Part shown: positions 1-64,000 of the stretch, in pieces | How positions within the stretch are numbered: position 1 is the first letter of the stretch | Layout of the letters: every line of letters begins with the position of its first letter | From: an uncultured Gammaproteobacteria bacterium | GTDB lineage: Bacteria > Patescibacteriota > Microgenomatia > UBA8517 | Length of the DNA: 64,000 nucleotides | NCBI GenBank assembly: GCA_964422865.1 | Contig: CAYRCU010000001.1 | Location: 5,159 to 69,158 of the forward strand | Reading direction: 5' to 3' | The notes under the pieces: model-generated | Seen by the model: only the letters and a program-made list of their open reading frames with translations | The model's database searches: none | What the model was told of the DNA's origin: nothing | Translations under genes and position numbers: made by a program

Positions 1-499
1 TGTTAATCACAGTAACTGTGCCGAACTTCACCTGATGTTCTCGAAGATATTGGATACCACGCATGACTAGATTATGTGTTCCTCTTCCGAGTACGTCCAC
101 GCGTACAATGTCATGAATCGGTTGAGGACCATCAATGCTTACCCCTACTCCAAATCCACTTTCACGTAGGAATATCGCCCACTCGTCATCCAGCAGTGTC
201 GCATTGGTTTGAATACTGTGAGATATATGCTGATCTGGACGACGCAGTTCTTCGCAAATCTCAAGGACCTGGCGATAGTAATCGACACCAGGGATTGTTG
301 GCTCCCCACCGTGCCATATGAACTTAACGTTAGGGGCAACTGATAAACATTCATCAATTGCCAAGCGAAGGGTGGATTCATCCATGACATGTACTTCTAG
401 TTGGCTACCGAAATAAAAACAGTACCCACACCGAAGATTACAGCCGGCTGAAACCACCTTCATTACTGGACTAAACATTGGATATAGCCAGCTATTCAT
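1..499 (-). CDS. Radical SAM protein, SPASM/anSME-like N-terminal part (5' complete, truncated at window edge)
   Basis: Manual translation of the reverse strand from ATG at 499-497 gives MNSWLYPMFSPVMKVVSAGCNLRCGYCFYF...IWHGGEPT... with no stops to position 1. It has the CxxxCxxC radical-SAM cluster motif and the GGEP motif typical of SPASM/twitch maturases. The ORF track does not list it because it is edge-truncated. Confidence 0.7.
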   Translation of the reverse strand, partial: MNSWLYPMFSPVMKVVSAGCNLRCGYCFYFGSQLEVHVMDESTLRLAIDECLSVAPNVKFIWHGGEPTIPGVDYYRQVLEICEELRRPDQHISHSIQTNATLLDDEWAIFLRESGFGVGVSIDGPQPIHDIVRVDVLGRGTHNLVMRGIQYLREHQVKFGTVTVIN

Positions 500-618
500 T
501 TTCCTGCTCCTTATTTAATAGTTAAAAGTGCTATCTGAAGTCTTAATTGTAACTATGGTGGATAAAACAGTCAAATTATAGGTTTTGCTCGCACAGTGGA
601 GCGATTATAGAAAAGCTA

Positions 619-639
619 ATAGACAATAATGTTGTCTAT
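619..639. promoter_or_regulatory. 8-bp-arm inverted repeat ATAGACAA-taatg-TTGTCTAT upstream of the radical SAM gene
   Basis: Perfect 8+8 inverted repeat read directly from the sequence. It lies about 120 bp upstream of the radical SAM start and about 80 bp downstream of the PT-rich gene stop. It could be an operator or a terminator stem. Confidence 0.3.
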
Positions 640-709
640 AGCTCTCGATTGCCAAAATTTCCGTTTGCCATCTTTGAGGAGTGGCGAGTGTGAATGTGCT
701 ACTGAAAAA

Positions 710-1150
710 TTAATCTTTGGCAAAGTGTTTGAAGTGCTTGCTTGCTCGGATTATGAGTGGAGAGAGTGCGCCGGCAATACAAATTAGGCCTGCAAAAATA
801 AGGACGAGGGGGAATACTCGGGGACTTTGCGGCTCCGGGGGCGGAGTGTTTTGTTCGTCCTTGGCTGCGAGTATCTTATTTGAGCTGATGTTTTTTTCTT
901 CTTTGGGTTTTTGAGTGGGAGTTGGGGTAGGGATTTTGGTTGGCTTGGAAGACGGTTTTTTTGTTTTAATTACCGGGGTTTGTGTGGGGATTGGAGTAGC
1001 TGTGGGAGTGGAAGTTGGAGTAGGGGTTGGTGTGGGAGTTGAGGTTGGTGTAGGCGTAGGGGTTGGTGTGGGAGGTGGAATATTTTGCTCTCCCGGTGAA
1101 GGTTTTAGTTTCTCTACTGAAAACTCGCCCCCCGTCCGGAATCCTTCCAA
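710..1150 (-). CDS. PT-repeat linker plus C-terminal TM anchor segment, probably the 3' part of the LTD gene in a shifted frame
   Basis: Contains (PT)n tracts (PTPTPTPTSTPTPTPT...) and a C-terminal hydrophobic helix. It overlaps the 3' end of ORF 966..1541 in another frame, which implies a frameshift inside the low-complexity repeat. Confidence 0.4.
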   Translation of the reverse strand: MEGFRTGGEFSVEKLKPSPGEQNIPPPTPTPTPTPTSTPTPTPTPTSTPTATPIPTQTPVIKTKKPSSKPTKIPTPTPTQKPKEEKNISSNKILAAKDEQNTPPPEPQSPRVFPLVLIFAGLICIAGALSPLIIRASKHFKHFAKD

Positions 1151-1541
1151 AACTTAAATTTTCTTCTGCGTTTTGATATGAATGTTGATCTAGTAAAGTG
1201 TCTTGAGTATCTAAAAGTTTTATTGTTTCGCTTGAGTTATTTAAAGAAAAAGTTGGATGACCATTTCTTGAAACAAGAAGAAAAGAATTAGGGTTTATAA
1301 TGGTGGAACTTGTGTGATCTAGATTGATAATAAGTTTATGATCTTTGTCATCGATCATTTTAAAACCTAAAACATCAATGGACTCGGAACCATTGTTGTA
1401 GAGTTCAACCCATTCATTTTGTTTTTCATCATCTGCATTACCCGGAGGGTTGGGATAGATTTCGTTTATAACTACCTGTGCGAGGGCGGGTTTGGCTGAA
1501 AGAAGAAAAAGAAGAAATATTAAGCCAGCCTTATTGGGCAT
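966..1541 (-). CDS. Secreted lamin-tail-domain (LTD) protein
   Basis: Signal peptide MPNKAGLIFLLFLLSAKPALA followed by VVINEIYPNPPGNADDEKQNEWVELYNNGSESIDVLGF, which matches the LTD fold motif. Its stop is 2 bp from the envC-like gene, so they are in the same operon. Confidence 0.6.
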   Translation of the reverse strand: MPNKAGLIFLLFLLSAKPALAQVVINEIYPNPPGNADDEKQNEWVELYNNGSESIDVLGFKMIDDKDHKLIINLDHTSSTIINPNSFLLVSRNGHPTFSLNNSSETIKLLDTQDTLLDQHSYQNAEENLSFGRIPDGGRVFSRETKTFTGRAKYSTSHTNPYAYTNLNSHTNPYSNFHSHSYSNPHTNPGN

Positions 1542-1543
1542 CC

Positions 1544-2740
1544 TCAGTAATTTATATGCAGATAGTAAGTTTCCAAGCCTCCTTCATCGTGCTTCACCCG
1601 AACGTATCTAAGCTGACAACTATTGTAACCCGAATAACTCCCTCTATAGAGAGTTCCTGATTTTACCGCTTTTACTGCGGGGTCGCTTTCGTTATTTATA
1701 TCTATGCCGTTGTGAAATTTATAGATTTTCCCTACCCAAGTGTTTTGGACTGCCCATGTGGAGCCGTAGCCTTGTGAGAATTTAACGACCTCGTTTATCG
1801 GCCAATTCCAAGACCCTGTGGGGTTAAAGGGATCTGCCGCTTGGCACTCCCCCGGCCCTGAGCAGTTTTGGTGAGCAATTTCCTTCAAATAGGTGAATGG
1901 ATTTTGGGTATTGCCGTTTTGGACTACCATGAAGTGAACGTGTGAACCACTAGAATTACAGGAAGCGCCTTGAATGATACTTGCTATACGGTCTCCTTCG
2001 TTTACATTCCCCACTTCCGTCTCATCACCGGCCCCCGCGATAATGGCCTGGATTGCTTCATATTCCGCTTTGGCTTGCGCAAGAAGTTCCTGATAGCGTT
2101 TTTCATCATTTTTTGTTACCGAAAGAAGATTGGCTTTTGCTATTTTTTGCGTGTCGAGTTTTTCCTTTTGGGCACCCAGGACTTTTTGCAAACCTTCGAG
2201 ATCTCCTTTTTGGTCTTTGTATGTTGTTTGTGCTTTTTGAAGTCTTGAAAGAAGAGAGTGATCTGCTTCCTGGATTTTTTGAAGGTAATAATATCGGGAA
2301 ACTGCGTTTTTTATATCCGGAGAGGAAAACAAGACGAGTGTAGCTTTACTTAGCCTTGACATCTTGTATGTTTCGACAGCTCTTTGTTCAAAGGCTTTTG
2401 TGAGACTTCCGAGAGAGAGCTCCAGCTGATCTATGCGCCCCCCTAATAGAAGGATTTGTTCTTGGGTGCTTTCAATCTTTGTTTCCGTGAGGGAAATTTG
2501 GGCATTGAATTGAGCTATTTGATTTGAAAGTGTGTTTGCCTTGCCTTTTAGTTCTGCGATTTTTTGCTGATAGTACTCTTGCTGTTTTTCGAGACACTCC
2601 TTTTTATCTATTTCGTTTTTTATGCCGCTGCATTCTACTATTTCAGCGAAAGCGGCTGCTTTAAAAAGAATTGCAAGAAAGAAAACCAATATCAATGAAG
2701 TGAAAATCTTTTTTGTTGATGGCAACATGTTTGTAAACAC
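1544..2740 (-). CDS. EnvC-like coiled-coil M23 peptidase (murein hydrolase activator family)
   Basis: N-terminal signal/TM and long coiled coil. C-terminal M23 motifs (GSHVHFMVVQNGNTQNP). Sits immediately downstream of ftsE-ftsX. Confidence 0.75.
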   Translation of the reverse strand: MFTNMLPSTKKIFTSLILVFFLAILFKAAAFAEIVECSGIKNEIDKKECLEKQQEYYQQKIAELKGKANTLSNQIAQFNAQISLTETKIESTQEQILLLGGRIDQLELSLGSLTKAFEQRAVETYKMSRLSKATLVLFSSPDIKNAVSRYYYLQKIQEADHSLLSRLQKAQTTYKDQKGDLEGLQKVLGAQKEKLDTQKIAKANLLSVTKNDEKRYQELLAQAKAEYEAIQAIIAGAGDETEVGNVNEGDRIASIIQGASCNSSGSHVHFMVVQNGNTQNPFTYLKEIAHQNCSGPGECQAADPFNPTGSWNWPINEVVKFSQGYGSTWAVQNTWVGKIYKFHNGIDINNESDPAVKAVKSGTLYRGSYSGYNSCQLRYVRVKHDEGGLETYYLHINY

Positions 2741-2761
2741 TATCTTACAACAAAAGGGGAA

Positions 2762-3679
2762 TTACTTTGTTACTTTTATAGAGCGAGAGACTGCGGTAAG
2801 GCTCCCCAGGAGAGCTATTAAAATTCCCACAATCAACTCCACTGCTAAAATTGCCCCTAAAAGGAGGAAGAATTGGACAGTATCTTTTGGCAGAACCGGT
2901 ATTTCACCAAAATAGGTAAATATTGAGGGGGTGGCATACATTACAAGAACGGAAGCCATGAGCCAGCCGAAAAATACACCTATAACAACATAGTTAATTG
3001 CCTCAAAGATAATTGGTGCGCGGATGAACCAAGTGCCCGCGCCGATAAGAAACAGGTTTTCAATTTCCTTTTTCTTGGTTGCCACTCTCATGCCTATTAC
3101 AACCATGAGAACCAACAGTGATGTAAGAATAAGAACCGAGACTGCAATTGCTCCCCCATAGCGGATGTAATTTGTGACACTTTTTAATCTTTGAACTACT
3201 TCGTCCAGGGAAGACTCTCCTCCGATGTTTGCCGTGAAGCTTACGCTTTCTACTATTTCTTCGTCTTTGATTTCGTTGATTACTTCTTCAACAAGCTTTA
3301 GGTCGCTGACGGAAAACTCCAGGCTCTCCGGGAAAATGGACGGGCTTACAAGCTCTCGGAGCAAGGGATTGTCTGATGTGGCTTCTTTGTAAAGATCCAG
3401 TGCTTCTTCTTTTGAAACGTGGGTTACGGACTCAATTCTTGAGTCTTCTTCCAGCTTTTTTTTGAGGGCTTCTACTTCTTCCGTTTTTGTATCGGGAGCA
3501 ATGAATGCTATTACCTGAGGGCGTGTTTCAAAATAGACAAGAAGCTGGTGCGAGGAATAAACAACTATGGCAAGAAGGGTTGTTACAAAAAAGGAAATTA
3601 ATAAAACGGAGATTGCGGCCAGGGCCTGGAAAGGGGCTCTGCGCATTGACTCAAAACTGGTTTTTAGGTGAGTTTTCAT
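2762..3679 (-). CDS. ftsX: Cell division permease FtsX
   Basis: 305 aa with four TM segments and a large extracytoplasmic loop. Overlaps ftsE by 4 bp. Confidence 0.85.
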   Translation of the reverse strand: MKTHLKTSFESMRRAPFQALAAISVLLISFFVTTLLAIVVYSSHQLLVYFETRPQVIAFIAPDTKTEEVEALKKKLEEDSRIESVTHVSKEEALDLYKEATSDNPLLRELVSPSIFPESLEFSVSDLKLVEEVINEIKDEEIVESVSFTANIGGESSLDEVVQRLKSVTNYIRYGGAIAVSVLILTSLLVLMVVIGMRVATKKKEIENLFLIGAGTWFIRAPIIFEAINYVVIGVFFGWLMASVLVMYATPSIFTYFGEIPVLPKDTVQFFLLLGAILAVELIVGILIALLGSLTAVSRSIKVTK

Positions 3680-4347
3680 TTTTTCTTTTTTACCGTGATT
3701 TTTGTCAACTTTCCTTTATCCAATTCTATTACTTTGGTTGCATGCTTTTCTATAAGAGATTTATCATGGGTGGCTACAATTATCGTGCGCCCTTCTTCGT
3801 TTATTTTTTTTAGAAGATTCATTATGGAGGAAGTGGTTATTTCATCAAGGTTTCCTGTGGGTTCATCTGCAAAGACAAGCTTGGGGTTAACCACCAATGC
3901 GCGGGCGAGAGCTGCTCTTTGAAGTTCTCCTCCCGAAAGCTGTGAGGGGAAGAGATCCGTGCGCTCGGAAAGGCCAACCAGGGACAGGACATCGTTTACT
4001 CTTTCAAGCCATTCTTTTTTGTGGACTTTTTTAATAGCCAAGGCAAGCTCAACGTTCTCGCGAATTGTGCGTTCCGGAAGAAGTTTGTAGTCTTGGAATA
4101 CCGCGCCGATATTTCTTCTGTGTGAGGGGATGTTTTTCTTTTTGAGAGAGTGGATTTTTTGTTTATTAAAAACTATTTCTCCGGCGGAAGGAGGAAAGCG
4201 GTGAATAATTAGATTTAGGAGAGTGGTTTTGCCGCTTCCGGAAGGGCCGATTATAAAAACAAATTCACCATCTTCTATGTTAAACGATATATCTTCCAGA
4301 GCTTTTATGGAACCGAAGTTTTTGCTTACTTTTTTAAATTCCAGCAT
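3676..4347 (-). CDS. ftsE: Cell division ABC ATPase FtsE
   Basis: Walker A GPSGSGKTT, ABC signature LSGGELQR, Walker B LVFADEPTGNLD. Confidence 0.9.
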   Translation of the reverse strand: MLEFKKVSKNFGSIKALEDISFNIEDGEFVFIIGPSGSGKTTLLNLIIHRFPPSAGEIVFNKQKIHSLKKKNIPSHRRNIGAVFQDYKLLPERTIRENVELALAIKKVHKKEWLERVNDVLSLVGLSERTDLFPSQLSGGELQRAALARALVVNPKLVFADEPTGNLDEITTSSIMNLLKKINEEGRTIIVATHDKSLIEKHATKVIELDKGKLTKITVKKKK

Positions 4348-4361
4348 AGGCAGTAGGGGTA

Positions 4362-4904
4362 TTACTCAATTACTTTAACTCTTCCGACATCCATTAACCA
4401 ACCGGCGTTTTGGGCGGCTAAAGTTTCCCCCCAAACCTGCACTTTTTTTCCGACAAAACTTTGAAGGTCAATCACACTTGATGTGAGGTAGACATATTTT
4501 TGCTCACCTAAATCGCGGTCCAAGTGGTGAGTTCCTTCCCCCTTGATACCACCTTCTACCAGCAAACCTTTGGCTGTGTCGCTGAAAACAGCTTCGTCTG
4601 CAACCATCCCGCTGCTCCCCTTTGCCTCTTTTTCACTAACAATTGGTGTGGGTCCCCCTGAAAAAGCATTTGGAGAACCTTTTTTTGAGAGAAACCAGCC
4701 TGAAACGGAGCCCGCGATAACAACGATTAACCCAATAAATAAAAGAATCAGTGATTTTCGTCTGGGAGTCTTTGTGGGTGAAAAAGATTTAAGAACCGAT
4801 TTTTGAGGAGTTTGTGGTTGAGAAATCGGTTGAGCCGGTTGAGCCGGTTGAGTTGGTTGAGCCGGGGTTTGAATAACTTTCTCCATTACATGACAATATA
4901 CCAT
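4362..4904 (-). CDS. Membrane-anchored hypothetical protein with PAQ/PTQ repeat N-terminus
   Basis: QPAQPAQP repeats, one TM helix. The true start may be the internal MEKVIQ. Confidence 0.5.
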   Translation of the reverse strand: MVYCHVMEKVIQTPAQPTQPAQPAQPISQPQTPQKSVLKSFSPTKTPRRKSLILLFIGLIVVIAGSVSGWFLSKKGSPNAFSGGPTPIVSEKEAKGSSGMVADEAVFSDTAKGLLVEGGIKGEGTHHLDRDLGEQKYVYLTSSVIDLQSFVGKKVQVWGETLAAQNAGWLMDVGRVKVIE

Positions 4905-4928
4905 TAAAGGGTATTTTGTAACAAGCAG

Positions 4929-5996
4929 TTAGAGCTTTAATTCTGCCTCGATAAATTTATCGAGATTTCCATTTAAAACACCTTCTGTGTCTGATGTTTC
5001 GACCTGGGTTCTTAAGTCTTTAACCATTTTGTAGGGATGCAAAACATACGAACGGATTTGAGTCCCCCAGGTGGCGGGGTGATATTCCCCTTTTATTCCT
5101 TTTGTTTCTTTTTCCTGTTCTTGGAGAAATTTGATCCAAAGCTTGGCACGAAGAAGATCCAGGGCATTTTTTCTGTTTTGTTCCTGGCGACGTTCGGTTT
5201 GTGCTGTTACTGTTAGACCTGTTGGTTTGTGTGTGAGGCGTACGGCAGTACTTACTTTGTTTACATTTTGACCTCCGCTTCCACTGCTTCTGAAAAACTG
5301 CCAATCCAGGTCTTCATCTCTTATTTTTATGTCCGGTGCGTCTATTTCCTCAAGTTCCGGCATGACTTCTACAAGGCAGAAGCTTGTTTGGCGCAGTTTG
5401 TCGGCATTAAAAGGAGACTGTCTTACCAGCCTGTGCGTACCGGATTCATTTTTCAAGTTTCCGAAAGCGTAGCTACCTTGAACTTTGAAAACTACGCTTT
5501 TTGTTCCAGCTTCTTCACCGGGAGTTTCATCCAGAACATCCACTTTCCAGCCGCGACGTTCGCAGTAACGCATGTACATTCGAAAAAGCATACTTGTCCA
5601 GTCCATAGCTTCGGTTCCTCCCTGCCCTGCGTGCAGAGACATTATTGCGTTTTTTGGATCATAGGGATCTGAGAGAAATGCTTTAAGCTCGAGGGCTTTT
5701 ATTGCTTTGTTCAGGGATTTTATCTCTTTTGAAAAATCCTCCTTGGAATTTTTTGAAAGCTCAAGAAGTGTATTAATTTCATCTTGGAGATTTTTAATTT
5801 CGTCAATTTCGTTTTTAAGATCACTTAATTCCTGCATAACTTTTCGTGCTTTGTTTTGATCGTTCCAGAGACCGGGGTCTTGGGACTTTGTTTCTAACTC
5901 CTTGAGACGAACCTTTTTGGAGGGCAGATCGAGCGCTGTGATTATTTTTTCCAGAACACTTTTTAAGTCGGAAATTGTAGTACTACTTGAGTTCAT
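4929..5996 (-). CDS. prfB: Peptide chain release factor 2, contiguous ORF with no +1 frameshift
   Basis: GGQ motif (SGSGGQNVNK) and SPF tripeptide (RQSPFNADK), which is RF2-specific. 355 aa in one frame. Confidence 0.85.
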   Translation of the reverse strand: MNSSSTTISDLKSVLEKIITALDLPSKKVRLKELETKSQDPGLWNDQNKARKVMQELSDLKNEIDEIKNLQDEINTLLELSKNSKEDFSKEIKSLNKAIKALELKAFLSDPYDPKNAIMSLHAGQGGTEAMDWTSMLFRMYMRYCERRGWKVDVLDETPGEEAGTKSVVFKVQGSYAFGNLKNESGTHRLVRQSPFNADKLRQTSFCLVEVMPELEEIDAPDIKIRDEDLDWQFFRSSGSGGQNVNKVSTAVRLTHKPTGLTVTAQTERRQEQNRKNALDLLRAKLWIKFLQEQEKETKGIKGEYHPATWGTQIRSYVLHPYKMVKDLRTQVETSDTEGVLNGNLDKFIEAELKL

Positions 5997-6101
5997 TTCA
6001 GTACAAAGTATAACATCTAATTAATAATAAACTACGCACAGCCTAGAGGCCGTGGTATTTTGTCGACAAGTATAGATTTTTGCCAGAGATATTCAATAAA
6101 A

Positions 6102-6608
6102 TTATTCTTCACAAACTTTTGTGACCAGGTGAAGTCTTTCCTGAAGAGTGAGGTTGTTTATGCTTTTTAAGATTTCGTCCACTGATTTTTTCTTTTGAGC
6201 CTTAATATTTATGTCCCTGGTGGATACGCCCAAGGTTTTTTTAAGTTTGTTTTGGCCTGCGTCAAGAACATTGGATATTGGTTTTGGAGCGGATTTCCAG
6301 CCCATAATCTCGGTAAAAACGGTTTTTCCGCTTATAACCAGGAGTGCTTCTATGATTAGGGCCAGAATAAAGCCAAAAAGGATGCCCGGGAGAATTCCCG
6401 AAATGCGCCAGTTTGCGTACCGTCTTCTTAATTGGCCCAGGGTGAGAATTAAGAGGAAAATCAATATGACAACGGCGATTGCTTGGAAAAGGGTGGGTGC
6501 GAAAATGAATCCTCCCGGCAGGTTAATCTGCATATTTGTTTCTGTTCCGACGATTTTGCTTTGAATGTTGTTGGGAAGAGTGGGAATGGAAAAGTTTTTT
6601 GTGTTCAC
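6102..6608 (-). CDS. Hypothetical membrane protein
   Basis: Two to three TM helices. No recognisable domain. Confidence 0.45.
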   Translation of the reverse strand: MNTKNFSIPTLPNNIQSKIVGTETNMQINLPGGFIFAPTLFQAIAVVILIFLLILTLGQLRRRYANWRISGILPGILFGFILALIIEALLVISGKTVFTEIMGWKSAPKPISNVLDAGQNKLKKTLGVSTRDINIKAQKKKSVDEILKSINNLTLQERLHLVTKVCEE

Positions 6609-6648
6609 TGCTTAGATTTTATCTTTGAAGAGGGATTGTTACAAGCTG

Positions 6649-6936
6649 TTACAAGGAGATGGCGGATGTGTCAAGCTCTTTTAATTCCGTTTCCGGGTCT
6701 TCGATAACAATTTCTTCAAGCTCTTTGTCTATAACTTCCGCGTCCAGCGAGTCGGAAACTTCTCCCTCTGAGACAACCGGAGTGGGAACTTGCACTTTGA
6801 TCTCCTTTGGACCGGAGGATTTATTATTTAGTATAAGTGAAGCTGCTAAAACAAGGATGATTAAAAGCGCTAAAATTATGATTATGATTAGTGAGAGTGA
6901 TCCTTTGTTATTCTTCATCTTTGAAACTATTTGCAT
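6649..6936 (-). CDS. Small single-TM acidic hypothetical protein
   Basis: N-terminal TM (LSLIIIIILALLIILVLAASLIL) and acidic C-terminal tail. Confidence 0.4.
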   Translation of the reverse strand: MQIVSKMKNNKGSLSLIIIIILALLIILVLAASLILNNKSSGPKEIKVQVPTPVVSEGEVSDSLDAEVIDKELEEIVIEDPETELKELDTSAISL

Positions 6937-7498
6937 TCCTATATTCTTTTGCCGCTTCTACGACTGCTTTGCGGGCCATGGTTATCTGTTCGCGCGTTGA
7001 CTTTAGATCAGCTCTGAGTTCGCCGATTGCAGTTCTTGCGGCTTTTCCCAGATTATCTTCGCTGCTAAAATTGATTACGTAAATTTTCAGGGATTGTGCT
7101 TCTACTGCACTCTCAGCTGTGGCGATTGCTTCTTTTGCAAGAATTACTGCCTCAGTTTCTCCGGACCTGCTTTCAATTTTTGCAAGAATTTTTGCAAGAC
7201 GCGCCAGTATCTTTCTCCACCTTTCGGTCCAATTGCTGTTTATTTTTTGTATGCGCTCGTCAATGTGCTCAATAATCTTTTGTTTTCTTTCGTCTTTTAA
7301 TGTTTTTACTTTTTCGCGAAATTCTTCCCTTTCTTGAAGCAATTGTTGGCGGATTTCTGCGGCATTTTCTTTGCGTTCAAGCCTGTTTTGTGTGCGGACT
7401 TCGCGGATTTCTTCTGCTCTTTGCCTCACCGGGACTTCCACCGTATCGCCCGCCGGCATCATCGAAGTTACAAATAATAAAGCAATTATACCTATCAT
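6908..7498 (-). CDS. Secreted coiled-coil hypothetical protein
   Basis: Signal peptide. Arg/Glu-rich heptad-like sequence. Confidence 0.45.
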   Translation of the reverse strand: MIGIIALLFVTSMMPAGDTVEVPVRQRAEEIREVRTQNRLERKENAAEIRQQLLQEREEFREKVKTLKDERKQKIIEHIDERIQKINSNWTERWRKILARLAKILAKIESRSGETEAVILAKEAIATAESAVEAQSLKIYVINFSSEDNLGKAARTAIGELRADLKSTREQITMARKAVVEAAKEYRNANSFKDEE

Positions 7499-7533
7499 TT
7501 TTCTTCACTTGACATTATATACTATTTTTTTTG

Positions 7534-8208
7534 CTATGTGGAAGGGGAGGTTTCTGGGGACGGAGACGGAGTTGGGGTTGGCTTCGGAGTGCCTGAAGGT
7601 GTGGGGGAAGCAGTGGGCTTAGGTGTTGACATACCTTCTCTGGGTCCTGTCAATATTCGTATGTGAATTCCACCCGAGAGACTTGATTTTTTAACTTTTA
7701 CGCTTTTGTAGGTTTTTTCCAGAAGGGATGATACTTCGTCGACTACATCTTCGTCAACATCTCTGTCAAATGTGACTGTTGTTGCAACTTCTTTTTGGGA
7801 ATCTGCGTTTGCGGCTTCGACATCTTCGTACCCTAAGTTTTCAAGCTTAGTCTTAAGAAGGCTTGCTTCCCCTGCGACGCCTGTGCCGTTTAGAACTTCT
7901 ATTTTAATTTCAGCCTTTTTAATGGTTGGCTTGGGAGTTGGGGTTGATTCCGGCTCCAAGTCGAAGCCGCCTAAAACCTCTGACGGGGTTGGGGAGGGGG
8001 AGGTTTCATCGCTACCGCCGCTAAAGCCCCTGATTACAAGGAAGCCTCCTACTAAAATAATTGCTCCTGCACCAATGAGAGCAATTGCCCACTTTATGAA
8101 ACTACCTTTTTCTTTTTTGGAAGTTTGAGGGAAACCCACATCTTGGGGGTTTTGCGGAGCCGGAGCGGGTTGCGGTTGTGTTTGAGCTTGTGGGATTTGA
8201 TTTTCCAT
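7534..8208 (-). CDS. Membrane-anchored LytR_C-domain protein with PT/PS-rich tails
   Basis: IKIEVLNGTGVAGEASLLKTKLENLGYEDVEAANADSQKEVATTVTF matches the LytR C-terminal domain. One TM helix. Confidence 0.55.
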   Translation of the reverse strand: MENQIPQAQTQPQPAPAPQNPQDVGFPQTSKKEKGSFIKWAIALIGAGAIILVGGFLVIRGFSGGSDETSPSPTPSEVLGGFDLEPESTPTPKPTIKKAEIKIEVLNGTGVAGEASLLKTKLENLGYEDVEAANADSQKEVATTVTFDRDVDEDVVDEVSSLLEKTYKSVKVKKSSLSGGIHIRILTGPREGMSTPKPTASPTPSGTPKPTPTPSPSPETSPST

Positions 8209-8248
8209 CTGTGCCGTATGAAACCATATTATAGACTGAAAGTCAAGG

Positions 8249-10114
8249 CTAGCTTGCTTGTAGTTTTTCCTGCATCTCTGTAATATATTCTTCGGCCTTT
8301 ATTGCCCAGGGGTCTGATGGGTTGTTTAATATTTTGTTGTGATTTCTAAAAGCCCGAATAGCTTCTTTGTAATTTCCCAGTTCCTTGTATCCCAGTCCAA
8401 GGTTATAAAAAGCCGGATCGAATTCCGGATCAATAGAAATTGCTTGTTGATACGCTTCAATTGCTTTTTTGTATTTGCCAAGATCCTTAAAAATGTTTCC
8501 AAGTTCATTGTAAGAATAAATAAATTCCGGATCAGTAGAAATTACTTGACTGAAAGCTTCGACAGCTTCTTCGTATCTGCCAAGAGCATACAGGGTGATT
8601 CCAAGTCCGTAGTAAGAGTAGACATATTCCGGATTAATAGATATCGCTTGACTGAAAGCTTCGACAGCTTCTTCGTATCTGCCAAGAACGCTTAAGATAC
8701 TTCCGGTGTTTTGTAGGATGTGAGACTGTAATCCACCTTCCGGTTTGAATAAAGTTATGCGAACAGGCTCTTTAGATGAAGGGTATTTTATATCGAGATG
8801 TAAGCCGCCGTCTTCTGAATGATGCGCAAGGCCTATAATGTCCTTGACACATATACTATTTCCTGATATTTCTTTGTCTGTTACTTCATGATTGCTCAGA
8901 TAGCCTTCTGATGGAGTAAAATCCCGCCAAAATACTTTTCCGTTACTTGTAATTAAAAAAGTTAACGAGTGATTGGGCACATCTGCGTGGAGGTATTTTA
9001 TTCCCACTTCATCAAGCAGTCCTCCACCTAAAATTGATGCTCCGACACAATTTATGAACTGTGTCTCGACTATCTTTGATGGATAATTTGAGCTGCCGTC
9101 AACCTCATCCGAATGTTTATACGGAAAAGCGCAAACGGCTTTTTGAATTTTTCCTGCTATTTCTAATTCTTTTTTGGCAATAGCATGAACGTCTTCTGAT
9201 TTTCTCACTCTTTCCAATTCCCGTTTTAGTCTGGGGATTTTTAAGACATCGTAAAGCCTTTTTTGCTCCGCAGATATTTTTAAGCCGAGTTCGTGTATTA
9301 CCGTAACAGGTGCTTTAACTTCCATCACCAACTTTTCTATCCCTCTTCTAAAAATGGCTGTTTTCATTTCTCTTTCCGGAGTTTCAATCGTCTTTACTAT
9401 CTGTCTTTTTGATTTCTCTTGAAGGCGTTGGATTGGTCCTTTTTTTGTTTCCCATGGTTTTTCTCCGTCGGCCCTGTATCCTTTTCTGGAAAGTGCCCCA
9501 AAGTACACTTGAAGCGACTTGATTCTTCTTTTTTCAATTTCATCCGGAGAAGGGTTTTCTCCCAATCTTTTTACCCTTTTTTGGTAAGTCGCTTCTCCGA
9601 GAAACCATTCGTCAAGTTTCTGTTTGTCTTCTTCGGTTAATGCTGTTTTGCGACTGTTTTTTCTTGTTAAAAAAGAGCCATATGCGTGAAACTCACGGGC
9701 AATTTTTCTTGCCAGTTCACTGCCGTCTTCAATGTGTGGGAGATATTCTTCCAAATACAAGCCCGCTTTTTTGAAAGTTTCACCCAGTTTGAAAATTTCT
9801 TTTGCCCTTTTTTCGCGCAACTTGGGTTTTTTGGCATAGGTGCCACGGTCAACTGCTTTTATCACATCTACCATCTCCCATAACTGTAAATCACGGGGAA
9901 GAAATAATGTTTGCCCTCCTTGGTCATTTTTTTCAAGGATTTTTCTCCTACCCCTTTGCTTCCACCGCTCTCTTGAAATGAAGCGCGGCTCTATGGAATC
10001 ATTTATTTCGCACCACTTGGCAAAAAATTCCTGGGCGGGTGATTCGGAAAATGGAGTTTTTTCTACTGCTTTCCGTGTTTCCCAAATAAGCTCTGATTCA
10101 AAATTACCGGTCAT
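8249..10114 (-). CDS. Large protein with a transglutaminase-like Cys-His-Asp core and C-terminal TPR repeats
   Basis: Central NCVGASILGG...HADVPNHSLTFLI...WRDFTPSEG resembles the transglutaminase/papain-like catalytic triad spacing. At least three TPR repeats (GRYEEAVEAFSQAISINPEY...). Confidence 0.5.
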   Translation of the reverse strand: MTGNFESELIWETRKAVEKTPFSESPAQEFFAKWCEINDSIEPRFISRERWKQRGRRKILEKNDQGGQTLFLPRDLQLWEMVDVIKAVDRGTYAKKPKLREKRAKEIFKLGETFKKAGLYLEEYLPHIEDGSELARKIAREFHAYGSFLTRKNSRKTALTEEDKQKLDEWFLGEATYQKRVKRLGENPSPDEIEKRRIKSLQVYFGALSRKGYRADGEKPWETKKGPIQRLQEKSKRQIVKTIETPEREMKTAIFRRGIEKLVMEVKAPVTVIHELGLKISAEQKRLYDVLKIPRLKRELERVRKSEDVHAIAKKELEIAGKIQKAVCAFPYKHSDEVDGSSNYPSKIVETQFINCVGASILGGGLLDEVGIKYLHADVPNHSLTFLITSNGKVFWRDFTPSEGYLSNHEVTDKEISGNSICVKDIIGLAHHSEDGGLHLDIKYPSSKEPVRITLFKPEGGLQSHILQNTGSILSVLGRYEEAVEAFSQAISINPEYVYSYYGLGITLYALGRYEEAVEAFSQVISTDPEFIYSYNELGNIFKDLGKYKKAIEAYQQAISIDPEFDPAFYNLGLGYKELGNYKEAIRAFRNHNKILNNPSDPWAIKAEEYITEMQEKLQAS

Positions 10115-10138
10115 TTTGTGTTATATATTATTCCACAT

Positions 10139-10475
10139 TTTTGTCATTTTTGCTTCCTTTGTCATTTCTGCCCCTCATTGTCATTACCACCTCCCCCCAT
10201 TGTCATTCCCGCGAAAGCGGGAATCTAGCGGGAGTGACGGGAGAGTTGGGGATGCCCCTGGATTCCCGATCAGGTCGGGAATGACAGGGGGAAAAGTTGG
10301 GAATGACTGGGGAAAAGTTGGGAATGACGGGGGGGGAAAAGTTGGGAATGACAGAACACGCTCATTGTCATTCCCGCGGAAGCGGGAATCTAGAAGAAAT
10401 AGTGGGTTGGTCTGGAAGTGTTCCTGGATTCCCGATCAGGTCGGGAATGACAGGGGAGAAGTTGGGAATGACAGA
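10139..10475. repeat. Composite intergenic repeat array: TTGTCATT iterations, two copies of a GNRA-loop hairpin, two copies of a second hairpin, and tandem about 20-bp GGGGAAAAGTTGGGAATGAC units
   Basis: TTGTCATT starts at 10141, 10159, 10178 and 10200. Hairpin ATTCCCGC-GAAA-GCGGGAAT at about 10205-10224, and its copy with a GGAA loop at about 10368-10387. Hairpin ATTCCCGA-TCAGG-TCGGGAAT at about 10262-10282 and 10426-10446. The GGGAATGAC(A/G/T) motif recurs at least 6 times. Confidence 0.8.
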
Positions 10476-11083
10476 TTGGGAGTAGTAGTGAGATAATTCC
10501 AAAGCAGTGGGAGAGTTCCTGGTGGAATTGAGGCTGTTTTTGAGGTTGGTTTTGGTATATTTGAAAACCTTTCCCCAATTATTTGCATAACATCTGGGTC
10601 GTTTTTAATCTCGGACTTTCTTTCAAATCCCCTTCTGACTCTTTTGTTTAGTCTTAGCAGAGCTTCTTGTTTTTTTTCCGGAGTTTGGGCAACAACCATT
10701 TGAATTATGTCTGCTGCAGCTTGTTGAAGCCCCCTACCTCTTGTATATTCGTTTTCACCTATCCTACCTGCCCCATGCTTTTTGCCTGTTTCGTAGCAAA
10801 ATTTAAGAAAATCAGATAATTCTTCTTCTTCACCAAACACTGCAAGCATTGCATGAACCCTGTCTGAATCGTCCGGCCTGTCTGTTCTAAGATCGTCCGG
10901 CCTTGCGCGAAATTTGGTGGCGGCAAGGGATATCCGATCGTGTTCGGACAGATCGAGATTTAATCCTGCTTCTTTCAAAGCAGTCCTCATTGCCTCTATC
11001 TCTGCCTGTGTGAATTCGGTTATTTCCTGCGCGCTCCGCGGGTCTTTGGATCCCAGCAATGCAATTTTTTGTTCTGCCGACAA
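10436..11083 (-). CDS. Hypothetical protein whose C-terminal about 18 aa are encoded by the repeat array
   Basis: 215-aa ORF. The tail ...PNLSFPTSPLSFPT is translated from GGGAATGAC repeats, suggesting a repeat insertion into its 3' end. Confidence 0.45.
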   Translation of the reverse strand: MSAEQKIALLGSKDPRSAQEITEFTQAEIEAMRTALKEAGLNLDLSEHDRISLAATKFRARPDDLRTDRPDDSDRVHAMLAVFGEEEELSDFLKFCYETGKKHGAGRIGENEYTRGRGLQQAAADIIQMVVAQTPEKKQEALLRLNKRVRRGFERKSEIKNDPDVMQIIGERFSNIPKPTSKTASIPPGTLPLLWNYLTTTPNLSFPTSPLSFPT

Positions 11084-11123
11084 GAGAGCTCTTTATTTTG
11101 CCATACGGTAATTATATCAAATT

Positions 11124-11570
11124 TTACGACCTAGTTTTGTTTAGGGGTTTTGAGCTGGAAAAATCTTTTATGATAAATAGCTTTGCAAGGGCGATAGAAA
11201 ATTGAATTAAATAAAAGATCAACATGGTGGTAGCCACACTTGTGAATGGTTTTGTTGCCTCAAGGTGAGAACGGGCAAATATTCCTGCAAAAGCAAATAG
11301 TGAAAAAAACACTACAAATAACCAGCCTACTCTTTTGTTCTTGAAAATGGCATATCCAGTGAATAGCCATGTGAGGATATAAAAGGCTGAAGGAAAAATG
11401 TAATAGATTAGAGGATATTTAGAGAACGGTTCAGGTTTTGCAATGTAGCTAACATAAAAAGATATTAAAGATATTAATAATATTAGCCCATTTAATGTGT
11501 ACCAAAATGAAAGGATGAAGCGTACCAATAAATCATACTTTTTATTTAGTTTGTTGATGATTTTATTCAT
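11124..11570 (-). CDS. Hypothetical 4-TM membrane protein
   Basis: Four hydrophobic helices. No recognisable domain. Confidence 0.45.
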   Translation of the reverse strand: MNKIINKLNKKYDLLVRFILSFWYTLNGLILLISLISFYVSYIAKPEPFSKYPLIYYIFPSAFYILTWLFTGYAIFKNKRVGWLFVVFFSLFAFAGIFARSHLEATKPFTSVATTMLIFYLIQFSIALAKLFIIKDFSSSKPLNKTRS

Positions 11571-11684
11571 AAAAGTAATATTATAATTTTTATATTACCA
11601 TGTCGGAGTGATAAAGCAGATTTCTTGATCTATTGGTATTTTGTAAGTAAAATATAAACTATAAGACGGGAGGTGGAGATATAA

Positions 11685-11909
11685 ATGTCTAGATCTAAAG
11701 AAGCGTCGCCAGAGTATGAGATTGATTTTTCGGCTTCTAAGTTTGCCGGGATGGGGACGGAATTGAATCCGATTATCCTTCCGCGGGAAACGTATATTGG
11801 AACTGCGTCATGGCCGTCAAAGGGTGAGATGTCGAAACCTCGTCGTGCGCCGGGTGAGAAAGGGGAAGTAGTTGCGCGTGAGGAAAAAGACGTCAATAAA
11901 AATTCCTGA
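11685..11909 (+). CDS. Small hypothetical protein (74 aa) with a strong Shine-Dalgarno
   Basis: GGAGGTGGAG lies 6 nt upstream of the ATG. Locally GC-richer than flanks. An antisense ORF 11630..11947 also exists, so the assignment is uncertain. Confidence 0.35.
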   Translation: MSRSKEASPEYEIDFSASKFAGMGTELNPIILPRETYIGTASWPSKGEMSKPRRAPGEKGEVVAREEKDVNKNS

Positions 11910-11937
11910 TAGGGGAAGTGATGAAAAGGTTTTTTTG

Positions 11938-12489
11938 TTATTTCCACTTAATATTGCAGCCGCTGCTGGGGTATTGCTTTGCTTCCGGCTTTTTTCCGCC
12001 CAGCACTGCATCTATTGCCGCTCTTAAATCCTTGCCTGTCACCGGCTTATTATTACCGGGCCTGCTTTCATCTAACTGTCCCCGATAAACCAGTTCCTTG
12101 TTTTTGTTAAATAGAAAAAAGTCAGGGGTACAAGCCGCAGTAAAATCTTTAGCTACTTCTTGGCTCTCATCATATAAAATTGGAAACCTAAAATCATATT
12201 CCTCAACCATCTTTGCCAGGTTCTCCGGACTGTCATCAGGATAATTTTCCACATCATTTGCACTAATTCCCACGATAGCCACACGGCTTTCGTATTCTTG
12301 TGAAAGTTTGGCCAGCTCTTCGGCTACATGTGATACATAAGGGCAATGCCGGCACATAAAAATAATTAGAATCGGCTGATTTGTTTCGAAATCCTTTGAA
12401 GAAATTTTTTTGCCACTTACTACATCAGGTAACTCAAACTCGGGCATCTTTGTTCCCAACTTAAGCATAGTGCTTTGTGTTAGTGCCAT
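11938..12489 (-). CDS. Thioredoxin-fold thiol-disulfide oxidoreductase (redoxin/AhpC-TSA-like)
   Basis: CxxC motif CRHCPY in a thioredoxin-like context. Confidence 0.6.
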   Translation of the reverse strand: MALTQSTMLKLGTKMPEFELPDVVSGKKISSKDFETNQPILIIFMCRHCPYVSHVAEELAKLSQEYESRVAIVGISANDVENYPDDSPENLAKMVEEYDFRFPILYDESQEVAKDFTAACTPDFFLFNKNKELVYRGQLDESRPGNNKPVTGKDLRAAIDAVLGGKKPEAKQYPSSGCNIKWK

Positions 12490-12519
12490 CTTAATGAGTT
12501 ATTATATACGATTTATCAA

Positions 12520-15225
12520 TCATCCCTTCTGGGGATAGTGGCATTTTTTCCACTTCTTGCCGCTTCCGCACCAACAGGGGTCATTTCTTCCGATTTTTTT
12601 TCTTTTTATTGTTTGTGAGGTTTTGCCGGCTGCTGCCTGAAGCTTTTTAGTGGCTTCACTTGCGAGCCCTGTTTGATCTTCTGTATCTATATTTGTTTCA
12701 ACTTTGTCTAAGGGAATTTCCGGAGCTACTCGCATGCCTACCCTAAAGATTCTTCGTGAAAGCTCTTCGTCAATTCTATCCAGGAGACTTTCAAAGAGTC
12801 CGTAAGCTTCGTTTTTAAATTCCACCAAGGGATCCTTTTGGCCAAACGCTCTAAGGCCGACACTTTCTCTGAGGTTATCAATATGATCAATATGATCCAT
12901 CCAAAGGTGATCTATGGAGCCCAGGTACGCGAAGCGTTCTATCTGACGCATGACTTTTGGGGTGACTTGGGTTTCTCTGGACTTGTGAGCAGTTTTTATC
13001 AAATCGAAGAGAAAATCATGAAGTTTTTCTTTGTCTTTTAGGCTTTTAAGTTTGGTTTTTATCCCTTCTCTTGATTTTTCATCAAACGGAATAATTTCCA
13101 AGATGTTTACAAAGATACTTTCGTAATTTGGTTTTTCATTTTCCTCCGGCCAGGAAACAAGAATTATATAGTCCACTCTGTGCTTTAATTTTTCAAGAAT
13201 CTCTTTTTTGAGACTTTTGCTTTTTAGAACCCTTTTTCTCAGGCCATAGATAATTTCTCTCTGTTGATTTGCTACATCGTCGTATTCTACGAGGCGCTTT
13301 CTTGCGTCAAAGTTAAATCCTTCTACTTTTGCTTGAGCTTGTTCAATGGCGCGGCTAACCAGTCTATTTTCTATCGGTTGATCCTCCGGAAGCTTTAGGC
13401 GATCCATGATGGAGCTTATCTGCTCTCCACCAAAGATTCTCATTAGATCATCCTCTAAAGACAGATAAAAGCGGGAGGAGCCCGGGTCACCTTGACGGCC
13501 CGACCTGCCTCTTAGCTGATTGTCTATTCTCCTTGACTCATGCCGTTCGGTTCCTATTACATGGAGTCCACCGAGTTTTATTACTTTATCGTGCTCTCTT
13601 TTCCAATTTTTGTATTCTTTTGATTTTTGATATTCTTCGGTGGTTTGCCCTTTTTTGCGCTCGGGAATGGCGCCCCCAAGAACTATGTCAACCCCACGAC
13701 CGGCCATGTTTGTTGCGACTGTTACCGCACCGGGCTTTCCCGCGTCAGCAATAATTGCAGCCTCCCTTTCATGGTTTTTGGCGTTTAGGACATTGTGGGG
13801 AATCTTTTTTCTTTTAAGAAGTTGGCTTAAGATTAAGTTTCTTTCGATGGAGGTTGTGCCCACCAGAACGGGTTGCCCTTTTTTGTGTAGTTTTTCAATC
13901 TCTATAGCCACCGCGCCGTATTTTGCACGGGTGGTTTTGTAGACAAGATCCGGATGATCACGCCTTATCATGGGCTTGTGTGTCGGTATGGCAACTGTGT
14001 CGAGTCCGTATATTTTTTTGAATTCTTCGGCTTCCGTAACAGCTGTTGCCGTCATTCCGGAAAGCACCTCATACATTCTGAAATAGTTTTGAAATGAGAT
14101 TGTAGCCAGGGTTTTGCTTTCCTGCTGGATTGTGACTCCTTCTTTTGCTTCGACAGCTTGGTGGAGGCCGTCTCCCCACCTGCGCCCGGGCATTAGGCGG
14201 CCTGTGAATTCATCCACTATTACGACACCCTCTTCTTTGACCACATACTGCTGGTCTCTATGATAAAGTGCGTTTGCCCGGAGGGCGTTTTCAATATGGT
14301 GAATTGTGTCAAAATCCTTTTCGTAGAGATTTTTGACTCCCAGAATTTTTTCGACTTTTAAAATCCCATGCTCTGTTAAGTTTGCCGACCGGGATTTTTC
14401 GTCGATTATGTAATCTGTGTCCGGATTAAGTTTGCCTACAAGCTGGGCAAAGCGATAATATTTTTCGGTGGGTTCCGCGTCCGGTGCTGAAATAATAAGA
14501 GGAGTGCGTGCTTCATCTATTAATATTGAATCCACTTCATCAACTATTGCAAAATAGTGGCCGCGCTGGGACATGTGATCAAGGTTGCTGACCATATTAT
14601 CTCTGAGATAATCAAAACCAAATTCGTTGTTTGTCCCGTAAGTGATGTCGGCTTTATATGCTTCTTTTCTATCTGATGGTTTTAGGTGCTCCAAGCGTTC
14701 GTCGCCGTAGCTTTTATCACTAAAGCTTGTGTCATAAATAAAGCTTTTTTGTTCTTGAGTTATTACTCCGACGGATAGCCCTAAAAGGTCGTAAATAGGT
14801 GCGTTCCAACCGGCGCCTATTTTTGCCAAATAGTCATTTACGGTAACCAGATGAGCTCCCTTACCTGTAAGGGCGCGCAGATATAAGGGTGCTGCTGCTG
14901 ACAGAGTTTTTCCTTCTCCCGTTTTCTGCTCCGCAACTTTACCCTCAAAGAGGGAAATTCCTGCCATAAGCTGTACATCATAGGGCCTTAAGCCAATTGT
15001 ACGCCAAGCTGCTTCGCGGACCAGGGCAAAGCTTTCCGGAATGAGGCTTTCAAGAGCCTCTCCTTTTTTTAATCTTTCTTTTAATTCAAGCGTCTTTCCC
15101 ACAAAATCTTCGTTTTTGTATTTTTTTGCTTTTTTGTCCAAGATATTTATTTTTTCAACTTCTTTTTGAAGGCGAGAAAGCTCTCTTTTGTTTATATCAA
15201 GGACTTTTGAGAATATGTTTAGCAT
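12520..15225 (-). CDS. secA: Preprotein translocase ATPase SecA
   Basis: 901 aa. DEAD-like motor motifs. C-terminal zinc-binding CWCGSGKKWKKCH. Confidence 0.95.
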   Translation of the reverse strand: MLNIFSKVLDINKRELSRLQKEVEKINILDKKAKKYKNEDFVGKTLELKERLKKGEALESLIPESFALVREAAWRTIGLRPYDVQLMAGISLFEGKVAEQKTGEGKTLSAAAPLYLRALTGKGAHLVTVNDYLAKIGAGWNAPIYDLLGLSVGVITQEQKSFIYDTSFSDKSYGDERLEHLKPSDRKEAYKADITYGTNNEFGFDYLRDNMVSNLDHMSQRGHYFAIVDEVDSILIDEARTPLIISAPDAEPTEKYYRFAQLVGKLNPDTDYIIDEKSRSANLTEHGILKVEKILGVKNLYEKDFDTIHHIENALRANALYHRDQQYVVKEEGVVIVDEFTGRLMPGRRWGDGLHQAVEAKEGVTIQQESKTLATISFQNYFRMYEVLSGMTATAVTEAEEFKKIYGLDTVAIPTHKPMIRRDHPDLVYKTTRAKYGAVAIEIEKLHKKGQPVLVGTTSIERNLILSQLLKRKKIPHNVLNAKNHEREAAIIADAGKPGAVTVATNMAGRGVDIVLGGAIPERKKGQTTEEYQKSKEYKNWKREHDKVIKLGGLHVIGTERHESRRIDNQLRGRSGRQGDPGSSRFYLSLEDDLMRIFGGEQISSIMDRLKLPEDQPIENRLVSRAIEQAQAKVEGFNFDARKRLVEYDDVANQQREIIYGLRKRVLKSKSLKKEILEKLKHRVDYIILVSWPEENEKPNYESIFVNILEIIPFDEKSREGIKTKLKSLKDKEKLHDFLFDLIKTAHKSRETQVTPKVMRQIERFAYLGSIDHLWMDHIDHIDNLRESVGLRAFGQKDPLVEFKNEAYGLFESLLDRIDEELSRRIFRVGMRVAPEIPLDKVETNIDTEDQTGLASEATKKLQAAAGKTSQTIKRKKIGRNDPCWCGSGKKWKKCHYPQKG

Positions 15226-15301
15226 GGGTAAATTTACTTACTGATTTTAGCAGACGAAAGTTGATATTGATACTTTAAAATACTAATGTTACTGTTAGGA
15301 T

Positions 15302-16474
15302 ATGAGGAGGTTTTTGCCGGGTTTTATTGTTGTGATTGTTGTTGGCTTATTGATGGCGCCCATGGCACTTGCCAGTTCGAAGACGGAAATTAGCAAGGAT
15401 GTTGTGGTTTTGCCTAAAGAAAAAGTGTTAAATGAAGATTATTTTGCTGCAGGAGATATTGTGGAGATCTCGGGAACTGTAAATGGGGACGTGTACGTAG
15501 CCGGCGGACAGGTTTTTGTTGACGGCGTGATTAATGGAGACTTGATTGCGGCGGGGGGAGTTGTGTATCTTCTTGGAAAGGTTGAGCAAGATGCCCGAAT
15601 TGGAGGAGGGCAAGTTGTGGTAGGGGGAGAGGTTGGAGGAAATATAACGATTGTTGGAGGGAGCTTGGAAATTGCAAATAATGCAAAGGTTGGCGGGAGC
15701 ATGGTTGCGGCGGGGGGAAATATTGTGGTGAATGCTCCAATTGCCGGAGAGATGAATGTTGTGGGAGGAAGCTTGACTGTTAATAACACAATTGACGGAG
15801 ATTTAACAGCAAGGGTTGAATCAGCAAGACTAACTTCTAATGCCCAGGTAAATGGTGATTTTGAATATTGGAGCCAGGAAAATGTTTTGGTTGACAAAAA
15901 TGCTTATATTTCCGGAACTGTGAGCAGGCATGATGTTGCAGGTGACATTAAGGTTCCAAGTAAAAGAGATCTGACGAAAATTTGGGCTACTATCGGAGTG
16001 GCTTTGAAGTCGATAAGCTTTATGACAACTTTGATTGTTGGACTTCTTCTTATCAAGCTGTTTCCCAAGTGTATAAAGAATACATCGAGCAAGGTGAGTA
16101 AAAAGTTTTGGATCTCGTTTTTTGTGGGACTTTTGGGACTTATTGTTACACCAATATTGGTAGTGGTTTTACTCATTACGGTTATCGGCGCTCCTTTGGG
16201 GCTTATGATTGTCCCGCTGTTTATAACTTTTGTGTTTATTTCAAGAATTTTCGGAATAATAGCTTTGGGGAATTTGCTGACTGTGAAAGTTTTAAGGAAA
16301 AAAGAGAAAACAATATGGGGATTTGTAATTGGGATTTTGGTTTATTACCTTTTGACTCTTGTGCCTTTTGTTGGCGCAATTACAAAGGCTTTTATAGTTA
16401 CAGCCGGATTTGGCGCCGGACTTATGAGCAGTAAGAACACTTATATAAGTGCTCGAAAAGAAAATATTGTGTAG
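15302..16474 (+). CDS. Bactofilin-like beta-helix repeat protein fused to a polytopic membrane domain
   Basis: Signal peptide, then repeated G(D/N)hxhxGxVxG motifs (GDVYVAGGQVFVDGVINGDL...), then 4-5 TM helices. Confidence 0.5.
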   Translation: MRRFLPGFIVVIVVGLLMAPMALASSKTEISKDVVVLPKEKVLNEDYFAAGDIVEISGTVNGDVYVAGGQVFVDGVINGDLIAAGGVVYLLGKVEQDARIGGGQVVVGGEVGGNITIVGGSLEIANNAKVGGSMVAAGGNIVVNAPIAGEMNVVGGSLTVNNTIDGDLTARVESARLTSNAQVNGDFEYWSQENVLVDKNAYISGTVSRHDVAGDIKVPSKRDLTKIWATIGVALKSISFMTTLIVGLLLIKLFPKCIKNTSSKVSKKFWISFFVGLLGLIVTPILVVVLLITVIGAPLGLMIVPLFITFVFISRIFGIIALGNLLTVKVLRKKEKTIWGFVIGILVYYLLTLVPFVGAITKAFIVTAGFGAGLMSSKNTYISARKENIV

Positions 16475-16482
16475 AATATTTT

Positions 16483-16923
16483 ATGGCTGCAAGAAAAAAG
16501 GTTCAAACTCCGCCAAGATTGCTACGATCAGATAAGGACAGGATTATCGGTGGAGTAGCGGGGGGAATTGGAGAATATCTTGCTGTTGATCCGACACTTA
16601 TTCGAATTGCTTTTATTTTGATAACACTTCTTGGGGGCAGCGGGATTTTATTGTATTTTGTACTTTGGCTAATTATTCCGTCAAATAAGTCACGGGACTT
16701 GTTGACCGGAAAGGAAAGTGTCAGAAAGAACGCAGAAGAAATCAAAGAAAAGGCAGAGGAATTTGCAACGAGAAACAATTCAAGATACCTGACCGGGCTG
16801 GTCCTTCTTGTTTTGGGACTTATATTTCTTTTTGATAATTTCGGAATTCATTTTTTCGGCCTTTGGAAGCTTTGGCCGCTTGGGATAATTGCTTTATCCT
16901 TTGTTATCCTCAGTAAAAAGTGA
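16483..16923 (+). CDS. PspC-domain membrane protein
   Basis: LLRSDKDRIIGGVAGGIGEYLAVDPTLIRIAFILITLLGGSGILLYFVLWLIIP matches the PspC domain. Confidence 0.7.
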   Translation: MAARKKVQTPPRLLRSDKDRIIGGVAGGIGEYLAVDPTLIRIAFILITLLGGSGILLYFVLWLIIPSNKSRDLLTGKESVRKNAEEIKEKAEEFATRNNSRYLTGLVLLVLGLIFLFDNFGIHFFGLWKLWPLGIIALSFVILSKK

Positions 16924-17634
16924 GCGATTGGAACACAAAAACATTACATTCGCTTCCGGGAAAAAACGATCGACTCTAGAAAATACTTTTAGCAATTTTT
17001 TTTCGAATTCTATTGCTTTTTTTCTTCTGTCGCCTTGATAGAAACGATTAAAAACAGCGACTCCGCCAGGGCTTTTTAGGGACTTGTTGACGGAATTTAG
17101 AAACTTTTGCGATTCAAGGTGCTTTGGAAATTGATCTTTTACATATGTATCGATGCAAATTAGATCATATTTATTGTTTTTTTGGACAAATTTGGATGCG
17201 TCTTCTATGTTGATATCCACTTTTTTGGGATCAAGATCAAAATATTTTTCCCCAAGACTTACGATAACCGGGTCTATGTCAACGCCTGTAACGGTGGCTT
17301 CAGGCCAATACTTGTGTATCAGTTTTGCGATTGAGCCTCCGCCAAGACCCAATATCAGACAATTTTTTACTTTTGTTGTACGAATGGATTTTAGAGTGCT
17401 CTGCCAAATTTTTTTAGCTATTCCTCCGGATTGAGTCAGTCCCCCACCTTTTATTTGAATTCCCCAGACAACATCTTTAATTACAGTAAGTTTGCCGTTT
17501 ACCTTTGATTCTGCTTCTTCAAGAACTTTTGAATTTGAGAGAAAATCTGACACTTTGCTCATATTTTGTGCTTTGATTGTAGCAGACATTTCTGAGACAA
17601 TGGCTTGAACCGGGACCGTATATGAGTACTCCAT
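16894..17634 (-). CDS. Spermidine synthase-like (polyamine aminopropyltransferase family) protein
   Basis: LILGLGGGSIAKLI...VTGVDIDPVIV...DLICID class-I MTase/PABS-like motifs. Confidence 0.55.
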   Translation of the reverse strand: MEYSYTVPVQAIVSEMSATIKAQNMSKVSDFLSNSKVLEEAESKVNGKLTVIKDVVWGIQIKGGGLTQSGGIAKKIWQSTLKSIRTTKVKNCLILGLGGGSIAKLIHKYWPEATVTGVDIDPVIVSLGEKYFDLDPKKVDINIEDASKFVQKNNKYDLICIDTYVKDQFPKHLESQKFLNSVNKSLKSPGGVAVFNRFYQGDRRKKAIEFEKKLLKVFSRVDRFFPEANVMFLCSNRSLFTEDNKG

Positions 17635-18782
17635 TACCTGAAAGATTAAGGCCTAAAAGTCTTTATGATTTTGTGGGGCAGGGACATGTAGTCGGCAGGG
17701 GAAAAATTATAAATAAACTTTTAAGGAGTGCTGAAAAGACCGACTTTTTTCCTTCTGTTGTTTTTTGGGGGCCGCCGGGGTGTGGAAAAACCACTTTGGC
17801 TCGAATAATTTCCACTGAACTTAAACGGGATTTTTTTGAATTTTCGGCAGTGAGCACTTCTACAAAGGATATTCAAAAGGTCCTGGAGGGAGAGTTTTTA
17901 AAACCTCCCGTGGTTTTTATTGACGAAATACATAGGTTTAATAAGGCCCAGCAGGACAAGCTTCTTCCGCATGTTGAGCGAGGAGGGATGATACTGATTG
18001 GTGCAACAACTGAAAACCCCTCTTTTGAGATTATTAGACCCCTTTTGTCGCGAAGCCGAGTTATTGTTTTACATGAACTTACTGAAGAAGACTTAAAAAC
18101 AATAATTCAGAGAGGTTTGAAAGAGCTTGGGGTTGGACTGGAAAAGGATGCTGAAAAGTTTCTTGTGGAGGCCTCGGGAGGAGACGGCAGAGTGATTTTA
18201 AATGTTTTAGAAATCTCTACAAATCTTACCGGAAACAAAACTTTGAAAACTAAAAATATTGAGGAGGCGCTTCAGAGAAGACAGCTTTCGGGTGACAAAC
18301 AGGGAGAAGAGTACTACAACGTGATTTCGGCGTTTATTAAATCTATGCGTGCCTCCGACACGGATGCGGCTTTATACTACTTGGCTCGGATGCTGGAGGC
18401 CGGGCAGGATCCTTTATATATTGCCAGGAGAATGGTGATTTTTGCTTCTGAAGACGTGGGGGTAGCACAACCTACTGCAATGGTTGTGGCAAATGAAGTT
18501 TTTCGCGCTTGTGAGACGATTGGATATCCTGAATGTGCGATTAATCTTGCCCATGGGACGGTTTACCTTGCCAGGGCCAAAAAAAACAGAAGTGCGTATG
18601 ACGCTTATCAAAAAGCAAAGGCTGATGTCCACAAGTACGGCAATCTTCCTGTTCCTAAAAAATTAAGAAACCCGGTTACCAAATTAATGAAGGGCGAGGG
18701 GTATGGAAGGGATTATGAGATGTATGGCAAAAAGAGCTATTTGCCGGAAAAACTGAAGGGGAAGAAATATTTTAGAGAGTAA
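17622..18782 (+). CDS. rarA: Replication-associated recombination protein A (AAA+ ATPase RarA/MgsA)
   Basis: Walker A VVFWGPPGCGKTT, Walker B VFIDEIHRFNK, and a conserved C-terminal MgsA domain. Confidence 0.85.
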   Translation: MSTPLPERLRPKSLYDFVGQGHVVGRGKIINKLLRSAEKTDFFPSVVFWGPPGCGKTTLARIISTELKRDFFEFSAVSTSTKDIQKVLEGEFLKPPVVFIDEIHRFNKAQQDKLLPHVERGGMILIGATTENPSFEIIRPLLSRSRVIVLHELTEEDLKTIIQRGLKELGVGLEKDAEKFLVEASGGDGRVILNVLEISTNLTGNKTLKTKNIEEALQRRQLSGDKQGEEYYNVISAFIKSMRASDTDAALYYLARMLEAGQDPLYIARRMVIFASEDVGVAQPTAMVVANEVFRACETIGYPECAINLAHGTVYLARAKKNRSAYDAYQKAKADVHKYGNLPVPKKLRNPVTKLMKGEGYGRDYEMYGKKSYLPEKLKGKKYFRE

Positions 18783-20004
18783 TTTTTTCTTTATTTAAGT
18801 ATTTTTGAAGAGCCTCGGGAACATCTATTGTTCCGTCCTTATTTTGATAATTTTCGAGAATTGCAATTAAAGTTCGGCTTACCGCAATTGCTGTTCCGTT
18901 TAATAGATGAGGGTATTCGTTGTGATCTCCTTCGCGGTATTTTATGTTTAGGTTTCTCGCTTGGTAGTCGGTGGTGTTGCTGGCTGAGGTCACTTCACCA
19001 TATTCACCCCTACCCGGCATCCAGGCATCTATATCATATTTTTTGGCGGCAATTGCCCCTAAATCTCCTGTACACATCTCAACTACCCGGTAAGGAATGT
19101 TTAATTTTTGCATTATTTTTTCTTCGATTGTTAGTATTTCCCGATGAAGTGTTGAGGATTTGCCCGGTAATGAATAAATAAACATTTCCAATTTGCTGAA
19201 CTGATGTACTCGATAAAGCCCTTTGCTGTATTTTCCGTATGCCCCCGCTTCTTGTCTAAAGCAGTGGCTTACTGCCGCATAACGAAGAGGCAGGTCCGCC
19301 TTTTTTAAAACTTCATCAGCATGGTATCCGGCCATTGTCACCTCTGCAGTGGCAATTAACCCCAGATCTTGATCTTTAATCTCATAAATCTGCGCTTCAG
19401 CACCTTTTGGCTGATAGCCTGTACCTAAATAATATCTGCTTTTTGCCAGATCCGGTGTAAGAAATAATTTATAACCCTTCTTACTTAAAATCTCCATTCC
19501 AAACTGCATCAATGCAAATTCCAGGAGAACTGCGTCGTTTTTAAGAAAGTAAAATTGACTGCCGCTAACTTTTGCGCCCGCTTCAAAGTCTATAAGATCC
19601 AAGTTTTCGGCTAAGGCAAGATGATCTTTTGGTTTGAAATTAAATTTTTTGGGACTTCCCCACTTTTTTATAATTTTATTTTCGCTTTCATCTTTGCCCA
19701 GTGGAACATGGTCTGCGGGGAGGTTGGGAAGTTGAAGCAGTAATTTTTTGTATTTTGCTTCTGCGTTTTTTAATTCCGGCTCTATTTTTTTTAACCGAGC
19801 TTTGACTTTTCTGCCTTCTTTGATATTTTTTTCTTTTGCGAATTTATTTTTTTCTGCGCGAAGATTTTCATATTCCTGGATGAGATTGCTAAATTTGCCA
19901 TAGAGGTCGAGAACTTTGTCTACAAGAGCCGGATCAGACTGCTTTGCTTTTACTCCCTTTTTAACTAAGTCCGGATTTTCTTTTATGAATTTTATATCAA
20001 GCAT
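18772..20004 (-). CDS. serS: Seryl-tRNA synthetase
   Basis: N-terminal coiled-coil arm (MLDIKFIKENPDLV...). Class II catalytic core. Confidence 0.9.
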   Translation of the reverse strand: MLDIKFIKENPDLVKKGVKAKQSDPALVDKVLDLYGKFSNLIQEYENLRAEKNKFAKEKNIKEGRKVKARLKKIEPELKNAEAKYKKLLLQLPNLPADHVPLGKDESENKIIKKWGSPKKFNFKPKDHLALAENLDLIDFEAGAKVSGSQFYFLKNDAVLLEFALMQFGMEILSKKGYKLFLTPDLAKSRYYLGTGYQPKGAEAQIYEIKDQDLGLIATAEVTMAGYHADEVLKKADLPLRYAAVSHCFRQEAGAYGKYSKGLYRVHQFSKLEMFIYSLPGKSSTLHREILTIEEKIMQKLNIPYRVVEMCTGDLGAIAAKKYDIDAWMPGRGEYGEVTSASNTTDYQARNLNIKYREGDHNEYPHLLNGTAIAVSRTLIAILENYQNKDGTIDVPEALQKYLNKEKITL

Positions 20005-20022
20005 AGTTTATTATTTTTTACA

Positions 20023-20583
20023 TTATAACCCCAGTTCCTTGTGGATTTTTTGCATTGCTTCCAGGGCGATTTGAACAAATTTTTCCAGTTTTATCCCAAG
20101 CTCTTTGTCGCACAGTTCAATCTGGCTTCTGTTTGCCCCGGCGGCGAATGATTTTTGATTCCATTTTTTCATTATGGAATTAACCTTTACACTTGAGAGA
20201 TTTTTACCTTTGACCAAAGCCACGGCAACAATAAGGCCTGTGAGCTCGTCGCATGTATAAAGCGACCACTCCATTTTGTTTTTGGGTTTTGGACTGTCTT
20301 CAACATATTTCCAGCCATGAGCAAGGATTGCATCTTTAACTTCTTCGGGGACACTATATTTCTCTAGCCATTTTAAAGTCATTTTTGTGTGAAGTTTTGA
20401 GTTGTCTTTTGCTTCTTCGTAATCTGCATCGTGCAGGAGTCCTGCAAGACCCCAAGATTCTTCATTCTCATCAAAATGCCTTGCCAGAGCTCTCATAACG
20501 GCTTCAACCGCAAGCATATGGCGAACCAAGTTTTGATTGTTGGTATGACTTTTAACTAATGTTAGTGCTTCTTCTCTCGTCAT
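20023..20583 (-). CDS. HD-domain phosphohydrolase
   Basis: H...HD motif (VRHMLAVE...GLLHDADYE). Confidence 0.6.
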   Translation of the reverse strand: MTREEALTLVKSHTNNQNLVRHMLAVEAVMRALARHFDENEESWGLAGLLHDADYEEAKDNSKLHTKMTLKWLEKYSVPEEVKDAILAHGWKYVEDSPKPKNKMEWSLYTCDELTGLIVAVALVKGKNLSSVKVNSIMKKWNQKSFAAGANRSQIELCDKELGIKLEKFVQIALEAMQKIHKELGL

Positions 20584-22103
20584 TTTTTTGCTTTTTTCTT
20601 TTTTGTCTTCGGGCGGAGAGTTGGAAAGGCTATTATCTCTTTAATTGTCTTTGCGTTTGTCATTATCATGGCCAAGCGATCGATCCCGATACCCAGTCCA
20701 CAAGTAGGAGGAAAACCATGTTCGATGGCTTCCAAATAATCGATGTCTGTTTGGTGGGCTTCTTTGAAACCGGCTTCTTCCCTTTTTTCTTCTTCGATGA
20801 ACCTGTCATTAAGATCGACGGGGTCATTTAGCTCTGTGTAATTGTTCCCAATTTCCATTCCTGAGACAAAAACCTCAAATCTTTGTGTGAAGCGAGGATC
20901 TTTACATTTTTTGGCAAGAGGGGAGACCTCAATAGGATAATCATAAATGATTGTGGGCTGAATTAGTTTTTCTTCTACAATTTCTTCGAAAACAAAAGCC
21001 ATAATTTCTCCTATTTTTTGCATGCGCTCCAGCTCTTCATTTTTTTTGGCATCTTTTATTGTTTTGGACGCTTGTTTTTTGGCTTCTTCCAGTGTTTTCC
21101 AACTGAGAGGGTTGATGCCCGCAAATTTTTTAACTGCTTCGGTCAACTTAAATCTTTGCCAGGGACGTTTGAAATCAATTTCCCGATCCATAAATTGTAC
21201 TTTTGTGGATCCTGAAACGCTGACTGCTACCCGTTCGATAATCTTTTCAAAAAGATCCATACCATATGTATAGTCTTCGAAAGCTATTTGTGCTTCAAAC
21301 ATTGTAAACTCGGGATTGTGATCACGGTCTATACCTTCGTTTCTGAAAACTTTGGTTATTTCGTAAACTTTTTCGAAGCCTCCAACAATCAATCGCTTTA
21401 AATACATTTCGTCCGATATCCTTAGATAGAAGTCGGCATCCAGAGCGTTGTGGTGGGTAACAAACGGCCGAGCGAATCCTCCGCCGTATATAGGCTGCAG
21501 GGTTGGTGTTTCCACTTCCAGAAAGCCCTCTCCGTTTAAAAATTCTCTTATGGTGGAGATCACAAGACTTCTTTCAATCAACCTCTTTTTGACATCACTG
21601 TTGAGGATGATGTCTAAATATCTTTTTCTGTAACGCTCTTCTATGTCCTTTAAGCCATGCCAGGTGGAAGGCAGGGGACGGATGGATTTTACAAGAATTT
21701 TGATCTCTGAAGGCATTAGAGAAACTTCACCACTGGTTGTTTTCGTCACTTCACCCGTGGCTTGGACAAAGTCTCCCACATCAAGAAGTGTAAGATCACT
21801 AAAGCCAAGAGTTTGCTTTTTAGAGTTTGTATCTTTTAAAGCATCTTTTTTAATAAAAAGCTGAATTGATCCTGATTCATCTTGAATATTAGAGAAAACT
21901 ATTTTTCCGTGTTCTCTCCAGGACATTAAGCGGCCGGTAAGCGTAATCCTTTTTCCTTCAAACTTTTTGTAATTTTCTAATATTTGCTTATTTGAGTGGT
22001 CTTTTTTTGATTTTGAAGGGAAGGGGTCAATTCCAAGTTTGCGGAGTTTTTCTAATTTTTCCAGGCGGATCTTTCTTATCTCTTCGAGTCTTTTTTGAGC
22101 CAT
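20580..22103 (-). CDS. lysS: Lysyl-tRNA synthetase (class II)
   Basis: OB anticodon-binding domain plus class II motifs (FLEVETPTLQ, YLRISDEMYLKRL). Confidence 0.9.
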   Translation of the reverse strand: MAQKRLEEIRKIRLEKLEKLRKLGIDPFPSKSKKDHSNKQILENYKKFEGKRITLTGRLMSWREHGKIVFSNIQDESGSIQLFIKKDALKDTNSKKQTLGFSDLTLLDVGDFVQATGEVTKTTSGEVSLMPSEIKILVKSIRPLPSTWHGLKDIEERYRKRYLDIILNSDVKKRLIERSLVISTIREFLNGEGFLEVETPTLQPIYGGGFARPFVTHHNALDADFYLRISDEMYLKRLIVGGFEKVYEITKVFRNEGIDRDHNPEFTMFEAQIAFEDYTYGMDLFEKIIERVAVSVSGSTKVQFMDREIDFKRPWQRFKLTEAVKKFAGINPLSWKTLEEAKKQASKTIKDAKKNEELERMQKIGEIMAFVFEEIVEEKLIQPTIIYDYPIEVSPLAKKCKDPRFTQRFEVFVSGMEIGNNYTELNDPVDLNDRFIEEEKREEAGFKEAHQTDIDYLEAIEHGFPPTCGLGIGIDRLAMIMTNAKTIKEIIAFPTLRPKTKKKKAKK

Positions 22104-22131
22104 TTACCAGATAGTATAACGGACTTACGGT

Positions 22132-22635
22132 TTAGTTTACAGATTTAATCCTGTAAACAATCTTACCTGCCGGTGCTTCAACTTCCACTTCTTCTCCAAC
22201 CTTTTTACCTATCAGGGCTTTTCCTAAGGGAGATTCGTGAGAGATCTTCTTTTGCACCGGATCTGCTTCCCACTCACCTACTATTTCAAAGACATTAACA
22301 TCATTATTTATGACCACTGTAACTTTTGTTCCTATTTGCACTGTTCCATTGGAAGCACTGTCTGTACTGACAACTTCGGCATGATCGAGAACAGCTTTAA
22401 GCTCATCAATTCGACCGTCGAGAAATTCAAGTTCTTCTTTAGCGTTTATGTAATCGCTGTTTTCTTTCAGGTCTCCTTCGTTTCTTGCGTGCTCCAGGCG
22501 ATCAACGAGTTTTGGTCTTTTTGTATTAACCAGCTCATCATACTCCTTTTTAAGGATATCAAAGCCTTTTTTTGTTATTTGTATTTTTTTCATATTTGTC
22601 ATTTTCTCAAAATAAACCTCCATTTGCTTGCTCAC
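22132..22635 (-). CDS. greA: Transcription elongation factor GreA
   Basis: Coiled-coil N-domain and FKBP-like C-domain (GKISHESPLGKALIGKKVGEEVEV). The true start is probably the internal MKKIQIT. Confidence 0.85.
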   Translation of the reverse strand: MSKQMEVYFEKMTNMKKIQITKKGFDILKKEYDELVNTKRPKLVDRLEHARNEGDLKENSDYINAKEELEFLDGRIDELKAVLDHAEVVSTDSASNGTVQIGTKVTVVINNDVNVFEIVGEWEADPVQKKISHESPLGKALIGKKVGEEVEVEAPAGKIVYRIKSVN

Positions 22636-22878
22636 CGGAAGAAGATGTTTCCTCCGTGCGAGTTAGATCTTCTTGATGAAACAAGTCTTAGAAAGTGGGG
22701 AATTGGGAAATGCAGTTAACATAGAGGTAATTCTCAAGCGATAGCAGGAATTTTATACTCTCAAGAGTGCTTTGTCAAGATTTTGTGACATGATCTTTGA
22801 GCTTTCGGAGCAAAATGAGCTTAACTAAAAATATTGTGTTTGTTTAAGTCTGCCGGCAAAGAATTGAGTCTCAATGGT

Positions 22879-23262
22879 TCATTCGGCCATAAAATAACCA
22901 AAGAGGGGGAAGCGAAGTGTTGTCCATAAGTCTGATTCCTCTTCTTCTTTTATCTTTATGACCTTCTCAGCTAAAACCCAGGCTCTTTTTCCCAGACCTG
23001 CTCTCCTATAGCCAGTCAATGAAAGATGATCCATTGAGCCTGAAATTTCATAGTATAGAGTTATTTGAAACTCCTTTTCCAATCTGGTTAGCACTCGAGT
23101 TTGATCTCGACCCAAATCCTCCACCCCAAACAATCGCAATTTAGTCCACGCAAAAACAAGACGACGGGCACCGGCAGTGACAATTGATTGCTCTTCTTCA
23201 GATAAGGAGCTTCCACTGCCTTTATCAAAATACTCATTCAGTAGATTCTGGAGTGTTGCCAA
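22879..23262 (-). CDS. Hypothetical protein, possibly a GNAT-like fragment
   Basis: YRRAGLGKRAWVLAEKV resembles GNAT motif A, but the ORF (127 aa) is too short for a full fold. GC is higher than the flanks. Confidence 0.3.
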   Translation of the reverse strand: MATLQNLLNEYFDKGSGSSLSEEEQSIVTAGARRLVFAWTKLRLFGVEDLGRDQTRVLTRLEKEFQITLYYEISGSMDHLSLTGYRRAGLGKRAWVLAEKVIKIKEEEESDLWTTLRFPLFGYFMAE

Positions 23263-23645
23263 GTTTTCCTCTTGACCACTTATGCTATGATGACTTAGTT
23301 ATGGTTAGGTTCCTCGTAAAGTCCGACTTGGTTGCTACTCTGAAAGAAAAGGTGGCCACATCTAAGGACGATAGTCGAGTTGAAGGCCAATATGGGTTGA
23401 GAAGGCGCATCATCACCGTTGTTGTGTTTGCGATAGCAGTGATGATTTCATTTAGATTTGGACGAATTTACCAGGGATTGAAATTCAATACAAAAGCTTT
23501 CGAAAAGTTGGAAGGAGAATGTCTGCGCCAGTTATTTAGTCCCTAGGGCTAAGGAATATTCAACCGCAAGAGGTTTGTTTCGGTCTCTGGATTGTCAGTG
23601 CCATAGAATTCTGATTCTCTGTCTGGTCCGGGGCTGAGAAGAGGC

Positions 23646-24728
23646 GTGCAGTGCGTGGTATACATAACCTGGATGTACACATCTCCTCTGATGACAGACA
23701 CAATGAGCAAGAAAGGGCCGAGGGGTCGTCCTCCTGGTGGAAACCATCCACCCTTCTTTGTTTTATCTCTGATGAACAGGATTGACAAATTGTTTCTAAA
23801 ATATTACGAAAAATGCGATCGGGATTGTGTTGAAAATATAAGAAATGAAATCTTTGACAGACGAAATAATTTATCGAAGAGGAAAATACTTTACAGGAAG
23901 TATTCTTCTGTTATAGACAGGCTCCAAAAAATATTTCAGAAAATTGTTGTTGAAAGAAACAATATTGCTCAAGAAGAAGGTTTTCCTGACTATTTCTGTT
24001 ACATGAACAACTGGACCGGTTTATCTTCTAGAAATTTTATTGTTTTTGAAAAATCTTATCTGAAAATATCAAAGAAGATATCCAGTTTTTTTCTTGCCGC
24101 TCAACCGCCCGATTGGCACAAGACTATTTTTAACAATCTGGATCTTTCTGCCTTTTTTTACGACAAGAGTGTTGACATACCGAAAGATGTATTTTTGGCC
24201 TTTCGCGAATATGGTTTGAGCAAAAACCATACCAATCGAATACTATTGCTAAAGAGGGATTATCGGTATTACAAGACGGAATATGACAGAAAGTCAAAGT
24301 TGGTGCGAATTTATTATGACAAAGATGGAGGTATTGACTCTGCTGTTTTGTTTGCTCACGAACTTGGCCACGCAATAACTTATCTTAATCTGATTGATCG
24401 CAATAAAGACCCCGATGAGAAAAAATGGATTTGGCACGAATTAAGGGCCATAAAAGCAGAGTTAAACTATGAAAAATCCTTACCTGAATTGGCTCAAAAA
24501 GCGGTTCGCGATCGTGTTCTTTATCATTTTGTAAAAACTTTATTTGAAAAATCCATATACACAAATTCCGACCAAGATTTTTCTGAAATTTATGCCTGGG
24601 CACACAACCAAGTTTATCCGGGGAAGCAAGTGTCCAATCCGTTTTATGTTTTGGATACTTCTTACATCGAGGATCCTTGTTACTCTTCTCTTTATAGTGT
24701 GATTTATTCGAAGTTGTTGACGGCTTGA
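23646..24728 (+). CDS. HExxH zinc metallopeptidase-like protein (M3-like or ImmA/IrrE-like)
   Basis: HELGHAITY motif. The true start is probably the internal MSKKG or MNRIDKL. Lies in the higher-GC island. Confidence 0.45.
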   Translation: MQCVVYITWMYTSPLMTDTMSKKGPRGRPPGGNHPPFFVLSLMNRIDKLFLKYYEKCDRDCVENIRNEIFDRRNNLSKRKILYRKYSSVIDRLQKIFQKIVVERNNIAQEEGFPDYFCYMNNWTGLSSRNFIVFEKSYLKISKKISSFFLAAQPPDWHKTIFNNLDLSAFFYDKSVDIPKDVFLAFREYGLSKNHTNRILLLKRDYRYYKTEYDRKSKLVRIYYDKDGGIDSAVLFAHELGHAITYLNLIDRNKDPDEKKWIWHELRAIKAELNYEKSLPELAQKAVRDRVLYHFVKTLFEKSIYTNSDQDFSEIYAWAHNQVYPGKQVSNPFYVLDTSYIEDPCYSSLYSVIYSKLLTA

Positions 24729-25023
24729 AGTGCTGCTTTAATATCTACACTTTCGACACCCGGCCGAAGCTCTCTTGCATTTTCCAATACGATTTCTTTT
24801 ACTTTGTTTACCTTGCTGTTGCCATGATCTAAATTTTTTCCTTCGGCCATGATTACGGCCGCCCTGCGGATTTTGTTCCGCCTTAGCGGAGTAATCCCAC
24901 GAATTTGGAATTGGAATTAAATATTGTCTGGATTCGGACCCCAAGCTCAGATTTTGAGTTTAGTACTTGTTATAGCGCCTTTGTTGTCAAAGACCTATAT
25001 TTTTAGTAGAATGCAAGTTAATT

Positions 25024-25752
25024 ATGCCTGGGGTGGAATCTGAGCTGGGACCGTTGTGGGAGGGTGATCCTAAGTCAAGTGGGTTTCGTGTTTCAATTCC
25101 TGATCCTGTCGAAATGTTTTCTTGGGTAGAGCAAACGGCTTCTGAGTACGCTGGCTTCACTCGAAGGGATATTCGTAGGAGAGCCAATAAACAAGTTGAA
25201 AAATTCATTACGAGACAATCTCAACGATTTTTCCCCAATGCAAGAGAATGGAAAATTGGCATAGGTGATGAGCTTTTTTCGTCAATACGAGTGAAATTAA
25301 TGGCAGGATATAGTTCAGAGAGTGGTAAATGGGGAGATATGGTAATTTATGCGGAACCATCATCACAATCAGTTGCCTGGCAGATACCTGCCAGAGTGCC
25401 TCAAATTGCAGGAAATCTACACAGTCAAGGGATTGGTGCTTCGGTTAAGCTGAACGAGGATGGTTCGCACGCTATTATTATTCCTGAAAAGTCAGGGTCG
25501 GTCGTTATAGCCGACCTTGGGTTTGTTTCATTTGAAGAAGCGAAGCAAGCTGATTCTGATTATGACTCTAATTATATTGATAGTATTATCATCCGACTTG
25601 AAAATTTACCTATTTCGATGATCGATTTTCTGAAGAGTATTCAACATTTGCAAATTGTTACTTCCCATCTTGTTGATTCAATATATCGTGCGCTTAATAT
25701 GGAACCTCCAAATATGGTCTTTGAGCTTTCAGAACAAAGTGAGCTTCGTTGA
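25024..25752 (+). CDS. Hypothetical protein
   Basis: 242-aa ORF with normal composition and no recognisable motif. Higher GC than the core genome. Confidence 0.4.
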   Translation: MPGVESELGPLWEGDPKSSGFRVSIPDPVEMFSWVEQTASEYAGFTRRDIRRRANKQVEKFITRQSQRFFPNAREWKIGIGDELFSSIRVKLMAGYSSESGKWGDMVIYAEPSSQSVAWQIPARVPQIAGNLHSQGIGASVKLNEDGSHAIIIPEKSGSVVIADLGFVSFEEAKQADSDYDSNYIDSIIIRLENLPISMIDFLKSIQHLQIVTSHLVDSIYRALNMEPPNMVFELSEQSELR

Positions 25753-26271
25753 GATGAACTCCGAAACTAGTTGTTTTAACTGAGAAATGTTTTCGTAATT
25801 GTGTGTTTCTCCTGGAATCTCTTTTATCTGATAATTTTTTGCCTTCGATTTTTCTAATGGCTTTACCAGTTTTTGGTAGGACATAAATGGGTCTTTTGTT
25901 TGCTGGATAAAAAGGGTTGGAACTGAGTAGTTTCGTAGCCACTTGTCAGCTTGGATATTTATTGCATGATCCCAAGACATAGGGGTTCCCACAAAAATAC
26001 ACTTTAGAGGTGAGATTTTACCTTCAAAAATTCCTCTTAGAGCAAGAAGGGCTCCTGCGGATTTTGCAAATATTGTGTATTTACCAAAAGAATTTGCTTC
26101 TTTTGTGAGTATTTTAAGTTCTTCTTCTAGATTGATTAAATTTTTGTTTGTTTGCCAATGTTTATAGTATTGGATATATGTTGAGTCAAAAAGGTCTTCT
26201 AGATTTTTCTCGATTTTTTCAATCCGGTCTCTGTTGGTGATGTGATTGCCGGGGAGGAGTATCAGGTTCAT
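25729..26271 (-). CDS. Alpha/beta-hydrolase fold protein
   Basis: Nucleophile elbow AKSAG (G/AxSxG). Predicted downstream Asp and His (ETHNYENI). Confidence 0.5.
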   Translation of the reverse strand: MNLILLPGNHITNRDRIEKIEKNLEDLFDSTYIQYYKHWQTNKNLINLEEELKILTKEANSFGKYTIFAKSAGALLALRGIFEGKISPLKCIFVGTPMSWDHAINIQADKWLRNYSVPTLFIQQTKDPFMSYQKLVKPLEKSKAKNYQIKEIPGETHNYENISQLKQLVSEFISTKLTLF

Positions 26272-26601
26272 AGGAGGAATGCTTTACTCATTCACCACGC
26301 CTTGGCGGGGTGTGACCCACCGTTATTTTAATTCGAACGAAAGTGAGAATCAAGCTCCGTTTATTTCGAACGGGGAAATAATGCAATTTTTGGTTGCAAC
26401 TAAGCAATTGAATCAGATTTCTTCTCTCGAAATGAGTAATTTTGTTTCTGCTAACTAAGTACATACCTATAAAGAGAAAGAGCCTGAAGATTTTATAAGT
26501 AAAGATTGTGAGTAGCAGAGATGAGCGGGTGCTCAAATTGCAGGTGAATGCACTTCTTGGTCGACTCATGCAGTGAATAATTTTATTAAAAATCGAAAAA
26601 A

Positions 26602-26610
26602 TGTTAGAAT
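26602..26610 (+). promoter_or_regulatory. Extended -10 promoter element (TGtTAGAAT) for cysS
   Basis: TGTTAGAAT lies 20 nt upstream of the cysS ATG. Confidence 0.4.
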
Positions 26611-26629
26611 ACGTCACCGCTGTTCCTAA

Positions 26630-28036
26630 ATGCTATATTTATACAACACAGCAAGCAGAAAGAAGGAAAAACTTGTTCCTCTGATCAAAAACACAGTAAA
26701 GATTTATAGCTGCGGACCAACATTATATAACTACGCTCACATAGGAAATCTTTCAACATATCTTTTCGTAGATCTTCTTAAAAAATACTTGGAGTATTCA
26801 AGCTATGAAGTTTACGATGTGATGAATTTTACTGATGTTGATGATAAAACAATAAAATCTTCTAAAGGTAATAAAACTTTATTGAATGAAATCACCAAAA
26901 AATATGGCGATTCTGTATTGAGTGATTTTGACAAATTAAATATTCGTGAACCTAAAGTACTATGTAAAGCCACGGATCATATAAAGGAGATGATAAAAAT
27001 TGTTCAAATATTACTAGATATGGGTATTGCGTATGTTGCCGAAGATAAAAGTGTATATTTCAGAATTGCAAAATTTGATTCCTATGGAGAATTTGCAAAG
27101 ATAAAGAAAAAGGATTTACTCGCGGGAGCGAGTGGCAGAGTTGCTGCTGACGAATACGAAAAAGAGGACCTTTCCGACTTTGTTCTTTGGAAAGCTTGGA
27201 ATAAAGATGATGGAGAAATATACTGGGAATCTCCTTTTGGTCGTGGAAGGCCGGGGTGGCATATAGAATGTTCTGCCATGAGCATGAAATATCTAGGTCC
27301 AAGCTTTGATATTCACACCGGTGCAGTTGACCTGATTTTCCCACATCATCAGAATGAGATAGCTCAGAGCGAAGCAGCAACAGGGAAAAAATTCGTGAAG
27401 ATATGGTTACATAGGCAGTTTCTTCAGGTGAATAAAACGAAGATGTCAAAAAAACTGCATAATATATATACCCTCCAACAATTACTGAATAAAATTCCAA
27501 GCCCATTAGCATTCAGATATTTGGTACTGGCTAGTCATTACAGGAGTCCACTAAACTTCACTTTTAAATCACTTAGACAATCAAACAATGCAATTGACAA
27601 ATTAGGTAATTTTATTGAGAGGATATTTGAACAAGAGGATAAGCAAAAAGATACAAGACAGAATTTAAGTAGATTAAAAAAAGAGTGTACTTCTGCCAGA
27701 AAAAGTTTTGTCCGTTACATGGACGACGATTTAGACACACCACGAGCTTTGGCTAGTTTATATGTTTTTACAAAGAGGATAAATAGCTATATGGATGATG
27801 ATGTGGTTGGCCCCCAAGGTGCGAAGTTGGTTGTCCGTTTTCTAAAAGAAATTGATACGGTTTGGGGATTTATATTTCAAAACAATGATTCACTAGAGGA
27901 TAGTAAACTAAAAACCAAAGTTAAGAACTTGGTAAGTAAAAGAAACGAGTATCGCAGATTGGGAAAGTGGGAGAAAGCGGATGTAATAAGAAAAAAACTA
28001 TTAGCTATGGGAGTAACTGTTAAGGATACACAATAG
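26630..28036 (+). CDS. cysS: Cysteinyl-tRNA synthetase
   Basis: CGPTLYNYAHIGN (HIGH-type) and KMSKK (KMSKS) motifs. Zinc-binding Cys. Confidence 0.9.
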   Translation: MLYLYNTASRKKEKLVPLIKNTVKIYSCGPTLYNYAHIGNLSTYLFVDLLKKYLEYSSYEVYDVMNFTDVDDKTIKSSKGNKTLLNEITKKYGDSVLSDFDKLNIREPKVLCKATDHIKEMIKIVQILLDMGIAYVAEDKSVYFRIAKFDSYGEFAKIKKKDLLAGASGRVAADEYEKEDLSDFVLWKAWNKDDGEIYWESPFGRGRPGWHIECSAMSMKYLGPSFDIHTGAVDLIFPHHQNEIAQSEAATGKKFVKIWLHRQFLQVNKTKMSKKLHNIYTLQQLLNKIPSPLAFRYLVLASHYRSPLNFTFKSLRQSNNAIDKLGNFIERIFEQEDKQKDTRQNLSRLKKECTSARKSFVRYMDDDLDTPRALASLYVFTKRINSYMDDDVVGPQGAKLVVRFLKEIDTVWGFIFQNNDSLEDSKLKTKVKNLVSKRNEYRRLGKWEKADVIRKKLLAMGVTVKDTQ

Positions 28037-28111
28037 AACAACAAAGTTAGGATAAATTGGAACCTTCCCACAATAATAATGATTACAAGAAAATATCCAC
28101 GAATTATTTTG

Positions 28112-28184
28112 TGACCCCACCCGGATTTGAACCGGGGTTTCTGGGATGAGAACCCAGTGTCCTGAACCACTAGACGATGGGGCC
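28112..28184 (-). tRNA. tRNA-Glu (anticodon CUC)
   Basis: Hand-folded cloverleaf. Acceptor stem GGCCCCA/UGGGGUC. D-stem GUCU/GGAC. Anticodon stem CUGGG/CCCAG with loop UUCUCAU. T-stem CCCGG/CCGGG with loop UUCAAAU. 73 nt, no encoded CCA. Confidence 0.8.
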
Positions 28185-28241
28185 AAGTGAAACTTGGCAG
28201 AGCCTTACGTAAATGTATTTTAACCTAAAATTGAAGAAAGA

Positions 28242-30659
28242 TTAAGCTTGAGAGACAAATGGAAGAGAATTGAATACTCTTTTGCTGTTTGTTTTTTTGT
28301 TTAGAGGCCAGTTTGTGAGGGCAACTTTAAGAACATCTTTTATGTTTCCCGCAAAAACGAATTTTATATCTTTTTTGACGTTTTGAGGGATATCCTGAAG
28401 ATCTTTTTTATTGTCTTGCGGGAGAATTATGGTTTTGAGCCCTGCTGTGTGCCCGGCAACAACTTTTGCTTTTACTCCCCCAATTTCCAGTACTCTTCCT
28501 CTCAAAGTTATTTCACCTGTCATGCCAACATCTCTTTTTACTGATATGCCTGTAAGAGCTGAGACTAGTGCTGTGATCATGGCAACTCCCGCTGAAGGGC
28601 CGTCTTTTGGAGTGGCCCCTTCCGGAACATGGACGTGGACATCAATCTTTTGACCGAAGCCTTCCGGAAGCTTAAGCTCCTTCCAATGAGATTTTGTCCA
28701 AGTGAAAGCGGCTTTTACGGACTCTTTCATCACATCCCCTAATTGTCCTGTTAGAATAAGTTTGCCTTTTCCCGGCATGAGAGCTACTTCCACAAACATT
28801 ATTTCGCCTCCTGCGGATGTTACTCCAAGCCCTGTAGCCATACCTACCTCATTTTTCTTTTCAGCTATCAGGGAGCTAAACTTTTTTGGCCCCAGAAGCT
28901 TTCTGACTGTTGAGATTTTAATTTCCTTTGGATAATGCTTTTTTTCGGCAATTAGTCGCGCTGTTTTTCGACAAAGAGTTGCAAGAGTTCGTTCGAGCTC
29001 ACGCACTCCCGCCTCACGAGTATATTTATTGATAACTTCGTAGAGAGCTTCTTTTGTAATGGTAATTTTCTTGTCGTTGATACCGTTTGCCCTAAGCTGC
29101 TTGGGCCAGAGATATTTTTTGGCAATATTGTATTTTTCGTCTTCTATGTAGCCTGCGAAATTGATTATCTCCATACGATCTCTAAGCGGAGCAGGAATTG
29201 TGTCCATAACATTTGCCGTACAGATAAAGGTTACTTTTGAGAGGTCGAAGGGAACTTCTAAATAATGATCTGAATATTCTTTATTTTGCTCGGGATCAAG
29301 AATCTCAAGAAGGGCTGACGCGGGATCCCCTCTGTAGTCTGCTCCAAGCTTGTCAATTTCATCAAGCATAAACACAGGGTTATTGGTTCCTGCATTTTTG
29401 ATTCCCTGGATAATACGCCCCGGAAGAGCACCTACATAGGTTCTTCTGTGTCCTCTGATTTCTGCTTCGTCACGGATACCTCCCAGAGAGACTCGCGCAA
29501 ACTTCCTGCCGAGGGCTTTTGCGATAGATTTGCCGATTGAAGTTTTACCTACTCCTGGCGGGCCTACAAAACAAAGGATTGTTGGATGTGAATCTTCGTC
29601 AACCAGTTTTTTCTTTCCGTTTTGTTTTAGTTTTATTACCGACAAATATTCAAGGATTCGCTCCTTTGCCTTTTCCAGACCATAGTGATCATTGTTTAGT
29701 GTTTTTGCGGCTTTTTTGATTGTAAGATCCGTTTTGGAAGAAATTGACCAAGGCATTTCGACAAGCCAATCAAGATAGTTTCTTATAAAGCCCCCTTCCG
29801 GACTGTGAGAGGGGAGCTTTTCGAGCCTTTTTAATTCTTTTTTGGCTTTAAGGCGAACGGCTTTGGGCATTTTTGCCTTCTTTATTTTTTCGGCGTATTC
29901 AGCAAATTCACTCTCTGTCACTCCGCCTTCATCCTCGCCCAGTTCCTCCTCAATTGTACGTTTTTTCTCTCTGAGCATGGCTTTCCTCATTTGACTCTCG
30001 AAGCGCTGTTGAGTTTTTTGTGAAATGGTTTGCTCGAGATCTAAAACACTTACTTCACGATTTAAAAATTCAATAACCTTTTTGAGTCGTTTGTTAACTG
30101 ATGTTTCTTCCAAAAGGAGTTGCTTGTGAGAGGTTTTAATATCAAGGAGAGAGGAGATAGAATCTGCAAGAATTACAGGTTCCGACTGGCGGGAAAGCAC
30201 TTTCATGATAGTTGTAACGTCAACATTTTTACCGAGATTCACTGCTTTTCTGAAGAGTACGATAAGCTGCTTTGCGAGTATTAAGTTTTCAGGAGAGTCT
30301 ACATCGGTTTCCGGAATTTCAGTTACCTTGCCGACGAGAAACGGCTCGGTTGAGGTTAGTTCATCAAGCTTTACTCTTACCTGACCTTTGACCAGTGCGT
30401 GAATTTCGTTCTCGCTGGACATCATTTGGCTAACCGTTGCTATAATCCCAACCTTGTGAAGATCTCCTTTTTTAGGATTTTTGATTCGAGCATTTTTCTG
30501 TGAAAATACGGCAATTACGCGGTCACCCTGAAAAGCAAAATTGACGGCTTTAAGTGACTTTTGCCGACCAAATGTCAAAAAGGAGTCAACATGAGGAAAT
30601 ATGACTGAGCCGCGGATTGCGACGACGGGAATTGTTCTTTGTTGGCCACTTGTTTTCAT
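28242..30659 (-). CDS. lon: ATP-dependent Lon protease
   Basis: LON N-domain, AAA+ module (GPPGVGKTS), and S16 protease domain with DGPSAGVAM serine. Confidence 0.95.
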   Translation of the reverse strand: MKTSGQQRTIPVVAIRGSVIFPHVDSFLTFGRQKSLKAVNFAFQGDRVIAVFSQKNARIKNPKKGDLHKVGIIATVSQMMSSENEIHALVKGQVRVKLDELTSTEPFLVGKVTEIPETDVDSPENLILAKQLIVLFRKAVNLGKNVDVTTIMKVLSRQSEPVILADSISSLLDIKTSHKQLLLEETSVNKRLKKVIEFLNREVSVLDLEQTISQKTQQRFESQMRKAMLREKKRTIEEELGEDEGGVTESEFAEYAEKIKKAKMPKAVRLKAKKELKRLEKLPSHSPEGGFIRNYLDWLVEMPWSISSKTDLTIKKAAKTLNNDHYGLEKAKERILEYLSVIKLKQNGKKKLVDEDSHPTILCFVGPPGVGKTSIGKSIAKALGRKFARVSLGGIRDEAEIRGHRRTYVGALPGRIIQGIKNAGTNNPVFMLDEIDKLGADYRGDPASALLEILDPEQNKEYSDHYLEVPFDLSKVTFICTANVMDTIPAPLRDRMEIINFAGYIEDEKYNIAKKYLWPKQLRANGINDKKITITKEALYEVINKYTREAGVRELERTLATLCRKTARLIAEKKHYPKEIKISTVRKLLGPKKFSSLIAEKKNEVGMATGLGVTSAGGEIMFVEVALMPGKGKLILTGQLGDVMKESVKAAFTWTKSHWKELKLPEGFGQKIDVHVHVPEGATPKDGPSAGVAMITALVSALTGISVKRDVGMTGEITLRGRVLEIGGVKAKVVAGHTAGLKTIILPQDNKKDLQDIPQNVKKDIKFVFAGNIKDVLKVALTNWPLNKKTNSKRVFNSLPFVSQA

Positions 30660-30700
30660 GCGATTTTAGCAGTCTAATATATTGAGTGCTATATGTCAAG

Positions 30701-31363
30701 TTATTTATGGATTACTATTCTTGTACCTGGATTTTTGGGACTTGAGAAGACGGAATATTCCCCCCCTGAGAGTGTGGGAGTGGTCCAGTAGTACAATTTT
30801 TCTGCTACAGAAGTGGGCAAATTCACACAACCATGGCTGTGAACACGACCAAAATCATTGTGCCAATAAGTTCCGTGGAGTCCGAAACCACGCCAGTTGG
30901 GGACCTTGTCGTTCCCAAAAAACATAATAAACGGTACGTTGGGAAGATTGTAATAGTATGCTCCCTCTCCCCCTTCCATTTTGGCCGCTCTAAGTTTTAC
31001 CCAAATCCTAAATTCGCCCGTTGGTGTTGGCCATTGAGGAAGGCCTGTTGAAACAAGTGTTTCCAGATAAAGAACACTTCCGTCCCAAGCACGGAGTTTT
31101 TGTTCCGACAAATCTACCTCTATCCACTTCTCATTTGAATTGCTTACTCCCAAAACCGGCTTTGTGTCTCCAAGTATGATTTCAGGGGCGTAAACCACCT
31201 TGCTGTGATAACTTCCTTTGGTCTCACCTTTAGTTGGTATACCTGAGAAGTTTTCGACTCTGCTTGCAATATTTACCTTTTTTTGAATAATGGATGAGTA
31301 TAAAATACTGAGACCTAAAACAAATAAAAACGGTGAAAGTGTGAAGAAAAGCTTTTTGGACAT
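30701..31363 (-). CDS. L,D-transpeptidase (YkuD family)
   Basis: Catalytic HSHGCVNL motif. N-terminal TM or signal. Confidence 0.75.
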   Translation of the reverse strand: MSKKLFFTLSPFLFVLGLSILYSSIIQKKVNIASRVENFSGIPTKGETKGSYHSKVVYAPEIILGDTKPVLGVSNSNEKWIEVDLSEQKLRAWDGSVLYLETLVSTGLPQWPTPTGEFRIWVKLRAAKMEGGEGAYYYNLPNVPFIMFFGNDKVPNWRGFGLHGTYWHNDFGRVHSHGCVNLPTSVAEKLYYWTTPTLSGGEYSVFSSPKNPGTRIVIHK

Positions 31364-31376
31364 GTAATAACTAGAG

Positions 31377-32123
31377 CTAGGTTAATCCTAGCACAATAGC
31401 TACGGTTCCCACAATTGCACAATAGACAGAAAAATACTTAAATTGTCTACTTACCAGAAAACTTGTGACAAGTTTCAGGGCAATAAGAGCTACCGCCAGA
31501 GCACTTAAAAATCCAAAAAGATACTGGGTAAGGCTTATTGTGTTGTTGGCTCTGCTTGTAAAAAGCTCTAAAAGACTGGCTCCGAGGATGGCGGGCACTG
31601 ATAATAAAAATGAGAATTCTGCTGTTTTTTCCCTGTCTACCCCTAAGGAGGTACCGGCAAAAATGGTTGAGCCGGAGCGTGAGATACCCGGGATAATTGC
31701 CAGAGCTTGAGCAAGACCTATGAAAATTGCATCAAGGCGCGAAATGAATTCTCTTTTTGCCCAAAAACGATCCGTAAAAAAATTAAGAACTGCTGTAAGA
31801 AGAAGTGCGAAACCTACAATTGTCAGGCTTGAAAAAAAACTTTCGAGAATCCCCTTAAAAAGAAATCCGACTGCTGCCGCCGGCAGAGTGGCGATTGCAA
31901 TGAGTGAGATGTAATTGAAACTGAGCTTTAAAATATTGCTGCGAAAATGGAACACTATTGCCGCGGCGGTTGCTGCATGAAGAACTACATCAAAAAGAAC
32001 TCCGGGTTGCTTGAAATTTGGGATCAAACTTTGAGCTATGACCAGGTGCCCGGAGGAACTTACGGGAAGAAATTCAGTGAAACCCTGAATAACCCCAAGG
32101 AGTATTGCCGAGATGAGATTCAT
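31377..32123 (-). CDS. uppP: Undecaprenyl-diphosphatase
   Basis: LPVSSSGHL motif and multiple TM helices, typical of BacA/UppP. Confidence 0.85.
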   Translation of the reverse strand: MNLISAILLGVIQGFTEFLPVSSSGHLVIAQSLIPNFKQPGVLFDVVLHAATAAAIVFHFRSNILKLSFNYISLIAIATLPAAAVGFLFKGILESFFSSLTIVGFALLLTAVLNFFTDRFWAKREFISRLDAIFIGLAQALAIIPGISRSGSTIFAGTSLGVDREKTAEFSFLLSVPAILGASLLELFTSRANNTISLTQYLFGFLSALAVALIALKLVTSFLVSRQFKYFSVYCAIVGTVAIVLGLT

Positions 32124-32128
32124 TTGAC

Positions 32129-32863
32129 CTATTCTAAATCAACGACGAGCTCTTGCCAATTGTTGGGGCTGACGCTTTCCAGATTAACGGCATTTTTGAT
32201 TGAATATTTATCTATCTTTGTTCGCTTGAGATTTTTAAGGTAGGCAAAAGTCTTTAGAGATTTGCCAATATCTCTGGCAAGGGCGCGAATGTATGTGCCG
32301 GAGGAGACTTTGCATTCAATTGAAAGGGTTGGATATTTATAGGCAAGAAGTTTAATTGAATAAACAATAACTTTTCTGGGTTTAAGTTTTACTTTTTTGC
32401 CTTTTCTGGCAAGATTATAAGATTTTTTGCCATCTACTTTTATGGCTGAGTATATGGGTGGCTTTTGGATAAGTTCCCCGGTAAATTTTTTGAGTACTTT
32501 TATCACTTCCTTTTTTGAAGGCTTTATGTTTGTGTTTCTGTTTACTGCTTTTCCCTCAACGTCATCCGTTGTTCTTTCTTCACCCAGCAGTATTTCGGCT
32601 TCGTATGTTTTTGTGGTGTTTTTTGAAATTGCACCAAGTTTCTTTGTGCTTTGGCGCTTAATACCAATTATAAGAAGACCTGTGGCATTTGGGTCGAGAG
32701 TTCCTGCGTGACCTACTTTTTTTATGCCAGTAAACTTTCTTACTTTGTTAACAACATCATGAGAGGTGATACCCTTGGGCTTATTTATTAGAAGGAACAT
32801 ACACTGTTTGTTGATATAATTTCTCAACTTTTTCCCAGTCAACAATATTCCACCAAGCTTCAA
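32129..32863 (-). CDS. truB: tRNA pseudouridine(55) synthase TruB
   Basis: GHAGTLDPNATGLL catalytic Asp motif. The true start is probably the internal MFLLINKP. Confidence 0.85.
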   Translation of the reverse strand: MKLGGILLTGKKLRNYINKQCMFLLINKPKGITSHDVVNKVRKFTGIKKVGHAGTLDPNATGLLIIGIKRQSTKKLGAISKNTTKTYEAEILLGEERTTDDVEGKAVNRNTNIKPSKKEVIKVLKKFTGELIQKPPIYSAIKVDGKKSYNLARKGKKVKLKPRKVIVYSIKLLAYKYPTLSIECKVSSGTYIRALARDIGKSLKTFAYLKNLKRTKIDKYSIKNAVNLESVSPNNWQELVVDLE

Positions 32864-33236
32864 TATACTTTGCTTTCTGATTTTGATACTTTAGGTAATA
32901 GGCATGCTCCCCAAAGGTTTTGTTTATTGCATTTTTTAGATCACCTTCCGGCTCTCTTTTACCGTCGGGGCTCATTATTTGCCAGAATAATGTGTGGTTG
33001 GCATGACCTCCACCATTATTGATCACTGATTGCCGGATGCTCTCCGGAACATCATTAATACTTTTGAGAAGATCTTCGATGGAGAGTTTTTGCAACTTAG
33101 GGTGTTTTGCAAGGATGTCGTTTAGTTTCTTTACATAACCTGCATGGTGTTTTTGATGATGCAGGTGCATTGTTTGCTCGTCTATGTATGGCTCAAGGCT
33201 TGAATAGTTATAGGGTAAGTCAGGTAAATTGTGCAT
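32781..33236 (-). CDS. Fe/Mn superoxide dismutase homolog with an in-frame deletion of the central beta region
   Basis: N-domain HHxKHH and GGHANHTLFW are intact. The sequence then jumps directly to EHAYYLKYQN...WNIVDWEKV, so about 70 aa including the Asp ligand region are missing. 151 aa versus about 200 expected. Confidence 0.65.
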   Translation of the reverse strand: MHNLPDLPYNYSSLEPYIDEQTMHLHHQKHHAGYVKKLNDILAKHPKLQKLSIEDLLKSINDVPESIRQSVINNGGGHANHTLFWQIMSPDGKREPEGDLKNAINKTFGEHAYYLKYQNQKAKYIEAWWNIVDWEKVEKLYQQTVYVPSNK

Positions 33237-33259
33237 ACCTTATTATATAATGTAGGGCG

Positions 33260-34417
33260 GTGAAAAAAAGTTTCAGTTTTGTGGTGGTTTTTTTAATTGT
33301 CTTACTTGCCAATAATAGCGCTTTTGCCTCCGACGATTCACATGGCAAAAGTAGTGCAAATAATAAATATGGAATCCATATTTTAAATGAGAGTGATTTG
33401 GATGATGCTGCTAAACTTGTGAACGGCGGAGGTGGAGAATGGGGATATGTGACAATAGTTATTCGAAAAGATGAAAGGGACAGTGCTTACTGGAATAAAA
33501 TGTTTAAGAGATTTTCAGAACTTAAGTTGATACCGATTGTTAGAATTGCCACCATAAGCCAAGGAGGTATTTGGGAAAAACCCAATGAAAAGGATGCGGG
33601 AGCTTGGGCCGAATTTTTAGATTCTCTTCCCTGGCCTGTTAAAAACAGATATGTTGTCCTATTTAATGAGCCAAATCATGCTAAAGAATGGGGCGGAGAG
33701 ATAAATCCGAAAGAATACTCAAAAATAGTTAGAGTTTACTGGGAGGAGCTGAAGAAAGCTTCTTTTAACTTTTTTGTGCTTTCTGCCGGGTTTGATGCTG
33801 CCGCTTTAAACACAAGGGAGACAATGGACAGTGCTGTCTTTTTTGAAGAAATGTACAAGCAAGATGAATTAGTGTTTACGCTTTTTGATGGCTGGGCATC
33901 TCATTCTTATCCAAATCCCGGGTTTATGGGAAGTCCGCAGGAAGACGGAAAGATGAGTATTAGAGGATATGATTGGGAAACTAATTTTCTTTATAAATTT
34001 GGACTGAGACGTAATATACCGGTATTTATCACGGAAACCGGATGGAGTAATTTGCTGGGTGAAAGCAAAATTTCAGAAAACTATAGATATGCTTTTGAAA
34101 GAGTCTGGAATGATGAAAGAATAGTAGCTATTACCCCCTTTGTTCTTAATTATACGTCTTACCCATTTAGCATGTTTTCTTGGATAAATCCTTCTACCGG
34201 TGAATACTATTCTTACTACAAAGTTGTAATGGAAATTCCTAAAGTCAAAGGAAAGCCTGAGATGGAGAAAAGAGAAAAGAAAGTGAAGGGTAGAAAAACA
34301 GTCGCTTTTGAGAAATATCCATTTTTGGTGGATTATATTCGCGGTGAAAGCAAAATTAAAAAAACATTCTTGCAAAACCTGCAGATTAATCTAATAGGGA
34401 CAACTTTCTTATTATAG
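33260..34417 (+). CDS. Secreted clan GH-A (GH5-like) glycoside hydrolase-like protein
   Basis: Signal peptide. NEPN (acid/base Glu) and ITETGW (nucleophile Glu) signatures of (beta/alpha)8 GH-A enzymes. Confidence 0.5.
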   Translation: MKKSFSFVVVFLIVLLANNSAFASDDSHGKSSANNKYGIHILNESDLDDAAKLVNGGGGEWGYVTIVIRKDERDSAYWNKMFKRFSELKLIPIVRIATISQGGIWEKPNEKDAGAWAEFLDSLPWPVKNRYVVLFNEPNHAKEWGGEINPKEYSKIVRVYWEELKKASFNFFVLSAGFDAAALNTRETMDSAVFFEEMYKQDELVFTLFDGWASHSYPNPGFMGSPQEDGKMSIRGYDWETNFLYKFGLRRNIPVFITETGWSNLLGESKISENYRYAFERVWNDERIVAITPFVLNYTSYPFSMFSWINPSTGEYYSYYKVVMEIPKVKGKPEMEKREKKVKGRKTVAFEKYPFLVDYIRGESKIKKTFLQNLQINLIGTTFLL

Positions 34418-34440
34418 TTTTATACTATATCTTGTAATAA

Positions 34441-35673
34441 ATGACTGCGGAAAGTATTGGGGGGAAATACAGATCCATAATACCCGAGAGAGGTGGCTCT
34501 ACTTCTGAAATTCCCGATGATGTCCCGGCTCCAAGGATCAGTATTTCTCAAATTGAAATTGCCTTAAGTGTTATTGAGAACGACACAACTCTGAAAGAAG
34601 CAGAGACAAAAGAGTATCCTTTTGATTCACTTGAAGTTGTTATTGCATCAATGCGGGGAACTTCTCTGCATGTATTAAGCACGCTTGCTTCTGTAATTGC
34701 TCGAGAAGAACAAAGAGGTGCCTCAGAAGAAATAGATCCCAGGGTTTTGCAAGAATATTTTCCAACTTTTCCTGCTCGCGGGCTTAGAATTATTGCAAGG
34801 CTAATTGATGATTCCCGTAATTTAACTCCAAGGAAATTGGAAAAGTATTTTGGAGAAGAATACGGGGCAGACAGACAATTGTTGTGTGAAGCTTTAAGAG
34901 ATGGTGTCAGCAATTGGGAAGAGTCTTTGTTGGGCAAGCAAATTTATATGGCTTGGCAGATTTATCGATATATACAGTTAAGACATTTTTGTGATTGGGA
35001 TAAAAATTCACCCGGTTATAGTGCAAATGATCTTAAGAATGCTTGGCTTGACGAAAGCATTGAAGAAAGAGGAATAAAACTAATTGAGTGGTGGCTTAGT
35101 GAAGAAAACTGCAATCTTTTGGAACAATTAACCGATCCTAACACAAAAGTACATTTTGAAATGACTGTTATTAATAACATTTCTTTGTTGGGTGCTCGGG
35201 CGCAAGTTCCGGTTCGAAACGATGTAATTATTCGTCCCGGTGACGATCAACTGGTGATAGTCGACTTTAAATTTGGAAACGAAGAGTTTGGCTATAACTC
35301 TGCGGGGGAGATGGAAATATTAATGATGTGTATGTGTGGAGAGGTGTTGAGAAAATATCTTCGTGGGAGAAGCTATGGTGTCTATCATGGCGAGCCAATA
35401 ATTATGAAGAGAAGAAAAGAGATTGTTATCCCTTTTTCAGGAACTTTTTTTTATTATTTAATTGGCGAGAGTGATGGAAGAATACGAGAGGTGGAGCTGA
35501 CACCTGATGAAGAAATGCAGAGGAAGGGAGCAGATAATTTACGTGGGCTAATAATGGAAGTTCACAGAAGAAAGCCTGTGTTTAGAGAAGTTGTTAACAG
35601 ACACAAGAATACAAGAGGGTGGAAATCTCCCAAGGCCGAGTGGGAGATGAAAGAGGGAACAGTGCACTTGTAG
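34441..35673 (+). CDS. Hypothetical protein with a C-terminal PD-(D/E)xK nuclease core (RecB/Cas4-like DYK-type motif)
   Basis: ...HFEMTV...IIRPGDD-QLVIVDFKFG... gives E, (P)D and D-x-K in canonical order and spacing. The VDFKFG resembles the RecB-family vvDYKtG motif. The N-terminal 250 aa are unassigned. Confidence 0.45.
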   Translation: MTAESIGGKYRSIIPERGGSTSEIPDDVPAPRISISQIEIALSVIENDTTLKEAETKEYPFDSLEVVIASMRGTSLHVLSTLASVIAREEQRGASEEIDPRVLQEYFPTFPARGLRIIARLIDDSRNLTPRKLEKYFGEEYGADRQLLCEALRDGVSNWEESLLGKQIYMAWQIYRYIQLRHFCDWDKNSPGYSANDLKNAWLDESIEERGIKLIEWWLSEENCNLLEQLTDPNTKVHFEMTVINNISLLGARAQVPVRNDVIIRPGDDQLVIVDFKFGNEEFGYNSAGEMEILMMCMCGEVLRKYLRGRSYGVYHGEPIIMKRRKEIVIPFSGTFFYYLIGESDGRIREVELTPDEEMQRKGADNLRGLIMEVHRRKPVFREVVNRHKNTRGWKSPKAEWEMKEGTVHL

Positions 35674-35698
35674 TTTAACTTCAACTTATATAGAATGT

Positions 35699-36313
35699 TT
35701 GTTTAATATGTTTGAGGTTATTTTTGATGTTGAAACTCAGAAGTTTTTTGATGAGATTGACGATAATGATCCCGGCAAACTTGGGGTAAGCATTGTATCT
35801 GTTTATTCAAGAAAGCTTGATGATAATTTCAATGAAATCGAAGGAAAAATGGAAAGCTTTTGGGAGAAAGAGCTTGCTGAAATGTGGCCTATTTTCCAAA
35901 GGGCAGACCGGATTATTGGATTTAACAGTGTAAAGTTTGATGTGCTAACTTTAGAGCCCTATGCAGACTTTCCTTTTGGCAAACTCCCCCACTTTGATAT
36001 TTTAGAGGAGGTTAAAAGATCGTTTGGCAGAAGAGTGAAACTTGATGCAATTGCAAAAGATACACTGGGAAATGTCAAAAATGACCACGGAGCAAATGCT
36101 GTAAGATATTACAAAAGCGGAGACAGAAAAAGTTTGGAAAAGCTAAAAAAATACTGTGAAATGGATGTCGTGATTACACGAGACATATATGATTACGGAC
36201 TTAAAAACGGAAGGCTTAAGTTTACTGATCACTGGAACACTCCAAGAGAAATAGAAGTTGATTTTAGCTATCCGGAGACGGAGTCTTTGGATGCACAGAT
36301 TGGACTTTTTTAA
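35699..36313 (+). CDS. Stand-alone DEDDy-type 3'-5' exonuclease (RNase H-like fold)
   Basis: Exo I FDVETQ, Exo II GFNSVKFD, Exo III YCEMDVVITRDIY (YxxxD). Lies 25 bp downstream of the PD-(D/E)xK gene. Confidence 0.6.
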   Translation: MFNMFEVIFDVETQKFFDEIDDNDPGKLGVSIVSVYSRKLDDNFNEIEGKMESFWEKELAEMWPIFQRADRIIGFNSVKFDVLTLEPYADFPFGKLPHFDILEEVKRSFGRRVKLDAIAKDTLGNVKNDHGANAVRYYKSGDRKSLEKLKKYCEMDVVITRDIYDYGLKNGRLKFTDHWNTPREIEVDFSYPETESLDAQIGLF

Positions 36314-36321
36314 TACTTTTT

Positions 36322-37362
36322 TTATCTCTGGCTTGAAAAACTTTTAAGTATTCCAAGAGACATATCGGTTTTTTTAATTGACTTTTGGGGATTTCTTTCT
36401 ACCTCGGATAAAGCTCTGATTGCATCAACGTTTTCGGGAATCACAATTGCTTCATTGTGAACTTGGTAATAAAAGGTAACATCACGCCCTTGCACATATA
36501 AAGAATCTTCCCAAAAAGCAACCTCCCACATATCTGCCCTCGGTCGTTTAAGATCTCGCATAAGCTCGACTAACTGATTTTCTGCAACCAATCCGTCTTC
36601 GTGCTTTACCGAAACAACCCGTGGTAAGGACTTTAACAAATTAACAATTTCATCTTTTGAAATTTCTTTATTTAATCTTATAAACGCTATATGAAGATGT
36701 CCCAGGGTCGTGGGAACCGCCATGGCCGCAGTAACGATATTTAAGCCGTGAATAACTTTTTGCGCGTCAATCCCTTGATGAGAAGGAATACTTTCTTCCA
36801 ACCTTATGGTCCCCAGTGGCCCTTGCTCGTGAGAATCAACCGGGTCTGATCCACGTCTAGCCAAAGCAATGTGGGCGACATCTAAAATCTGATCTCTTAC
36901 GAACGGATAAACGATTCTGCATATAGCTGTTGTATTGCAGGAAACCACTCTTAGACTCTTTTTACCTAAAGCATCACTGTAATTGACTTCTGCCACAAAG
37001 GAAAAACCGGTTAGATCGTGTTTCTCTCCGCCTTGAAATACAGATTTAACTCCAAACTGATCATACTTTTCTTTATTCTTCGCCCCAATTCCCTTTGGAG
37101 TTGCATCAACAATTATATCAACATATTTAAGTAGATTATCCAGATCACCCTTGCATTTATATCTGCTTGCCATTAGCTTTTGACATGCATCGGCATCAAC
37201 TCCATAAAGAGAAATGTTTGATTTTTTTATAGGGAAAAGCCGAAAGTCCGGTGTTCTGGCGGTTACTCCTACAAGTTCCATGTCGTCTTGTAAAAGTACA
37301 GCATCAGCAATTCTCTTACCGATAACTCCATAGCCATTTATTCCAACCTTAATCTTTTTCAT
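36322..37362 (-). CDS. Archaeal-type (type II) glyceraldehyde-3-phosphate dehydrogenase
   Basis: VGINGYGVIGKR Rossmann start and catalytic SCNTT motif, characteristic of type II GAPDH. Confidence 0.75.
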   Translation of the reverse strand: MKKIKVGINGYGVIGKRIADAVLLQDDMELVGVTARTPDFRLFPIKKSNISLYGVDADACQKLMASRYKCKGDLDNLLKYVDIIVDATPKGIGAKNKEKYDQFGVKSVFQGGEKHDLTGFSFVAEVNYSDALGKKSLRVVSCNTTAICRIVYPFVRDQILDVAHIALARRGSDPVDSHEQGPLGTIRLEESIPSHQGIDAQKVIHGLNIVTAAMAVPTTLGHLHIAFIRLNKEISKDEIVNLLKSLPRVVSVKHEDGLVAENQLVELMRDLKRPRADMWEVAFWEDSLYVQGRDVTFYYQVHNEAIVIPENVDAIRALSEVERNPQKSIKKTDMSLGILKSFSSQR

Positions 37363-37512
37363 TTAACAACAACCAGCAGCATTTTTTTTCTTATCTTTCT
37401 CTTTTAATTTCTTTCCACGATTATACAAAAATTTTCCGATGAAAGATTTCGGTTTTTCTTCAACTTTCTTGCTTTGTTTAGCGGTGCTGCTGCTTCCACA
37501 ACAATCTGACAT
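37363..37512 (-). CDS. 49-aa Lys-rich peptide with vicinal Cys pairs at both termini (MSDCC...AAGCC)
   Basis: Manual translation gives MSDCCGSSSTAKQSKKVEEKPKSFIGKFLYNRGKKLKEKDKKKNAAGCC. SD AAGGAAA lies 8 nt upstream. Its stop TAA abuts the GAPDH ATG, and it sits 14 nt after the Cu-ATPase stop. The ORF track shows only a longer artefactual 110-aa ORF here. Confidence 0.5.
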   Translation of the reverse strand: MSDCCGSSSTAKQSKKVEEKPKSFIGKFLYNRGKKLKEKDKKKNAAGCC

Positions 37513-37526
37513 GTTAATTGTTTCCT

Positions 37527-39677
37527 TTATATTGCATCTAAATTGACCTTTCTTAGTGTCATGGCGTTGACTACCACTATTACAGAAGACATGCTCATGA
37601 GTAAGGCGCCAACTTCGGGAGACAACCTGACTCCCCAGGGCACAAACAGCCCTGCTGCCGCAGGAATGGCTATGACGTTGTAGCCCAATGCCCAAACCAG
37701 GTTTTCAACCATTTTCCTGTATACTTTTTTAGCCAAAACTATCAGACTGACAATATCCTGAGGATTGCTTCGGGTCAAAACAACATCTCCTGCTTCAACA
37801 GCCACATCGGTGCCTGCTCCAACAGCTACTCCAACGTTTGATTGGGTTAAGGCGGGTGCGTCATTAACACCGTCACCCACCATCATAACTTTATTGCCCT
37901 CTTTCTGGAGTTTTTTAACATGCTCATATTTATTCTCCGGCAGTACTTGAGCAAAAACAGTATCGATGTTAAGTTCCTTTGCCACCCCGCCAGCCACTTC
38001 TTGACTGTCTCCTGTAAGCATTGCCACCTTAACATCAAGACTGTGAAGCTTGTCGATCGCCTTTTTAGATTCCGGTTTAATCTTGTCACTAAGGGCAATC
38101 AGGCCAATGATTCGTTTGGTGTTGGCTACAAAGGCGACTGTTTTTCCTTTCTCTGAAAGCTTCTGATAAAGCTGGTTTATCTTGTCGTCCAATAATCCCT
38201 TCTCTTTCATCAGCGTTCTGTTGCCAATTAAGTATTCCGTTCCTCCAACGCTGCCTTTTAGACCCTTGCCTGCCAAGTTTTTTATATTTTTAGCTTTTCT
38301 TGGCACGATTGCGTTTTCTTTTGCAAACTTAACAATAGAAACACCCAAAACATGTGAGGAGTGCTGTTCGATTGCAGAGATTAGTGAAAGAAGTTCTTTT
38401 TGTTTTGACGACAATTTGCTTTTGCTTACCTTTCCTTCCTCAATATCAATAACATCAGTTACACCAAACTCCCCAATTGTCAGAGTTCCGGTTTTGTCAA
38501 AAACAACATAGTCAACATCTTTTACAACTTCCAGCTTTGCCATATCTTTAATGAACACTCCGTTTTTTACCGCAAGCCTGGTAGCGATGGTCGAAACAGT
38601 GGGAATTGCCAGGCCCAAAGCATGAGGGCAAGCAATAACCAGGACAGTAATTGCCAATGTCATTGCAAACACAAAAGTCTGCCCCACCACCAAGGACCAA
38701 ATAATCAGAGTGAGAATGGCTACTGCCAGTGCACTAAAGGTAAGCCACCGGGAAGCTTTGTCTGCAATGCGCTGAGCGGTGGGCTTTGTCTGTTGTGCGG
38801 CAGATATTAGTTTTTGAATCTGCCCGATGGTGGAGCTTTCCCCGACTCGATCAAGAGTAATTTCAACTGATCCATCCAAACAAATTGCCCCGGCAATCGT
38901 CCTGTCACCTTTTGCCTTTTCAACGGGTTTGCTTTCTCCGCTGATGTGAGCTTCATTAAAATTAGCGCTACCTCTCAAAATAACACCATCGGCCGGGACC
39001 TTTTCACCCGGCAAAACCCGAACCACGTCTCCTTTTTTTAATTCATTAATATCAACGTCTCTTGTGCCTCCGTCAATAATGAGGTGGGCTTTCTTGGGCA
39101 AAAGCTTAGCTACCTCTTGCAGGGCATTGCCCGCAGCGCTAGATGATTTTGCCTCCAAGAAGTGGCCAAACAAGAGTACCCAAATAAGAGTTGAAATCTC
39201 CAGATAGAATTCGGCTTCGATTGAGGGCACAAAAGTTGAAACAGCAGAAAATAAGTAGCCTGCACCAACCGCTAAAGAGACCAGGGTCATCATCCCGTAC
39301 TGGCGGGCGCGAATCTCATGACTGGCATGTTCAAAAAACACCAATCCAAAGTAGAAAATGATTGTTGCCAGGCCAAATTCAAGGTAGGAGCGGAAAAAAA
39401 AGTCAGAGTAATTAAGAAAGTTAATGCCGAGTTTGCTGAAAATTGCCAGGGGAACCAGTAAAACAGTAACTATATAGAACCTACGAAGGAAGTTCTGAGC
39501 CGCCTCTGGCCCGGCCATCATGTTAGCGTGATCGTGTCCTTCATGGTTGTGGCTATGTTTCCCGACTTGATCCTCTTTGCCTTTTTCAACCAGGTCCATC
39601 CCACCACATTTAGGACACTTCCCGGGCTTATCGGAAATTACTTCCGGATGCATTGGACAAGTGTACATTTTACTCAT
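37527..39677 (-). CDS. copA: Copper-translocating P1B-type ATPase
   Basis: N-terminal YTCPMHPEV...CPKCGGM metal-binding motif. TM CPH (IACPHALG), DKTGT, HP, and the GDGVNDAP hinge. Confidence 0.9.
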   Translation of the reverse strand: MSKMYTCPMHPEVISDKPGKCPKCGGMDLVEKGKEDQVGKHSHNHEGHDHANMMAGPEAAQNFLRRFYIVTVLLVPLAIFSKLGINFLNYSDFFFRSYLEFGLATIIFYFGLVFFEHASHEIRARQYGMMTLVSLAVGAGYLFSAVSTFVPSIEAEFYLEISTLIWVLLFGHFLEAKSSSAAGNALQEVAKLLPKKAHLIIDGGTRDVDINELKKGDVVRVLPGEKVPADGVILRGSANFNEAHISGESKPVEKAKGDRTIAGAICLDGSVEITLDRVGESSTIGQIQKLISAAQQTKPTAQRIADKASRWLTFSALAVAILTLIIWSLVVGQTFVFAMTLAITVLVIACPHALGLAIPTVSTIATRLAVKNGVFIKDMAKLEVVKDVDYVVFDKTGTLTIGEFGVTDVIDIEEGKVSKSKLSSKQKELLSLISAIEQHSSHVLGVSIVKFAKENAIVPRKAKNIKNLAGKGLKGSVGGTEYLIGNRTLMKEKGLLDDKINQLYQKLSEKGKTVAFVANTKRIIGLIALSDKIKPESKKAIDKLHSLDVKVAMLTGDSQEVAGGVAKELNIDTVFAQVLPENKYEHVKKLQKEGNKVMMVGDGVNDAPALTQSNVGVAVGAGTDVAVEAGDVVLTRSNPQDIVSLIVLAKKVYRKMVENLVWALGYNVIAIPAAAGLFVPWGVRLSPEVGALLMSMSSVIVVVNAMTLRKVNLDAI

Positions 39678-39678
39678 T

Positions 39679-39945
39679 TTATTGTCTGCGCCTGAATACT
39701 TTCAATAGTTCCTTTATAGCTTTCTCTTTTTGGTTTTTAAACTGATCAGCCACATGAGTTTTAAGATGTCTTTCAAGAATCAAGGCGTCAAGACTCTTTA
39801 GAGAGTTTTGAATTGCAAGGGATTGGTCAAGCACGTTTGTGCAGTATTCCTCCTCTTCAATCATTTTATAAAGGCCATCTAATTGGCCTTTGATAATATT
39901 TATCCGCCTTTTTGCTTGCTTTTTAACGTCGTCAGATTTAAGCAT
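39679..39945 (-). CDS. CsoR/RcnR-family metal-sensing transcriptional repressor
   Basis: 88 aa with a DUF156 pattern and conserved Cys (YCTNV) and His (HLKTHV). Immediately upstream of copA. Confidence 0.7.
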   Translation of the reverse strand: MLKSDDVKKQAKRRINIIKGQLDGLYKMIEEEEYCTNVLDQSLAIQNSLKSLDALILERHLKTHVADQFKNQKEKAIKELLKVFRRRQ

Positions 39946-39992
39946 AATGCTTATACCCTACACCCCTCTGGGGTATATGTCAAGTATCTATT

Positions 39993-40880
39993 TTAATTTT
40001 TTACAACGTTAGCTGTAATCGTACTTGTAAGCTTGGGGAAGTTTGGATTGTCGGTATTAACATATATGGTGCGCGTTAACTCCCCTAGGTCGGTGTCATC
40101 TTTGTGTACTGCTGGATTGAAAGACACATTTACGGTCGTGCTCTCATATGTGTTCAATTCTTTTTTACTTACTTTAGCCGATGTACAGCCACAGGAAGTT
40201 GAAACGCGGGTGATTTTTAAAGGTAGTGGCGTGAAGTTGGTTAGGGTAAATGTCGTAGTTGGAACATCTCCGTAGATAACAGTGCCCAAATTATGATTGT
40301 CGGGTGTTATAACAACTTCGTTATTATGTTCTTTATACGCGTTAACTCCCCCGTCAAGATCATATACATTTGTGTATCCAAGACGTGCAATTTCTTGTGA
40401 GGCGTTTTTACTCATGCTTCCTGAGCGGCAATAAACTAGAATTGGTGTTGATTTGTCTTGGGGAAGCTTATCCAAGTTTTTTGATATTTCGTCAAAGGGA
40501 ATAAAAGCGTCGGTACCGGGTATATGGGTTTGCTCGGGTATGTGGACGTCAACCAGAAACCCGTCACCTTTTTTAACAAGTTCGGAAAATTGTGTTGGGC
40601 TGACCAGTTGTACTCCTTTTGAAGCAAAACTTTTTTGACCGGAGTTACTTTTATCGGATCCTGTGTTGCTGTATGCAAAAAATGTAACAACTACAACAAT
40701 TAATCCAAAAAAGGCTAACAAGCTGAAGGTTGCAGTTTTCCTAAAGCGGGCAGATTGAAGAAGTCTTCCTATTATCATTTTGTTAAACTCCACATCCGCC
40801 CCCGCCTTGTTGTGGTTGTGGAAGACTTTTAATTTTTTGTCGGGTTTCTTGATACCCTTGACCGCTGGAATATTGTGCAC
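39993..40880 (-). CDS. Rhodanese-domain plus DUF1573-domain membrane-anchored protein
   Basis: Rhodanese active-site loop YCRSGSMS. C-terminal DUF1573-like beta domain with SCGCTSAKV. TM near the N-terminus. Confidence 0.6.
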   Translation of the reverse strand: MHNIPAVKGIKKPDKKLKVFHNHNKAGADVEFNKMIIGRLLQSARFRKTATFSLLAFFGLIVVVVTFFAYSNTGSDKSNSGQKSFASKGVQLVSPTQFSELVKKGDGFLVDVHIPEQTHIPGTDAFIPFDEISKNLDKLPQDKSTPILVYCRSGSMSKNASQEIARLGYTNVYDLDGGVNAYKEHNNEVVITPDNHNLGTVIYGDVPTTTFTLTNFTPLPLKITRVSTSCGCTSAKVSKKELNTYESTTVNVSFNPAVHKDDTDLGELTRTIYVNTDNPNFPKLTSTITANVVKN

Positions 40881-41757
40881 TTAGAACCAGCTTTGAATCT
40901 ACTTCATTCCAATCTTGTCCTTGTTCCTCAAAGTATGTAGCAAGCTCGATATAGGTTTGAGGAAACCAATATGAATTAACTTTCAGTGCCGTATCATACA
41001 TTTTTCGTTCGCTTGCTCCATTTGCTACCATGAGCTCCAAAAGGCCAAGCATGGCCATTCCGTGATTGCAATCAGGGAAATGAGTTGAGTTTCCACAACA
41101 GGGTCTAAAAATTCCCCTTGACACACGATCAACCAGTTCCTGCTGTTCTTTTGTGAGTATGACATAGGGATGTGCACTGAAATGGTTCATCACATTGCCA
41201 CGACTAAGTGACCAGCCTCCGGTCGATGCAAACTTACTTGCATCTCCCCCATATTTTTGATCTGTCATTTCACCGTTTGTTAATATTTCATTTTTATTTG
41301 CCAAGCCAAATGCCCAAAGCATGTCAAGTAAAAACCTGCTATTTTGCGAGGTCATTACAATTTTTTTGTTCCACACCCCCGAAAGAATTTTTTCTTCGCT
41401 GTCTTGCAGGCCATTTTTAAAAAGCTCTTTGAACTTGGCTTCATCTATGACTCCATCTGCAACCATTCTTTTTCCCAGATCACCCCATGTTATTGGCAAC
41501 TCAACCCCTTCTTTTGAAATAACTGTGTCTTGTAATTTTGATGAGTCTATTTTTGACTCAGTCACCTTACCAGCCTTTTGGACTCCCTTATTTTTAGAAA
41601 TCAGGGTTGAAAAGCTAAACCTTGGTTTTATGTTAAAGCTAAAGACTTGAGTGAAGATAACGACTCCTAATAAAGTAAATGCTGCCGCTCTCCAAAACTT
41701 AATTGAATTATCTCTCTTTACGTTCTTGTTTATATTTTTTCTTACTAATCTGGGCAT
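40783..41757 (-). CDS. Secreted or membrane-anchored Cys/His-rich protein of unknown function
   Basis: N-terminal TM. Cys/His cluster FRPCCGNSTHFPDCNHGMAM. C-terminal QPQQGGGGCGV. No known domain recognised. Confidence 0.4.
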   Translation of the reverse strand: MPRLVRKNINKNVKRDNSIKFWRAAAFTLLGVVIFTQVFSFNIKPRFSFSTLISKNKGVQKAGKVTESKIDSSKLQDTVISKEGVELPITWGDLGKRMVADGVIDEAKFKELFKNGLQDSEEKILSGVWNKKIVMTSQNSRFLLDMLWAFGLANKNEILTNGEMTDQKYGGDASKFASTGGWSLSRGNVMNHFSAHPYVILTKEQQELVDRVSRGIFRPCCGNSTHFPDCNHGMAMLGLLELMVANGASERKMYDTALKVNSYWFPQTYIELATYFEEQGQDWNEVDSKLVLSAQYSSGQGYQETRQKIKSLPQPQQGGGGCGV

Positions 41758-41758
41758 A

Positions 41759-42265
41759 TCAAATGTAATAATTTAATAAAATGTAAATCCCCATGCTTAA
41801 AAGCAACATTGAGCCGAGACTTAAAATAATTGATTGAAAGGGGAACAAAACTTTTCCGTTTTTCTTTTTAATCAGAGTGTTTACCGTGTCAACTAAATAA
41901 AACAATATTCCTCCTGCAAGTATGCCGAATGTTAATTTAGGGAGATTAAATACAAGACCATTATGCTCATTTATAAGTCCAAATCTGTAGAAGGATACTA
42001 TTGTTGTAACAAAAATTAATAGATAGAAAACTTGCTTTTGGAATGGAATGTAAGTTTTATTAACTGAATTTGTGATCCAGAAACTCATAGCACCCAAGAA
42101 CGCACCCATCCAAACTCCGGTGATGGAATCGTCGATGCCCAGCACTCTTGAGAGTGACAACCCTGCGCCCGCACCCGCTACACAGAGTGGACAGTGCGCG
42201 TGAGCCGGTTTTGCAAATAATAAGCCCGTTATTGATAAGGGGATGCTGTATTTTAAGTTTTTCAT
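41759..42265 (-). CDS. Polytopic membrane protein with an N-terminal HCPLC motif
   Basis: Signal-like start. AHAHCPLCVAG. Four TM helices. Confidence 0.4.
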   Translation of the reverse strand: MKNLKYSIPLSITGLLFAKPAHAHCPLCVAGAGAGLSLSRVLGIDDSITGVWMGAFLGAMSFWITNSVNKTYIPFQKQVFYLLIFVTTIVSFYRFGLINEHNGLVFNLPKLTFGILAGGILFYLVDTVNTLIKKKNGKVLFPFQSIILSLGSMLLLSMGIYILLNYYI

Positions 42266-42897
42266 CTGATTACGGTTCCATCAAAGGTTAACTCTTTGAT
42301 TCCCGACGGTTTGCTAAAGGTTAGTCGCACGGCTCTATTGAAAGGCCCTACTCCCTGCGGACCATGAGCAGCAGGATTAAACTCCACAATTATTTTTGCT
42401 GTTTCTCCGGGAGGGATTTCAAAATTTATTGGAGGATTCTTATCTCCCGGGTGCTCCATGCCAAAAAATCTTGATTCTTTGCCGTTTAGTGACACCTTTG
42501 CCTTAGTACACATGCAGGAAGTTACAATTTTTTGCAATTTTGCGGTTTGAGTGGTCTCGTTTTTTACTTCATATTCTCTTGAGATTAAACCACCATTAAT
42601 CGGAACGTCACCGAGTTTGTAAGTTTCAGGACTAATTTGAATATCGGTAATCTGGACCTGAGATTGATTATTTTCGTCTGCAGTGCTTTCTTCTGTACCT
42701 TGCGAAAATGCAAAACCTATAACCAGAACGGCTGTAAGCGCAATAATTCCAAAAAATATTTTTATATCGCCAGATCCAAACTTGTTTATATCGCCAGATC
42801 CAAACTTGTTTATATCACTAGATCCAAACTTGTTTATATCACTAGATCTAAACTTGTTTATATCGCCAGATCCAAACTTGTTTATATCGTTTCCCAT
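42262..42897 (-). CDS. DUF1573-domain membrane protein with five N-terminal DINKFGSG repeats
   Basis: Tandem octapeptide repeats, one TM, and DUF1573-like TSCMCTKAKV. Confidence 0.55.
   Translation of the reverse strand: MGNDINKFGSGDINKFRSSDINKFGSSDINKFGSGDINKFGSGDIKIFFGIIALTAVLVIGFAFSQGTEESTADENNQSQVQITDIQISPETYKLGDVPINGGLISREYEVKNETTQTAKLQKIVTSCMCTKAKVSLNGKESRFFGMEHPGDKNPPINFEIPPGETAKIIVEFNPAAHGPQGVGPFNRAVRLTFSKPSGIKELTFDGTVIR
42760..42897. repeat. Five and a half copies of a 24-bp tandem repeat (GATCCAAACTTGTTTATATCGCCA) encoding DINKFGSG
   Basis: Direct inspection. Copies are near-identical, with a few substitutions. Confidence 0.8.
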
Positions 42898-43170
42898 TTA
42901 TTTTTCATTTCTCCCAAAAAGATCAACGATTTCTTCAATGAGTTTCTCTCTTTTGGATTTGGTTCCATGGATTTCATTAAAAACACATGAATGAAGATGT
43001 CCGTGAAGTATTAGTTCATCTACTTTTTTAAGTGCAGCTTGCACTGCTTTAGACTGATGAATCACATCAGGGCAATATGCATCTTCTTCAACCATACTGC
43101 GCACTTTTTTAAGATGCCCTTCTGCTCTTGCTAATCTATCTATTGCCTGCTTCTTGACAGTTTTATCCAT
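42898..43170 (-). CDS. csoR: CsoR-family copper-sensing repressor (canonical Cys-His-Cys form)
   Basis: 90 aa with C in YCPDV, HGHLHSC, and helix pattern matching CsoR. Confidence 0.75.
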   Translation of the reverse strand: MDKTVKKQAIDRLARAEGHLKKVRSMVEEDAYCPDVIHQSKAVQAALKKVDELILHGHLHSCVFNEIHGTKSKREKLIEEIVDLFGRNEK

Positions 43171-43233
43171 AATACCTATTCTATCCTTATCCCCCCGTTA
43201 GGGATATTATTTATAATAATGGATTGATTATTC

Positions 43234-43836
43234 TTGTCAATGGGGGAAAATAACAAAAATAAAATGAAAAAGAAAACCGATCAAAAAGAAATCGAGAAAT
43301 TATTAAAAAAAGTGGCAGATGTTACAAAAGAAAACAAGATTGATTTGTCCTCCGGTGAAGACCTTTCCGTGGGAATAATGAACCTTATTGCCATAGAAGA
43401 GCATCTTTTTTACACTTCACAAAAAACCGGAAAGAAAAAATATTTGGGTCTTCTTAATGAGATCCGAGCAATGCGAACAGAGCTTATGCAGGAGATAATC
43501 AAAGATTATGAAGGGGAGGTTTGGTGTATTAGTAAGCATTTGCTGGCTGCTTCGATGAGGGTGATGGAAGTTGGAACAAAGGAGCTTAAGAAAGGCAACA
43601 AAGACAAAGCTTGGAATTTATTTAGAAAGAGTTACAATCTTTACTCTTTATTTTGGGGCATAAACCTTGGCGTTGTTAAAACCGATAAAATAAAGCGTGG
43701 TGACAAAGGAGTGAATTTAACAAACAAGAGTTTGCAAGCTTCATTTATAGATGATGATAATAAAAGTGGGTCTGCTTCACTATTTAGCAAGCTTGGGCAG
43801 ATTGTTCAAAAGGCAATAGATTGTTGCAAAGAGTGA
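43234..43836 (+). CDS. Hypothetical Lys-rich protein ending in a C-terminal vicinal Cys pair (…AIDCCKE)
   Basis: 200 aa, divergent from csoR. C-terminal CC motif like merA and the 49-aa peptide. Confidence 0.4.
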   Translation: MSMGENNKNKMKKKTDQKEIEKLLKKVADVTKENKIDLSSGEDLSVGIMNLIAIEEHLFYTSQKTGKKKYLGLLNEIRAMRTELMQEIIKDYEGEVWCISKHLLAASMRVMEVGTKELKKGNKDKAWNLFRKSYNLYSLFWGINLGVVKTDKIKRGDKGVNLTNKSLQASFIDDDNKSGSASLFSKLGQIVQKAIDCCKE

Positions 43837-43897
43837 CTATTGGATGATCAGACTGGACTTATTGGAGGCATGAATAAGACAGCTTTGGAGAGAAACT

Positions 43898-45307
43898 CTA
43901 GATACAGCAACTTAATTTTGAGATGTCTTTCTTAAAAGAAAGCGCTGCAAGTTTTATTCCCTCGCTTAGTGTGGGGAACATTGGCAGCGAATTAATTACA
44001 TCATCAATAGTGTTTTTGTTTTTTACTAGCATCATGGCTTCAGCTATTAACTCTCCGGCTTGGGGAGCAAGAATATGAACTCCAAGAATTTCGGCTGTTT
44101 CTGGGTGAATACTCATACTAATCAGGCCTTCTGTTCTTCGCAGTATAGCGGCTTTGGGAACATGCTTGAAAGAGACTGTGCGACATGCGCAAGTATTCAT
44201 TCTTTTCATTTGTTCTTCCTCGGTTAACCCTACACCTGCTAGCTGGGGATCAGTAAAAATAGTATAGGGAACAGCATTGTAATCAATGTTATTCTTTGTA
44301 ATTTTGAGAGCGTTTTCGGCAGCTAAAGTTCCTTCACGACCGGCAGTCGTCTCAAGCCTGAGTGGTAAATCAACAACATCTCCAACCGCAAAAATGTTTG
44401 GATTATTGGTTTGAAAATTCTCATTAACCACTATAGACTTTCTATCATTTACTTTTACATTGGTAAGTTGCAGTCCCAAACCATTAGTATTTGCGGTCTT
44501 GCCTGTTGCCAAAAGGATTTCATCACAGATTATTTCATCTTGTTTGCCATCTACCTCATAAACAACAATTTTCTTTTCACCTTCTTTTCTTACGCTTTTT
44601 ATTGGAGCATTTGTTTTAACTGTAATACCTTCTTTTTTAAATATTTCTAATAATCGTGCCACCAGTGCTTTGTCTCCTGTTCTAAAGACTGCATCGCCTC
44701 TAACAAGCATTGTTACTTTTGTTCCAAATCGAGCAAACATTTGAGAAAATTCCAAGGCTATTGCCCCTCCACCAACAACCACCAGCTCTTTTGGTTGAGT
44801 TTCCAGTTTTAACGCTTCAATGTGAGTTATATATCCAGCTTTCTTTATTCCATCAATAGGAGGAATATTGGCTGTAGAGCCAGTTGCAATAATAAATTTA
44901 TCTGCTTGCAGCCTCTCTCCATTTACTTCAACTTCTGTTTCAGAAATAAACTTTGCTCGCCCTTCAATTAAAGTAACATTTTCAAGATTTGCCAGTACTC
45001 CCTCATACTTCTCATTGCGCATTTTCTCAACCAAGGAAAGCTCATCTGCTATAACTCTTTGAAAGTCAAAGTTTTTAACTTCAAGCTCTATGCCGGGGAC
45101 ATTGTGATTTTTTGCCAAGTGTAGTAATTCTCCTGCATAAAGCAGAGTTTTAGATGGAACACAACCAACATTTACACAAGTTCCTCCTAGAGGAAGCCCG
45201 TCATTTATTATTGCAGTTTTGGCTCCCAACTCATCGGCTTTAATGGCAGCCGCAAAAGCACCAGCTCCACCACCTATAATAACTAAATCAAACTGCTGTT
45301 CTGTCAT
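43898..45307 (-). CDS. merA: Mercuric reductase (core MerA, no NmerA domain)
   Basis: FAD motif GGGAGAFAAA. Redox disulfide GGTCVNVGCVPSK. C-terminal ...KLSCCI vicinal Cys pair characteristic of MerA. Confidence 0.75.
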   Translation of the reverse strand: MTEQQFDLVIIGGGAGAFAAAIKADELGAKTAIINDGLPLGGTCVNVGCVPSKTLLYAGELLHLAKNHNVPGIELEVKNFDFQRVIADELSLVEKMRNEKYEGVLANLENVTLIEGRAKFISETEVEVNGERLQADKFIIATGSTANIPPIDGIKKAGYITHIEALKLETQPKELVVVGGGAIALEFSQMFARFGTKVTMLVRGDAVFRTGDKALVARLLEIFKKEGITVKTNAPIKSVRKEGEKKIVVYEVDGKQDEIICDEILLATGKTANTNGLGLQLTNVKVNDRKSIVVNENFQTNNPNIFAVGDVVDLPLRLETTAGREGTLAAENALKITKNNIDYNAVPYTIFTDPQLAGVGLTEEEQMKRMNTCACRTVSFKHVPKAAILRRTEGLISMSIHPETAEILGVHILAPQAGELIAEAMMLVKNKNTIDDVINSLPMFPTLSEGIKLAALSFKKDISKLSCCI

Positions 45308-45675
45308 TTGTTTTCAGTATAAATCGTATCAGAGTAGATTGTCGCCTTATATGGTTCTATCGCTTTAATAATTTGTTCGTCGCTTACTTTTCTTTTCTCG
45401 TAAATTACCCACCCCTCACCGTCAAGATTATCCGTAAAACCCACATAAGCATCGATTACACCGCCAACTGCCTTCAGATTGTATTCTGCGCCAACTGCGC
45501 ATGAAGTACACCACATTCCTTCGATTGATAATTCTGCCTTGTATAACTGTCGTCCATTAAGCGAACCCAGTACTGCCGAAACTCCATTATTTGAACCAGA
45601 AATCCTATTTTTTGTCATAATCCCTCCTAAAATAGCTGTGCTTAGTACCACAATTAGGAAAATAATTTTTCTCAT
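45304..45675 (-). CDS. merP: Secreted HMA-domain mercury/metal-binding protein (MerP-like)
   Basis: Signal peptide plus GMWCTSCA (MxCxxC) HMA motif. Confidence 0.6.
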   Translation of the reverse strand: MRKIIFLIVVLSTAILGGIMTKNRISGSNNGVSAVLGSLNGRQLYKAELSIEGMWCTSCAVGAEYNLKAVGGVIDAYVGFTDNLDGEGWVIYEKRKVSDEQIIKAIEPYKATIYSDTIYTENK

Positions 45676-46046
45676 AAATTAGTGTCGAATCTTAGTTGAT
45701 AAACCCAGGGTGCAATCAAAGGTGTGACAATAAAAGTCAAAAAATAATAAAGCAAGATTGCTACTAAGAATGAACCGCCAAACATCAATAACTGTTGTTC
45801 TTTGGCTAAATGTTTACTTCGGCAGTTTTTTCTATATAACTTATAAAACCCAAACCCTAAAACCATTATCCCAAAGCCAAGAAAATACGGCTTACGGTAG
45901 CCAATAGATAAAGCAGTTGATGCACTGCCTACTCCCAGTAGAATTAGTGCGAGAGGGCCAATGCAACACAGGGAGGCGACAAGGGCTGATAACACACCCC
46001 ATTTCAGAGATGAATCAGTGGTTCTTTCCTGTTCGTTTTTTTTCAC
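45672..46046 (-). CDS. merT: Mercuric transport protein MerT-like
   Basis: First TM with a vicinal Cys pair ASLCCIGPLALILLG, as in Tn501 MerT. Three TM helices. Confidence 0.65.
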   Translation of the reverse strand: MKKNEQERTTDSSLKWGVLSALVASLCCIGPLALILLGVGSASTALSIGYRKPYFLGFGIMVLGFGFYKLYRKNCRSKHLAKEQQLLMFGGSFLVAILLYYFLTFIVTPLIAPWVYQLRFDTNL

Positions 46047-46435
46047 AATAATTCTTTTATTTTTTCATTTTTTAAAGAGTAATAAATAGTTTGCCCTTCT
46101 CGACGAGTTGCCACTATCCCGGCTTTGCGCAGCAGTTTTAATTGATGGGATACTGCTGATACAGTGGTGCCCAGAATTTCTGCCATGTCACAAACACAAA
46201 GTTCGTTTAATTCACCAATCAGTTTAATAAGCTTATAGCGTGTTTCTCCTGAAAGCAGTTGGTGAAGCTTAATCTTTTTGGCCAAGCTCGTATCTTTTTT
46301 TAGAGCGCTGTAAACCTTATTGATCTCTTTCTTTGACAAAGTCGGGCCAACACAAATGTGACCCAAGTGTTTTACTTTCATGATGTTTGAATAAGTGTTC
46401 AAATAAAGAATATTAGGTGAATCCTGTTCTGTCAA
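46043..46435 (-). CDS. ArsR/SmtB-family metal-responsive transcriptional regulator
   Basis: ELCVCDMAEILGTTVSAVSHQLKLLRKAGIV gives a metal-binding CVC plus a wHTH recognition helix. It is the first gene of the mer-like operon. Confidence 0.7.
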   Translation of the reverse strand: MTEQDSPNILYLNTYSNIMKVKHLGHICVGPTLSKKEINKVYSALKKDTSLAKKIKLHQLLSGETRYKLIKLIGELNELCVCDMAEILGTTVSAVSHQLKLLRKAGIVATRREGQTIYYSLKNEKIKELL

Positions 46436-46469
46436 TAGCCAGCCGGGTGAGCTTGACCCGTTTTGCGGC

Positions 46470-47111
46470 TTAGTGGGCTAATTTTTCCGGTGATTGATTT
46501 ATATAAGTGTCTATGTATTTTTGAATTAGGGCTTTGTCAACTTCGACAAGCTTCATCATTCTCCCCCAAGAAGCAACTACAACCGAATCCTCGTTTTCGT
46601 CTCGTTTGGTTATAACAACGCTGTTGTTGTTATTTTTAGCTATACTTTTAAGCTTGTTGATACTTCCTTTGTCTAAATCTTTGTATGTGATCCAGATTCC
46701 GCCGTGTTCTAAATTGTGCACTAATTGCTCATCGGGAAGCTCTTTGTCATAAAACCTCCAATCGGCAGGTGTGGACCAGTGCGGTCCTGATGTAGGAGGG
46801 TTTGTTTTATATAAAACTGTTTCTTTTGAGCTTATGTGGTTGACTCCCTCAATTTTAAATTCTTCAACTTTACCCTCTAAGGACACCTCATCTACTTTTT
46901 GCTCAAACGCAATTTCCTCCGGGGATTTTTTGCTAACCAGATAATAGCCTGCGACTACAATGACCAAGACAGCAATCAAAACCGCAATATTTCGCAACTT
47001 TTTAATAGTTGCTTGTTGTTTGGTTTTTTTTCTTTTGAGTTCTTTAATCTTTTTCTTGCGATCTCTTTTGGTCAGATCATCCCATTCTTTAGGATAGTCC
47101 ATAAATTTCAC
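46470..47111 (-). CDS. DUF3105-like membrane-anchored protein
   Basis: NPPTSGPHW...LVHNLEHGGIWI motifs. N-terminal TM. Confidence 0.5.
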   Translation of the reverse strand: MKFMDYPKEWDDLTKRDRKKKIKELKRKKTKQQATIKKLRNIAVLIAVLVIVVAGYYLVSKKSPEEIAFEQKVDEVSLEGKVEEFKIEGVNHISSKETVLYKTNPPTSGPHWSTPADWRFYDKELPDEQLVHNLEHGGIWITYKDLDKGSINKLKSIAKNNNNSVVITKRDENEDSVVVASWGRMMKLVEVDKALIQKYIDTYINQSPEKLAH

Positions 47112-47116
47112 CTCCT

Positions 47117-47857
47117 TTACTGCTTAAGCTCCAGCATAAACGCCGATGTTCCTAACTTCTGTAAAAAATAAGAGGAAACCAGTGAAAACTTTCCGGTAAA
47201 AATTAGTATCCCAAAAATTACCAACAATATTCCTGAGATTTTGTTTATCACCGGAGCATAGGTGTTAAATTTCTTGATTGAAGGAAACACTTTATCAAAA
47301 AAAAGTCCCAGTAATACGAATGGTGTTCCAAGACCAAGAGAAAAAAACAGCAAGAGAGGAAGAGCCTCGATGAATGTGGATTGAGATCCTGCCCAGAAAA
47401 GAATGGCTGCAAGTACCGGCCCGACACACGGTGTCCAGGCAAATCCAAAAGTTGTTCCCAATAAGAAGGCACCAGATGCGGCGCCGCGGTTTCCTTTAAA
47501 TTTTGTTTGATAAGTTTTGTTTAGAAATGGGATGGATACCAGTTTGGCAAACTGCAGACCAATAACTATTAATAGTAATCCTCCAACTTTATTAATAAGC
47601 GGCCGATAGAGCGTTAAACTTCTGGCAAAAGTATTAACTGTTAGACCAAGTAGAAGAAAAATGAATAAAAAACCTGAAGTAAACACCAGCGCATTTTTCG
47701 TAAATACGGCTTTGTGTTTGGCACTCAATCCTTCCGGAGCACTGCCCGCAAGATATCCCACATACGCGGGAGCAATTGGAGCTAAGCATCCTGCAAAAAA
47801 GGTTAAAATGCCTGCCGTGTAGGCAATGGCAAAATTAAATATTGACAGAGGAACCAT
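47117..47857 (-). CDS. ccdA: Cytochrome c-type biogenesis/thiol-disulfide transporter CcdA (DsbD TM domain)
   Basis: Six TM helices with Cys in TM1 (FFAGCLAP) and TM4 (FAWTPCVGP). Confidence 0.7.
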   Translation of the reverse strand: MVPLSIFNFAIAYTAGILTFFAGCLAPIAPAYVGYLAGSAPEGLSAKHKAVFTKNALVFTSGFLFIFLLLGLTVNTFARSLTLYRPLINKVGGLLLIVIGLQFAKLVSIPFLNKTYQTKFKGNRGAASGAFLLGTTFGFAWTPCVGPVLAAILFWAGSQSTFIEALPLLLFFSLGLGTPFVLLGLFFDKVFPSIKKFNTYAPVINKISGILLVIFGILIFTGKFSLVSSYFLQKLGTSAFMLELKQ

Positions 47858-47872
47858 TATTAAAAGTGTTTG

Positions 47873-48637
47873 TCATGACTTAGACAACATATCATCAATT
47901 GCTTGTTTTAATTGCGGATAAGGAACTGCCCCAGGAATCAACCTGGTGTTACCTGTTTTTGTATCAAGCAGGATGTTGCCCGGTGTTCCCGTTACACCTG
48001 CTTTTATCCCACTTTGATAGTCATCTTCTACATGTTGAGTGTATTTTCCACTATCAAGGCATGACTTGAAGGCTGATTCATCTATTCCTATCTCGGAAGC
48101 CAGTTTTGGTAAATCACTTATGTTAAGACCGTTATTGCTTGGAGTTGTTTCAAAGATTTTATCTATTAGTGCCCAGAAGCCTTTTTCACCTGCCAGCTCG
48201 TTTGCGCACTCTGCTGCCTCGGCTTCTTTGTCTGCTTTTGAGTGAATTTGGTCAAGGGGGAAATGTCTATAAATCCACATTACTTGTCCATCATATTCCT
48301 CGATCGCCCGTTGTGCTGTTGAATGAAAACTTTTACAGAAAGGACATTCCAAATCTGAATATTCTATTAAGGCGATTCTTGCGTTTTTGTTGCCTCTAAT
48401 GTGATCGTTTTTTCTTACAGGTTCGACATCGCCCGCTGTGGGCTGGGTGGGTTGCTTTGCTCCAGAGCCTGTTCCGGCCGAGCCGTTAATTTCTGCCAGA
48501 CCAGCAGAGGACGTCTTGTTTTCAAGATTCTGCACTTTTTGCCAGAGTATGCCTACGGCGAAAGCGAAGCCCACTAAAATAATAACTAAAATCGGCGCCG
48601 ACTTTTCAAGAAGATTTTCTTTTACCTTAGAAGACAT
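47873..48637 (-). CDS. DsbA-family thiol:disulfide oxidoreductase (membrane-anchored)
   Basis: Thioredoxin fold with CPFC active site (ECPFCKSFH). N-terminal TM. Confidence 0.7.
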   Translation of the reverse strand: MSSKVKENLLEKSAPILVIILVGFAFAVGILWQKVQNLENKTSSAGLAEINGSAGTGSGAKQPTQPTAGDVEPVRKNDHIRGNKNARIALIEYSDLECPFCKSFHSTAQRAIEEYDGQVMWIYRHFPLDQIHSKADKEAEAAECANELAGEKGFWALIDKIFETTPSNNGLNISDLPKLASEIGIDESAFKSCLDSGKYTQHVEDDYQSGIKAGVTGTPGNILLDTKTGNTRLIPGAVPYPQLKQAIDDMLSKS

Positions 48638-48670
48638 ACTACAGAGTGTAGTAGGAGTTTTGATCCTTTG

Positions 48671-49546
48671 TCAACAGTTAAAATGTGTGGAACATTGATA
48701 TTTACTGCAGTTTGTTTGGTTTGAGTTATCTGTAATTTGAACCGTGTGGCTCTGTGCGGGAAAGAGAAAGAGCAAAGCGCCAATTATCAGTGTCACCCCT
48801 GAAATAGCAAAATTCATTTTTAGAGGCTTGTAGTCGGATCTTTCAGAAAAATTAGGGAACAGATCGAATTTTTGCTGTGCTTTTATCTTTACAAGGGCTA
48901 GTTTGAGATGTTTTGCACTTTGCTGCTTGCCCGTGGCAAAATTATCCGCTTCTTTTTCCAGTGTAATTCTCATCTTGCGTGTGTAGTCTTTAAAGATCGG
49001 GATAAAAAATAAGGATGAAGATAAAATTTCACTTATAACAACTATTAATGGATGCCTTCCTTGCAAGTGATAATACTCATGAAGAATAACTGATTCTAAT
49101 TCTTTTTTGTTTAGCTTGCCCATGAGTCCTGTTGAAATTATTATTTTTGGCTTTAGCCAGTCAGCGGTCAGGGCAATGTCGCTTTTTGAATTAATAAGTA
49201 TTACTTTGTCATTTTTAATTTTATTTTTTTTAAGAATTTTTAGGAGTTTTAAGTTGTTCTTTGGAGCTTTTTTTTGCAACAAATCTGACAATTTTCTTTT
49301 TGTTTTTATGTAGGAAAATATTACTTTTACAAAAAAAACAATTGCTATAAAAATTGTTAATATAATCAACAAGAACCCGATGTGATGCACTATGGAAAAA
49401 AGCAAGTTTGAAGAGACTTGTCTGCATGCTTTAGCGAAGTGAATAAAAGTCAACAAGGCATACTTATTTAAAAGCAAGATTAAAAGGTAGATGGAAATTG
49501 TAAAAATTGACAAGGTGCCAAGAAAAAATTGCGTTTCCTTTCTCAT
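48671..49546 (-). CDS. BlaR1/MecR1-like M56 peptidase signal transducer (CopY-partner type)
   Basis: Polytopic membrane protein with HEYYHLQGRH zinc-peptidase motif. Confidence 0.65.
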   Translation of the reverse strand: MRKETQFFLGTLSIFTISIYLLILLLNKYALLTFIHFAKACRQVSSNLLFSIVHHIGFLLIILTIFIAIVFFVKVIFSYIKTKRKLSDLLQKKAPKNNLKLLKILKKNKIKNDKVILINSKSDIALTADWLKPKIIISTGLMGKLNKKELESVILHEYYHLQGRHPLIVVISEILSSSLFFIPIFKDYTRKMRITLEKEADNFATGKQQSAKHLKLALVKIKAQQKFDLFPNFSERSDYKPLKMNFAISGVTLIIGALLFLFPAQSHTVQITDNSNQTNCSKYQCSTHFNC

Positions 49547-49893
49547 GTTTTTTGTTCGTGTTCTTTTAGTTCGTCGGTAAAAGCAGCTACCGCTTCTTCC
49601 CCATATTGGTCAATTAATGAGTTTACAATTTTATTGATTACAGTTTTGACGGTTTTTTTTCTTGTTTTTTTGGGAGAGTATAAATATGCCTTCCCGATTT
49701 TTCTTCTGGTCAGCAGTCCTTTTTGGGTGAGCCTTGTCATAATGGTCATAACAGTTGTATAGGCAATTTTTCTTTTTTTCAGTAAGCACTTGTGAACATC
49801 ATGGACTTTGCAATCAGTAGTTTCCCAAAGACAATTCATAATTTCTTGCTCAAGCGGACCCAAACTGTACTTAGTCATTTGTCTTAATAGCAT
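49543..49893 (-). CDS. BlaI/MecI/CopY-family transcriptional repressor
   Basis: 116-aa wHTH (YTTVMTIMTRLTQKGLL). 4-bp overlap with the M56 gene. Confidence 0.7.
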   Translation of the reverse strand: MLLRQMTKYSLGPLEQEIMNCLWETTDCKVHDVHKCLLKKRKIAYTTVMTIMTRLTQKGLLTRRKIGKAYLYSPKKTRKKTVKTVINKIVNSLIDQYGEEAVAAFTDELKEHEQKT

Positions 49894-49940
49894 TTTATCA
49901 CTCTTGACATATAAGTGCCAGGGATGGAAAATACTGTCAT

Positions 49941-52103
49941 ATGGACGATCAAAATCAGCCGAGGATTATACTGGAAACCCCCAAAGAGGAGGGGCCTTTT
50001 TTGCCGAAATATACGATAAATTTAACAAAGCAGGCAAAAGAGGGAAATCTTGACCCGGTTATTGGAAGAAATACGGAAATCAGACGCATAATGCAAATTC
50101 TTTCAAGGCGGACAAAGAATAATCCCGTGCTTATCGGAGACCCCGGTGTCGGGAAAACCGCTCTTGCCGAAGGGCTTGCTCAAAGAATTGCTGACGGAGA
50201 TGTCCCTGTTTCTTTGAAAGACAAAGATCTTTTGATTCTTGATATGTCCTTGCTTTTGGCGGGCTCTAAGTTCAGGGGAGAATTTGAAGAAAGATTGAAG
50301 GGTGTTATTAAAGAAATAGAACAGGGTGAGGGGAAATATATTATGTTTATTGATGAGTTACACACGATTGTGGGTGCAGGATCCAGCGAGGGAGCTGTTG
50401 ATGCCTCCAACATGCTTAAGCCTGCCCTCGCCAAAGGAACCTTAAGAGTCATTGGAGCTACAACGATAGATGAATACAGAAAATATATTGAAAAAGATGC
50501 TGCTTTAGAGAGAAGATTCCAGCCTGTTTTTATATATGAGCCTTCGATGGAAGACGCTATAGCGATTCTTCGAGGGATTCGAGAGAAATATGAGCTACAT
50601 CACGGTGTCAAAATAACCGATGATGCTTTAATTACTGCGGTAAAGCTTTCAGACAGATATATTACAGACAGATTCCTGCCGGACAAGGCAATTGACCTTA
50701 TAGATGAGGCCATGTCATCACTGAGGATTGAAACCGAATCTTCACCTGCGAAGCTTGATCTTAAAAAAAGAAAGGTAACCCAGCTTGAAATCGAGCTTGC
50801 GGGATTAAAAAGAGAAAAAGGGAAAGTCGTGGAGGAGAGAAAAAATGAGATTAAAACAAAAATTGATAATCTTAAAAAGGAAGTGGCCGGTCTTGAAAAG
50901 GAATGGGGAAAACAAAAAGAAATTCTTAAAAAACTTAATGAAAACAGAAAAAAAATAGATGAAGCAAAAATTGAACTGGAAAAGGCTGAACGTGATTTTG
51001 ATCTTGAAAAGGCAGCTGAAATAAAATACGGTAAACTTCCCGAGCTTAATAAAAAAATTGATAAATTAAAAAAGGAATGGAGCAAGATCCCGGATGAGAA
51101 ACGGCTTTTGAGGGACGGCGTGACTGATGAAGATGTTGCGGAAGTCGTATCAAAGTGGACAAATATTCCTGTAAGTAAAATTCTTTCTTCAGAAAAAGAA
51201 AAGCTAATCAACCTTGAAAAGGAACTTGAAAAAAGAATTGTTGGCCAGGACAGGGCTCTCAGGGAAATATCTAAAGCTATAAGAAGAAACAGGACCGGTC
51301 TTTCTGAAGGCAGAGGTCCTATTGGAACGTTTCTTTTTTTGGGCCCAACGGGTGTTGGAAAGACCGAAACCGCAAAGGCTTTAGCGGCAACTCTTATGGG
51401 CAAGGAAGATGCAATTATTAGACTTGATATGAGTGAATATCAGGAGGAACATGCTGTGGCAAGATTGATTGGTGCTCCGCCGGGATACGTGGGTTATGAG
51501 GAGGGTGGATATCTTACGGAAGCTGTTAGGAGAGGATCATACAGCGTGGTTTTACTGGATGAAATTGAAAAAGCGCATCCCAATATCTTTAACGTACTTT
51601 TGCAGGTGTTTGATGACGGGAGATTGACGGACGGAAAAGGAAGGATTGTTAACTTTAAAAATACAATAATTATTATGACTTCTAACCTGGGTAGCGAGAT
51701 TATCCGCAGGAAGGCCGGGGTGATAGATGAAGAGCTTGATCAAAACATCGAAAGACTTCTTCACCAGACATTTAAGCCGGAGTTTTTAAACAGGATTGAT
51801 GCCACAGTTGTCTACAAACCCTTAACACCAAGTGTTTTAAAGAAAATTGTAGATATCCAAATTGAAGAATTGAGAAAAAGACTTTCAGAACAAGAGATTG
51901 CCATATCTTTTGATGAAAAAGCAAAAGAGTATCTTGTAAAAAACGGGTATGATCCTGTTTTTGGTGCAAGGCCTTTAAAAAGACTGATTAACGATCAAAT
52001 ATTAGATGAAATCTCTCTCCGGATCCTTGAAGAGAAAATCGAAAAGGGTGACAGTATACTTGTGAAAGTGGACGAAAAAGGAAAACTTTCTATAAGAACG
52101 TAA
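49941..52103 (+). CDS. clpB: ClpB-type AAA+ disaggregase lacking the N-terminal domain
   Basis: Two AAA modules (GDPGVGKTA; GPTGVGKTE) separated by a long coiled-coil M-domain. 720 aa and starts directly before NBD1. Confidence 0.85.
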
Positions 52104-52104
52104 T

Positions 52105-52446
52105 TTGTGCTTAATTAATAATATGCAAAACAGTATTTTTGTTCTTCTGCTGGCAGGTGCTGCGGGTGGATTGGTTAGGGGTGTTGTGGGCTTTTTAAAG
52201 CACCAGTTTGCTTACAAAAATGTGGGGTTTAAGTTTTGGTACATTACGACTATTATGGTGCTTTCCGCTTTGGTTGGACTTACTGTTACTTGGGCTGTTG
52301 TTTCTTCTGGTCTTGAAATTGTTGCCCTCACGCAAATCAATCCGGCGATTGCATTTATTGTGGGATATGCCGGAGGAGATTTAATTGAAAATATTTATAA
52401 AATTCTTGTCGGCAAAACCACTCTTTACTCTCTCCCCAAGAAGTAG
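52105..52446 (+). CDS. Small membrane protein (hypothetical)
   Basis: Three TM helices. Start overlaps the clpB stop. Confidence 0.45.
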   Translation: MCLINNMQNSIFVLLLAGAAGGLVRGVVGFLKHQFAYKNVGFKFWYITTIMVLSALVGLTVTWAVVSSGLEIVALTQINPAIAFIVGYAGGDLIENIYKILVGKTTLYSLPKK

Positions 52447-52462
52447 ATGATTTGCGTGCGCT

Positions 52463-53410
52463 TTATTTAGAAAGGTCTTGAATAACTTTTTTAGCTACAT
52501 CCCATTGGTTGGGAAAATTGAAGTGATCTTTTAGCTTCCCTTGCTTTACCCATTTAACCTTTCTGATTTCCTTGGTATCTGGTTTTAAATCATTCCTTTC
52601 ACCCGTAAATTTAACTAAGAAAAAGCTTTCCCGTTGTCCTTTGTATGTTTTATTATTGTCTTTTAGCCTTTTTGCGACAACAAAATCCGGCCAATTATAT
52701 TTCGAAGTGTATTTGCTTCTTTTGACTATTTTAAATTTTCTTGTACCCAGTTCTTCGCTCAACTCTCTTAATAGAGCATTCTCTGCGGTTTCATTCTTCT
52801 CAATACCTCCGCCCGGAAAATTCCAATCGTTTTCACCATAACTTTCGAGCTGAACTATCAAAAAATTGCTATTCTTATCCGTAATAATTCCTGTAGATTT
52901 TCGCCTATATCCAAGACTGCCATTTTTTATTAAATAGTTAGTATAAGCATTTTGAACTGCCTGGGTAAAAGGTGTTTCTCTTGAAATCAAATTCTCATCA
53001 ATCTTGTGTTTTTTGGCATAAAGACGAATTGCGTCCCCAAACCAGCTGCCATTTTTTATTTCATCTGAAACACTTTTAGGAAGATGGATTTCAATTCCCT
53101 TTCCCATGTACTCGTTATCACTTCGATCAACTAAACAGGCAAAAGCAATAAGATGATATCCTTTCCCGTAATCATGAAGCCCACCTTCCAATCCAAACCA
53201 GAAATCGGCATTAGACTCTACTTTTTTGGCATTTTTTGCACGATTCTTGGCACCTTTTAAAATAATATTTTTATTTAAGGGTTGAGTTGTAATTTCTGAA
53301 TCAACCTTTACACCAGTTACTTCTGGCTCTAAATGTAATTCCTTTAGAGCATTTTTGAGAATACTAATCTTGTCAGTACTTCTAGAACCAAGTACGACTT
53401 TCATAAGCAC
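52463..53410 (-). CDS. Fusion of YjjX-like inosine/xanthosine triphosphatase (DUF84) and NUDIX hydrolase
   Basis: N-terminal half shows ADFWFGLEGGL, compared with E. coli YjjX ADFWVAIEAGI. C-terminal half shows the Nudix box GGGIEKNETAENALLRELSEELG. Confidence 0.65.
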   Translation of the reverse strand: MLMKVVLGSRSTDKISILKNALKELHLEPEVTGVKVDSEITTQPLNKNIILKGAKNRAKNAKKVESNADFWFGLEGGLHDYGKGYHLIAFACLVDRSDNEYMGKGIEIHLPKSVSDEIKNGSWFGDAIRLYAKKHKIDENLISRETPFTQAVQNAYTNYLIKNGSLGYRRKSTGIITDKNSNFLIVQLESYGENDWNFPGGGIEKNETAENALLRELSEELGTRKFKIVKRSKYTSKYNWPDFVVAKRLKDNNKTYKGQRESFFLVKFTGERNDLKPDTKEIRKVKWVKQGKLKDHFNFPNQWDVAKKVIQDLSK

Positions 53411-53437
53411 ATGTTAACACGAAATTAGTGGCAAATA

Positions 53438-53446
53438 TGGTATAAT
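53438..53446 (+). promoter_or_regulatory. Extended -10 promoter TGGTATAAT
   Basis: Matches TGnTATAAT exactly. Lies 7 nt upstream of a leader ORF. Confidence 0.55.
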
Positions 53447-53452
53447 TTAGCC

Positions 53453-53521
53453 ATGAAGAAATCGAGATTGGGTACAAGCTATTGCTACAACAAACCTCTC
53501 AGGGAGGCTTTGTTGTTGTGA
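53453..53521 (+). CDS. Putative 22-aa leader peptide (MKKSRLGTSYCYNKPLREALLL)
   Basis: Short ORF between the promoter and the terminator. Overlaps alternative pairing segments (GGGAGG / CCTCCC). Confidence 0.35.
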   Translation: MKKSRLGTSYCYNKPLREALLL

Positions 53522-53545
53522 GTTAACGGCCAAGAAGCAATAGCA

Positions 53546-53569
53546 AACCTCCCATTGGGAGGTTTTTTT
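53546..53569 (+). terminator. Intrinsic terminator / attenuator hairpin (AACCTCC-cattg-GGAGGTT followed by T7)
   Basis: 7-bp GC-rich stem, 5-nt loop, then a run of 7 T. Ends 14 nt before the racemase ATG. Confidence 0.6.
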
Positions 53570-53583
53570 GATGGGAGAAACTT

Positions 53584-54276
53584 ATGAAAAAAGTAGGAAT
53601 AATAGGTGGATTAGGACCGGAAACAACCACCAAATTTTATATGGAGGTAGTGTTTGCGTGCTCAAAAATAGCTGGAAAGCGCCCAAATATCATCATCTCG
53701 AGTGTTGGGCTGCCGCTTGACGTTGAAGAAGAAATCATTGTGAATGCGAAAAATAAAGAAAAACTGCTGCCTTTTCTTGTCGACTCTGCTCAACAACTAG
53801 AGAAGGCAGAAGTTGATTTTATAGTCATTCCCTGCAACACCGTTCATGTTTTTATCGATGAGATAAGAAAGGTAATTAGTATTCCTGTTTTAAGCATTAT
53901 TGAGGAGACTTCTGATTTTTTGAAATCAAAAGATGTAAAAAGAACAGGACTTTTGGGAACTCAGATGACCATTAAAGAGAAGTTGTTTGATAAAAAATTA
54001 AGCGAGAACAAAATTGAAATAGTTACTCCGAGCAAATCTGGCCAGTTAGAAATGGGGCTAATAATAAATCGTCTGGTTAAAACCTCATGCAACAAAATGG
54101 ATAAAAAAGAATTGCTAAAAATAATCAATGGGCTTGTCGCTAAAAACATCGACTGTGTTCTTCTGGCGTGTACCGATCTACAGCTTCTCGTTAGAAATCA
54201 TAACAAAGTAAGGATTTTTGATACACTTGATATTCTCACAAAAGCAACCGTACGAGAAATAATTGATACCGCTTAA
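53584..54276 (+). CDS. Asp/Glu/hydantoin racemase family protein (aspartate racemase-like)
   Basis: MKKVGIIGGLGPETT..., PCNTVH and LACTDL motifs with two catalytic Cys. Confidence 0.75.
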   Translation: MKKVGIIGGLGPETTTKFYMEVVFACSKIAGKRPNIIISSVGLPLDVEEEIIVNAKNKEKLLPFLVDSAQQLEKAEVDFIVIPCNTVHVFIDEIRKVISIPVLSIIEETSDFLKSKDVKRTGLLGTQMTIKEKLFDKKLSENKIEIVTPSKSGQLEMGLIINRLVKTSCNKMDKKELLKIINGLVAKNIDCVLLACTDLQLLVRNHNKVRIFDTLDILTKATVREIIDTA

Positions 54277-54884
54277 GAAACGTCTGTAATTTTCTTAGCT
54301 AAAACTACTTGATGTCTTTCTCCACCACTTATATCAATTTCCTTTTCAAGAATTTTAAATCCGGTGTTTCTGATAATCTCCAGATTTTTATCTGCTCCCC
54401 AATGGCTCCAAAACATTTCGGCTCCGTAAAAATTATCTTCTGTTCCTTCCCATTCTTTTGCTCCCATTGTTGCTAAAATCAAACCACCTTTCGGTAAAAA
54501 TGAATTGAAAGTATTAAATAATTTTCTATGAAGCTTGCGGTTGACGTGAAAGATTGCATAAAAAGACACAATAGCGTCAACTTGATATTCTTCGTCTTTC
54601 AATTCAGACATATTCTTTACTTCAAATTTTTGATTGGGAAAGTTTCTTTTGGCAAGTCTTATTTGTTTTTCTGAAATATCAAGACCAATTATTTTATGTC
54701 CCCTGTTAATAAAATACTCATCTATTGGTTTTCCGGCACCACAACCAATGTCTAGAATCGTGGATTTTTTTTTAAGTAAATCATTCAGTTTACTTAAATA
54801 TTTCTGGTTTTTGAATTGGTCACGACTACTCAAGTAAACATCTGCAATATTGTCATATCCTTTGCGTACTAATTTGTTAGCCAT
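54273..54884 (-). CDS. Class I SAM-dependent methyltransferase
   Basis: Motif I ILDIGCGAGKP. Confidence 0.6.
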   Translation of the reverse strand: MANKLVRKGYDNIADVYLSSRDQFKNQKYLSKLNDLLKKKSTILDIGCGAGKPIDEYFINRGHKIIGLDISEKQIRLAKRNFPNQKFEVKNMSELKDEEYQVDAIVSFYAIFHVNRKLHRKLFNTFNSFLPKGGLILATMGAKEWEGTEDNFYGAEMFWSHWGADKNLEIIRNTGFKILEKEIDISGGERHQVVLAKKITDVS

Positions 54885-54953
54885 TGGGATATTATATCAG
54901 TATAATTTGTAGTGTATTCACAAAAGACGGAGAAGATTTATTGAGAAAAGAAG

Positions 54954-55529
54954 ATGAAACAAATAATTTTCGCTACTGGCAACAAATATAAATTTGAAGT
55001 GGCTCAAAAAGTGTTGGAAAGAACCAATATTGAACTAGTTCAACATAAAATTGAAACTCCTGAGATTCAGAGTGCTGATGTGGAGGAGATATCTTCTTTC
55101 TCAGCCAAATGGGCGGCTGCAGAACTGGGAAAACCAGTTGCTCTAACTGATGCTGGTTATTATATCGATGCCTTAAACGGCTTCCCCGGGCCTTTTATAA
55201 AATATATTAATCAATGGTTATCTTCAGAAGATTTACTTATGCTTATGAAAGGCAAGAAAAACAGAAGGGTGATAGTAAAGGCGTGTCTTGCATACTGCGA
55301 ACCAGAAAAAGAGCCCGTTACATTTCCAAGTGAGGTAGTTGGGACCATTGCTCGAAAGGCGACAAAGACACAAAAGAAAGGCTCGACTTCTATAAACGAA
55401 ATATTTATTCCTCGAGGGTATAGTAAAGTTGAAACCGAAATTCCAAGAGAAGAAATGATCAAGTTTTGGGCAGGTGTTGAAACCTATTGGGAAAAGTTAG
55501 CAGATTACCTTGAAAAAACTGAGGTATAA
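54954..55529 (+). CDS. Ham1/RdgB-family non-canonical purine NTP pyrophosphatase
   Basis: IIFATGNKYKFEV N-terminus and DAGYYIDALNGFPGPF motifs. Confidence 0.75.
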   Translation: MKQIIFATGNKYKFEVAQKVLERTNIELVQHKIETPEIQSADVEEISSFSAKWAAAELGKPVALTDAGYYIDALNGFPGPFIKYINQWLSSEDLLMLMKGKKNRRVIVKACLAYCEPEKEPVTFPSEVVGTIARKATKTQKKGSTSINEIFIPRGYSKVETEIPREEMIKFWAGVETYWEKLADYLEKTEV

Positions 55530-55535
55530 TTACAC

Positions 55536-55748
55536 ATGACATATAAATATCAAATCCGAGTTCGGCTGATAGTCCCCCACAATAATAAACTACTTTTGGA
55601 ACATGTTGTGGATGAAGATTTTTATTTTTATCCAGGCGGGCGGGTGGGAGGGGAAAACCTTTATCCGGTGACACTAACAGAAAAGTTGGCTTCTGACTTT
55701 CATGAAGGATTCCCAAATCAGGGCGAGTATTTGGGAGCAATCAAGTAA
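55536..55748 (+). CDS. Short ORF resembling an N-terminal NUDIX fragment (possible remnant)
   Basis: 70 aa. YPGGRVGGENL resembles the start of a Nudix box but lacks REUxEE. Confidence 0.25.
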   Translation: MTYKYQIRVRLIVPHNNKLLLEHVVDEDFYFYPGGRVGGENLYPVTLTEKLASDFHEGFPNQGEYLGAIK

Positions 55749-55835
55749 CGGAGTGAGCTAATCCCCAGTGCCCCATAAGCTTTAGTAAATACATCTACTG
55801 ATCCGCGAACATTAAATTTCCATTTAATTGATGTA

Positions 55836-56699
55836 GTGTACCATAATATGTGTATGGATGTTCAGAGGGAATTTGAAAAACTAAATATAGCACCTGATCC
55901 GTTGAAAGATCAGTTTTTCTTGATGGATGAGGAGATTATTAAGAAGGTTGCCGGTTTTGCGGATTTAGATAAAAACGATGTTGTTTTGGAGATTGGTGCG
56001 GGGATTGGGAATTTAACACGGGAGATTGCAAGAGAAGCCGGCAGAGTAATTGCTTTCGAGATTGATGAGCAATTTAAGCCGTTTCTTTTGAAACTTCCTA
56101 AAAATGTTGAGGTTCACTATAAAAGTGCCTGGGATTACGTACAGCTTCGTGGAAAGTTTAAAAAGAAAAAAGAATATAATAAAGTTGTTTCGAACTTGCC
56201 CTATTCTTTTGTAGAACCTTTCTTACATAATTTAACCTTTCTTGAATACGATAAAGTTATTCTTCTTGTGCCGACAAAGTTTTTAAAAAAGATTGATGGA
56301 CATGATGTTTTTGGCTCATTTTTTAAAACAAAGGTTTTGCTTAAAGTTCCAAAGGAAAAATTCTATCCAGTTCCAAAAACCAATTCTGTGGTTATTGATT
56401 TAATCAAACTTCCCGATCCCATTGAAACAAGAAATCCGGGCTTATTCCTGCGCCAATATATGTACCAACATGAACAACAATTGGTTAAAAACTCACTTAT
56501 GGAGGGAATAATTAAATATGCAAGATTGGTCAGTTCAAAGAAAATGACTAAGAATGAAGCGAGAGAGAAAGTCGAGAAAAGTGGAATTAACAAGAATTTA
56601 CTTGAAAAACATCCCAATAATCCGGAAATTTATGCGTTGGTAGAAATGAAATTTCATGGTCTAGATTCAGAGTTCTGCAAGAAAAGTGATAAAATCTAG
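55836..56699 (+). CDS. KsgA/Dim1/Erm-family rRNA adenine N6-dimethyltransferase
   Basis: VLEIGAGIGNLT (motif I) and NLPYSF (motif IV). Confidence 0.7.
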   Translation: MYHNMCMDVQREFEKLNIAPDPLKDQFFLMDEEIIKKVAGFADLDKNDVVLEIGAGIGNLTREIAREAGRVIAFEIDEQFKPFLLKLPKNVEVHYKSAWDYVQLRGKFKKKKEYNKVVSNLPYSFVEPFLHNLTFLEYDKVILLVPTKFLKKIDGHDVFGSFFKTKVLLKVPKEKFYPVPKTNSVVIDLIKLPDPIETRNPGLFLRQYMYQHEQQLVKNSLMEGIIKYARLVSSKKMTKNEAREKVEKSGINKNLLEKHPNNPEIYALVEMKFHGLDSEFCKKSDKI

Positions 56700-56759
56700 C
56701 TAATTATACTAAAGTTTACTGAACTAAATAGATTTGTATGAAATCCAAAAAGAAAAATA

Positions 56760-57986
56760 ATGAAGCTATTAGAACTTGAACGAAGAGTGGATGAACTGCT
56801 CACCAGAGGAGTGGTTGATGTTATTGATAGAGAGCACTTGCGCGACAGAATGCTTTCTGGAGATACTTTAAGAGTCAAATTTGGCATTGATCCAACAGGT
56901 CCAGATATTCATATTGGGAGAGGTTCCACAATTAAAAAACTCAGGGAATTTCAAGAATTAGGACATCAAATAGTTTTAATAATCGGTGATGCTACTGCTC
57001 AAATTGGTGACTCCTCAGATAAGGATAGTGCCAGAACGATGTTAACTTCGGAAGAAATCTCTGCAAATGAAACTAAGTATTTAGAACAGATTGGAGAAAT
57101 TATTGACATACAAAATACAGAGATTCATCACAATAGCGAGTGGATTGATCGTCTTACTCCCAAAGACTGGGTTCAGCTAGCAAGCCTTTTTACTCTTCAA
57201 CAAATCGTCCAAAGAGATAATTTCGCTCGCAGGATAAAAAAAGAAATTCCCGTAGGTTTTCATGAGGGATTATATTGTCTGCTCCAGGGATGGGATTCCG
57301 TTAATATCCGAGCAGATGTTGAAATCGGCGGGACTGATCAGTTATTTAATCTTTTAGCAGGAAGAAAGATCCAAGGTCATTTCGATCAAGAACCGCAAGA
57401 TATTATGATACTACAACTTCTTGCTGGAACAGATGGCAGGAAGATGAGCACCAGCTGGGGCAATGTTATCTTAGTTAATGAGTCACCTGAGGAGAAATAT
57501 GGGAAAGTAATGAGAATAGCTGATCATCTTATACCAGTCTATCTTGAAAGTGCGACTCTTGTGTCTTTACAAAGGGTTCAAGAGATAAAAACCTCACTTG
57601 AAGAAGGTGAGGGAAATCCAATGGATTACAAAAAGGAGTTAGCTTATGAAATAGTCAAATTTTATGATGGAGAAGAATCCGCCCGATATGCTCAGGCACA
57701 TTTTGAAAGAGTTGTTCAGCGTCAAGAATCCCCTGGAGAGATAATGACCATAGATGTTTCTCCAAATATCAGCGTATCGGAACTTTTTGACATTTTGAAA
57801 AGAACTAATTTTGTAAGAAGTAAAGCAGACGCTAAACGACTTATGGAACAAGGGGCAATTAAAATTGAGGATAAAGAATTCAGAGTTGACGATTTGAAGT
57901 CCAAGATTGAAATACCAACTACATCAAATGGCATAATTGTGAAGGTCGGAAAGAGAAGATTCCTGTGCTTAACAAGAAAAAAGTAA
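56760..57986 (+). CDS. tyrS: Tyrosyl-tRNA synthetase
   Basis: GIDPTGPDIHIGRG (HIGH-type), KMSTS, and a C-terminal S4-like domain. Confidence 0.8.
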   Translation: MKLLELERRVDELLTRGVVDVIDREHLRDRMLSGDTLRVKFGIDPTGPDIHIGRGSTIKKLREFQELGHQIVLIIGDATAQIGDSSDKDSARTMLTSEEISANETKYLEQIGEIIDIQNTEIHHNSEWIDRLTPKDWVQLASLFTLQQIVQRDNFARRIKKEIPVGFHEGLYCLLQGWDSVNIRADVEIGGTDQLFNLLAGRKIQGHFDQEPQDIMILQLLAGTDGRKMSTSWGNVILVNESPEEKYGKVMRIADHLIPVYLESATLVSLQRVQEIKTSLEEGEGNPMDYKKELAYEIVKFYDGEESARYAQAHFERVVQRQESPGEIMTIDVSPNISVSELFDILKRTNFVRSKADAKRLMEQGAIKIEDKEFRVDDLKSKIEIPTTSNGIIVKVGKRRFLCLTRKK

Positions 57987-58063
57987 TATTAACAGTGATT
58001 TATGCTCAGCGTTGCCAAACTATCTTTTAATGACTGAGTTTTGAAAAAATAGTTTTATTTAGA

Positions 58064-59230
58064 TTAACCTACAAATGTTAAGGCAATTCCTTTTTTGTTA
58101 GCTCTACCTGTTCTGCCTATTCTGTGAATATAGGCTTCATAGCTTTCTGGAAGATCGTAGTTAATAACATGGGTAATGTCTTCAATATCTATTCCTCTTG
58201 AGGCTACATCTGTTGCAATTAAAATATTTACCCTGCCTCGGCGAAATTGGTCCAGGGATCTTTGTCTCTGGTTTTGAGTCTTGTTCCCGTGTAAAACGGT
58301 TACTTGAAACCTGATTCTTGAAAGGTTTCTGTACAGCGTGTCTGCACCTCTTTTTGTTCGCGTAAAAATAAGGGTTTTTGACACTTCCTTTTTGTCTAAA
58401 AGTTCGCATAAAATATCAGACTTGTTTCTGCCTTTAAGTTCAATAATATCTTGATGCACATTTGTGCTTGTGTCTGCAGTTTTTACTGAAATCATCACGG
58501 GGTTTACAATAAACTTGCTCATTACACCTTTCACTTTTTCGTCGAGAGTCGCTGCGAAAAAAAGTGATTGCCTGTTTTGAGGGAGTTTTGAGATGATTTT
58601 ATTTACATCGTGGATAAATCCCATATCAAGCATGCGATCTACTTCATCCAAAACAATTGAATCAAATTTGCTAAAATCAATTCTCCTTTGGTTTTCCAGA
58701 TCAAGCAGTCTCCCCGGGGTTCCTACCACAAAATGAGGACTCCTTTGAAGCTTGTTAATTTGACCACGAATTGAAACTCCGCCAATACAGATTGCAGAAT
58801 ATATGTTCAATCCCCTAGAAAAACTTTGAAGCTCTTTGTCAATTTGTACAGCCAGTTCACGCGTAGGGGCAATTATTAAAACACGAGAATTTCTATTAAG
58901 GCAGATCTTGTTGATTAATGGAATCAAAAAGGCTGCTGTCTTTCCGGTGCCTGTGTTTGCAACACCCACTACATCACGACCGGATATAATTTGCGGTATA
59001 GCCTGGTCTTGGATTGGGGTAGGAGTGCTATATCCGTGGGCTGCAATGTTTTTATAAAGCTGCGCATTGAGGGTAAAGTCTGAGAATTTGTTTTTAATTT
59101 CATAGACATCAGAAACCGGACTTGTTACTTTTCCAATAACAGTCCTTGGGTCGAAGCTGCGAATTCTAGCTCTTTGTGGATTATAATTCCTTCTACGCGA
59201 AAAGCGCGAGTATTTTTTTTGCCTGTACAT
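58064..59230 (-). CDS. DEAD-box ATP-dependent RNA helicase
   Basis: Q motif (TPIQDQAIP), Walker A ANTGTGKTAAF, DEVD, SAT, HRIGRTGR. Confidence 0.9.
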   Translation of the reverse strand: MYRQKKYSRFSRRRNYNPQRARIRSFDPRTVIGKVTSPVSDVYEIKNKFSDFTLNAQLYKNIAAHGYSTPTPIQDQAIPQIISGRDVVGVANTGTGKTAAFLIPLINKICLNRNSRVLIIAPTRELAVQIDKELQSFSRGLNIYSAICIGGVSIRGQINKLQRSPHFVVGTPGRLLDLENQRRIDFSKFDSIVLDEVDRMLDMGFIHDVNKIISKLPQNRQSLFFAATLDEKVKGVMSKFIVNPVMISVKTADTSTNVHQDIIELKGRNKSDILCELLDKKEVSKTLIFTRTKRGADTLYRNLSRIRFQVTVLHGNKTQNQRQRSLDQFRRGRVNILIATDVASRGIDIEDITHVINYDLPESYEAYIHRIGRTGRANKKGIALTFVG

Positions 59231-59618
59231 ATTAGTTTCAAATGAAACTGTTTATATTAAAGGGAATGCAAGTGTTTGAAGGAAAGATACGTTATTAAAT
59301 GTAGTTTCTGGAGTACCCTTACTTACGGACTTAAATCAAATTAAAAAAACAGTCTTTGGCTCCGAATTAACGGAACAGATGTCAGTGTAACAGGTTATAT
59401 GCATTTGTCAAGAAACTATGAGGTGTTTTAAGTATCACACAGGTTACACGCACTGAAGTTGCGCTAAGAACCGCTTTTGTCTCTAAAATTGTTTATTAAT
59501 GCTCAGTGTAAATGAAATTGTCCTTTGCGTTTGCAACGTAGATTTGTCAACTAAGGTGTAATCTATTAACTTTTGCTTGATATTTGCAGGTAGGTTAACA
59601 AACAGTTAGGTAAATTTT

Positions 59619-59762
59619 ATGCCTATCTCGCCCCTGGCATGCCATAACTGCTGCAAAGAGAAGCTAAAACCTGCTTGGTTTCTGGGTCAATATCGTGCAA
59701 CTCAAGCTGAAGATGATCGCCGATGCAGAGTAAATTCAACAATTTATCCCAGTAAAAAATAA
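59619..59762 (+). CDS. Sub-threshold 47-aa Cys-containing sORF (MPISPLACHNCCKEKLKPAWF...)
   Basis: Manual translation. AGGT lies 8 nt upstream of the ATG. Sits in an otherwise ORF-free 660-bp region. Shares the MP...CC...K character with the next ORF. Weak evidence. Confidence 0.25.
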   Translation: MPISPLACHNCCKEKLKPAWFLGQYRATQAEDDRRCRVNSTIYPSKK

Positions 59763-59889
59763 ACCGATTGCAGCTATTCTTTTCCAATCTCCTTCTATTT
59801 TCCTTGACATCTTAGTTTGCTGCTAAATTCTTCCTTGCTGCCCTCACGTGCCTATATTGTAAAATTAAGTAAACCAAAGTACAAACACC

Positions 59890-60120
59890 ATGCCTGAGCG
59901 CAAAACTAGACTTAAAAAATGCTGTATACTTTGCCCGTTTAAAGGCGACCCTGAAGTAAGGGTTGACCACGAGCTTCAATGCACAGATAAGGAATACGAA
60001 GCCTGTAATCACCGATATGGCAGTGCAGAAAACATGTTCAATCCGTTCATCAAGTCCGACCGCTGGGAAGTGGGACGCCTCCTACCAGGAGGAGATGAAA
60101 TAATCATCAGAACAAAATAG
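59890..60120 (+). CDS. Small Cys-rich protein (76 aa; CC-x2-C ... C-x7-C-x-H), possible zinc-ribbon
   Basis: MPERKTRLKKCCILCPFKGD...QCTDKEYEACNHRY. Higher local GC. Confidence 0.4.
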   Translation: MPERKTRLKKCCILCPFKGDPEVRVDHELQCTDKEYEACNHRYGSAENMFNPFIKSDRWEVGRLLPGGDEIIIRTK

Positions 60121-60242
60121 TGAATAATTTTAGTTGGAAAAATTATCGGAAGGGAAAGAGGAGGAAATAATAAGAAATTCTTTGAAGGCACTTAGGCACA
60201 CTTTACCTTCGGGAACTTATTACAACGGTGTTCTTGAAACTC

Positions 60243-61157
60243 TCAAGCCGATTGTAAAATCTTTCTAACATTATCAACTATTTGTTGGTGAACGCTAACG
60301 AGCATAGCTGGAGTAGCTATCTTTGAATCGGAAACTAAACTCTTAATGGAAGCTGCAGGGATTTCGGTTACAATGGGGCCATTCCAGCCTGCATCTCTAA
60401 TTAGTTCCAACAAAGGAACTATATCTGTTTCTCTTTCTCCACTGTATATATCTTTCAATTCCTGCATTGAATCAAAAGGCCCATGAAAATCGCTTCTACC
60501 CACTCCCAGATGAATTGCTCTTGTGCTTGGAAGTAAAGCCGGTACGACCTCTTGCCATGGCCCAAACTGTGTTTGAAAGCCTTGAGAGACTTGCCTGCGA
60601 ATATGAAATAAATCAAGACAAAATTCATAATCTCTTCTCCTGGCTTCGTTTACAAACTCGTCAACGGTTTCAGCTCCCCAAGCTCCCATAAGCTCCGGTG
60701 CTGGTTGAATAAGTTTATTTCCCAGTCTATCAAAAGCCTCCGGTTTTGTTTCGCCCATCCATTCGTTTGGAGGATAAACAACTACAGGTAGATCCTTGCC
60801 CAGTGCTTCTTGCAATTTTTCTAAATCTTTTAAGGAAGCAAACTTTTCAGGTAAGGTAATAAATGCTTGAGCCGCCAACTTAGGATTGGGATGTCTCCTT
60901 ACTTCTCGTAGATTTCTCTCTGTTCTAAAGCTTTGATGGGCTGACCTGACTGAATTAAGAGCATCTTTAGTTAAGAGACCTATTCTCACCTGGGTATGTG
61001 GAATTCTAAAGGGGAAATATTCTATCCCTGAGTAGCCAGCTTTTTTGGCAACAGCTGAGTAAAACTCCATGGGAGCTAATAATGCCCACAAGGTTGAGGT
61101 GTCAACCATGTTTTGCATTGAAAAGTTAACTTCAATCTCTGGCTTTCTTTCAGCCAT
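60243..61157 (-). CDS. Xylose-isomerase-like TIM-barrel protein (sugar phosphate isomerase/epimerase family)
   Basis: GYSGIEYFP, LDLFH and metal-binding-like Glu/His/Asp pattern. Low specificity. Confidence 0.4.
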   Translation of the reverse strand: MAERKPEIEVNFSMQNMVDTSTLWALLAPMEFYSAVAKKAGYSGIEYFPFRIPHTQVRIGLLTKDALNSVRSAHQSFRTERNLREVRRHPNPKLAAQAFITLPEKFASLKDLEKLQEALGKDLPVVVYPPNEWMGETKPEAFDRLGNKLIQPAPELMGAWGAETVDEFVNEARRRDYEFCLDLFHIRRQVSQGFQTQFGPWQEVVPALLPSTRAIHLGVGRSDFHGPFDSMQELKDIYSGERETDIVPLLELIRDAGWNGPIVTEIPAASIKSLVSDSKIATPAMLVSVHQQIVDNVRKILQSA

Positions 61158-61271
61158 TTAGGGTATTATACACTCTGCTCCTGCAAGGAGGGAAGGTTGT
61201 GGTATACAATGTTTTGAACTTATTTTACTACAGTAAAACAACCTGTTTTTATCCCCGCTTTTGCTTAATAA

Positions 61272-61898
61272 TTAATCCTTTTTTCTAAGAAATAAGGATT
61301 GAAAATGAAAGTTTGGTTTATCACTTCCAATATCTATTGATTGAAAATCAATTATCTCGAAGTTGTCTTTTACCACCCTTTTTAATGACTCATCTGACAA
61401 AAAAGAGAAAAATCTTGGCAAGCCCATTTTGCTTTTATCGGTAAATGTTTCCTCTTTATCGTAACCACCATACACTCCATAAAAGAAAATGCCCTCTTTA
61501 TTAAGTGTGCCTGTGATGTTATTTAAAATTTCTTCTAGATCTTTACTTGGAACGTGAAGTAACACGTTCATTGAGAATACACCATCATATTTCTTCTTCA
61601 ATGAGGACAAGTCATACAAGTCTACTACTTTTGCATCTAGACCCCTTTTTCTGCACATTTTTATCATCTCGGATGACAAATCTGTAGCTAACACACCAAA
61701 GCCTTTGTCTTGAAAGAACTTTGCGTCCAATCCTGCACCCGAACCTAGTTCTAATATTGTTTTCTTGCCTTCATTCTTTAGGAGTTTTGCAAACTTTTCT
61801 TTTATATCAAGTTTCCACTGGTCTCGTTTTTCTTCAGCACTATCTCTTCTTTTTGCATCTTTGTTGTAGGCCTTAATAAGTTGCCCTTTGAAATCCAT
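61272..61898 (-). CDS. Class I SAM-dependent methyltransferase
   Basis: ILELGSGAGLD motif I. Confidence 0.6.
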   Translation of the reverse strand: MDFKGQLIKAYNKDAKRRDSAEEKRDQWKLDIKEKFAKLLKNEGKKTILELGSGAGLDAKFFQDKGFGVLATDLSSEMIKMCRKRGLDAKVVDLYDLSSLKKKYDGVFSMNVLLHVPSKDLEEILNNITGTLNKEGIFFYGVYGGYDKEETFTDKSKMGLPRFFSFLSDESLKRVVKDNFEIIDFQSIDIGSDKPNFHFQSLFLRKKD

Positions 61899-61987
61899 AA
61901 TTACATTATACTAGTTCGGTAGTTCGAATTCTTACAGGATTTGAGCAGTTTGAATACCTATCTATTCCAAGTGTGCTGCCGCTAAAC

Positions 61988-62005
61988 CTGCCTGCCGGCA
62001 GGCAG
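61988..62005. promoter_or_regulatory. Perfect 18-bp palindrome CTGCCTGCCGGCAGGCAG in the methyltransferase upstream region
   Basis: 9+9 perfect, loopless dyad. Adjacent direct repeat ATGAGACA at two positions. Confidence 0.35.
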
Positions 62006-62129
62006 ATGAGACAAATGAGACAGTATAAAAGGCGTGTCTCGGAGTTCTTTGATGACATCTTTTGATACAGTTGGAGGTTTGGTGAGAATTATCCGCCAAT
62101 ATTGATTATTTTATGTAGAGTAGAGTAGA

Positions 62130-63125
62130 TTAATAAAATATTGTATAAGTTCTGTGGTATGGCTTTTCAACCTTTGTTTGGTCCTGACTTAGCAGCCACA
62201 ATGCATTATCAATTTGACTTGCGGTGTATTTCTTAAGTTTCCTTTTAATCAAATCGATTCCTTGGATTGTGGCAGATCTGATTTCAAGCTCTTCTGAACT
62301 GAATGCTGGGATTATCTTGTAATCGTTAACTTTTTTGGAAAGGTCATGAGAATATTTAATAACACCAAAATGCCTCAACATTTGGGGGATTTTGTAATCT
62401 GCAAAGGCTGTCAATGTATCAAGATTTTTTATCTTAAGCCTTTTATTGTTTCTAGTTATGTATGACAGGTCATTCGTGAGAATTTGTGCTTTTTTCAGGA
62501 AATAAATTTTTTCTCCTTTGTATTCTGCTTCATCTCTGAACGATGGAAAATTATCATAAATTAATTTGACGATATAAACAGCGTCGAATTTAGCTTGCTC
62601 GATTAAATTAATAAATTTGCCATCAAATTTTTTTGATAATACGCCACCTGCTTCAATTAAATTATTTAATCTGTTTTGAATAAGAGGTATTTCTGTTTCA
62701 TTAGCGCTTCTGAAAAAAGATTTTATCTCTCTCAAAGTAAGATTTGACAAGAATTTGGCATCTAAAATGGGAACATTTTCAGCTTGTGCTCTTTTAAAAA
62801 CTGCAAGTAGACTATACCATCCACCGGAAATAATATTTCCTTCCGGCCATTCAACACTCCATTTTTCAGTGTTCTTTTCTGACCAAAAACAGAAATTTAC
62901 CACATCTTGAATAAAAACTAATTGCACGTCCTCTTCGTATTTACCAGTTAATCCAAGACCATAGCTTGATTCGTCTAAACCTTTCTTTAGCTTTTTTTGA
63001 ATAAGATTTGAAATAATACCTATTTGAGATAAATCCAACTTTACGTGATTAGCTTTTCGAACAACTCCTTGAGTGGAAGATAATACTCCAAACGGATCAT
63101 TGCTATTTGACTTAACTTGCAACAT
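62130..63125 (-). CDS. Hypothetical protein, possibly DUF2419/queuosine-salvage-like
   Basis: 331 aa. NFCFWSE segment is reminiscent of the DUF2419 family. Low confidence. Confidence 0.3.
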   Translation of the reverse strand: MLQVKSNSNDPFGVLSSTQGVVRKANHVKLDLSQIGIISNLIQKKLKKGLDESSYGLGLTGKYEEDVQLVFIQDVVNFCFWSEKNTEKWSVEWPEGNIISGGWYSLLAVFKRAQAENVPILDAKFLSNLTLREIKSFFRSANETEIPLIQNRLNNLIEAGGVLSKKFDGKFINLIEQAKFDAVYIVKLIYDNFPSFRDEAEYKGEKIYFLKKAQILTNDLSYITRNNKRLKIKNLDTLTAFADYKIPQMLRHFGVIKYSHDLSKKVNDYKIIPAFSSEELEIRSATIQGIDLIKRKLKKYTASQIDNALWLLSQDQTKVEKPYHRTYTIFY

Positions 63126-63221
63126 GAACGTATTTTAACAGATATGTGATTGTTGGTAATCTTGACAGTCAAGCACCCCTTTCGTTGCACACTCTTTCTA
63201 AACGGCTAGGAATTGGTGCTA

Positions 63222-63528
63222 TTATTGTTTCTTGTTTTTTATTAACCTATGCCATATATCTGATATCTTTTTTGGAAACACACCTCTTCTTCTTTCCTCT
63301 TTGACTCTGGCTGTTTCTTTTTCAGTTATTTCTTTTGGAACTTTATACTTACTCAAGTTTTTCCAGATAATATTGCCTCTTGGCTTTTTACCTTTTGGCA
63401 AATCCTTATGATCCTTATTGGTCCATTCCCTCAACACACCAGCTTCAATTAATTCTTGTCTTAGCTTATAAGCTCTTATATAACCTATTTTAAAGGATTT
63501 TTTTATTCTCTCGCTCCATTTTTTTCAT
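63222..63528 (-). pseudogene. Small winged-helix (FtsK-gamma-like) DNA-binding protein gene interrupted by a frameshift in an A7 run
   Basis: ATG at 63528 gives MKKMERENKKIL then a stop. The +1 frame continues KIGYIRAYKLRQELIEAGVLREW..., which resembles FtsK-gamma IGYNRAARLIEQLEAEGIV. The shift maps to a 7-A homopolymer at about 63498-63504. Confidence 0.4.
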
Positions 63529-63753
63529 TGATGGCTCTCATTCTCGCTATCGCATGATAAAAAGTTTTGTGTGTTTGCTCATATATTTATTAAAGTAATT
63601 TCAACATTTTGGTTTTTAGTTCGCTAGAAAATTCTTCCAGATTAGAATACTTTTTTTAAAATAAATTTATTCACTCCCATTTTCTGGGCGTCTTCGAGTA
63701 TAGAATCTTTATATTATTCATAATCTACTATTCACAAGCAAAGCTTGGCAATC

Positions 63754-64000
63754 ATCTAAAGCTAATTGTAAAACCAATCCCATCCGGGGCTTTCTACTTC
63801 TTTAATTTTGCTTCTGAGCATTTTGTAAACTCCGTCTTCAAGTACCGTTTGCCAAGTGCCTTCGTAATAGTGATAATCTACTTCGTCATCGTTCCAGTTT
63901 TTAGTTGAGAATTTAACAAAAACTGTATCGTTCGTATTTTCGTATGGTTCGGATATGAAGACCTGTACATCCAGAATATCAGTAAATCTATTTGTCCATT
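63754..64000 (-). CDS. C-terminal fragment of a hypothetical protein (5' end outside the window)
   Basis: Open frame from the window edge to TAG at 63754-63756 (...GVYKMLRSKIKEVESPGWDWFYN*). Confidence 0.4.

Follow-up and report, generated by a model that had tools for sequence, protein, structure and literature searches.

Among the repeats closest to those described here are the CGTC-tagged REPs, which were defined, with the families CGTC-1 and CGTC-2, by Di Nocera, De Gregorio and Rocco (BMC Genomics 2013; PMC3733652). They combine a CGTC or TGTC tag, an 8-9-bp stem starting from AT, a 4-5-nt loop and a CCA-like tail of about 3 nt, they occur mostly as head-to-head dimers, their Neisseria members are the dRS3 repeats, and a dedicated enzyme was stated as not known at the time (PMC3733652). 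In Neisseria, dRS3 together with RS elements of 30-160 bp builds the NIME, intergenic arrays of 200-2700 bp.

More recently, Chenal et al. (Nat Commun 2025; PMC11893778) defined the Neisseria NTS and the broader Ssn-related motifs (SRM), which flank ssnA, a 94-aa GIY-YIG gene, in an NTS-ssnA-NTS arrangement. SsnA binds the hairpin only as ssDNA and cuts a few nucleotides 5' of the motif, the bases 5' of the palindrome being needed for cleavage and the C immediately 3' of it for binding, and in N. meningitidis the enzyme restricts transformation with NTS-bearing DNA (PMC11893778). Cleavage by the N. meningitidis Ssn falls about 3-4 nt upstream of the tag. The GIY-YIG association of CGTC-type REPs, a gap in 2013, is thus already known, as is the kind of repeat that we report below; what is new is its host lineage, an uncultivated CPR bacterium.

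Layout of the array and its flanking genes

The array occupies positions 10139-10475 of the window, by which we mean the whole stretch of 64,000 nucleotides that was analysed, and consists of two units of about 90 bp, each with two inverted hairpins, flanked by short tandem half-site units (Table 1). Both units follow the order TGTCATTCCCGCG(A/G)AAGCGGGAATCTAG, a spacer of 29-30 nt and CTGGATTCCCGATCAGGTCGGGAATGACA, and their terminal inverted repeats of 11 bp read TGTCATTCCCG and CGGGAATGACA. The two hairpins of each dimer lie head to head, on opposite strands and with the tags outward. Their anatomy comprises an unpaired (C/T)GTC tag, an 8-bp stem starting from ATTCCC, a 4- or 5-nt loop and a C(C/T)AG tail, and in all four of them TGTC precedes a perfect 8-bp stem and C follows the palindrome.

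Table 1. Features of the repeat array and the genes on either side of it (window coordinates)
Feature	Position	Strand	Content
Unit A	10198-10290		Left and right hairpin with spacer (repeat finder)
Unit B	10363-10456		Left and right hairpin with spacer (repeat finder)
5' trail of left hairpin A	10139-10200	+	Three degenerate half-sites (GTCATT at 10143, 10161, 10180), 18-22 nt apart
Left hairpin A	10201-10228	+	TGTC tag, 8-bp stem ATTCCCGC/GCGGGAAT, GAAA loop, CTAG tail
Spacer of dimer A	10229-10257		Degenerate half-site-like GGGAGTGAC at 10230-10238
Right hairpin A	10258-10286	-	TGTC tag, stem ATTCCCGA/TCGGGAAT, 5-nt loop, CCAG tail
5' trail of right hairpin A	10287-10353	-	Three tandem units, GGGGAAAAGTTGGGAATGAC on the + strand
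Left hairpin B	10366-10393	+	Like left hairpin A but with GGAA loop; fits the dRS3 pattern
Spacer of dimer B	10394-10423		Sequence unrelated to spacer A
Right hairpin B	10424-10452	-	100% identical to copy A; loop gives TGA stop
Trail unit of right hairpin B	10453-10475	-	One unit, GGGGAGAAGTTGGGAATGAC; translated within the ORF tail
Hypothetical gene	10436-11083	-	Last 12 codons (LSFPTSPLSFPT) and stop read from the array; no Pfam family
TPR-repeat gene	8249-10114	-	Downstream; array occupies its upstream region

Most of what an earlier note had described from the letters alone was borne out. The two perfect 8-bp-stem hairpins that it listed in two copies each were found at 10205-10224 and 10370-10389 (left palindrome, ATTCCCGC-GAAA/GGAA-GCGGGAAT) and at 10262-10282 and 10428-10448 (right palindrome, ATTCCCGA-TCAGG-TCGGGAAT), and structure prediction folds all four with the perfect stem (-9.0 kcal/mol for left hairpin A). 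The three tandem units were also recovered as three copies of GGGGAAAAGTTGGGAATGAC at 10288-10307, 10309-10328 and 10333-10352, with a variant at 10453-10472 (TRF period 21, 3.4 copies); in the left trail, the filler is pyrimidine-rich and the period is 18 (TRF, 2.4 copies). The half-site units carry GGGAATGAC or GTCATTCCC and recur every 18-24 bp, in agreement with the spacing of about 20 bp given earlier. The accompanying count of at least ten copies of the 9-mer holds when one mismatch is allowed, not for exact copies alone, as GGGAATGAC, counted on either strand, has eight exact and two one-mismatch copies within 10139-10475. The only exact copy in the rest of the 64 kb, at 53824, lies inside coding sequence, has no hairpin and is a chance match. 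Against chance expectations of 0.49 and 0, respectively, TGTCATTCC occurs in six exact copies and the dRS3 pattern ATTCCC-N8-GGGAAT twice, and the whole array region folds much better than its shuffles (z = -4.9). The repeats are therefore confirmed as real and far beyond chance, and no other SRM-type hairpin or similar close inverted repeat was found elsewhere in the 64-kb window.

The two genes on either side of the array are co-directional on the minus strand, and the array directly precedes the start of the TPR gene, as noted earlier, and lies 3' of the hypothetical gene. The TPR protein has its homologues in CPR/Patescibacteria MAGs. For the product of 10436-11083 there is a single distant homologue, P0002 (31% identity, in another context), whose alignment reaches residue 199 and which ends 3 residues later. 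Since P0002 ends near the point where the repeat begins, the last 12 residues of the product (LSFPTSPLSFPT) are repeat-encoded, and the stop TGA (10436-10438) lies in the loop of right hairpin B. The idea that the array supplies the 3' end of this ORF, for which a comparison of ortholog C termini had been suggested, was right about the origin of the tail and wrong about its length, given as about 18 codons and actually about 12 plus the stop. We propose that the annotation of the deposited 215-aa protein mark its final 12 residues as repeat-derived. Among known repeats, Rickettsia RPE-4 and RPE-6, classed as CGTC-type by Di Nocera et al. (PMC3733652), can likewise sit in ORFs and add residues, as the array here adds 12 residues and a stop; the Rickettsia elements, however, are typically in-frame internal insertions in conserved genes, whereas here only a C-terminal tail is replaced.

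NCBI annotates the 215-aa product with its repeat-encoded tail included, and the 218-aa ORF 9840-10496 on the plus strand spans the array as well, which could be taken to mean that the tail is ordinary coding low-complexity sequence, if the array is not simply an assembly artefact. We regard this as hardly credible: the distant homologue reaches no further than the start of the repeat, a hairpin loop forms the stop codon, the plus-strand ORF is antisense to the start of the TPR gene, and an independent assembly, strain L160 (see below), reproduces the array, which refutes the artefact. That plus-strand frame, which starts at GTG and runs through the array, is almost certainly spurious and of the kind that yields hypothetical proteins of the 'SFPRKRES / IPAKAGI / GNDR' type in databases.

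Family membership and occurrence in other genomes

Aligned with the NTS consensus CGTCATTCCCGCGMAVGCGGGAATCYRG, left hairpin A (10201-10228) agrees at 27/28 positions and left hairpin B (10366-10393) at 26/28. The published SRM search pattern, HGTCWYN(0-2)YYVSBRHN(0-5)WNVSBRGN(0-2)RNCYNB, matches the window once, at 10201-10228 (0.09 expected per window), while left hairpin B fails it at one loop position and the right hairpins, with their 5-nt loop, give no match to it; the right type nevertheless shares with the left one the tag, 7/8 stem pairs and the tail. The orientation that characterises NTS and SRM hairpins, tag bases on the 5' side and C on the 3' side, is present in all four. The parts that define CGTC REPs are found in the left hairpins as TGTC/ATTCCCGC/GAAA or GGAA/CTA and in the right hairpins as TGTC/ATTCCCGA/CCTGA/CCA, and both units are head-to-head dimers. 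The 20-bp dRS3 definition fits both left hairpins, but not the right ones, which have N9 in place of N8.

Hairpins of this kind are common in other genomes. In a trial scan, GTCATTCCCGCGnnnGCGGGAATCC proved widespread in viral contigs, with matches that include Neisseria-type dRS3 sequences. A scan of species-representative genomes with the right hairpin returned at least 120 matches (L038-L157), all listed ones in MAGs and from very many phyla; those listed include Sulfuricurvum, Bacteroidales, Dehalococcoidia, Rhodoferax, Peribacteria, Saccharibacteria, Paceibacterota, Verrucomicrobiota, Armatimonadota and Nitrospirales. Among the matches listed, the 26-nt motif is nearly invariant and usually present in 1-3 copies per 8-kb locus. 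At several loci (L053, L080, L129, L143, L176, L180 and L274, with the exact left and right types in the first five) the left type stands before, and the right type after, an ORF of about 95 aa with the Pfam GIY-YIG domain, and the right-hairpin motif itself was found 3' of GIY-YIG genes in L053, L080 and L129. Because the right type follows ssn genes in other genomes, we assign it to the NTS/SRM system, which implies that this system includes a partner hairpin with a 5-nt loop that escapes the published SRM pattern. In metagenome contigs, 53/111 left-arm copies are paired with an inverted GAC-tagged hairpin, the median distance being 24 nt (against 4 control windows), and head-to-head pairing is, on the sequences compared, typical of the family. 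The 20-nt trail unit GGGGARAAGTTGGGAATGAC gave 0 matches in the metagenome-contig scan, a weak result since the collection does not contain L160, which has a match.

As the left hairpins match the NTS consensus and both types bracket GIY-YIG genes elsewhere, the array belongs to the CGTC-tagged REP/dRS3/NTS-SRM family, and its overall layout is that of a NIME or REP cluster. The resemblance to Neisseria dRS3/NIME elements pointed out in the earlier note can accordingly be raised to family membership, and the NTS/SRM hairpin family is thereby extended to an uncultivated CPR genome. Compared with NTS/SRM and SsnA (PMC11893778), the locus has the same match to the consensus, oriented tag, palindrome and C after it, the same intergenic, clustered arrangement (337 bp), and hairpins of both types that elsewhere flank the genes of about 95 aa; it differs in that no GIY-YIG or ssn ORF is present in the 64-kb window, in that the right hairpins (5-nt loop, stem ending GA/TC) lie outside the published search pattern, and in its host, a CPR/Patescibacteria MAG of about 40% G+C and not Neisseria or another proteobacterium. 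With the CGTC REPs it has in common the TGTC variant of the tag, the 8-bp stem from AT, loops of 4 nt (left) and 5 nt (right), the CCA-like tail, head-to-head heterodimers and one unit that extends into a coding region, whereas the 2013 survey found five phyla, CPR not included, and called clusters rare apart from Neisseria and Wolbachia (PMC3733652). Like the Neisseria dRS3/NIME, the array holds ATTCCC-N8-GGGAAT twice and mixes hairpins with short repeats in a 337-bp intergenic mosaic beside genes; unlike them, it has right hairpins with N9 between the ATTCCC and GGGAAT halves, belongs to a different phylum and has no filamentous-phage or IS110-type integrase nearby. REP/BIME and REPIN-RAYT elements are comparable in their tagged short palindromes, inverted pairs and clusters with reiterated flanking DNA, and in this class, too, a single-copy nuclease gene is bracketed by its own repeats. 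The tag is, however, (C/T)GTC (here TGTC) and not GTAG, the partner encoded elsewhere is a GIY-YIG nuclease and not an HUH Y1 transposase, and the CGTC/NTS family is not known to transpose; REPIN-RAYT membership was rejected on the tag and the associated genes.

The description of the array as MITE-like was only loosely right: the units end in 11-bp terminal inverted repeats and resemble gene-less NTS-ssn-NTS derivatives, but the flanks (CCCAT/GGGGG and CTCAT/GGGGA) show no target-site duplication, there is no evidence of transposition, and a MITE was rejected given that neither a direct duplication nor an IS transposase was found. The term protein-binding iteron array fared similarly, in that the family is bound by a protein, the published Ssn, which recognises ssDNA and not duplex iterons, and nothing replicon-like lies nearby. 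A 9-mer at a regular spacing of about 21 bp beside hairpins does superficially look like the iteron-plus-hairpin origins of rolling-circle replicons. That the array is an iteron origin, a plasmid or phage Rep-binding site or a CRISPR-like array nonetheless seems to us extremely improbable, given that no gene for Rep, DnaA or Cas is found among the neighbours, which encode the TPR protein, a hypothetical protein, AhpC/TSA and SecA, that the known partner of this hairpin family does not bind duplex DNA, and that a CRISPR would have unique spacers, which are missing from this array with its 21-nt period. An iteron-type origin, with rep or dnaA beside the iterons, was rejected on the same neighbours.

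REPs in other bacteria stabilise upstream mRNA. With the array placed between two co-directional genes, it could in the same way stabilise or attenuate mRNA at the 3' end of 10436-11083, and its ATGACA half-sites, read on the minus strand, could act as -35-like boxes of the TPR gene; promoter-like combinations indeed occur on that strand as ATGACA-17-AAAAAT (10165-10137), about 22 nt before the TPR ATG, and as ATGACA-18-GACAAT (10206-10177). We consider such a gene-expression element unlikely, as terminator-like sites number 0 against 2.1 expected, promoter-like matches number 4 against 1.9 expected, which is not significant, no Rfam family reaches its threshold on the array, and elsewhere these hairpins are found in genomic contexts of all kinds. 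Taken together, the readings as a regulatory element, an iteron array, a coding tail or an artefact are weak or refuted. The ATGACA half-sites (10137-10206, minus strand) match the -35 box at 5/6 positions. An intrinsic terminator was rejected, with no terminator-like site found, as was an RNA gene, with no Rfam match on the array; a permissive scan of 10050-10600 yielded three chance matches far below threshold. A tRNA gene at 28112-28184 (minus strand) is the only match in the window at the Rfam gathering threshold.

Strain L160 and the state of the locus

A JGI contig from an independent assembly (sample 3300033148), which we call L160, encodes a TPR protein 99% identical to that of the window and carries the same array, so that an assembly artefact is excluded. 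The two strains differ in the number of right-trail units, which is two in L160 and three in the window, with a 23-nt indel at 10308-10330. In the 337-nt array they are separated by 14 substitutions, compared with 8 in 1792 nt of the adjacent TPR gene (Fisher p 5e-7), a density about nine times higher that is partly expected of any non-coding DNA. Left hairpin B of L160 has the canonical GAAA loop, one unit of its left trail is a perfect CGGGAATGAC half-site, and some of its substitutions break stems (GATTCCTGC and GCAGGAAT). The near-identity of the trail units, together with the gain or loss of one of them between strains, indicates that the array is currently dynamic. A recombination hot spot, one of the possibilities raised from the letters alone, is plausible in light of the strain-level gain or loss of units, the high divergence and the published role of NTS and Ssn in recombination. 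The strains also differ by an in-frame indel of 57-58 nt (19 codons) near the N terminus of the TPR protein (9993-10050), which is called at 621 aa in the window and 592 aa in L160. No empty site was found; the loci of TPR homologues at about 50% identity (L161 and L162) are not syntenic and contain no hairpins.

The arrangement of the dimers is that which brackets ssn genes elsewhere, so that each unit of about 90 bp resembles an NTS-(ssn)-NTS shell that lacks the gene. We propose that the array is probably a NIME-like cluster of two gene-less head-to-head dimers of NTS-type hairpins, which are, or once were, ssDNA recognition sites of Ssn. By analogy with the published system, the hairpins would extrude when the DNA becomes single-stranded during replication, repair or DNA uptake, and an Ssn-family GIY-YIG nuclease would bind each of them and nick a few nucleotides 5' of the tag. 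Nicking would shorten or break single-stranded recombination substrates, which would make the locus recombinationally unusual and unstable, and the cluster would have rewritten the C terminus of the upstream ORF 10436-11083. We infer that this genome has a cognate Ssn and that the sites are cut in vivo. Against this reading we count that the 64 kb hold only one SRM locus, with four hairpins, and no Ssn ORF, and that the right hairpins depart from the published SRM pattern.

The first two of these points also feed the main rival, which is not exclusive of our proposal and which we hold possible, if doubtful: the array would be an orphan selfish repeat, the decaying non-autonomous remnant of a horizontally acquired NTS-ssn-NTS, with no partner nuclease and no function beyond instability. 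Besides the single locus and the missing ssn gene in 64 kb, this would suit the stem-breaking substitutions in the sister strain, the near-identical hairpins found at low copy number across many phyla among the matches listed, and the lack of an array upstream of the TPR homologues of about 50% identity. Decay is at odds, however, with the four window hairpins, in all of which the 8-bp stem is still perfect and both the tag and the C that follows the palindrome are retained, and with near-identical trail units of which one was gained or lost between strains; moreover, the absence on which the remnant is argued was recorded in the 64-kb window, a minor part of the genome.

Half-site trails on the 5' side of the hairpins

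Each trail unit combines the tag with the 5' half-stem and some 12 pyrimidine-rich nucleotides. Defining a half-site as GTCATTCC without the 3' half-stem, and scoring its position relative to full hairpins on the NTS strand in the loci fetched, we found half-sites almost entirely on the 5' side: 39 versus 2 on the 3' side for 120 hairpins in viral contigs, 20 versus 1 for 178 hairpins in genome (MAG) loci, and 10 versus 3 for 173 hairpins in metagenome loci, or 69 versus 6 for the 471 hairpins combined (binomial p ~1e-14). Across loci, Neisseria-type ones included, the half-sites are spaced 15-26 nt apart, and 5' trails are present at the Neisseria-type loci L003, L016, L028 and L034 as they are here. 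A C-rich composition as a general feature was rejected, with G-poorness limited to the 10 nt beside the tag.

On repeats beside the hairpins, Di Nocera et al. say no more than that flanking DNA is reiterated in REP clusters (PMC3733652), and in the main text of Chenal et al. (PMC11893778) the word 'tandem' does not appear and 'half' refers to split-site oligonucleotide assays. The bias of half-sites toward the 5' side, on which Ssn cuts, is possibly undescribed, and it is the only feature of the locus that a specialist might find new.

The trails are presumably local duplications made at or near a nick or stall site. Nicking or fork stalling at an extruded hairpin, followed by strand-displacement repair, could duplicate the segment from the nick to mid-stem, and each unit might then offer an additional 'first half' for pairing with the single 3' half-stem, which would create an alternative cut site. 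The units, however, imply a left breakpoint 11-14 nt upstream, compared with the published cut at about 3-4 nt, so that a model of duplication from the nick does not fit simply. We put forward, as an unlikely possibility, that half-site units are an in vivo footprint of Ssn activity from Neisseria to CPR bacteria and provide extra alternative cut sites. Were this footprint real, trail length would record Ssn activity, and the system would also operate in CPR bacteria, where it could control incoming ssDNA if these bacteria take up DNA. A one-sided trail whose copy number differs between strains may hint at the effect of the nuclease on chromosomal DNA in vivo.

Three minor observations concern the trails. 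Canonical G-quadruplex motifs (G3+ N1-7, four tracts) number just two in the 64 kb, and the right trail (10277-10346, plus strand) is one of them; such a structure would lie opposite the NTS strand of right hairpin A, on its complement, and could help to keep the cleavage side single-stranded. A 7.5-kb metagenome contig (JGI Ga0326726_10012340; L184:550-5960) has five or more NTS-type hairpins, all on one strand and all with a C-rich 5' half-site trail, and its stretch ccccccattGTCATTCCcgcgaaagcgggaatcta is identical to 10193-10227 of the window; the contig may derive from a related lineage with many such loci. Finally, in a Peribacteria MAG (L047:3000-3110) a run of N that marks a scaffold gap abuts a perfect half-site trail of three 23-nt units, and such trails may break short-read assemblies.

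What the first reader, a model, noticed from the sequence alone, without database searches (positions are those of the whole stretch)
34441..36313. Two-nuclease module: PD-(D/E)xK (RecB-like DYK motif) protein plus stand-alone DEDDy 3'-5' exonuclease
The 410-aa protein has an unassigned N-terminal roughly 250 aa. Its C-terminus shows the canonical E...PD...(D/E)xK order (HFEMTV / IIRPGDD / LVIVDFKFG), where VDFKFG resembles the RecB/Cas4-type vvDYKtG. 25 bp downstream is a 204-aa DEDDy exonuclease (FDVETQ, FNSVKFD, YCEMD) with no polymerase attached. A restriction-like endonuclease paired with a proofreading-type exonuclease has the look of a phage-defence or DNA-processing module. GC is somewhat elevated. 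There is no methyltransferase partner adjacent.
Basis: partly seen in the sequence, partly recalled or inferred. Interest (0 to 1): 0.6.

Follow-up and report, generated by a model that had tools for sequence, protein, structure and literature searches.

The report
Orphan nuclease beside housekeeping exonuclease
A widely conserved proofreading-type exonuclease of Microgenomates (CPR) bacteria happens to sit just downstream of a very rare, lineage-specific gene that probably encodes a highly diverged RecB/Cas4-like nuclease; the two are neighbours by insertion, not a conserved two-nuclease or defence module.

Summary
Both ORFs are real. The 204-aa protein (more likely 201 aa from ATG 35708) is a PF13482, PolB-exo-like DEDDy exonuclease with all six catalytic residues invariant. 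It belongs to a family of more than 1,500 clusters, conserved at 50-75% identity across Microgenomates.

The 410-aa protein is close to an orphan. Searches of 5.8 and 1.8 billion proteins found one 97% copy and two lineages at about 27% identity. It has no Pfam, NCBIfam, PADLOC, PHROG or significant PDB match. H77, E240, D261 and D275-x-K277 are invariant on a predicted beta-beta-beta-alpha core. Its only weak profile hits are RecB/Cas4-type nuclease domains, in catalytic register. So it is probably a Cys-less, diverged RecB/Cas4-like nuclease.

The pair does not recur. None of 80 other species has a relative of the 410-aa gene within 5 kb of the exonuclease, and neither remote homologue has an exonuclease neighbour. 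Relatives with the same upstream block (L037, L089) show the slot before the exonuclease is variable.

One twist: in 34 of 77 related loci the exonuclease lies within about 2.5 kb of a canonical Cas4-like PDDEXK_1 nuclease, in housekeeping context. Structure prediction failed (pLDDT 40), so the fold test is inconclusive.

The parts
34441..35673 (+). 410-aa orphan gene (p410), a probable diverged Cys-less RecB/Cas4-like PD-(D/E)xK nuclease
   Evidence: The ORF is. Searches found only a 97% copy (P0001) and two lineages at about 27% identity (P0123, P0124). It has no Pfam, NCBIfam, PADLOC or PHROG family. Against the sister strain L001 it shows 14 synonymous and 12 non-synonymous codon changes.
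34534..34557 (+). N-terminal conserved motif R32-I-S-I-S36-Q-I-E39
   Evidence: R32, S36 and E39 are invariant in alignment A1. The permissive hhalign run places this motif on the W-V-S-H-S-S-I-S...CP motif that opens the canonical PDDEXK_1 domain.
34657..34671 (+). G73-T74-S-L-H77 motif on a predicted helix, a candidate metal-ligand His
   Evidence: G73, T74 and H77 are invariant and lie in predicted helix 64-91. By eye it resembles the G-x-x-V-H motif of the canonical family (consensus LALGQAVHEV). The metal-ligand role is inferred by analogy with RecB-family active sites, from my own knowledge.
35146..35358 (+). Predicted nuclease core, residues 236-306: beta1 with E240, beta2 with D261, beta3 with D275-x-K277, then a helix
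   Evidence: The invariant residues are. The strand-strand-strand-helix order appears in both AF2 runs. The A1 profile aligns this stretch with the RecB-like nuclease domain of AdnA (6ppu_A/7sjr_A) in the register E / GRLDRL / VVDLKTG / HAQLAMY, and with PDDEXK_1 at IIDFKTG.
35708..36313 (+). Stand-alone PolB-exo-like DEDDy 3'-5' exonuclease (201 aa; an alternative TTG start lies at 35699)
   Evidence: PF13482 at E=2.7e-12. More than 1,584 homologues in Microgenomates-type Patescibacteria. Catalytic residues are invariant. The family profile matches the Pol delta exonuclease domain at 6e-7.
33260..34417 (+). 385-aa protein with a signal-peptide-like N-terminus (p385), co-inserted with p410; context only, not part of a nuclease module
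   Evidence: The ORF is. It has no Pfam or PDB hit. It is absent from all 80 other exonuclease loci and from the loci of the p410 homologues. Against L001 it shows 12 synonymous and 17 non-synonymous changes.
32781..33236 (-). Fe/Mn superoxide dismutase gene, the left boundary of the variable slot
   Evidence: In L037 the SOD gene lies divergently 38 bp from the exonuclease, with nothing in between. The window copy has a 57-codon in-frame deletion relative to L001.

Best explanation
The two genes are neighbours by insertion, not a dedicated system.

- The exonuclease is a core, strongly conserved Microgenomates gene. It is a stand-alone 3'-5' DEDDy exonuclease related to the proofreading domain of B-family polymerases, and it presumably trims DNA 3' ends in replication or repair. 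Its family and active site are shown; its substrate is inferred.
- In this lineage's relatives the exonuclease follows a conserved Lon-YkuD-UppP-TruB(-SOD) block, and the slot between that block and the exonuclease is variable.
- In this species the slot holds two lineage-specific accessory genes: a 385-aa protein with a signal-peptide-like N-terminus, and the 410-aa orphan.
- The 410-aa protein is most likely a metal-dependent nuclease of the RecB/Cas4 (PDDEXK_1-like) branch of the PD-(D/E)xK superfamily. H77, D261 and D275 would bind the metal and K277 and E240 would complete the site. The domain is split by a helical insertion of about 140 aa, lacks the Cas4 Fe-S cysteines and has no helicase partner. 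The conserved residues are shown; the fold and activity are inferred.
- The 410-aa gene and the exonuclease are probably co-transcribed here, because the gap is only 25-34 bp and no terminator is seen. That reflects where the gene landed, not a conserved partnership.
For: Exonuclease identity and breadth.

No co-occurrence:
- The A1 profile and tblastn find no relative of the 410-aa protein in 80 exonuclease loci from other species or in six further loci.
- The P0124 locus continues with an 80-aa ORF and then DprA. The P0123 locus continues with a VTT/DedA gene. Neither has an exonuclease within the DNA held.

Variable slot:
- L037 has SOD(-) and EXO(+) 38 bp apart.
- L089 has Lon-PAP2-YkuD-DAGK-UppP-TruB, then a pilin-like gene, then EXO.
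- The closest relative, P0003 (74% identity), has NUDIX directly upstream of EXO.

Accessory-like evolution: the two inserted genes have 29 non-synonymous changes in 790 codons, against 6 in 694 for YkuD, UppP and TruB.

Nuclease assignment:
- H77, E240, D261, D275 and K277 are invariant among lineages about 27% identical.
- The beta-beta-beta-alpha order is reproduced in both models.
- The only PDB hits of the family profile fall on AdnA's RecB-like nuclease domain, with D275 opposite the Asp of VVDLK. By my count that Asp falls at about residue 934-935, so it is probably the D934 whose mutation inactivates the AdnA nuclease (PMC5314763).
- The only weak hit among 5,384 CPR ORFs is a bona fide PF12705/Cas4 protein.
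- hhalign gives P=0.0023-0.0027 against that family, compared with P=0.23-0.81 for control families.
- Of 33 canonical PDDEXK_1 proteins, 14 pass the A1 Viterbi filter where 0.03 are expected.

No defence or mobile-element signal.
Against: - The nuclease assignment has no statistically significant database match. PDB E-values are 1.7 and 3, hhalign probability is 11%, and there is no Pfam hit.
- Motif IV (QxxxY) is only partly present: Q occurs in P0123 and P0124, the window protein has E at that position, and there is no Tyr.
- The tight co-directional spacing with the exonuclease and the absence of a terminator are compatible with a functional operon.
- The exonuclease recurrently lies near a canonical PD-(D/E)xK nuclease in related genomes, so a functional link between the two enzyme types cannot be dismissed.
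- Only 64 kb of this genome was available, so I could not check whether it has a canonical PDDEXK_1 gene elsewhere.
Confidence: 0.6

Rival explanations
1. Functional two-nuclease module. The 410-aa RecB-like nuclease and the DEDDy exonuclease are co-transcribed and act together on DNA ends, one as a 5'-3' or endo-nuclease and the other 3'-5'. In this lineage the 410-aa protein stands in for the canonical Cas4-like nuclease that accompanies the exonuclease in other Microgenomates.
For: - The two genes are on the same strand with a 25-34 bp gap and no terminator-like site between them.
- A canonical PDDEXK_1 nuclease lies within about 0-2.2 kb downstream of the exonuclease in 33 of 77 loci, with a 34th (L083) about 4 kb upstream. 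These fall into two synteny classes that share almost no other neighbour; 7 loci have a 3-bp convergent gap and 1 has a 64-bp same-strand gap.
- The 64-kb window has no canonical PDDEXK_1 gene.
Against: - No 410-aa-family member other than the window's own species is next to an exonuclease.
- No exonuclease locus in 80 other species has a 410-aa relative.
- The canonical pairing is mostly convergent or separated by 1-4 unrelated genes, so it is not an operon.
- 39 loci with at least 2.5 kb of downstream flank lack PDDEXK_1.
- Relatives with window-like synteny (L037, L089) have neither nuclease near the exonuclease.
Confidence: 0.15
2. The 410-aa protein is not a nuclease. The E...D...DxK pattern is a coincidental or structural motif in an orphan protein of unknown fold and function.
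For: - No Pfam, NCBIfam, PADLOC or PHROG match, including when each homologue is scanned alone.
- No significant PDB match.
- hhalign probability is only 11% over about 22-24 columns.
- AF2 models are unusable and the fold searches return noise.
Against: - The acidic, Lys and His residues are invariant across lineages about 27% identical, at spacings matching RecB-family domains (D261 to D275 is 14 residues; the canonical family has 15).
- Two independent weak top hits, one in PDB and one among CPR ORFs, both fall on RecB/Cas4 nuclease domains in catalytic register.
- Control families score far worse.
- The canonical family is systematically enriched through the HMMER filters.
Confidence: 0.2
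3. The 410-aa gene is a single-gene defence or toxin-type nuclease, or cargo left behind by a mobile element, acquired horizontally into a variable chromosomal slot.
For: - The distribution is extremely rare and patchy: three lineages among 1.8 billion representatives.
- It sits in a slot whose content differs between close relatives.
- Its protein sequence evolves faster than that of its housekeeping neighbours.
Against: - No PADLOC hit.
- No relatives in viral contigs, phages or plasmids.
- No integrase, transposase, tRNA-adjacent boundary or meaningful flanking repeats.
- GC equals the genome mean.
- All three homologues sit among housekeeping genes.
Confidence: 0.1

Closest known systems
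RecB-family nuclease domains of helicase-nucleases (AdnA/AdnB, RecB, AddA)
   Same: The order and spacing of the conserved residues match (upstream His, Glu, Asp, then D-x-K-x-G followed by a helix). AdnA's nuclease domain is the only PDB match of the family profile, and D275 aligns with the Asp of AdnA's VVDLK motif, probably the D934 whose mutation inactivates that nuclease.
   Different: There is no helicase motor; the protein is 410 aa and stands alone. A helical insertion of about 140 aa separates the His helix from the first core strand. The match is not statistically significant (E=1.7-3).
Cas4 / solo-Cas4 / Pfam PDDEXK_1 (PF12705), including the canonical protein of about 290 aa found next to the exonuclease in other Microgenomates (nearest solved structures 9iab and 9iac)
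   Same: It is a stand-alone single-domain protein. It has an N-terminal x-S-x-S helix motif, a G-x-x-x-H motif, a G/x-x-D motif II, an I-x-D-F-K-x-G motif III and an aromatic Y-W-Y-L / F-Y-Y-L strand afterwards. This family is the only outlier in profile-profile tests. Solo Cas4 genes outside CRISPR loci are well known (PMC5704561, abstract).
   Different: No cysteine is conserved in the 410-aa family, so it lacks the C...CxxC...C Fe-S cluster seen in the canonical neighbours (C22, C240, C245, C248). It does not reach the Pfam threshold. It is larger because of the helical insertion, and its motif IV is degenerate.
Stand-alone PolB-exonuclease-like DEDDy proteins (Pfam PF13482 RNase_H_2 / PF10108; YprB-like)
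   Same: The 201-aa protein matches PF13482 above threshold across the whole domain, with all Exo I, II and III residues present. Its profile hits Pol delta exonuclease domains.
   Different: It has no TPR, helicase or polymerase domain attached. The label 'DEAD/DEAH box helicase domain-containing protein' that one source gives many family members is not supported by any domain hit.

Membership tests
PD-(D/E)xK superfamily, RecB/Cas4 branch (Pfam PDDEXK_1 PF12705 / Cas_Cas4 PF01930) | Match to the family HMM at or above the curated threshold | tested here: not met
   No PF12705 or PF01930 hit for the window protein or any of its three homologues, even at E<=10.
PD-(D/E)xK superfamily, RecB/Cas4 branch (Pfam PDDEXK_1 PF12705 / Cas_Cas4 PF01930) | Conserved motif II Asp and motif III (D/E)-x-K on consecutive beta-strands, with an upstream motif I acidic residue | tested here: met
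   E240, D261, D275 and K277 are invariant in A1. They lie on predicted strands 236-244, 256-264 and 271-278. They align with the E / GRLD / VDLK motifs of AdnA.
PD-(D/E)xK superfamily, RecB/Cas4 branch (Pfam PDDEXK_1 PF12705 / Cas_Cas4 PF01930) | Motif IV (Q-x-x-x-Y) on the helix after motif III | tested here: inconclusive
   P0123 and P0124 have L-H-Q-R-x-L-M, while the window protein has G-E-M-E-I-L-M. Gln is present in 2 of 3 lineages and there is no Tyr; M296 is invariant instead.
PD-(D/E)xK superfamily, RecB/Cas4 branch (Pfam PDDEXK_1 PF12705 / Cas_Cas4 PF01930) | Restriction-endonuclease-like alpha-beta-beta-beta-alpha-beta fold in a 3-D model | tested here: inconclusive
PD-(D/E)xK superfamily, RecB/Cas4 branch (Pfam PDDEXK_1 PF12705 / Cas_Cas4 PF01930) | Profile-profile similarity to bona fide members | tested here: inconclusive
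   hhalign gives P=0.0023-0.0027 and probability 11-12% over 22-24 columns. That is clearly better than the control families (P>=0.23), and there is filter-level enrichment, but it falls below conventional significance.
Cas4 proper | Four conserved cysteines binding an Fe-S cluster, and association with CRISPR-cas | tested here: not met
   No Cys is invariant in A1. No CRISPR-like repeats were found in the window or the loci, and the window has no Rfam CRISPR match.
DEDDy (DnaQ-like, PolB-exo type) 3'-5' exonucleases, Pfam PF13482 | HMM match above threshold, plus Exo I (DxE), Exo II (Nx3FD) and Exo III (Yx3D) residues | tested here: met
   PF13482 scores 47.4 bits against a cut-off of 22. D7, E9, N73, D78, Y149 and D153 are invariant in 17 homologues.
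Known anti-phage defence systems (PADLOC-DB) | Match of the components to defence-system models | tested here: not met
   The 410-aa protein has no hit. The exonuclease has only a weak CRISPR-associated DEDDh hit at E=0.0047.
Known anti-phage defence systems (PADLOC-DB) | Conserved co-occurrence of the component genes across genomes | tested here: not met
   None of 80 exonuclease loci has a 410-aa relative, and neither remote 410-aa homologue has an exonuclease neighbour.
Type II restriction-modification | Adjacent cognate methyltransferase | tested here: not met
   The neighbours are SOD, the 385-aa protein, GAPDH and a P-type ATPase. No methyltransferase lies near the pair.

The most novel reading that the evidence does not exclude
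Microgenomates may use a clade-specific DNA-end-processing pair, the conserved PolB-exo-like DEDDy exonuclease plus a stand-alone Cas4-like PD-(D/E)xK nuclease. The two are kept close together through genome rearrangements, near RecO in one synteny class. In this lineage the Fe-S Cas4-like partner would have been replaced by an unrelated-looking, Cys-less RecB-like nuclease family placed directly upstream in the same transcription unit. The 410-aa protein would then be the founding member of a previously undescribed nuclease family doing that job.
Probability: 0.1. Interest if true: 0.55.

Novelty: new member of a known kind. Interest (0 to 1): 0.25.

Why it matters
As it stands this is mostly a clarifying result. 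It removes a candidate 'defence module' and shows how an insertion next to a core gene can imitate an operon.

Two smaller points have value:
- The 410-aa protein defines a very rare family, not covered by Pfam, that appears to be an extreme, cysteine-less offshoot of the RecB/Cas4 nucleases. It would be a useful seed for profile libraries.
- The recurrent proximity of a conserved stand-alone DEDDy exonuclease to a Cas4-like nuclease in Woesebacteria-like and Shapirobacteria-like genomes may point to how these reduced-genome bacteria process DNA ends. That could be tested by phylogenetic profiling and biochemistry.

Tried and rejected
- **Enlarging the family.** The word-indexed search with the profile, a viral contig scan, a metagenome contig scan, and phage and plasmid tblastn produced no new members.
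- **P0122.** This 2,278-aa repetitive protein scored E=2e-19 in 14 stretches. A single repeat unit matches only 39 residues (132-170) at a pairwise E of 2e-4. Those residues lie in a segment that P0123 and P0124 lack. I judged the hit repeat-inflated and not informative.
- **Mobile-element boundaries.** Only short A/T-rich repeats at chance level were found. The 16-nt inverted repeat flanking the 410-aa gene (34355-34370 / 35692-35707) is about what chance predicts for 3.5 kb by my own rough estimate.
- **Promoter and terminator scan.** Counts were at shuffle level, so the scan is uninformative apart from showing no terminator between the three + strand genes.
- **CRISPR context** (which would make a Cas4 plus DEDD pair meaningful): none.
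- **Elevated GC / horizontal transfer signal:** not present.
Full report
**What is there.**
The window is a typical small-genome Patescibacteria (Microgenomates-type) chromosome segment. From the ORFs and their N-terminal sequences it encodes translation factors, aminoacyl-tRNA synthetases, Lon and other housekeeping genes, with one tRNA and no integrase or defence cluster.

The two ORFs of the finding exist: 34441-35673 (+, 410 aa) and 35699-36313 (+, 204 aa from TTG). The identical database protein P0002 is 201 aa and its homologues are about 200-205 aa. The exonuclease therefore most likely starts at ATG 35708, 34 bp after the 410-aa stop.

GC is not elevated. The 410-aa gene is 0.401 and the exonuclease 0.371, against 0.395 for the window.

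**The exonuclease.**
It matches PF13482 (RNase_H_2) at E=2.7e-12 over the full domain, with weaker matches to the PolB- and PolA-type exonuclease families, and phrog_403 'DNA polymerase exonuclease subunit' at 8e-18.

D7/E9, N73/D78 and Y149/D153 (numbered from ATG 35708) are invariant in 17 homologues. The family profile hits the exonuclease domain of DNA polymerase delta at about 6e-7.

The family is large and highly conserved. More than 1,584 clusters were found, and 80 species representatives share 47-66% identity, nearly all from Woesebacteria, Shapirobacteria, Collierbacteria, Amesbacteria and unclassified Patescibacteria MAGs. It behaves as a core gene of the clade.

**The 410-aa protein.**
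It has no hit in Pfam, NCBIfam, PADLOC or PHROGs, and no PDB hit. Scanning each homologue on its own also gives nothing.

The search of 5.8 billion proteins found only a 97% copy, P0001, which sits in the same synteny on a JGI contig. The exhaustive HMMER search of 1.84 billion representatives added two true relatives at about 27% identity, P0123 (367 aa) and P0124 (419 aa). It also returned a repeat-inflated match, P0122. Profile, viral, metagenome, phage and plasmid searches added no more members.

The gene is real. The three lineages align end to end, and the window and L001 copies differ by 14 synonymous and 12 non-synonymous codons, a rough dN/dS of 0.27.

**Is it a nuclease?**
In the three-lineage alignment the invariant residues include R32, S36, E39, G73, T74, H77, E240, D261, D275, K277 and G279.

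Both AF2 runs place E240, D261 and D275/K277 on three consecutive strands (236-244, 256-264, 271-278) followed by a helix (287-304). That is the PD-(D/E)xK core order. The models themselves are unusable (pLDDT 34 and 40), and the fold searches on them returned noise.

The motif-II Asp is D261.

Three independent weak signals point the same way:

1. The only PDB matches of the family profile (E=1.7 and 3) fall on a UvrD/Rep-type helicase of about 1,046 aa, chains 6ppu_A and 7sjr_A. I take this to be mycobacterial AdnA, and the matched stretch to be its RecB-like nuclease domain.
   - The register is E / GRLDRL / VVDLKTG / HAQLAMY.
   - By my count the Asp opposite D275 falls at about residue 934-935.
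   - It is therefore probably the D934 whose mutation inactivates the AdnA nuclease (PMC5314763).
2. The only sub-threshold hit among 5,384 ORFs from the fetched CPR loci is a protein that scores 4e-26 on PF12705 PDDEXK_1 and also matches Cas4.
3. hhalign of the family against that PDDEXK_1 family gives P=0.0023-0.0027.
   - Control families drawn at random from the same loci give P=0.23-0.81.
   - Of 33 canonical members, 14 pass the A1 Viterbi filter where 0.03 are expected.

A permissive alignment also places the N-terminal R-I-S-I-S-Q motif on the W-V-S-H-S-S-I-S...CP motif of the canonical domain, and F-F-Y-Y-L on Y-W-Y-L.

I conclude, at roughly 75%, that residues about 30-310 form one RecB/Cas4-like nuclease domain interrupted by a helical insertion of about 140 aa. 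No Fe-S cysteines are conserved. This is a resemblance supported by motifs, not a demonstrated membership, because the Pfam threshold is not met and the fold test is inconclusive.

**Is the pair a module?**

- From the exonuclease side, 80 loci from different species (±5 kb) contain no relative of the 410-aa protein by profile search or tblastn. Six further loci also have none.
- From the 410-aa side, the P0124 locus continues with an 80-aa ORF and then DprA on the opposite strand. The P0123 locus continues with a VTT/DedA membrane protein. Neither locus has an exonuclease or a canonical PDDEXK_1 gene in the DNA held.
- Synteny explains the adjacency:
  - In L037 the Lon-YkuD-UppP-SOD block abuts the exonuclease divergently, with a 38-bp gap.
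  - In L089 the same Lon...UppP-TruB block is followed by a pilin-like gene and then the exonuclease.
  - In the closest relative outside the species (P0003, 74% identity) a NUDIX gene is immediately upstream.
- The slot is therefore variable, and in this species it holds the 385-aa protein and the 410-aa gene.
- Those two genes accumulate amino-acid changes faster than their housekeeping neighbours: 29 non-synonymous changes in 790 codons against 6 in 694.
- There is no sign of a mobile element, CRISPR, a defence-system match or a methyltransferase.

The two genes are probably co-transcribed, since the gap is short and no terminator is seen. That follows from where the gene landed.

**An unexpected observation.**
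A canonical Cas4-like PDDEXK_1 protein lies close to the exonuclease in 34 of 77 clustered loci. It is about 290 aa, has invariant C22, C240, C245 and C248, and its nearest solved structures are 9iab and 9iac.

Three synteny classes emerge:

| Class | Loci | Gene order around the exonuclease (EXO) |
|---|---|---|
| Shapirobacteria-like | 14 | EXO(+) then PDDEXK_1(-), convergent; the gap is 3 bp in 7 loci |
| Woesebacteria-like | 19 | RecO, SufC, EXO, cupin, membrane protein, PDDEXK_1(+), LytR, GlyRS |
| Collierbacteria-like | about 25 | beta-CASP, EXO, Rrf2, SufC, SufBD, SufS; no PDDEXK_1 |

The first two classes share almost no neighbour except PDDEXK_1. That is mild evidence that the proximity has been retained through rearrangement. 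However, 39 loci with enough downstream flank lack it, the arrangement is rarely operonic, and shared ancestry was not corrected for.

This leaves a small probability, about 10-15%, that DEDDy and PD-(D/E)xK enzymes cooperate in this clade and that the 410-aa protein substitutes for the canonical partner here. Only 64 kb of the genome was available, so I could not check for a canonical copy elsewhere.

**Verdict.**

The finding is a core DEDDy exonuclease next to a lineage-specific, very rare, probably RecB/Cas4-like nuclease. That makes it a new and highly diverged member of a known kind. Interest is low to moderate.

Noticed in passing
L009-L069 (e.g. L016:4663-5685 -, L018:5661-6524 +, L013:7035-7946 +): A canonical Cas4-like PDDEXK_1 nuclease (about 290 aa, four invariant Cys) lies within about 0-2.2 kb downstream of the DEDDy exonuclease in 33 of 77 Microgenomates loci, plus one about 4 kb upstream. 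These fall into two synteny classes that share almost no other neighbour. This may be a conserved linkage of the two nuclease types in housekeeping context.
   Followed up: partly
window 32781-33236 (-), breakpoint near 32911; L001:5755-6381: The window's Fe/Mn superoxide dismutase gene has a 57-codon in-frame deletion relative to the 98%-identical strain L001 (151 aa against 208 aa). The deletion removes most of the C-terminal domain up to the 'DLW' just before the EHAYY motif. The gene is probably non-functional, or this is an assembly artefact.
   Followed up: partly
window 26322-28109: A 1.8-kb segment that carries a 468-aa ORF (26630-28036) whose N-terminus looks like cysteinyl-tRNA synthetase, and that ends right at tRNA-Glu (28111-28184), is absent from the otherwise collinear sister-strain contig L001. 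This is either a strain-level indel of an essential-looking gene or a mis-assembly.
   Followed up: no
window 33260-34417 (+): The 385-aa protein has a signal-peptide-like N-terminus and N-E-P / F-I-T-E-T-G-W motifs that recall clan-A glycoside hydrolases, but it has no Pfam or PDB hit. It is co-inserted with the 410-aa gene, absent from all other loci examined, and has the highest share of non-synonymous changes against L001 (12 synonymous, 17 non-synonymous).
   Followed up: partly
P0003-P0121 (homologues of window 35708-36313): One source labels many members of the 200-aa exonuclease family 'DEAD/DEAH box helicase domain-containing protein', although their only domain hits are PF13482, PF10108 and PF01612. 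This looks like a propagated mis-annotation.
   Followed up: no
window 42262-42897 (-): A 211-aa ORF begins with tandem peptide repeats (DINKFGSG / DINKFRSS / DINKFGSS ...). It sits in a run of small ORFs, several with hydrophobic, membrane-like N-termini. Function unknown.
   Followed up: no
window 34834-34950 (residues 132-170 of the 410-aa protein): A lineage-specific insert in the 410-aa protein, absent from P0123 and P0124, gives a weak 39-residue match (31% identity) to each repeat of a 2,278-aa repetitive protein, P0122. That inflates P0122's E-value to 2e-19. The match is probably spurious, and the origin of the insert is unexplained.
   Followed up: partly

Follow-up and report, generated by a model that had tools for sequence, protein, structure and literature searches.

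Conserved, unnamed Cys-rich surface proteins encoded beside the copper pumps of CPR bacteria probably handle extracellular copper, as their sequences and gene neighbourhoods suggest. In the window (the whole 64,000-nucleotide stretch analysed), they are encoded within a 13.5-kb chromosomal locus (36322–49893) of a Woesebacteria-like CPR bacterium. We consider it reasonably likely that this locus provides CsoR-controlled copper export together with extracellular Cu(I) capture and thiol protection, a function that would resemble those of the Scs and CopL systems. Gene identities, motifs, candidate operators and cross-genome linkage are directly supported by our analysis, and Cu(I) binding by U324, DUF1573, M168, U200 and pep49 is inferred. 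The known parts of the locus are ordinary, and it is the conserved unknowns that merit testing.

The ORF list gives 19 tightly packed genes, 18 of them on the minus strand, with intergenic gaps of –4 to +60 nt. All 19 ORFs of the run described in the initial annotation were confirmed, nearly all of its domain identities were borne out by Pfam and NCBIfam profile searches, and the gene content agrees with its theme of Cu/Hg detoxification, extracytoplasmic thiol redox and uncharacterised Cys/His proteins. Its proposal of a single integrated Cu/Hg system fared differently, as the region divides into about six units, with no fewer than five promoter-like sites, and has four different regulators and a separable mer cassette. 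We read the region, with moderate confidence, as a mosaic of about six transcription units in three neighbouring modules that serve separately regulated stress functions.

Copper operons and their linkage across CPR genomes

The copper genes and their immediate neighbours are as follows.

36322–37362, minus: type II (archaeal-type) phosphorylating GAPDH (NF003251, 428 bits; cut-off 185)
37363–37512, minus: pep49, 49 aa, CC at both ends, conserved core PKSFIGKFLYNxGKK
37527–39677, minus: CopB-like P1B-type copper-exporting ATPase (TIGR01511, 553 bits, cut-off 397; PF19335, E 1e-13)
39679–39945, minus: CsoR2, CsoR-family repressor (PF02583, E 4e-22)
39960–39976, no strand: candidate CsoR box ATACCCC-AGA-GGGGTGT, between TTGACA (39983–39978) and the csoR2 start
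39993–40778, minus: membrane-anchored rhodanese-DUF1573 fusion (PF00581, E 1e-13; PF07610, E 6e-15)
40783–41757, minus: U324, 324 aa, N-terminally anchored extracytoplasmic protein of no known family, with an invariant Cys/His/Met motif
41759–42265, minus: M168, polytopic membrane protein, conserved AxA/HCPLC
42262–42897, minus: membrane-anchored DUF1573 (Ig-like) protein (PF07610, E 2e-11)
42898–43170, minus: CsoR1, CsoR-family repressor (PF02583, E 9e-24)
43188–43206, no strand: candidate CsoR operator, a pseudo-palindrome of G/C tracts, TATCCCTAACGGGGGGATA, lying between the diverging promoters of csoR1 and U200
43240–43836, plus: U200, conserved CPR cytoplasmic protein with no assigned function, divergent from csoR1

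The pump is encoded in csoR2-copB-pep49(-gapdh), of which csoR2 is the first gene. CsoR2 carries the conserved x-C-H-H motif (C35, H60, H64) found in Thermus thermophilus CsoR, which typifies the T. thermophilus-type Cu sensors (PMC8643695, PMC5057107). Its candidate operator is of the ATACCCC-N3-GGGGTAT type known from C. glutamicum (PMC5057107), and at least 13 related loci have such a box in front of a CsoR2-type gene, at a distance of 3–26 nt (mostly 13–16 nt). The ATPase displays an N-terminal HMBD, a His-rich stretch, CPH in TM4, YN, MSMSS, DKTGT and GDGVNDAP; its annotation as a Cu(I) P1B-ATPase stands as to the P1B copper ATPase, and its subtype is corrected to CopB-like (P1B-3) because of the CPH in TM4 and the His-rich N-terminus. 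The 49-aa Cys-capped peptide proved to be a real conserved gene with its own RBS (AAGGAAA). Six representatives of 48–89 aa have the same architecture, one of them fused to an HMBD; L012 also has an HMBD fusion, and a homologue lies inside a copB operon of L090. The pep49 stop codon abuts the gapdh ATG. GAPDH, at 0-nt spacing, is a glycolytic neighbour rather than a metal gene; phmmer detected none near U324 in the 83 related loci, and in L002 an aldolase and an FBPase follow the ATPase.

The second operon, csoR1-DUF1573-M168-U324-rhodanese/DUF1573, is headed by csoR1. As read from the sequence, CsoR1 has the x-C-H-C motif, with a Cu(I) triad of C33, H58 and C62, that marks Cu sensors within the CsoR family (PMC8643695). 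Its candidate operator is an imperfect palindrome (C3 against G6), an equivalent, ATATCCCCATGGGGGGGATA, occurs 21 nt upstream of csoR1 in L004, and CsoR operators are described as G-tract pseudo-palindromes (PMC3902906). A C4-N-G4 box directly upstream of DUF1573 or U324 genes occurs in only a few related loci, which leaves the case for copper control of these surface genes solid only in the window, L004 and L013, where csoR1 is the first gene of the operon. The operator region is common to csoR1 and U200, whose likely true start is 43240. U200 is a helical bundle with invariant IEEH and WCISKH motifs and a C-terminal DCCxE; its structure model is weak (pLDDT 62) and the fold matches are generic.

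The DUF1573 protein, with a tail at its N-terminus encoded by a 24-nt tandem repeat, conserves TSCMCT, FGM and FNPAAHGP, and the CxC of this family reads UGC in selenoprotein members (PMC9312934). Two DUF1573 domains had been assigned among the three unknown proteins, and only the first (g12) carries one, the other two (g13 and g14) having no Pfam family. M168 gave no Pfam or NCBIfam match in profile searches; its AxA/HCPLC motif is a predicted cleavage site for signal peptidase, after which the mature protein would begin with His-Cys-Pro-Leu-Cys, and homologues occur in 12–13 loci, always on the same strand as U324. The rhodanese-DUF1573 fusion (likely true start 40778, 261 aa) has a CRSGSMS loop and a TSCGCT motif. 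A copper-binding role is not obvious for its rhodanese domain, which counts against the copper reading.

U324 carries an invariant motif, RPCCGNSTxFPDCNHGMAMLGLL, and its C-terminal tail is GGGGCG. Its C-terminal helical domain resembles CcmH (PDB 2hl7), the sole specific structural match, and the invariant Cys cluster falls in the loop that joins helices one and two of this domain. Sequence similarity between U324 and CcmH is not significant, and Foldseek misses the structural match. U324 is present in at least 579 species genomes, and U324 and U200 each have more than 7000 cluster representatives.

Linkage was assessed in 83 U324 loci from diverse CPR lineages, 22 of which have full flanks. 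DUF1573 occurs near U324 in 62 of the 83, a P1B ATPase in 56, CsoR2 in 28, CcdA in 24, the rhodanese-DUF1573 fusion in 22 (and additionally in L090) and U200 in 18. Of the 22 full-flank loci, 20 carry DUF1573 no more than 3 kb from U324, and 20 carry a P1B ATPase no more than 10 kb away. A module gene is found within 300 nt of U324 on the same strand in 68/83 loci, and the copper-module loci share gene order and strand. Unbiased ORF clustering of these loci added DUF411/CopG (12 loci); YHS and HMBD proteins are further neighbours. Recurrence in dozens of independent genomes puts this clustering well outside what chance would give; the gene-order comparison that the initial annotation had proposed as a check on its linking of the unknowns to copper genes thus came out in favour of that link. 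The copper module is typical of CPR rather than unusual for a reduced genome as first thought, and MerA is widespread there too.

These observations suggest a model in which CsoR1 and CsoR2, each behind a G/C-tract palindrome, would sense cytoplasmic Cu(I) and release DNA upon copper binding. Release of CsoR2 would derepress the CopB-type ATPase, which would pump copper out, and pep49, a putative small cytoplasmic Cu(I) carrier or buffer substituting for CopZ. Release of CsoR1 would derepress the four membrane or membrane-anchored proteins (DUF1573, M168, U324 and rhodanese-DUF1573), and CsoR1 probably also controls the divergent cytoplasmic U200 with its terminal CC tail. The surface proteins may trap exported Cu(I) with thiolate, imidazole and thioether groups, repair copper-damaged surface thiols, or both; the proposed sites are the CxC/His/Met residues of DUF1573, HCPLC of M168, and CC-x8-C-x-H-x-M-x-M of U324 with its flexible GGGGCG tail.

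The adjoining thiol-redox and mercury units

Upstream of the copper genes on the same strand lie a BlaI/M56 pair with a dsbA-ccdA-DUF3105 operon, and a mercury cassette.

49543–49893, minus: BlaI/MecI-family winged-helix repressor, 116 aa (PF03965, E 2.2e-25)
48671–49546, minus: BlaR1-like M56 membrane metalloprotease, 291 aa (PF05569, E 6e-13; HEYYH)
48637–48653, no strand: candidate BlaI-type operator, perfect 7-3-7 palindrome TACTACA-GAG-TGTAGTA (0 mismatches)
47873–48637, minus: membrane-anchored DsbA-like thioredoxin-fold protein (PF13462, E 1e-22; PF01323, E 2e-16)
47117–47857, minus: CcdA (DsbD transmembrane core; DsbD_TM), membrane thiol electron transporter (PF02683, E 3e-12)
46470–47102, minus: membrane-anchored DUF3105 protein (PF11303, E 7e-32)
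46043–46381, minus: ArsR/SmtB metalloregulator, 112 aa from Met19 (NF033788, 86 bits against a cut-off of 55)
45672–46046, minus: MerT-like membrane protein for mercury uptake (PF02411, 38.1 bits; gathering threshold 32.9)
45304–45675, minus: secreted or anchored HMA-like metal-binding protein, MerP analogue, GMWCTSC motif
43898–45307, minus: MerA core mercuric reductase, 469 aa (TIGR02053, 537 bits; cut-off 454)

The repressor had been called CopY-type. This identity is rejected, since it scores 53.8 bits against a TIGR02698 cut-off of 121.95 and the Cys-hook is absent (no CxCx4CxC in its C-terminus). The M56 protease is without a penicillin-binding sensor domain, and its last residues form a short extracytoplasmic Cys/His tail, NCSKYQCSTHFNC; the tails of its homologues in L001, L005, L019 and L059 are variable and contain Cys. 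The palindrome overlaps the –10 hexamer of the dsbA promoter-like site (48674–48645) and the dsbA start codon, and in L005, L014 and L019 CTACA-N2-3-TGTAG boxes precede BlaI or DsbA genes by 4–31 nt. The DsbA-like protein (Thioredoxin_4) has an N-terminal TM anchor and a CPFC active site (motif ECPFC), CcdA has Cys in TM1 (AGCLAP) and TM4 (TPCVGP), and the DUF3105 protein (likely true start 47102; 210 aa as called in L086) conserves NPPTSGPHW and HNLEHGG. DUF3105 is directly 3' of U324 in L043, L073 and L076. In the proposed mechanism, the BlaI-type repressor and the sensor-less protease would control dsbA-ccdA-DUF3105 through the TACTACA-N3-TGTAGTA box, and CcdA would carry reducing power outward, the presumed direction of electron flow, such that surface Cys sites are kept reduced. 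Only a handful of loci were seen to combine the dsbA-ccdA operon with BlaI/M56, which we count against the overall three-module reading.

The ArsR/SmtB protein, with an alpha-3 thiolate site (ELCVCD), is the regulator of the mer cassette. Its likely true start is 46381, the 112-aa call recurs in L084 and L086, and a promoter-like TTGACA-17-TATTCT lies at 46435–46407, inside the longer arsR ORF. The MerT-like protein has a CC pair in TM1, its NCBIfam MerT and MerTP matches being under cut-off. The MerP-like protein matches UxxU_metal_bind (41 bits), the C-terminal half of MerTP and MerP (18 bits), all below cut-off, and its equivalent in L087 matches PF00403. MerA has the redox site GGTCVNVGC and a C-terminal SCCI (CC pair) and is without an NmerA domain; homologues at 70–83% identity, annotated mercury(II) reductase, are widespread in CPR. 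The unit would act autonomously, importing Hg(II) and then reducing it to Hg(0). MerA lies within 10 kb of U324 in only 2/83 related loci, and in other CPR genomes the cassette stands in unrelated contexts, once adjoining a serine recombinase and RecT block. By this distribution, ArsR-merT-merP-merA is a self-contained cassette, separable from the copper module.

Alternative readings of the surface proteins

The DUF1573/M168/U324/rhodanese operon could instead be mainly an extracytoplasmic thiol-disulfide or reactive-sulfur system, in which surface proteins are reduced, isomerised or trans-persulfidated and copper is merely one inducer, the proteins binding no metal of their own. We regard this as rather unlikely, although the structural match of U324 is to a thiol oxidoreductase, CcdA lies directly 5' of U324 in many related loci, and the rhodanese fused to DUF1573 has an intact CRSGSMS loop. 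Likewise, the selenocysteine at the DUF1573 CxC in some organisms is typical of redox proteins, the CsoR family includes persulfide sensors that regulate rhodaneses (PMC8643695), and, as the Scs proteins show, disulfide isomerisation can confer copper tolerance (PMC10907172). Against this, CsoR1 retains the triad His and the x-C-H-C of characterised Cu sensors (PMC8643695), the neighbours CopB, HMBD, YHS and DUF411/CopG are copper-specific, and the invariant H-x-M-x-M of U324 and the His/Met residues of DUF1573 are typical Cu(I) ligands for which disulfide chemistry has no need. The two readings are compatible, as ScsC performs both functions (PMC8900818).

It is quite improbable that U324 and CcdA form a CcmH/CcdA-like maturation factor for a specific secreted Cys client, with copper proximity incidental. 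The CcmH-like domain, its Cys cluster and the adjoining CcdA would fit such a role, but the linkage to copB and csoR in 20 of the 22 full-flank loci is too steady for an incidental one, and a non-systematic look through the family matches and ORF clusters of these loci found no Ccm/Res genes, no cytochrome c machinery near U324 and no obvious CXXCH client. Moreover, U324 does not keep the LRCxxC of CcmH, having RPCC-x8-C-x-H-x-M-x-M in its place, and differs in its extra N-terminal alpha/beta domain and GGGGCG tail.

Least credible, and already largely refuted here, is a reading of the whole 13.5 kb as one horizontally acquired island that works as the single integrated Cu/Hg system of the initial annotation: the run of 18 of the 19 genes on one strand with short gaps, the shared thiophilic-metal or thiol theme and an independent 5.3-kb contig (L084/L086) that keeps the order over the part it covers (a truncated ORF upstream of ccdA, ccdA, DUF3105, mer genes, U200, csoR1) speak for it, but, besides the multiple promoters and regulators and the rarity of MerA near U324, GC content and tetranucleotide usage match the remaining window (only the ATPase gene deviates as far as z about –2.3; mer genes about –1.2), the locus shows no integrase, transposase or tRNA boundaries or other mobile-element signal, housekeeping genes flank it (ClpB, an RNase H-like gene, TruB, Lon), and the copper module occurs in hundreds of CPR species.

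Comparison with known systems

The mercury unit resembles merR-merT-merP-merA operons in combining MerT-like, MerP-like and MerA proteins, with MerA above the equivalog cut-off and both Cys pairs present. By comparison, its regulator is of the ArsR/SmtB rather than the MerR type, MerA is without NmerA, and the MerP-like protein falls under the family cut-offs. This CPR form is already known, as PGAP names mercury(II) reductase in many CPR genomes. The BlaI/M56 pair likewise recalls BlaI/BlaR1 and MecI/MecR1, in that a PF03965 repressor gene translationally overlaps an M56 HExxH protease gene and a TACA...TGTA-type palindrome lies on the target promoter. The protease differs in having only the short Cys/His tail and no beta-lactam-sensing domain, and the target is dsbA-ccdA-DUF3105 rather than beta-lactamase or PBP2a.

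The copper genes compare most directly with the csoR-copZ-copA/copB operons of Gram-positives and Thermus. In both, a CsoR-family repressor is encoded directly upstream of a P1B ATPase, and autoregulation is predicted here through an ATACCCC-N3-GGGGT box identical to the C. glutamicum CsoR box (PMC5057107). The locus also combines both known Cu-sensor ligand sets, x-C-H-C and x-C-H-H (PMC8643695). It differs in lacking an HMA-type CopZ, the CC-capped 49-aa peptide (HMBD-fused in relatives) occupying the chaperone position, and in having two CsoR paralogues, one of which heads a surface-protein operon rather than a pump.

The Scs system (scsABCD; Salmonella, Proteus, Caulobacter) offers a parallel in its copper-linked envelope thiol-redox proteins with a DsbD-family electron feed; ScsC combines disulfide isomerase activity with tight Cu(I) binding (PMC10907172, PMC8900818). 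The CPR loci similarly join CcdA, a DsbA-like protein and CxxC membrane proteins to copper genes. However, no sequence homology to ScsA, ScsC or ScsD was found for U324, M168 or DUF1573, the transporter is a minimal CcdA rather than ScsB, and the regulators are CsoR and BlaI rather than CpxR or CueR. No outer-membrane components were seen at the CPR loci, and a Gram-positive-like envelope is therefore presumed; "periplasmic", as used initially, was an assumption, and "extracytoplasmic" is the furthest supportable wording. In the monoderm Staphylococcus aureus, CopL, a lipoprotein exposed at the cell surface, binds Cu(I) and has been proposed to sequester the metal there (PMC5947656, PMC11672702). 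The copB-copL (copXL) arrangement shares with the CPR locus a CopB-type pump encoded with a membrane-anchored surface protein. While CopL is a DUF1541 lipoprotein with another fold and ligand set, the CPR locus encodes several anchored proteins (Ig-like DUF1573, U324 and M168) together with a rhodanese domain.

Gene content and regulators of the locus

The region 36322–49893 contains 19 packed ORFs, 18 on the minus strand and U200 alone on the plus strand; neighbouring genes overlap by up to 4 nt or stand up to about 60 nt apart. The locus exists as the initial annotation described it, and nearly all of its domain calls were upheld by Pfam and NCBIfam searches. DUF1573, which had been assigned to two of three unknown proteins, was found in one of these three alone. 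Start codons are better placed at 46381 for ArsR, 40778 for the rhodanese–DUF1573 gene, 43240 for U200 and 47102 for DUF3105. CsoR, CopB, DsbA, CcdA, BlaI, M56 and the products of the mer genes are ordinary known parts. What makes the locus valuable is a group of unnamed Cys-rich families, U324 foremost, that is linked to copper genes throughout CPR. Pfam and NCBIfam contain no family for U324, U200, M168 or the 49-aa CC-capped peptide encoded after copB (pep49), and literature searches covering DUF1573, DUF3105, copper systems of CPR bacteria and patescibacterial merA turned up no functional work on these families.

Both CsoR proteins score above the PF02583 gathering threshold of 22.8 bits (CsoR1, 84.1 bits; CsoR2, 78.9 bits). 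The ligands of CsoR1 are C33, H58 and C62 (x-C-H-C), and those of CsoR2 are C35, H60 and H64 (x-C-H-H), with H64 moderately conserved in relatives. In a sequence-network study, x-C-H-C was the motif of the characterised Cu(I) sensors and x-C-H-H that of the copper sensor of the Thermus thermophilus type (PMC8643695; also PMC5057107), and from their sequences we read CsoR1 and CsoR2 as copper sensors. A G/C-tract pseudo-palindromic candidate operator is present in the own promoter of each gene. Furthermore, at least 13 related loci have the palindrome ATACCCC-N3-GGGGTAT 3–26 nt (mostly 13–16 nt) before a CsoR2-type gene, and its sequence is the same as that of the Corynebacterium glutamicum CsoR box (PMC5057107).

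The genes for the BlaI-type repressor (PF03965) and the M56 protease overlap by 4 nt. The protease (291 aa, with HEYYH) matches positions 100–245 only of the M56 profile, and the penicillin-binding (transpeptidase-like) domain of a full BlaR1-type sensor is absent from it in Pfam and NCBIfam searches. The repressor had been called CopY-type, a designation that we reject: it scores 53.8 bits against the TIGR02698 cut-off of 121.95, and its C-terminus carries neither Cys nor the CxCx4CxC hook. The DsbA-like protein, of thioredoxin fold, carries CPFC, and its gene is followed by those for CcdA and DUF3105.

Promoter-like sites and palindromes would split the region into about six transcription units, with the following elements.

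43240–43213, minus strand: promoter of the csoR1 operon (TTGACA-16-TATTAT), preceding csoR1–DUF1573–M168–U324–rhodanese/DUF1573
43154–43182, plus strand: promoter-like site of U200, opposing the csoR1 promoter
43188–43206, between the csoR1 and U200 promoters: G/C-tract pseudo-palindrome TATCCCTAACGGGGGGATA, candidate CsoR operator
39960–39976, between TTGACA and the csoR2 start codon: ATACCCCAGAGGGGTGT, candidate CsoR operator
46435–46407, minus strand: promoter-like site of the mer cassette, inside the over-long ArsR ORF
48674–48645, minus strand: promoter-like site of dsbA–ccdA–DUF3105, its –10 element overlain by a palindrome
48637–48653: perfect palindrome TACTACA-GAG-TGTAGTA, covering the –10 element and start codon of dsbA–ccdA–DUF3105

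The genes of the csoR1 operon abut or overlap, and the gaps between csoR2 and copB and between copB and the peptide gene are 1 and 14 nt, respectively. We take the palindrome at the dsbA promoter to be of the TACA/TGTA box type of BlaI, MecI and CopY proteins. Upstream of blaI itself, no match to this box was found at up to three mismatches. In three related loci (L005, L014 and L019), BlaI or DsbA genes are preceded at 4–31 nt by CTACA-N2-3-TGTAG. In the window, a copy with two mismatches, TACTATATCTTGTAATA (34423–34439), lies directly upstream of a 410-aa ORF (34441–35673); the number of near copies is in keeping with chance.

The P1B copper ATPase scores 552.6 bits against the TIGR01511 cut-off of 397 and contains DKTGT and GDGVNDAP. 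Because it carries CPH in TM4 and a His-rich N-terminus (IACPHALGLAIP and GKHSHNHEGHDH) that also contains an HMBD (PF19335), the ATPase is CopB-like (P1B-3) and a predicted copper exporter. The pep49 family comprises six representatives of 48–89 aa with the pattern MS[DE]CC...PKSF[IF]G[KR][FY]LYNxGKK...CC; two members are fused to HMBD, and one lies at the end of a rhodanese–DUF1573/copB/YHS operon. On a further contig (L089, 538–956), a pep49-family gene translationally overlaps the gene for a DUF5676 small membrane protein, and in L008 and L012 small membrane proteins with WWMHGM are encoded close to the module.

Small proteins ending in GGCC also recur near the module. Those ending in GGCC(H/G) (50–104 aa; L012 17135–17449, minus strand; L042 19688–19855; L030 10853–11026; L066 11116–11268) often combine a His/Lys-rich linker with an N-terminal HMBD or TRASH-like Zn-ribbon, and adjoin U324 or the ATPase; together they can be grouped loosely as putative metal carriers with a CC tail. 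C-terminal vicinal Cys tails are found in MerA, U200, the 49-aa peptide and a 151-aa membrane family, and are thus a recurring device at the locus.

The gene after the peptide encodes an archaeal-type GAPDH in a bacterial genome (36322–37362; type II GAPDH, 428 bits against a cut-off of 185). Its ATG abuts the peptide stop codon (TAAATG), and the nearest promoter-like site on the same strand lies within copB (37778–37750), so gapdh might be expressed together with the copper operon. The ATPase gene of L002 is followed by genes for aldolase and FBPase.

Copper linkage and unnamed families in CPR genomes

We collected 83 loci anchored on U324, many with incomplete flanks, and searched their ORFs with the proteins of the window.

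Occurrence of the window's protein families in the 83 loci anchored on U324, many of which have incomplete flanks
DUF1573: 62/83
P1B ATPase: 56/83
CsoR2-type: 28/83
CcdA: 24/83
Rhodanese–DUF1573: 22/83
U200: 18/83
DsbA-like: 14/83
M168: 12/83
M56: 5/83
BlaI: 4/83
DUF3105: 4/83
MerA: 2/83

Full 10-kb flanks are available for 22 loci; in 20 of these a DUF1573 gene lies no more than 3 kb from U324, and the ATPase is likewise found in 20, at up to 10 kb. The neighbouring genes nearly always share the strand of U324, and the recurrent order is DUF1573–(CcdA or M168–U200)–U324–(DUF1573, rhodanese–DUF1573), with csoR–copB nearby; a Woesebacteria genome (L004) has almost the order of the window. Unbiased clustering of the neighbouring ORFs adds DUF411/CopG in 12 loci (Pfam E 2e-24), a two-component system, SHOCT-like, DUF302 and thioredoxin-like proteins, and three further unnamed membrane families with Cys motifs. 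The gene order across genomes shows that the unnamed families are truly linked to copper genes, and that the module, previously viewed as an oddity of a reduced genome, is a standard CPR feature.

The two DUF1573 proteins of the window exceed the PF07610 threshold of 26.1 bits (44.4 bits for the protein encoded after csoR1, 55.6 bits for the rhodanese fusion) and conserve TSC[MG]CT, which together with FGM and FDPxxHGP is common to the DUF1573 domains at these loci. In selenoprotein members the CxC appears as U-G-C, which marks it as an active site. A 24-nt tandem repeat (42761–42889; 5.4 copies, 94% matches) encodes (F)GSGDINK repeats that form the cytoplasmic N-terminal tail of the first DUF1573 protein; its homologues have no such repeat. 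In L039 (8262–9833) and L038 (1–1113), DUF1573 proteins encoded directly upstream of U324 begin with a fused region of ~350 aa, in which repeated segments resemble a YVTN-type beta-propeller, as judged from sequence.

M168 conserves AxA|HCPLC, predicting a mature N-terminal His beside CxxC. U200 is a predicted helical bundle with invariant IEEH, WCISKH and C-terminal DCCxE, and is as abundant as U324 in cluster searches, each having more than 7000 cluster representatives. A relaxed Pfam search returned nothing for M168, U200, pep49 or four other co-occurring families. Profile–profile comparisons among M168, the 141-, 149- and 151-aa membrane families, CcdA, MerT and U200 do not support M168 as a divergent CcdA or MerT; their sole signal, a weak one, is between the CC tail of U200 and that of the 151-aa family. 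The idea that M168 and U200 substitute for CcdA was rejected, because U200 and CcdA occur together in L030, L032, L042 and L079.

The other co-occurring families, all with no Pfam hit, are a 141-aa membrane protein with HIKCPFES...C (29 loci with U324; example, L053 7481–7906), a 149-aa membrane protein with SCCTHYL (19 loci; L078 10882–11331), a 151-aa membrane protein with VCPIC...EDCC (16 loci; L083 43–495), and a protein of about 285 aa that adjoins the ATPase (L001 15335–16195; L002 5139–5993).

The mercury cassette and the surroundings of the locus

MerA scores 537.1 bits against the TIGR02053 cut-off of 454.45 and carries both Cys pairs, CVNVGC and the C-terminal SCCI. The MerT-like protein passes its Pfam threshold (38.1 against 32.9 bits) and falls below the NCBIfam equivalog cut-offs. 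The secreted HMA-like (MerP-like) protein has GMWCTSC and a signal anchor, and lies below all family cut-offs (TIGR02052, 18 against 92.55 bits). In place of the MerR-family Hg(II)-responsive activator of mer operons, the cassette has an ArsR/SmtB regulator (NF033788, 86 bits) with ELCVCD, an arrangement also found in other CPR genomes. MerA homologues of 70–83% identity, named mercury(II) reductase by PGAP, are widespread in CPR. Two large CPR contigs carry an ArsR–MerA–MerT–HMA or ArsR–MerF–MerA unit in unrelated surroundings. In one of them, from a Patescibacteria genome (L087, 1–7620), the ArsR–MerA–MerT–HMA cassette comes directly after a prophage-like block that includes an FtsK-like gene, RecT, an S24 repressor and a large serine recombinase, which suggests that elements of this kind carry the mer cassette between CPR genomes. 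In the window the cassette sits between the dsbA operon and U200, and a second sample has the identical local order. The mercury cassette is separate from the copper module, an ordinary and already annotated add-on.

GC and tetranucleotide profiles, examined for horizontal acquisition, gave no convincing foreign signal, the ATPase gene alone reaching z ~ –2.3. Housekeeping genes flank the locus on both sides (ClpB, an RNase H-like gene, TruB and Lon), and no tRNA or mobility gene was found adjacent to the locus. The ClpB-like protein (49941–52103) has only 720 aa, with the first AAA match from residue 63, and thus appears to lack the usual N-terminal domain. Two large ORFs upstream of the locus (33260–35673), of 385 aa (with a signal peptide) and 410 aa, have no Pfam family. 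The locus is a typical CPR arrangement and no exotic acquired island; the interpretation proposed at the outset is partly supported, in that the copper linkage of the unnamed proteins stands and a single integrated Cu/Hg system does not.

U324 and a possible copper-trapping pathway

Given its basic N-terminus and single TM helix, U324 should expose the remainder of its chain to the outside. RPCCGNSTxFPDCNHGMAMLGLL and the Cys of the C-terminal GGGGCG are at least 95% conserved among 85 sequences. The AlphaFold model (pLDDT 74.7, pTM 0.70) has an alpha/beta domain at residues ~68–160 and a helical domain at ~200–310, with the Cys cluster in the loop following the first helix of the latter. Homologues amount to more than 7200 cluster representatives (59–73% identity among the best 120), all named ‘hypothetical’ and none with a Pfam domain, and a pattern scan with one genome per species places U324 in at least 579 genomes. 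Among the best 80 genomes, the titled records are mostly CPR (Woese-, Levy- and Roizmanbacteria, WWE3 and many Parcubacteria clades); several other records are titled Pseudomonadales, Gammaproteobacteria or ‘bacterium’, labels given here as recorded.

We compared U324 with CcmH. When 21 members were scanned against Pfam at E up to 10, there was no hit, to PF03918 or to any other family, and hhalign against Escherichia coli CcmH reached E 0.2 with the whole protein and with a C-domain profile of 83 sequences. This alignment, which is not significant, places RPCCGNST on LRCPKCQNNS; the active site of CcmH is LRCxxC, whereas U324 has RPCC. Foldseek of the model against the PDB returned nothing at E below 5.8, and the U324 profile against PDB sequences gave noise only. 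A relationship of the helical domain to CcmH, as suggested by the model, is a moderate lead that sequence methods and Foldseek do not confirm.

On a bolder and rather doubtful reading, U324 would be a new CPR-specific extracytoplasmic Cu(I)-binding and thiol-redox family at the core of an undescribed copper-trapping pathway, with CC-tailed carriers inside the cell. U324 would combine a CcmH-like helical domain, bearing a CC-x8-C-x-H-x-M-x-M site, with a flexible GGGGCG ‘swinging arm’, and would form one pathway with the CxC Ig-like DUF1573 proteins, the surface rhodanese, the HCPLC protein M168 and CcdA, powered by reducing equivalents from the cell. In this view pep49 and U200, both CC-tailed, would replace CopZ as Cu(I) carriers, and persulfide or copper sulfide might form during trapping at the surface of these wall-less-periplasm cells. 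The more restrained reading, which we prefer as moderately likely, is copper export under CsoR control together with surface proteins that take up Cu(I) or protect thiols. Cytoplasmic Cu(I) would release both CsoR proteins from DNA, CopB would export copper, and the CC-capped peptide may serve, in place of CopZ, as a small Cu(I) carrier or buffer. The anchored Cys/His/Met proteins may trap Cu(I) outside the cell, restore thiols that copper has oxidised, or do both; a sulfane-sulfur role is possible for the rhodanese domain. CcdA and the DsbA-like protein would supply and manage the reducing power, under BlaI and M56 reacting to an envelope signal.

A purely thiol or sulfur-stress system, which partly overlaps with the preferred reading, is a plausible but less probable alternative. 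That U324 is a CcmH-like maturation factor is unlikely because of the copper linkage. The idea of one acquired Cu/Hg island is all but refuted.

CPR bacteria account for much of bacterial diversity, and their genomes are tiny; that the module is still kept by hundreds of their species suggests that copper and thiol stress at the surface is a major selective pressure. U324, U200, M168 and the CC-capped peptide are four abundant families, unnamed and with no Pfam model. Each contains invariant Cys, His or Met motifs and is clearly linked in genomes to CsoR and CopB, which makes these families promising candidates for novel metal-binding or redox folds. In vitro work and surrogate hosts allow them to be studied with no need for CPR culture.

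The proposed function resembles that of two known systems. The first is Scs (PMC10907172, PMC8900818), a likeness by functional analogy; no homology was detected in searches of libraries that are not known to hold Scs-specific models, in which CcdA matches the generic DsbD TM core only and the DsbA-like protein matches generic thioredoxin-family models. The second is CopB–CopL of Staphylococcus aureus (PMC5947656, PMC11672702), which the proposed system would resemble in function, again with no homology detected.
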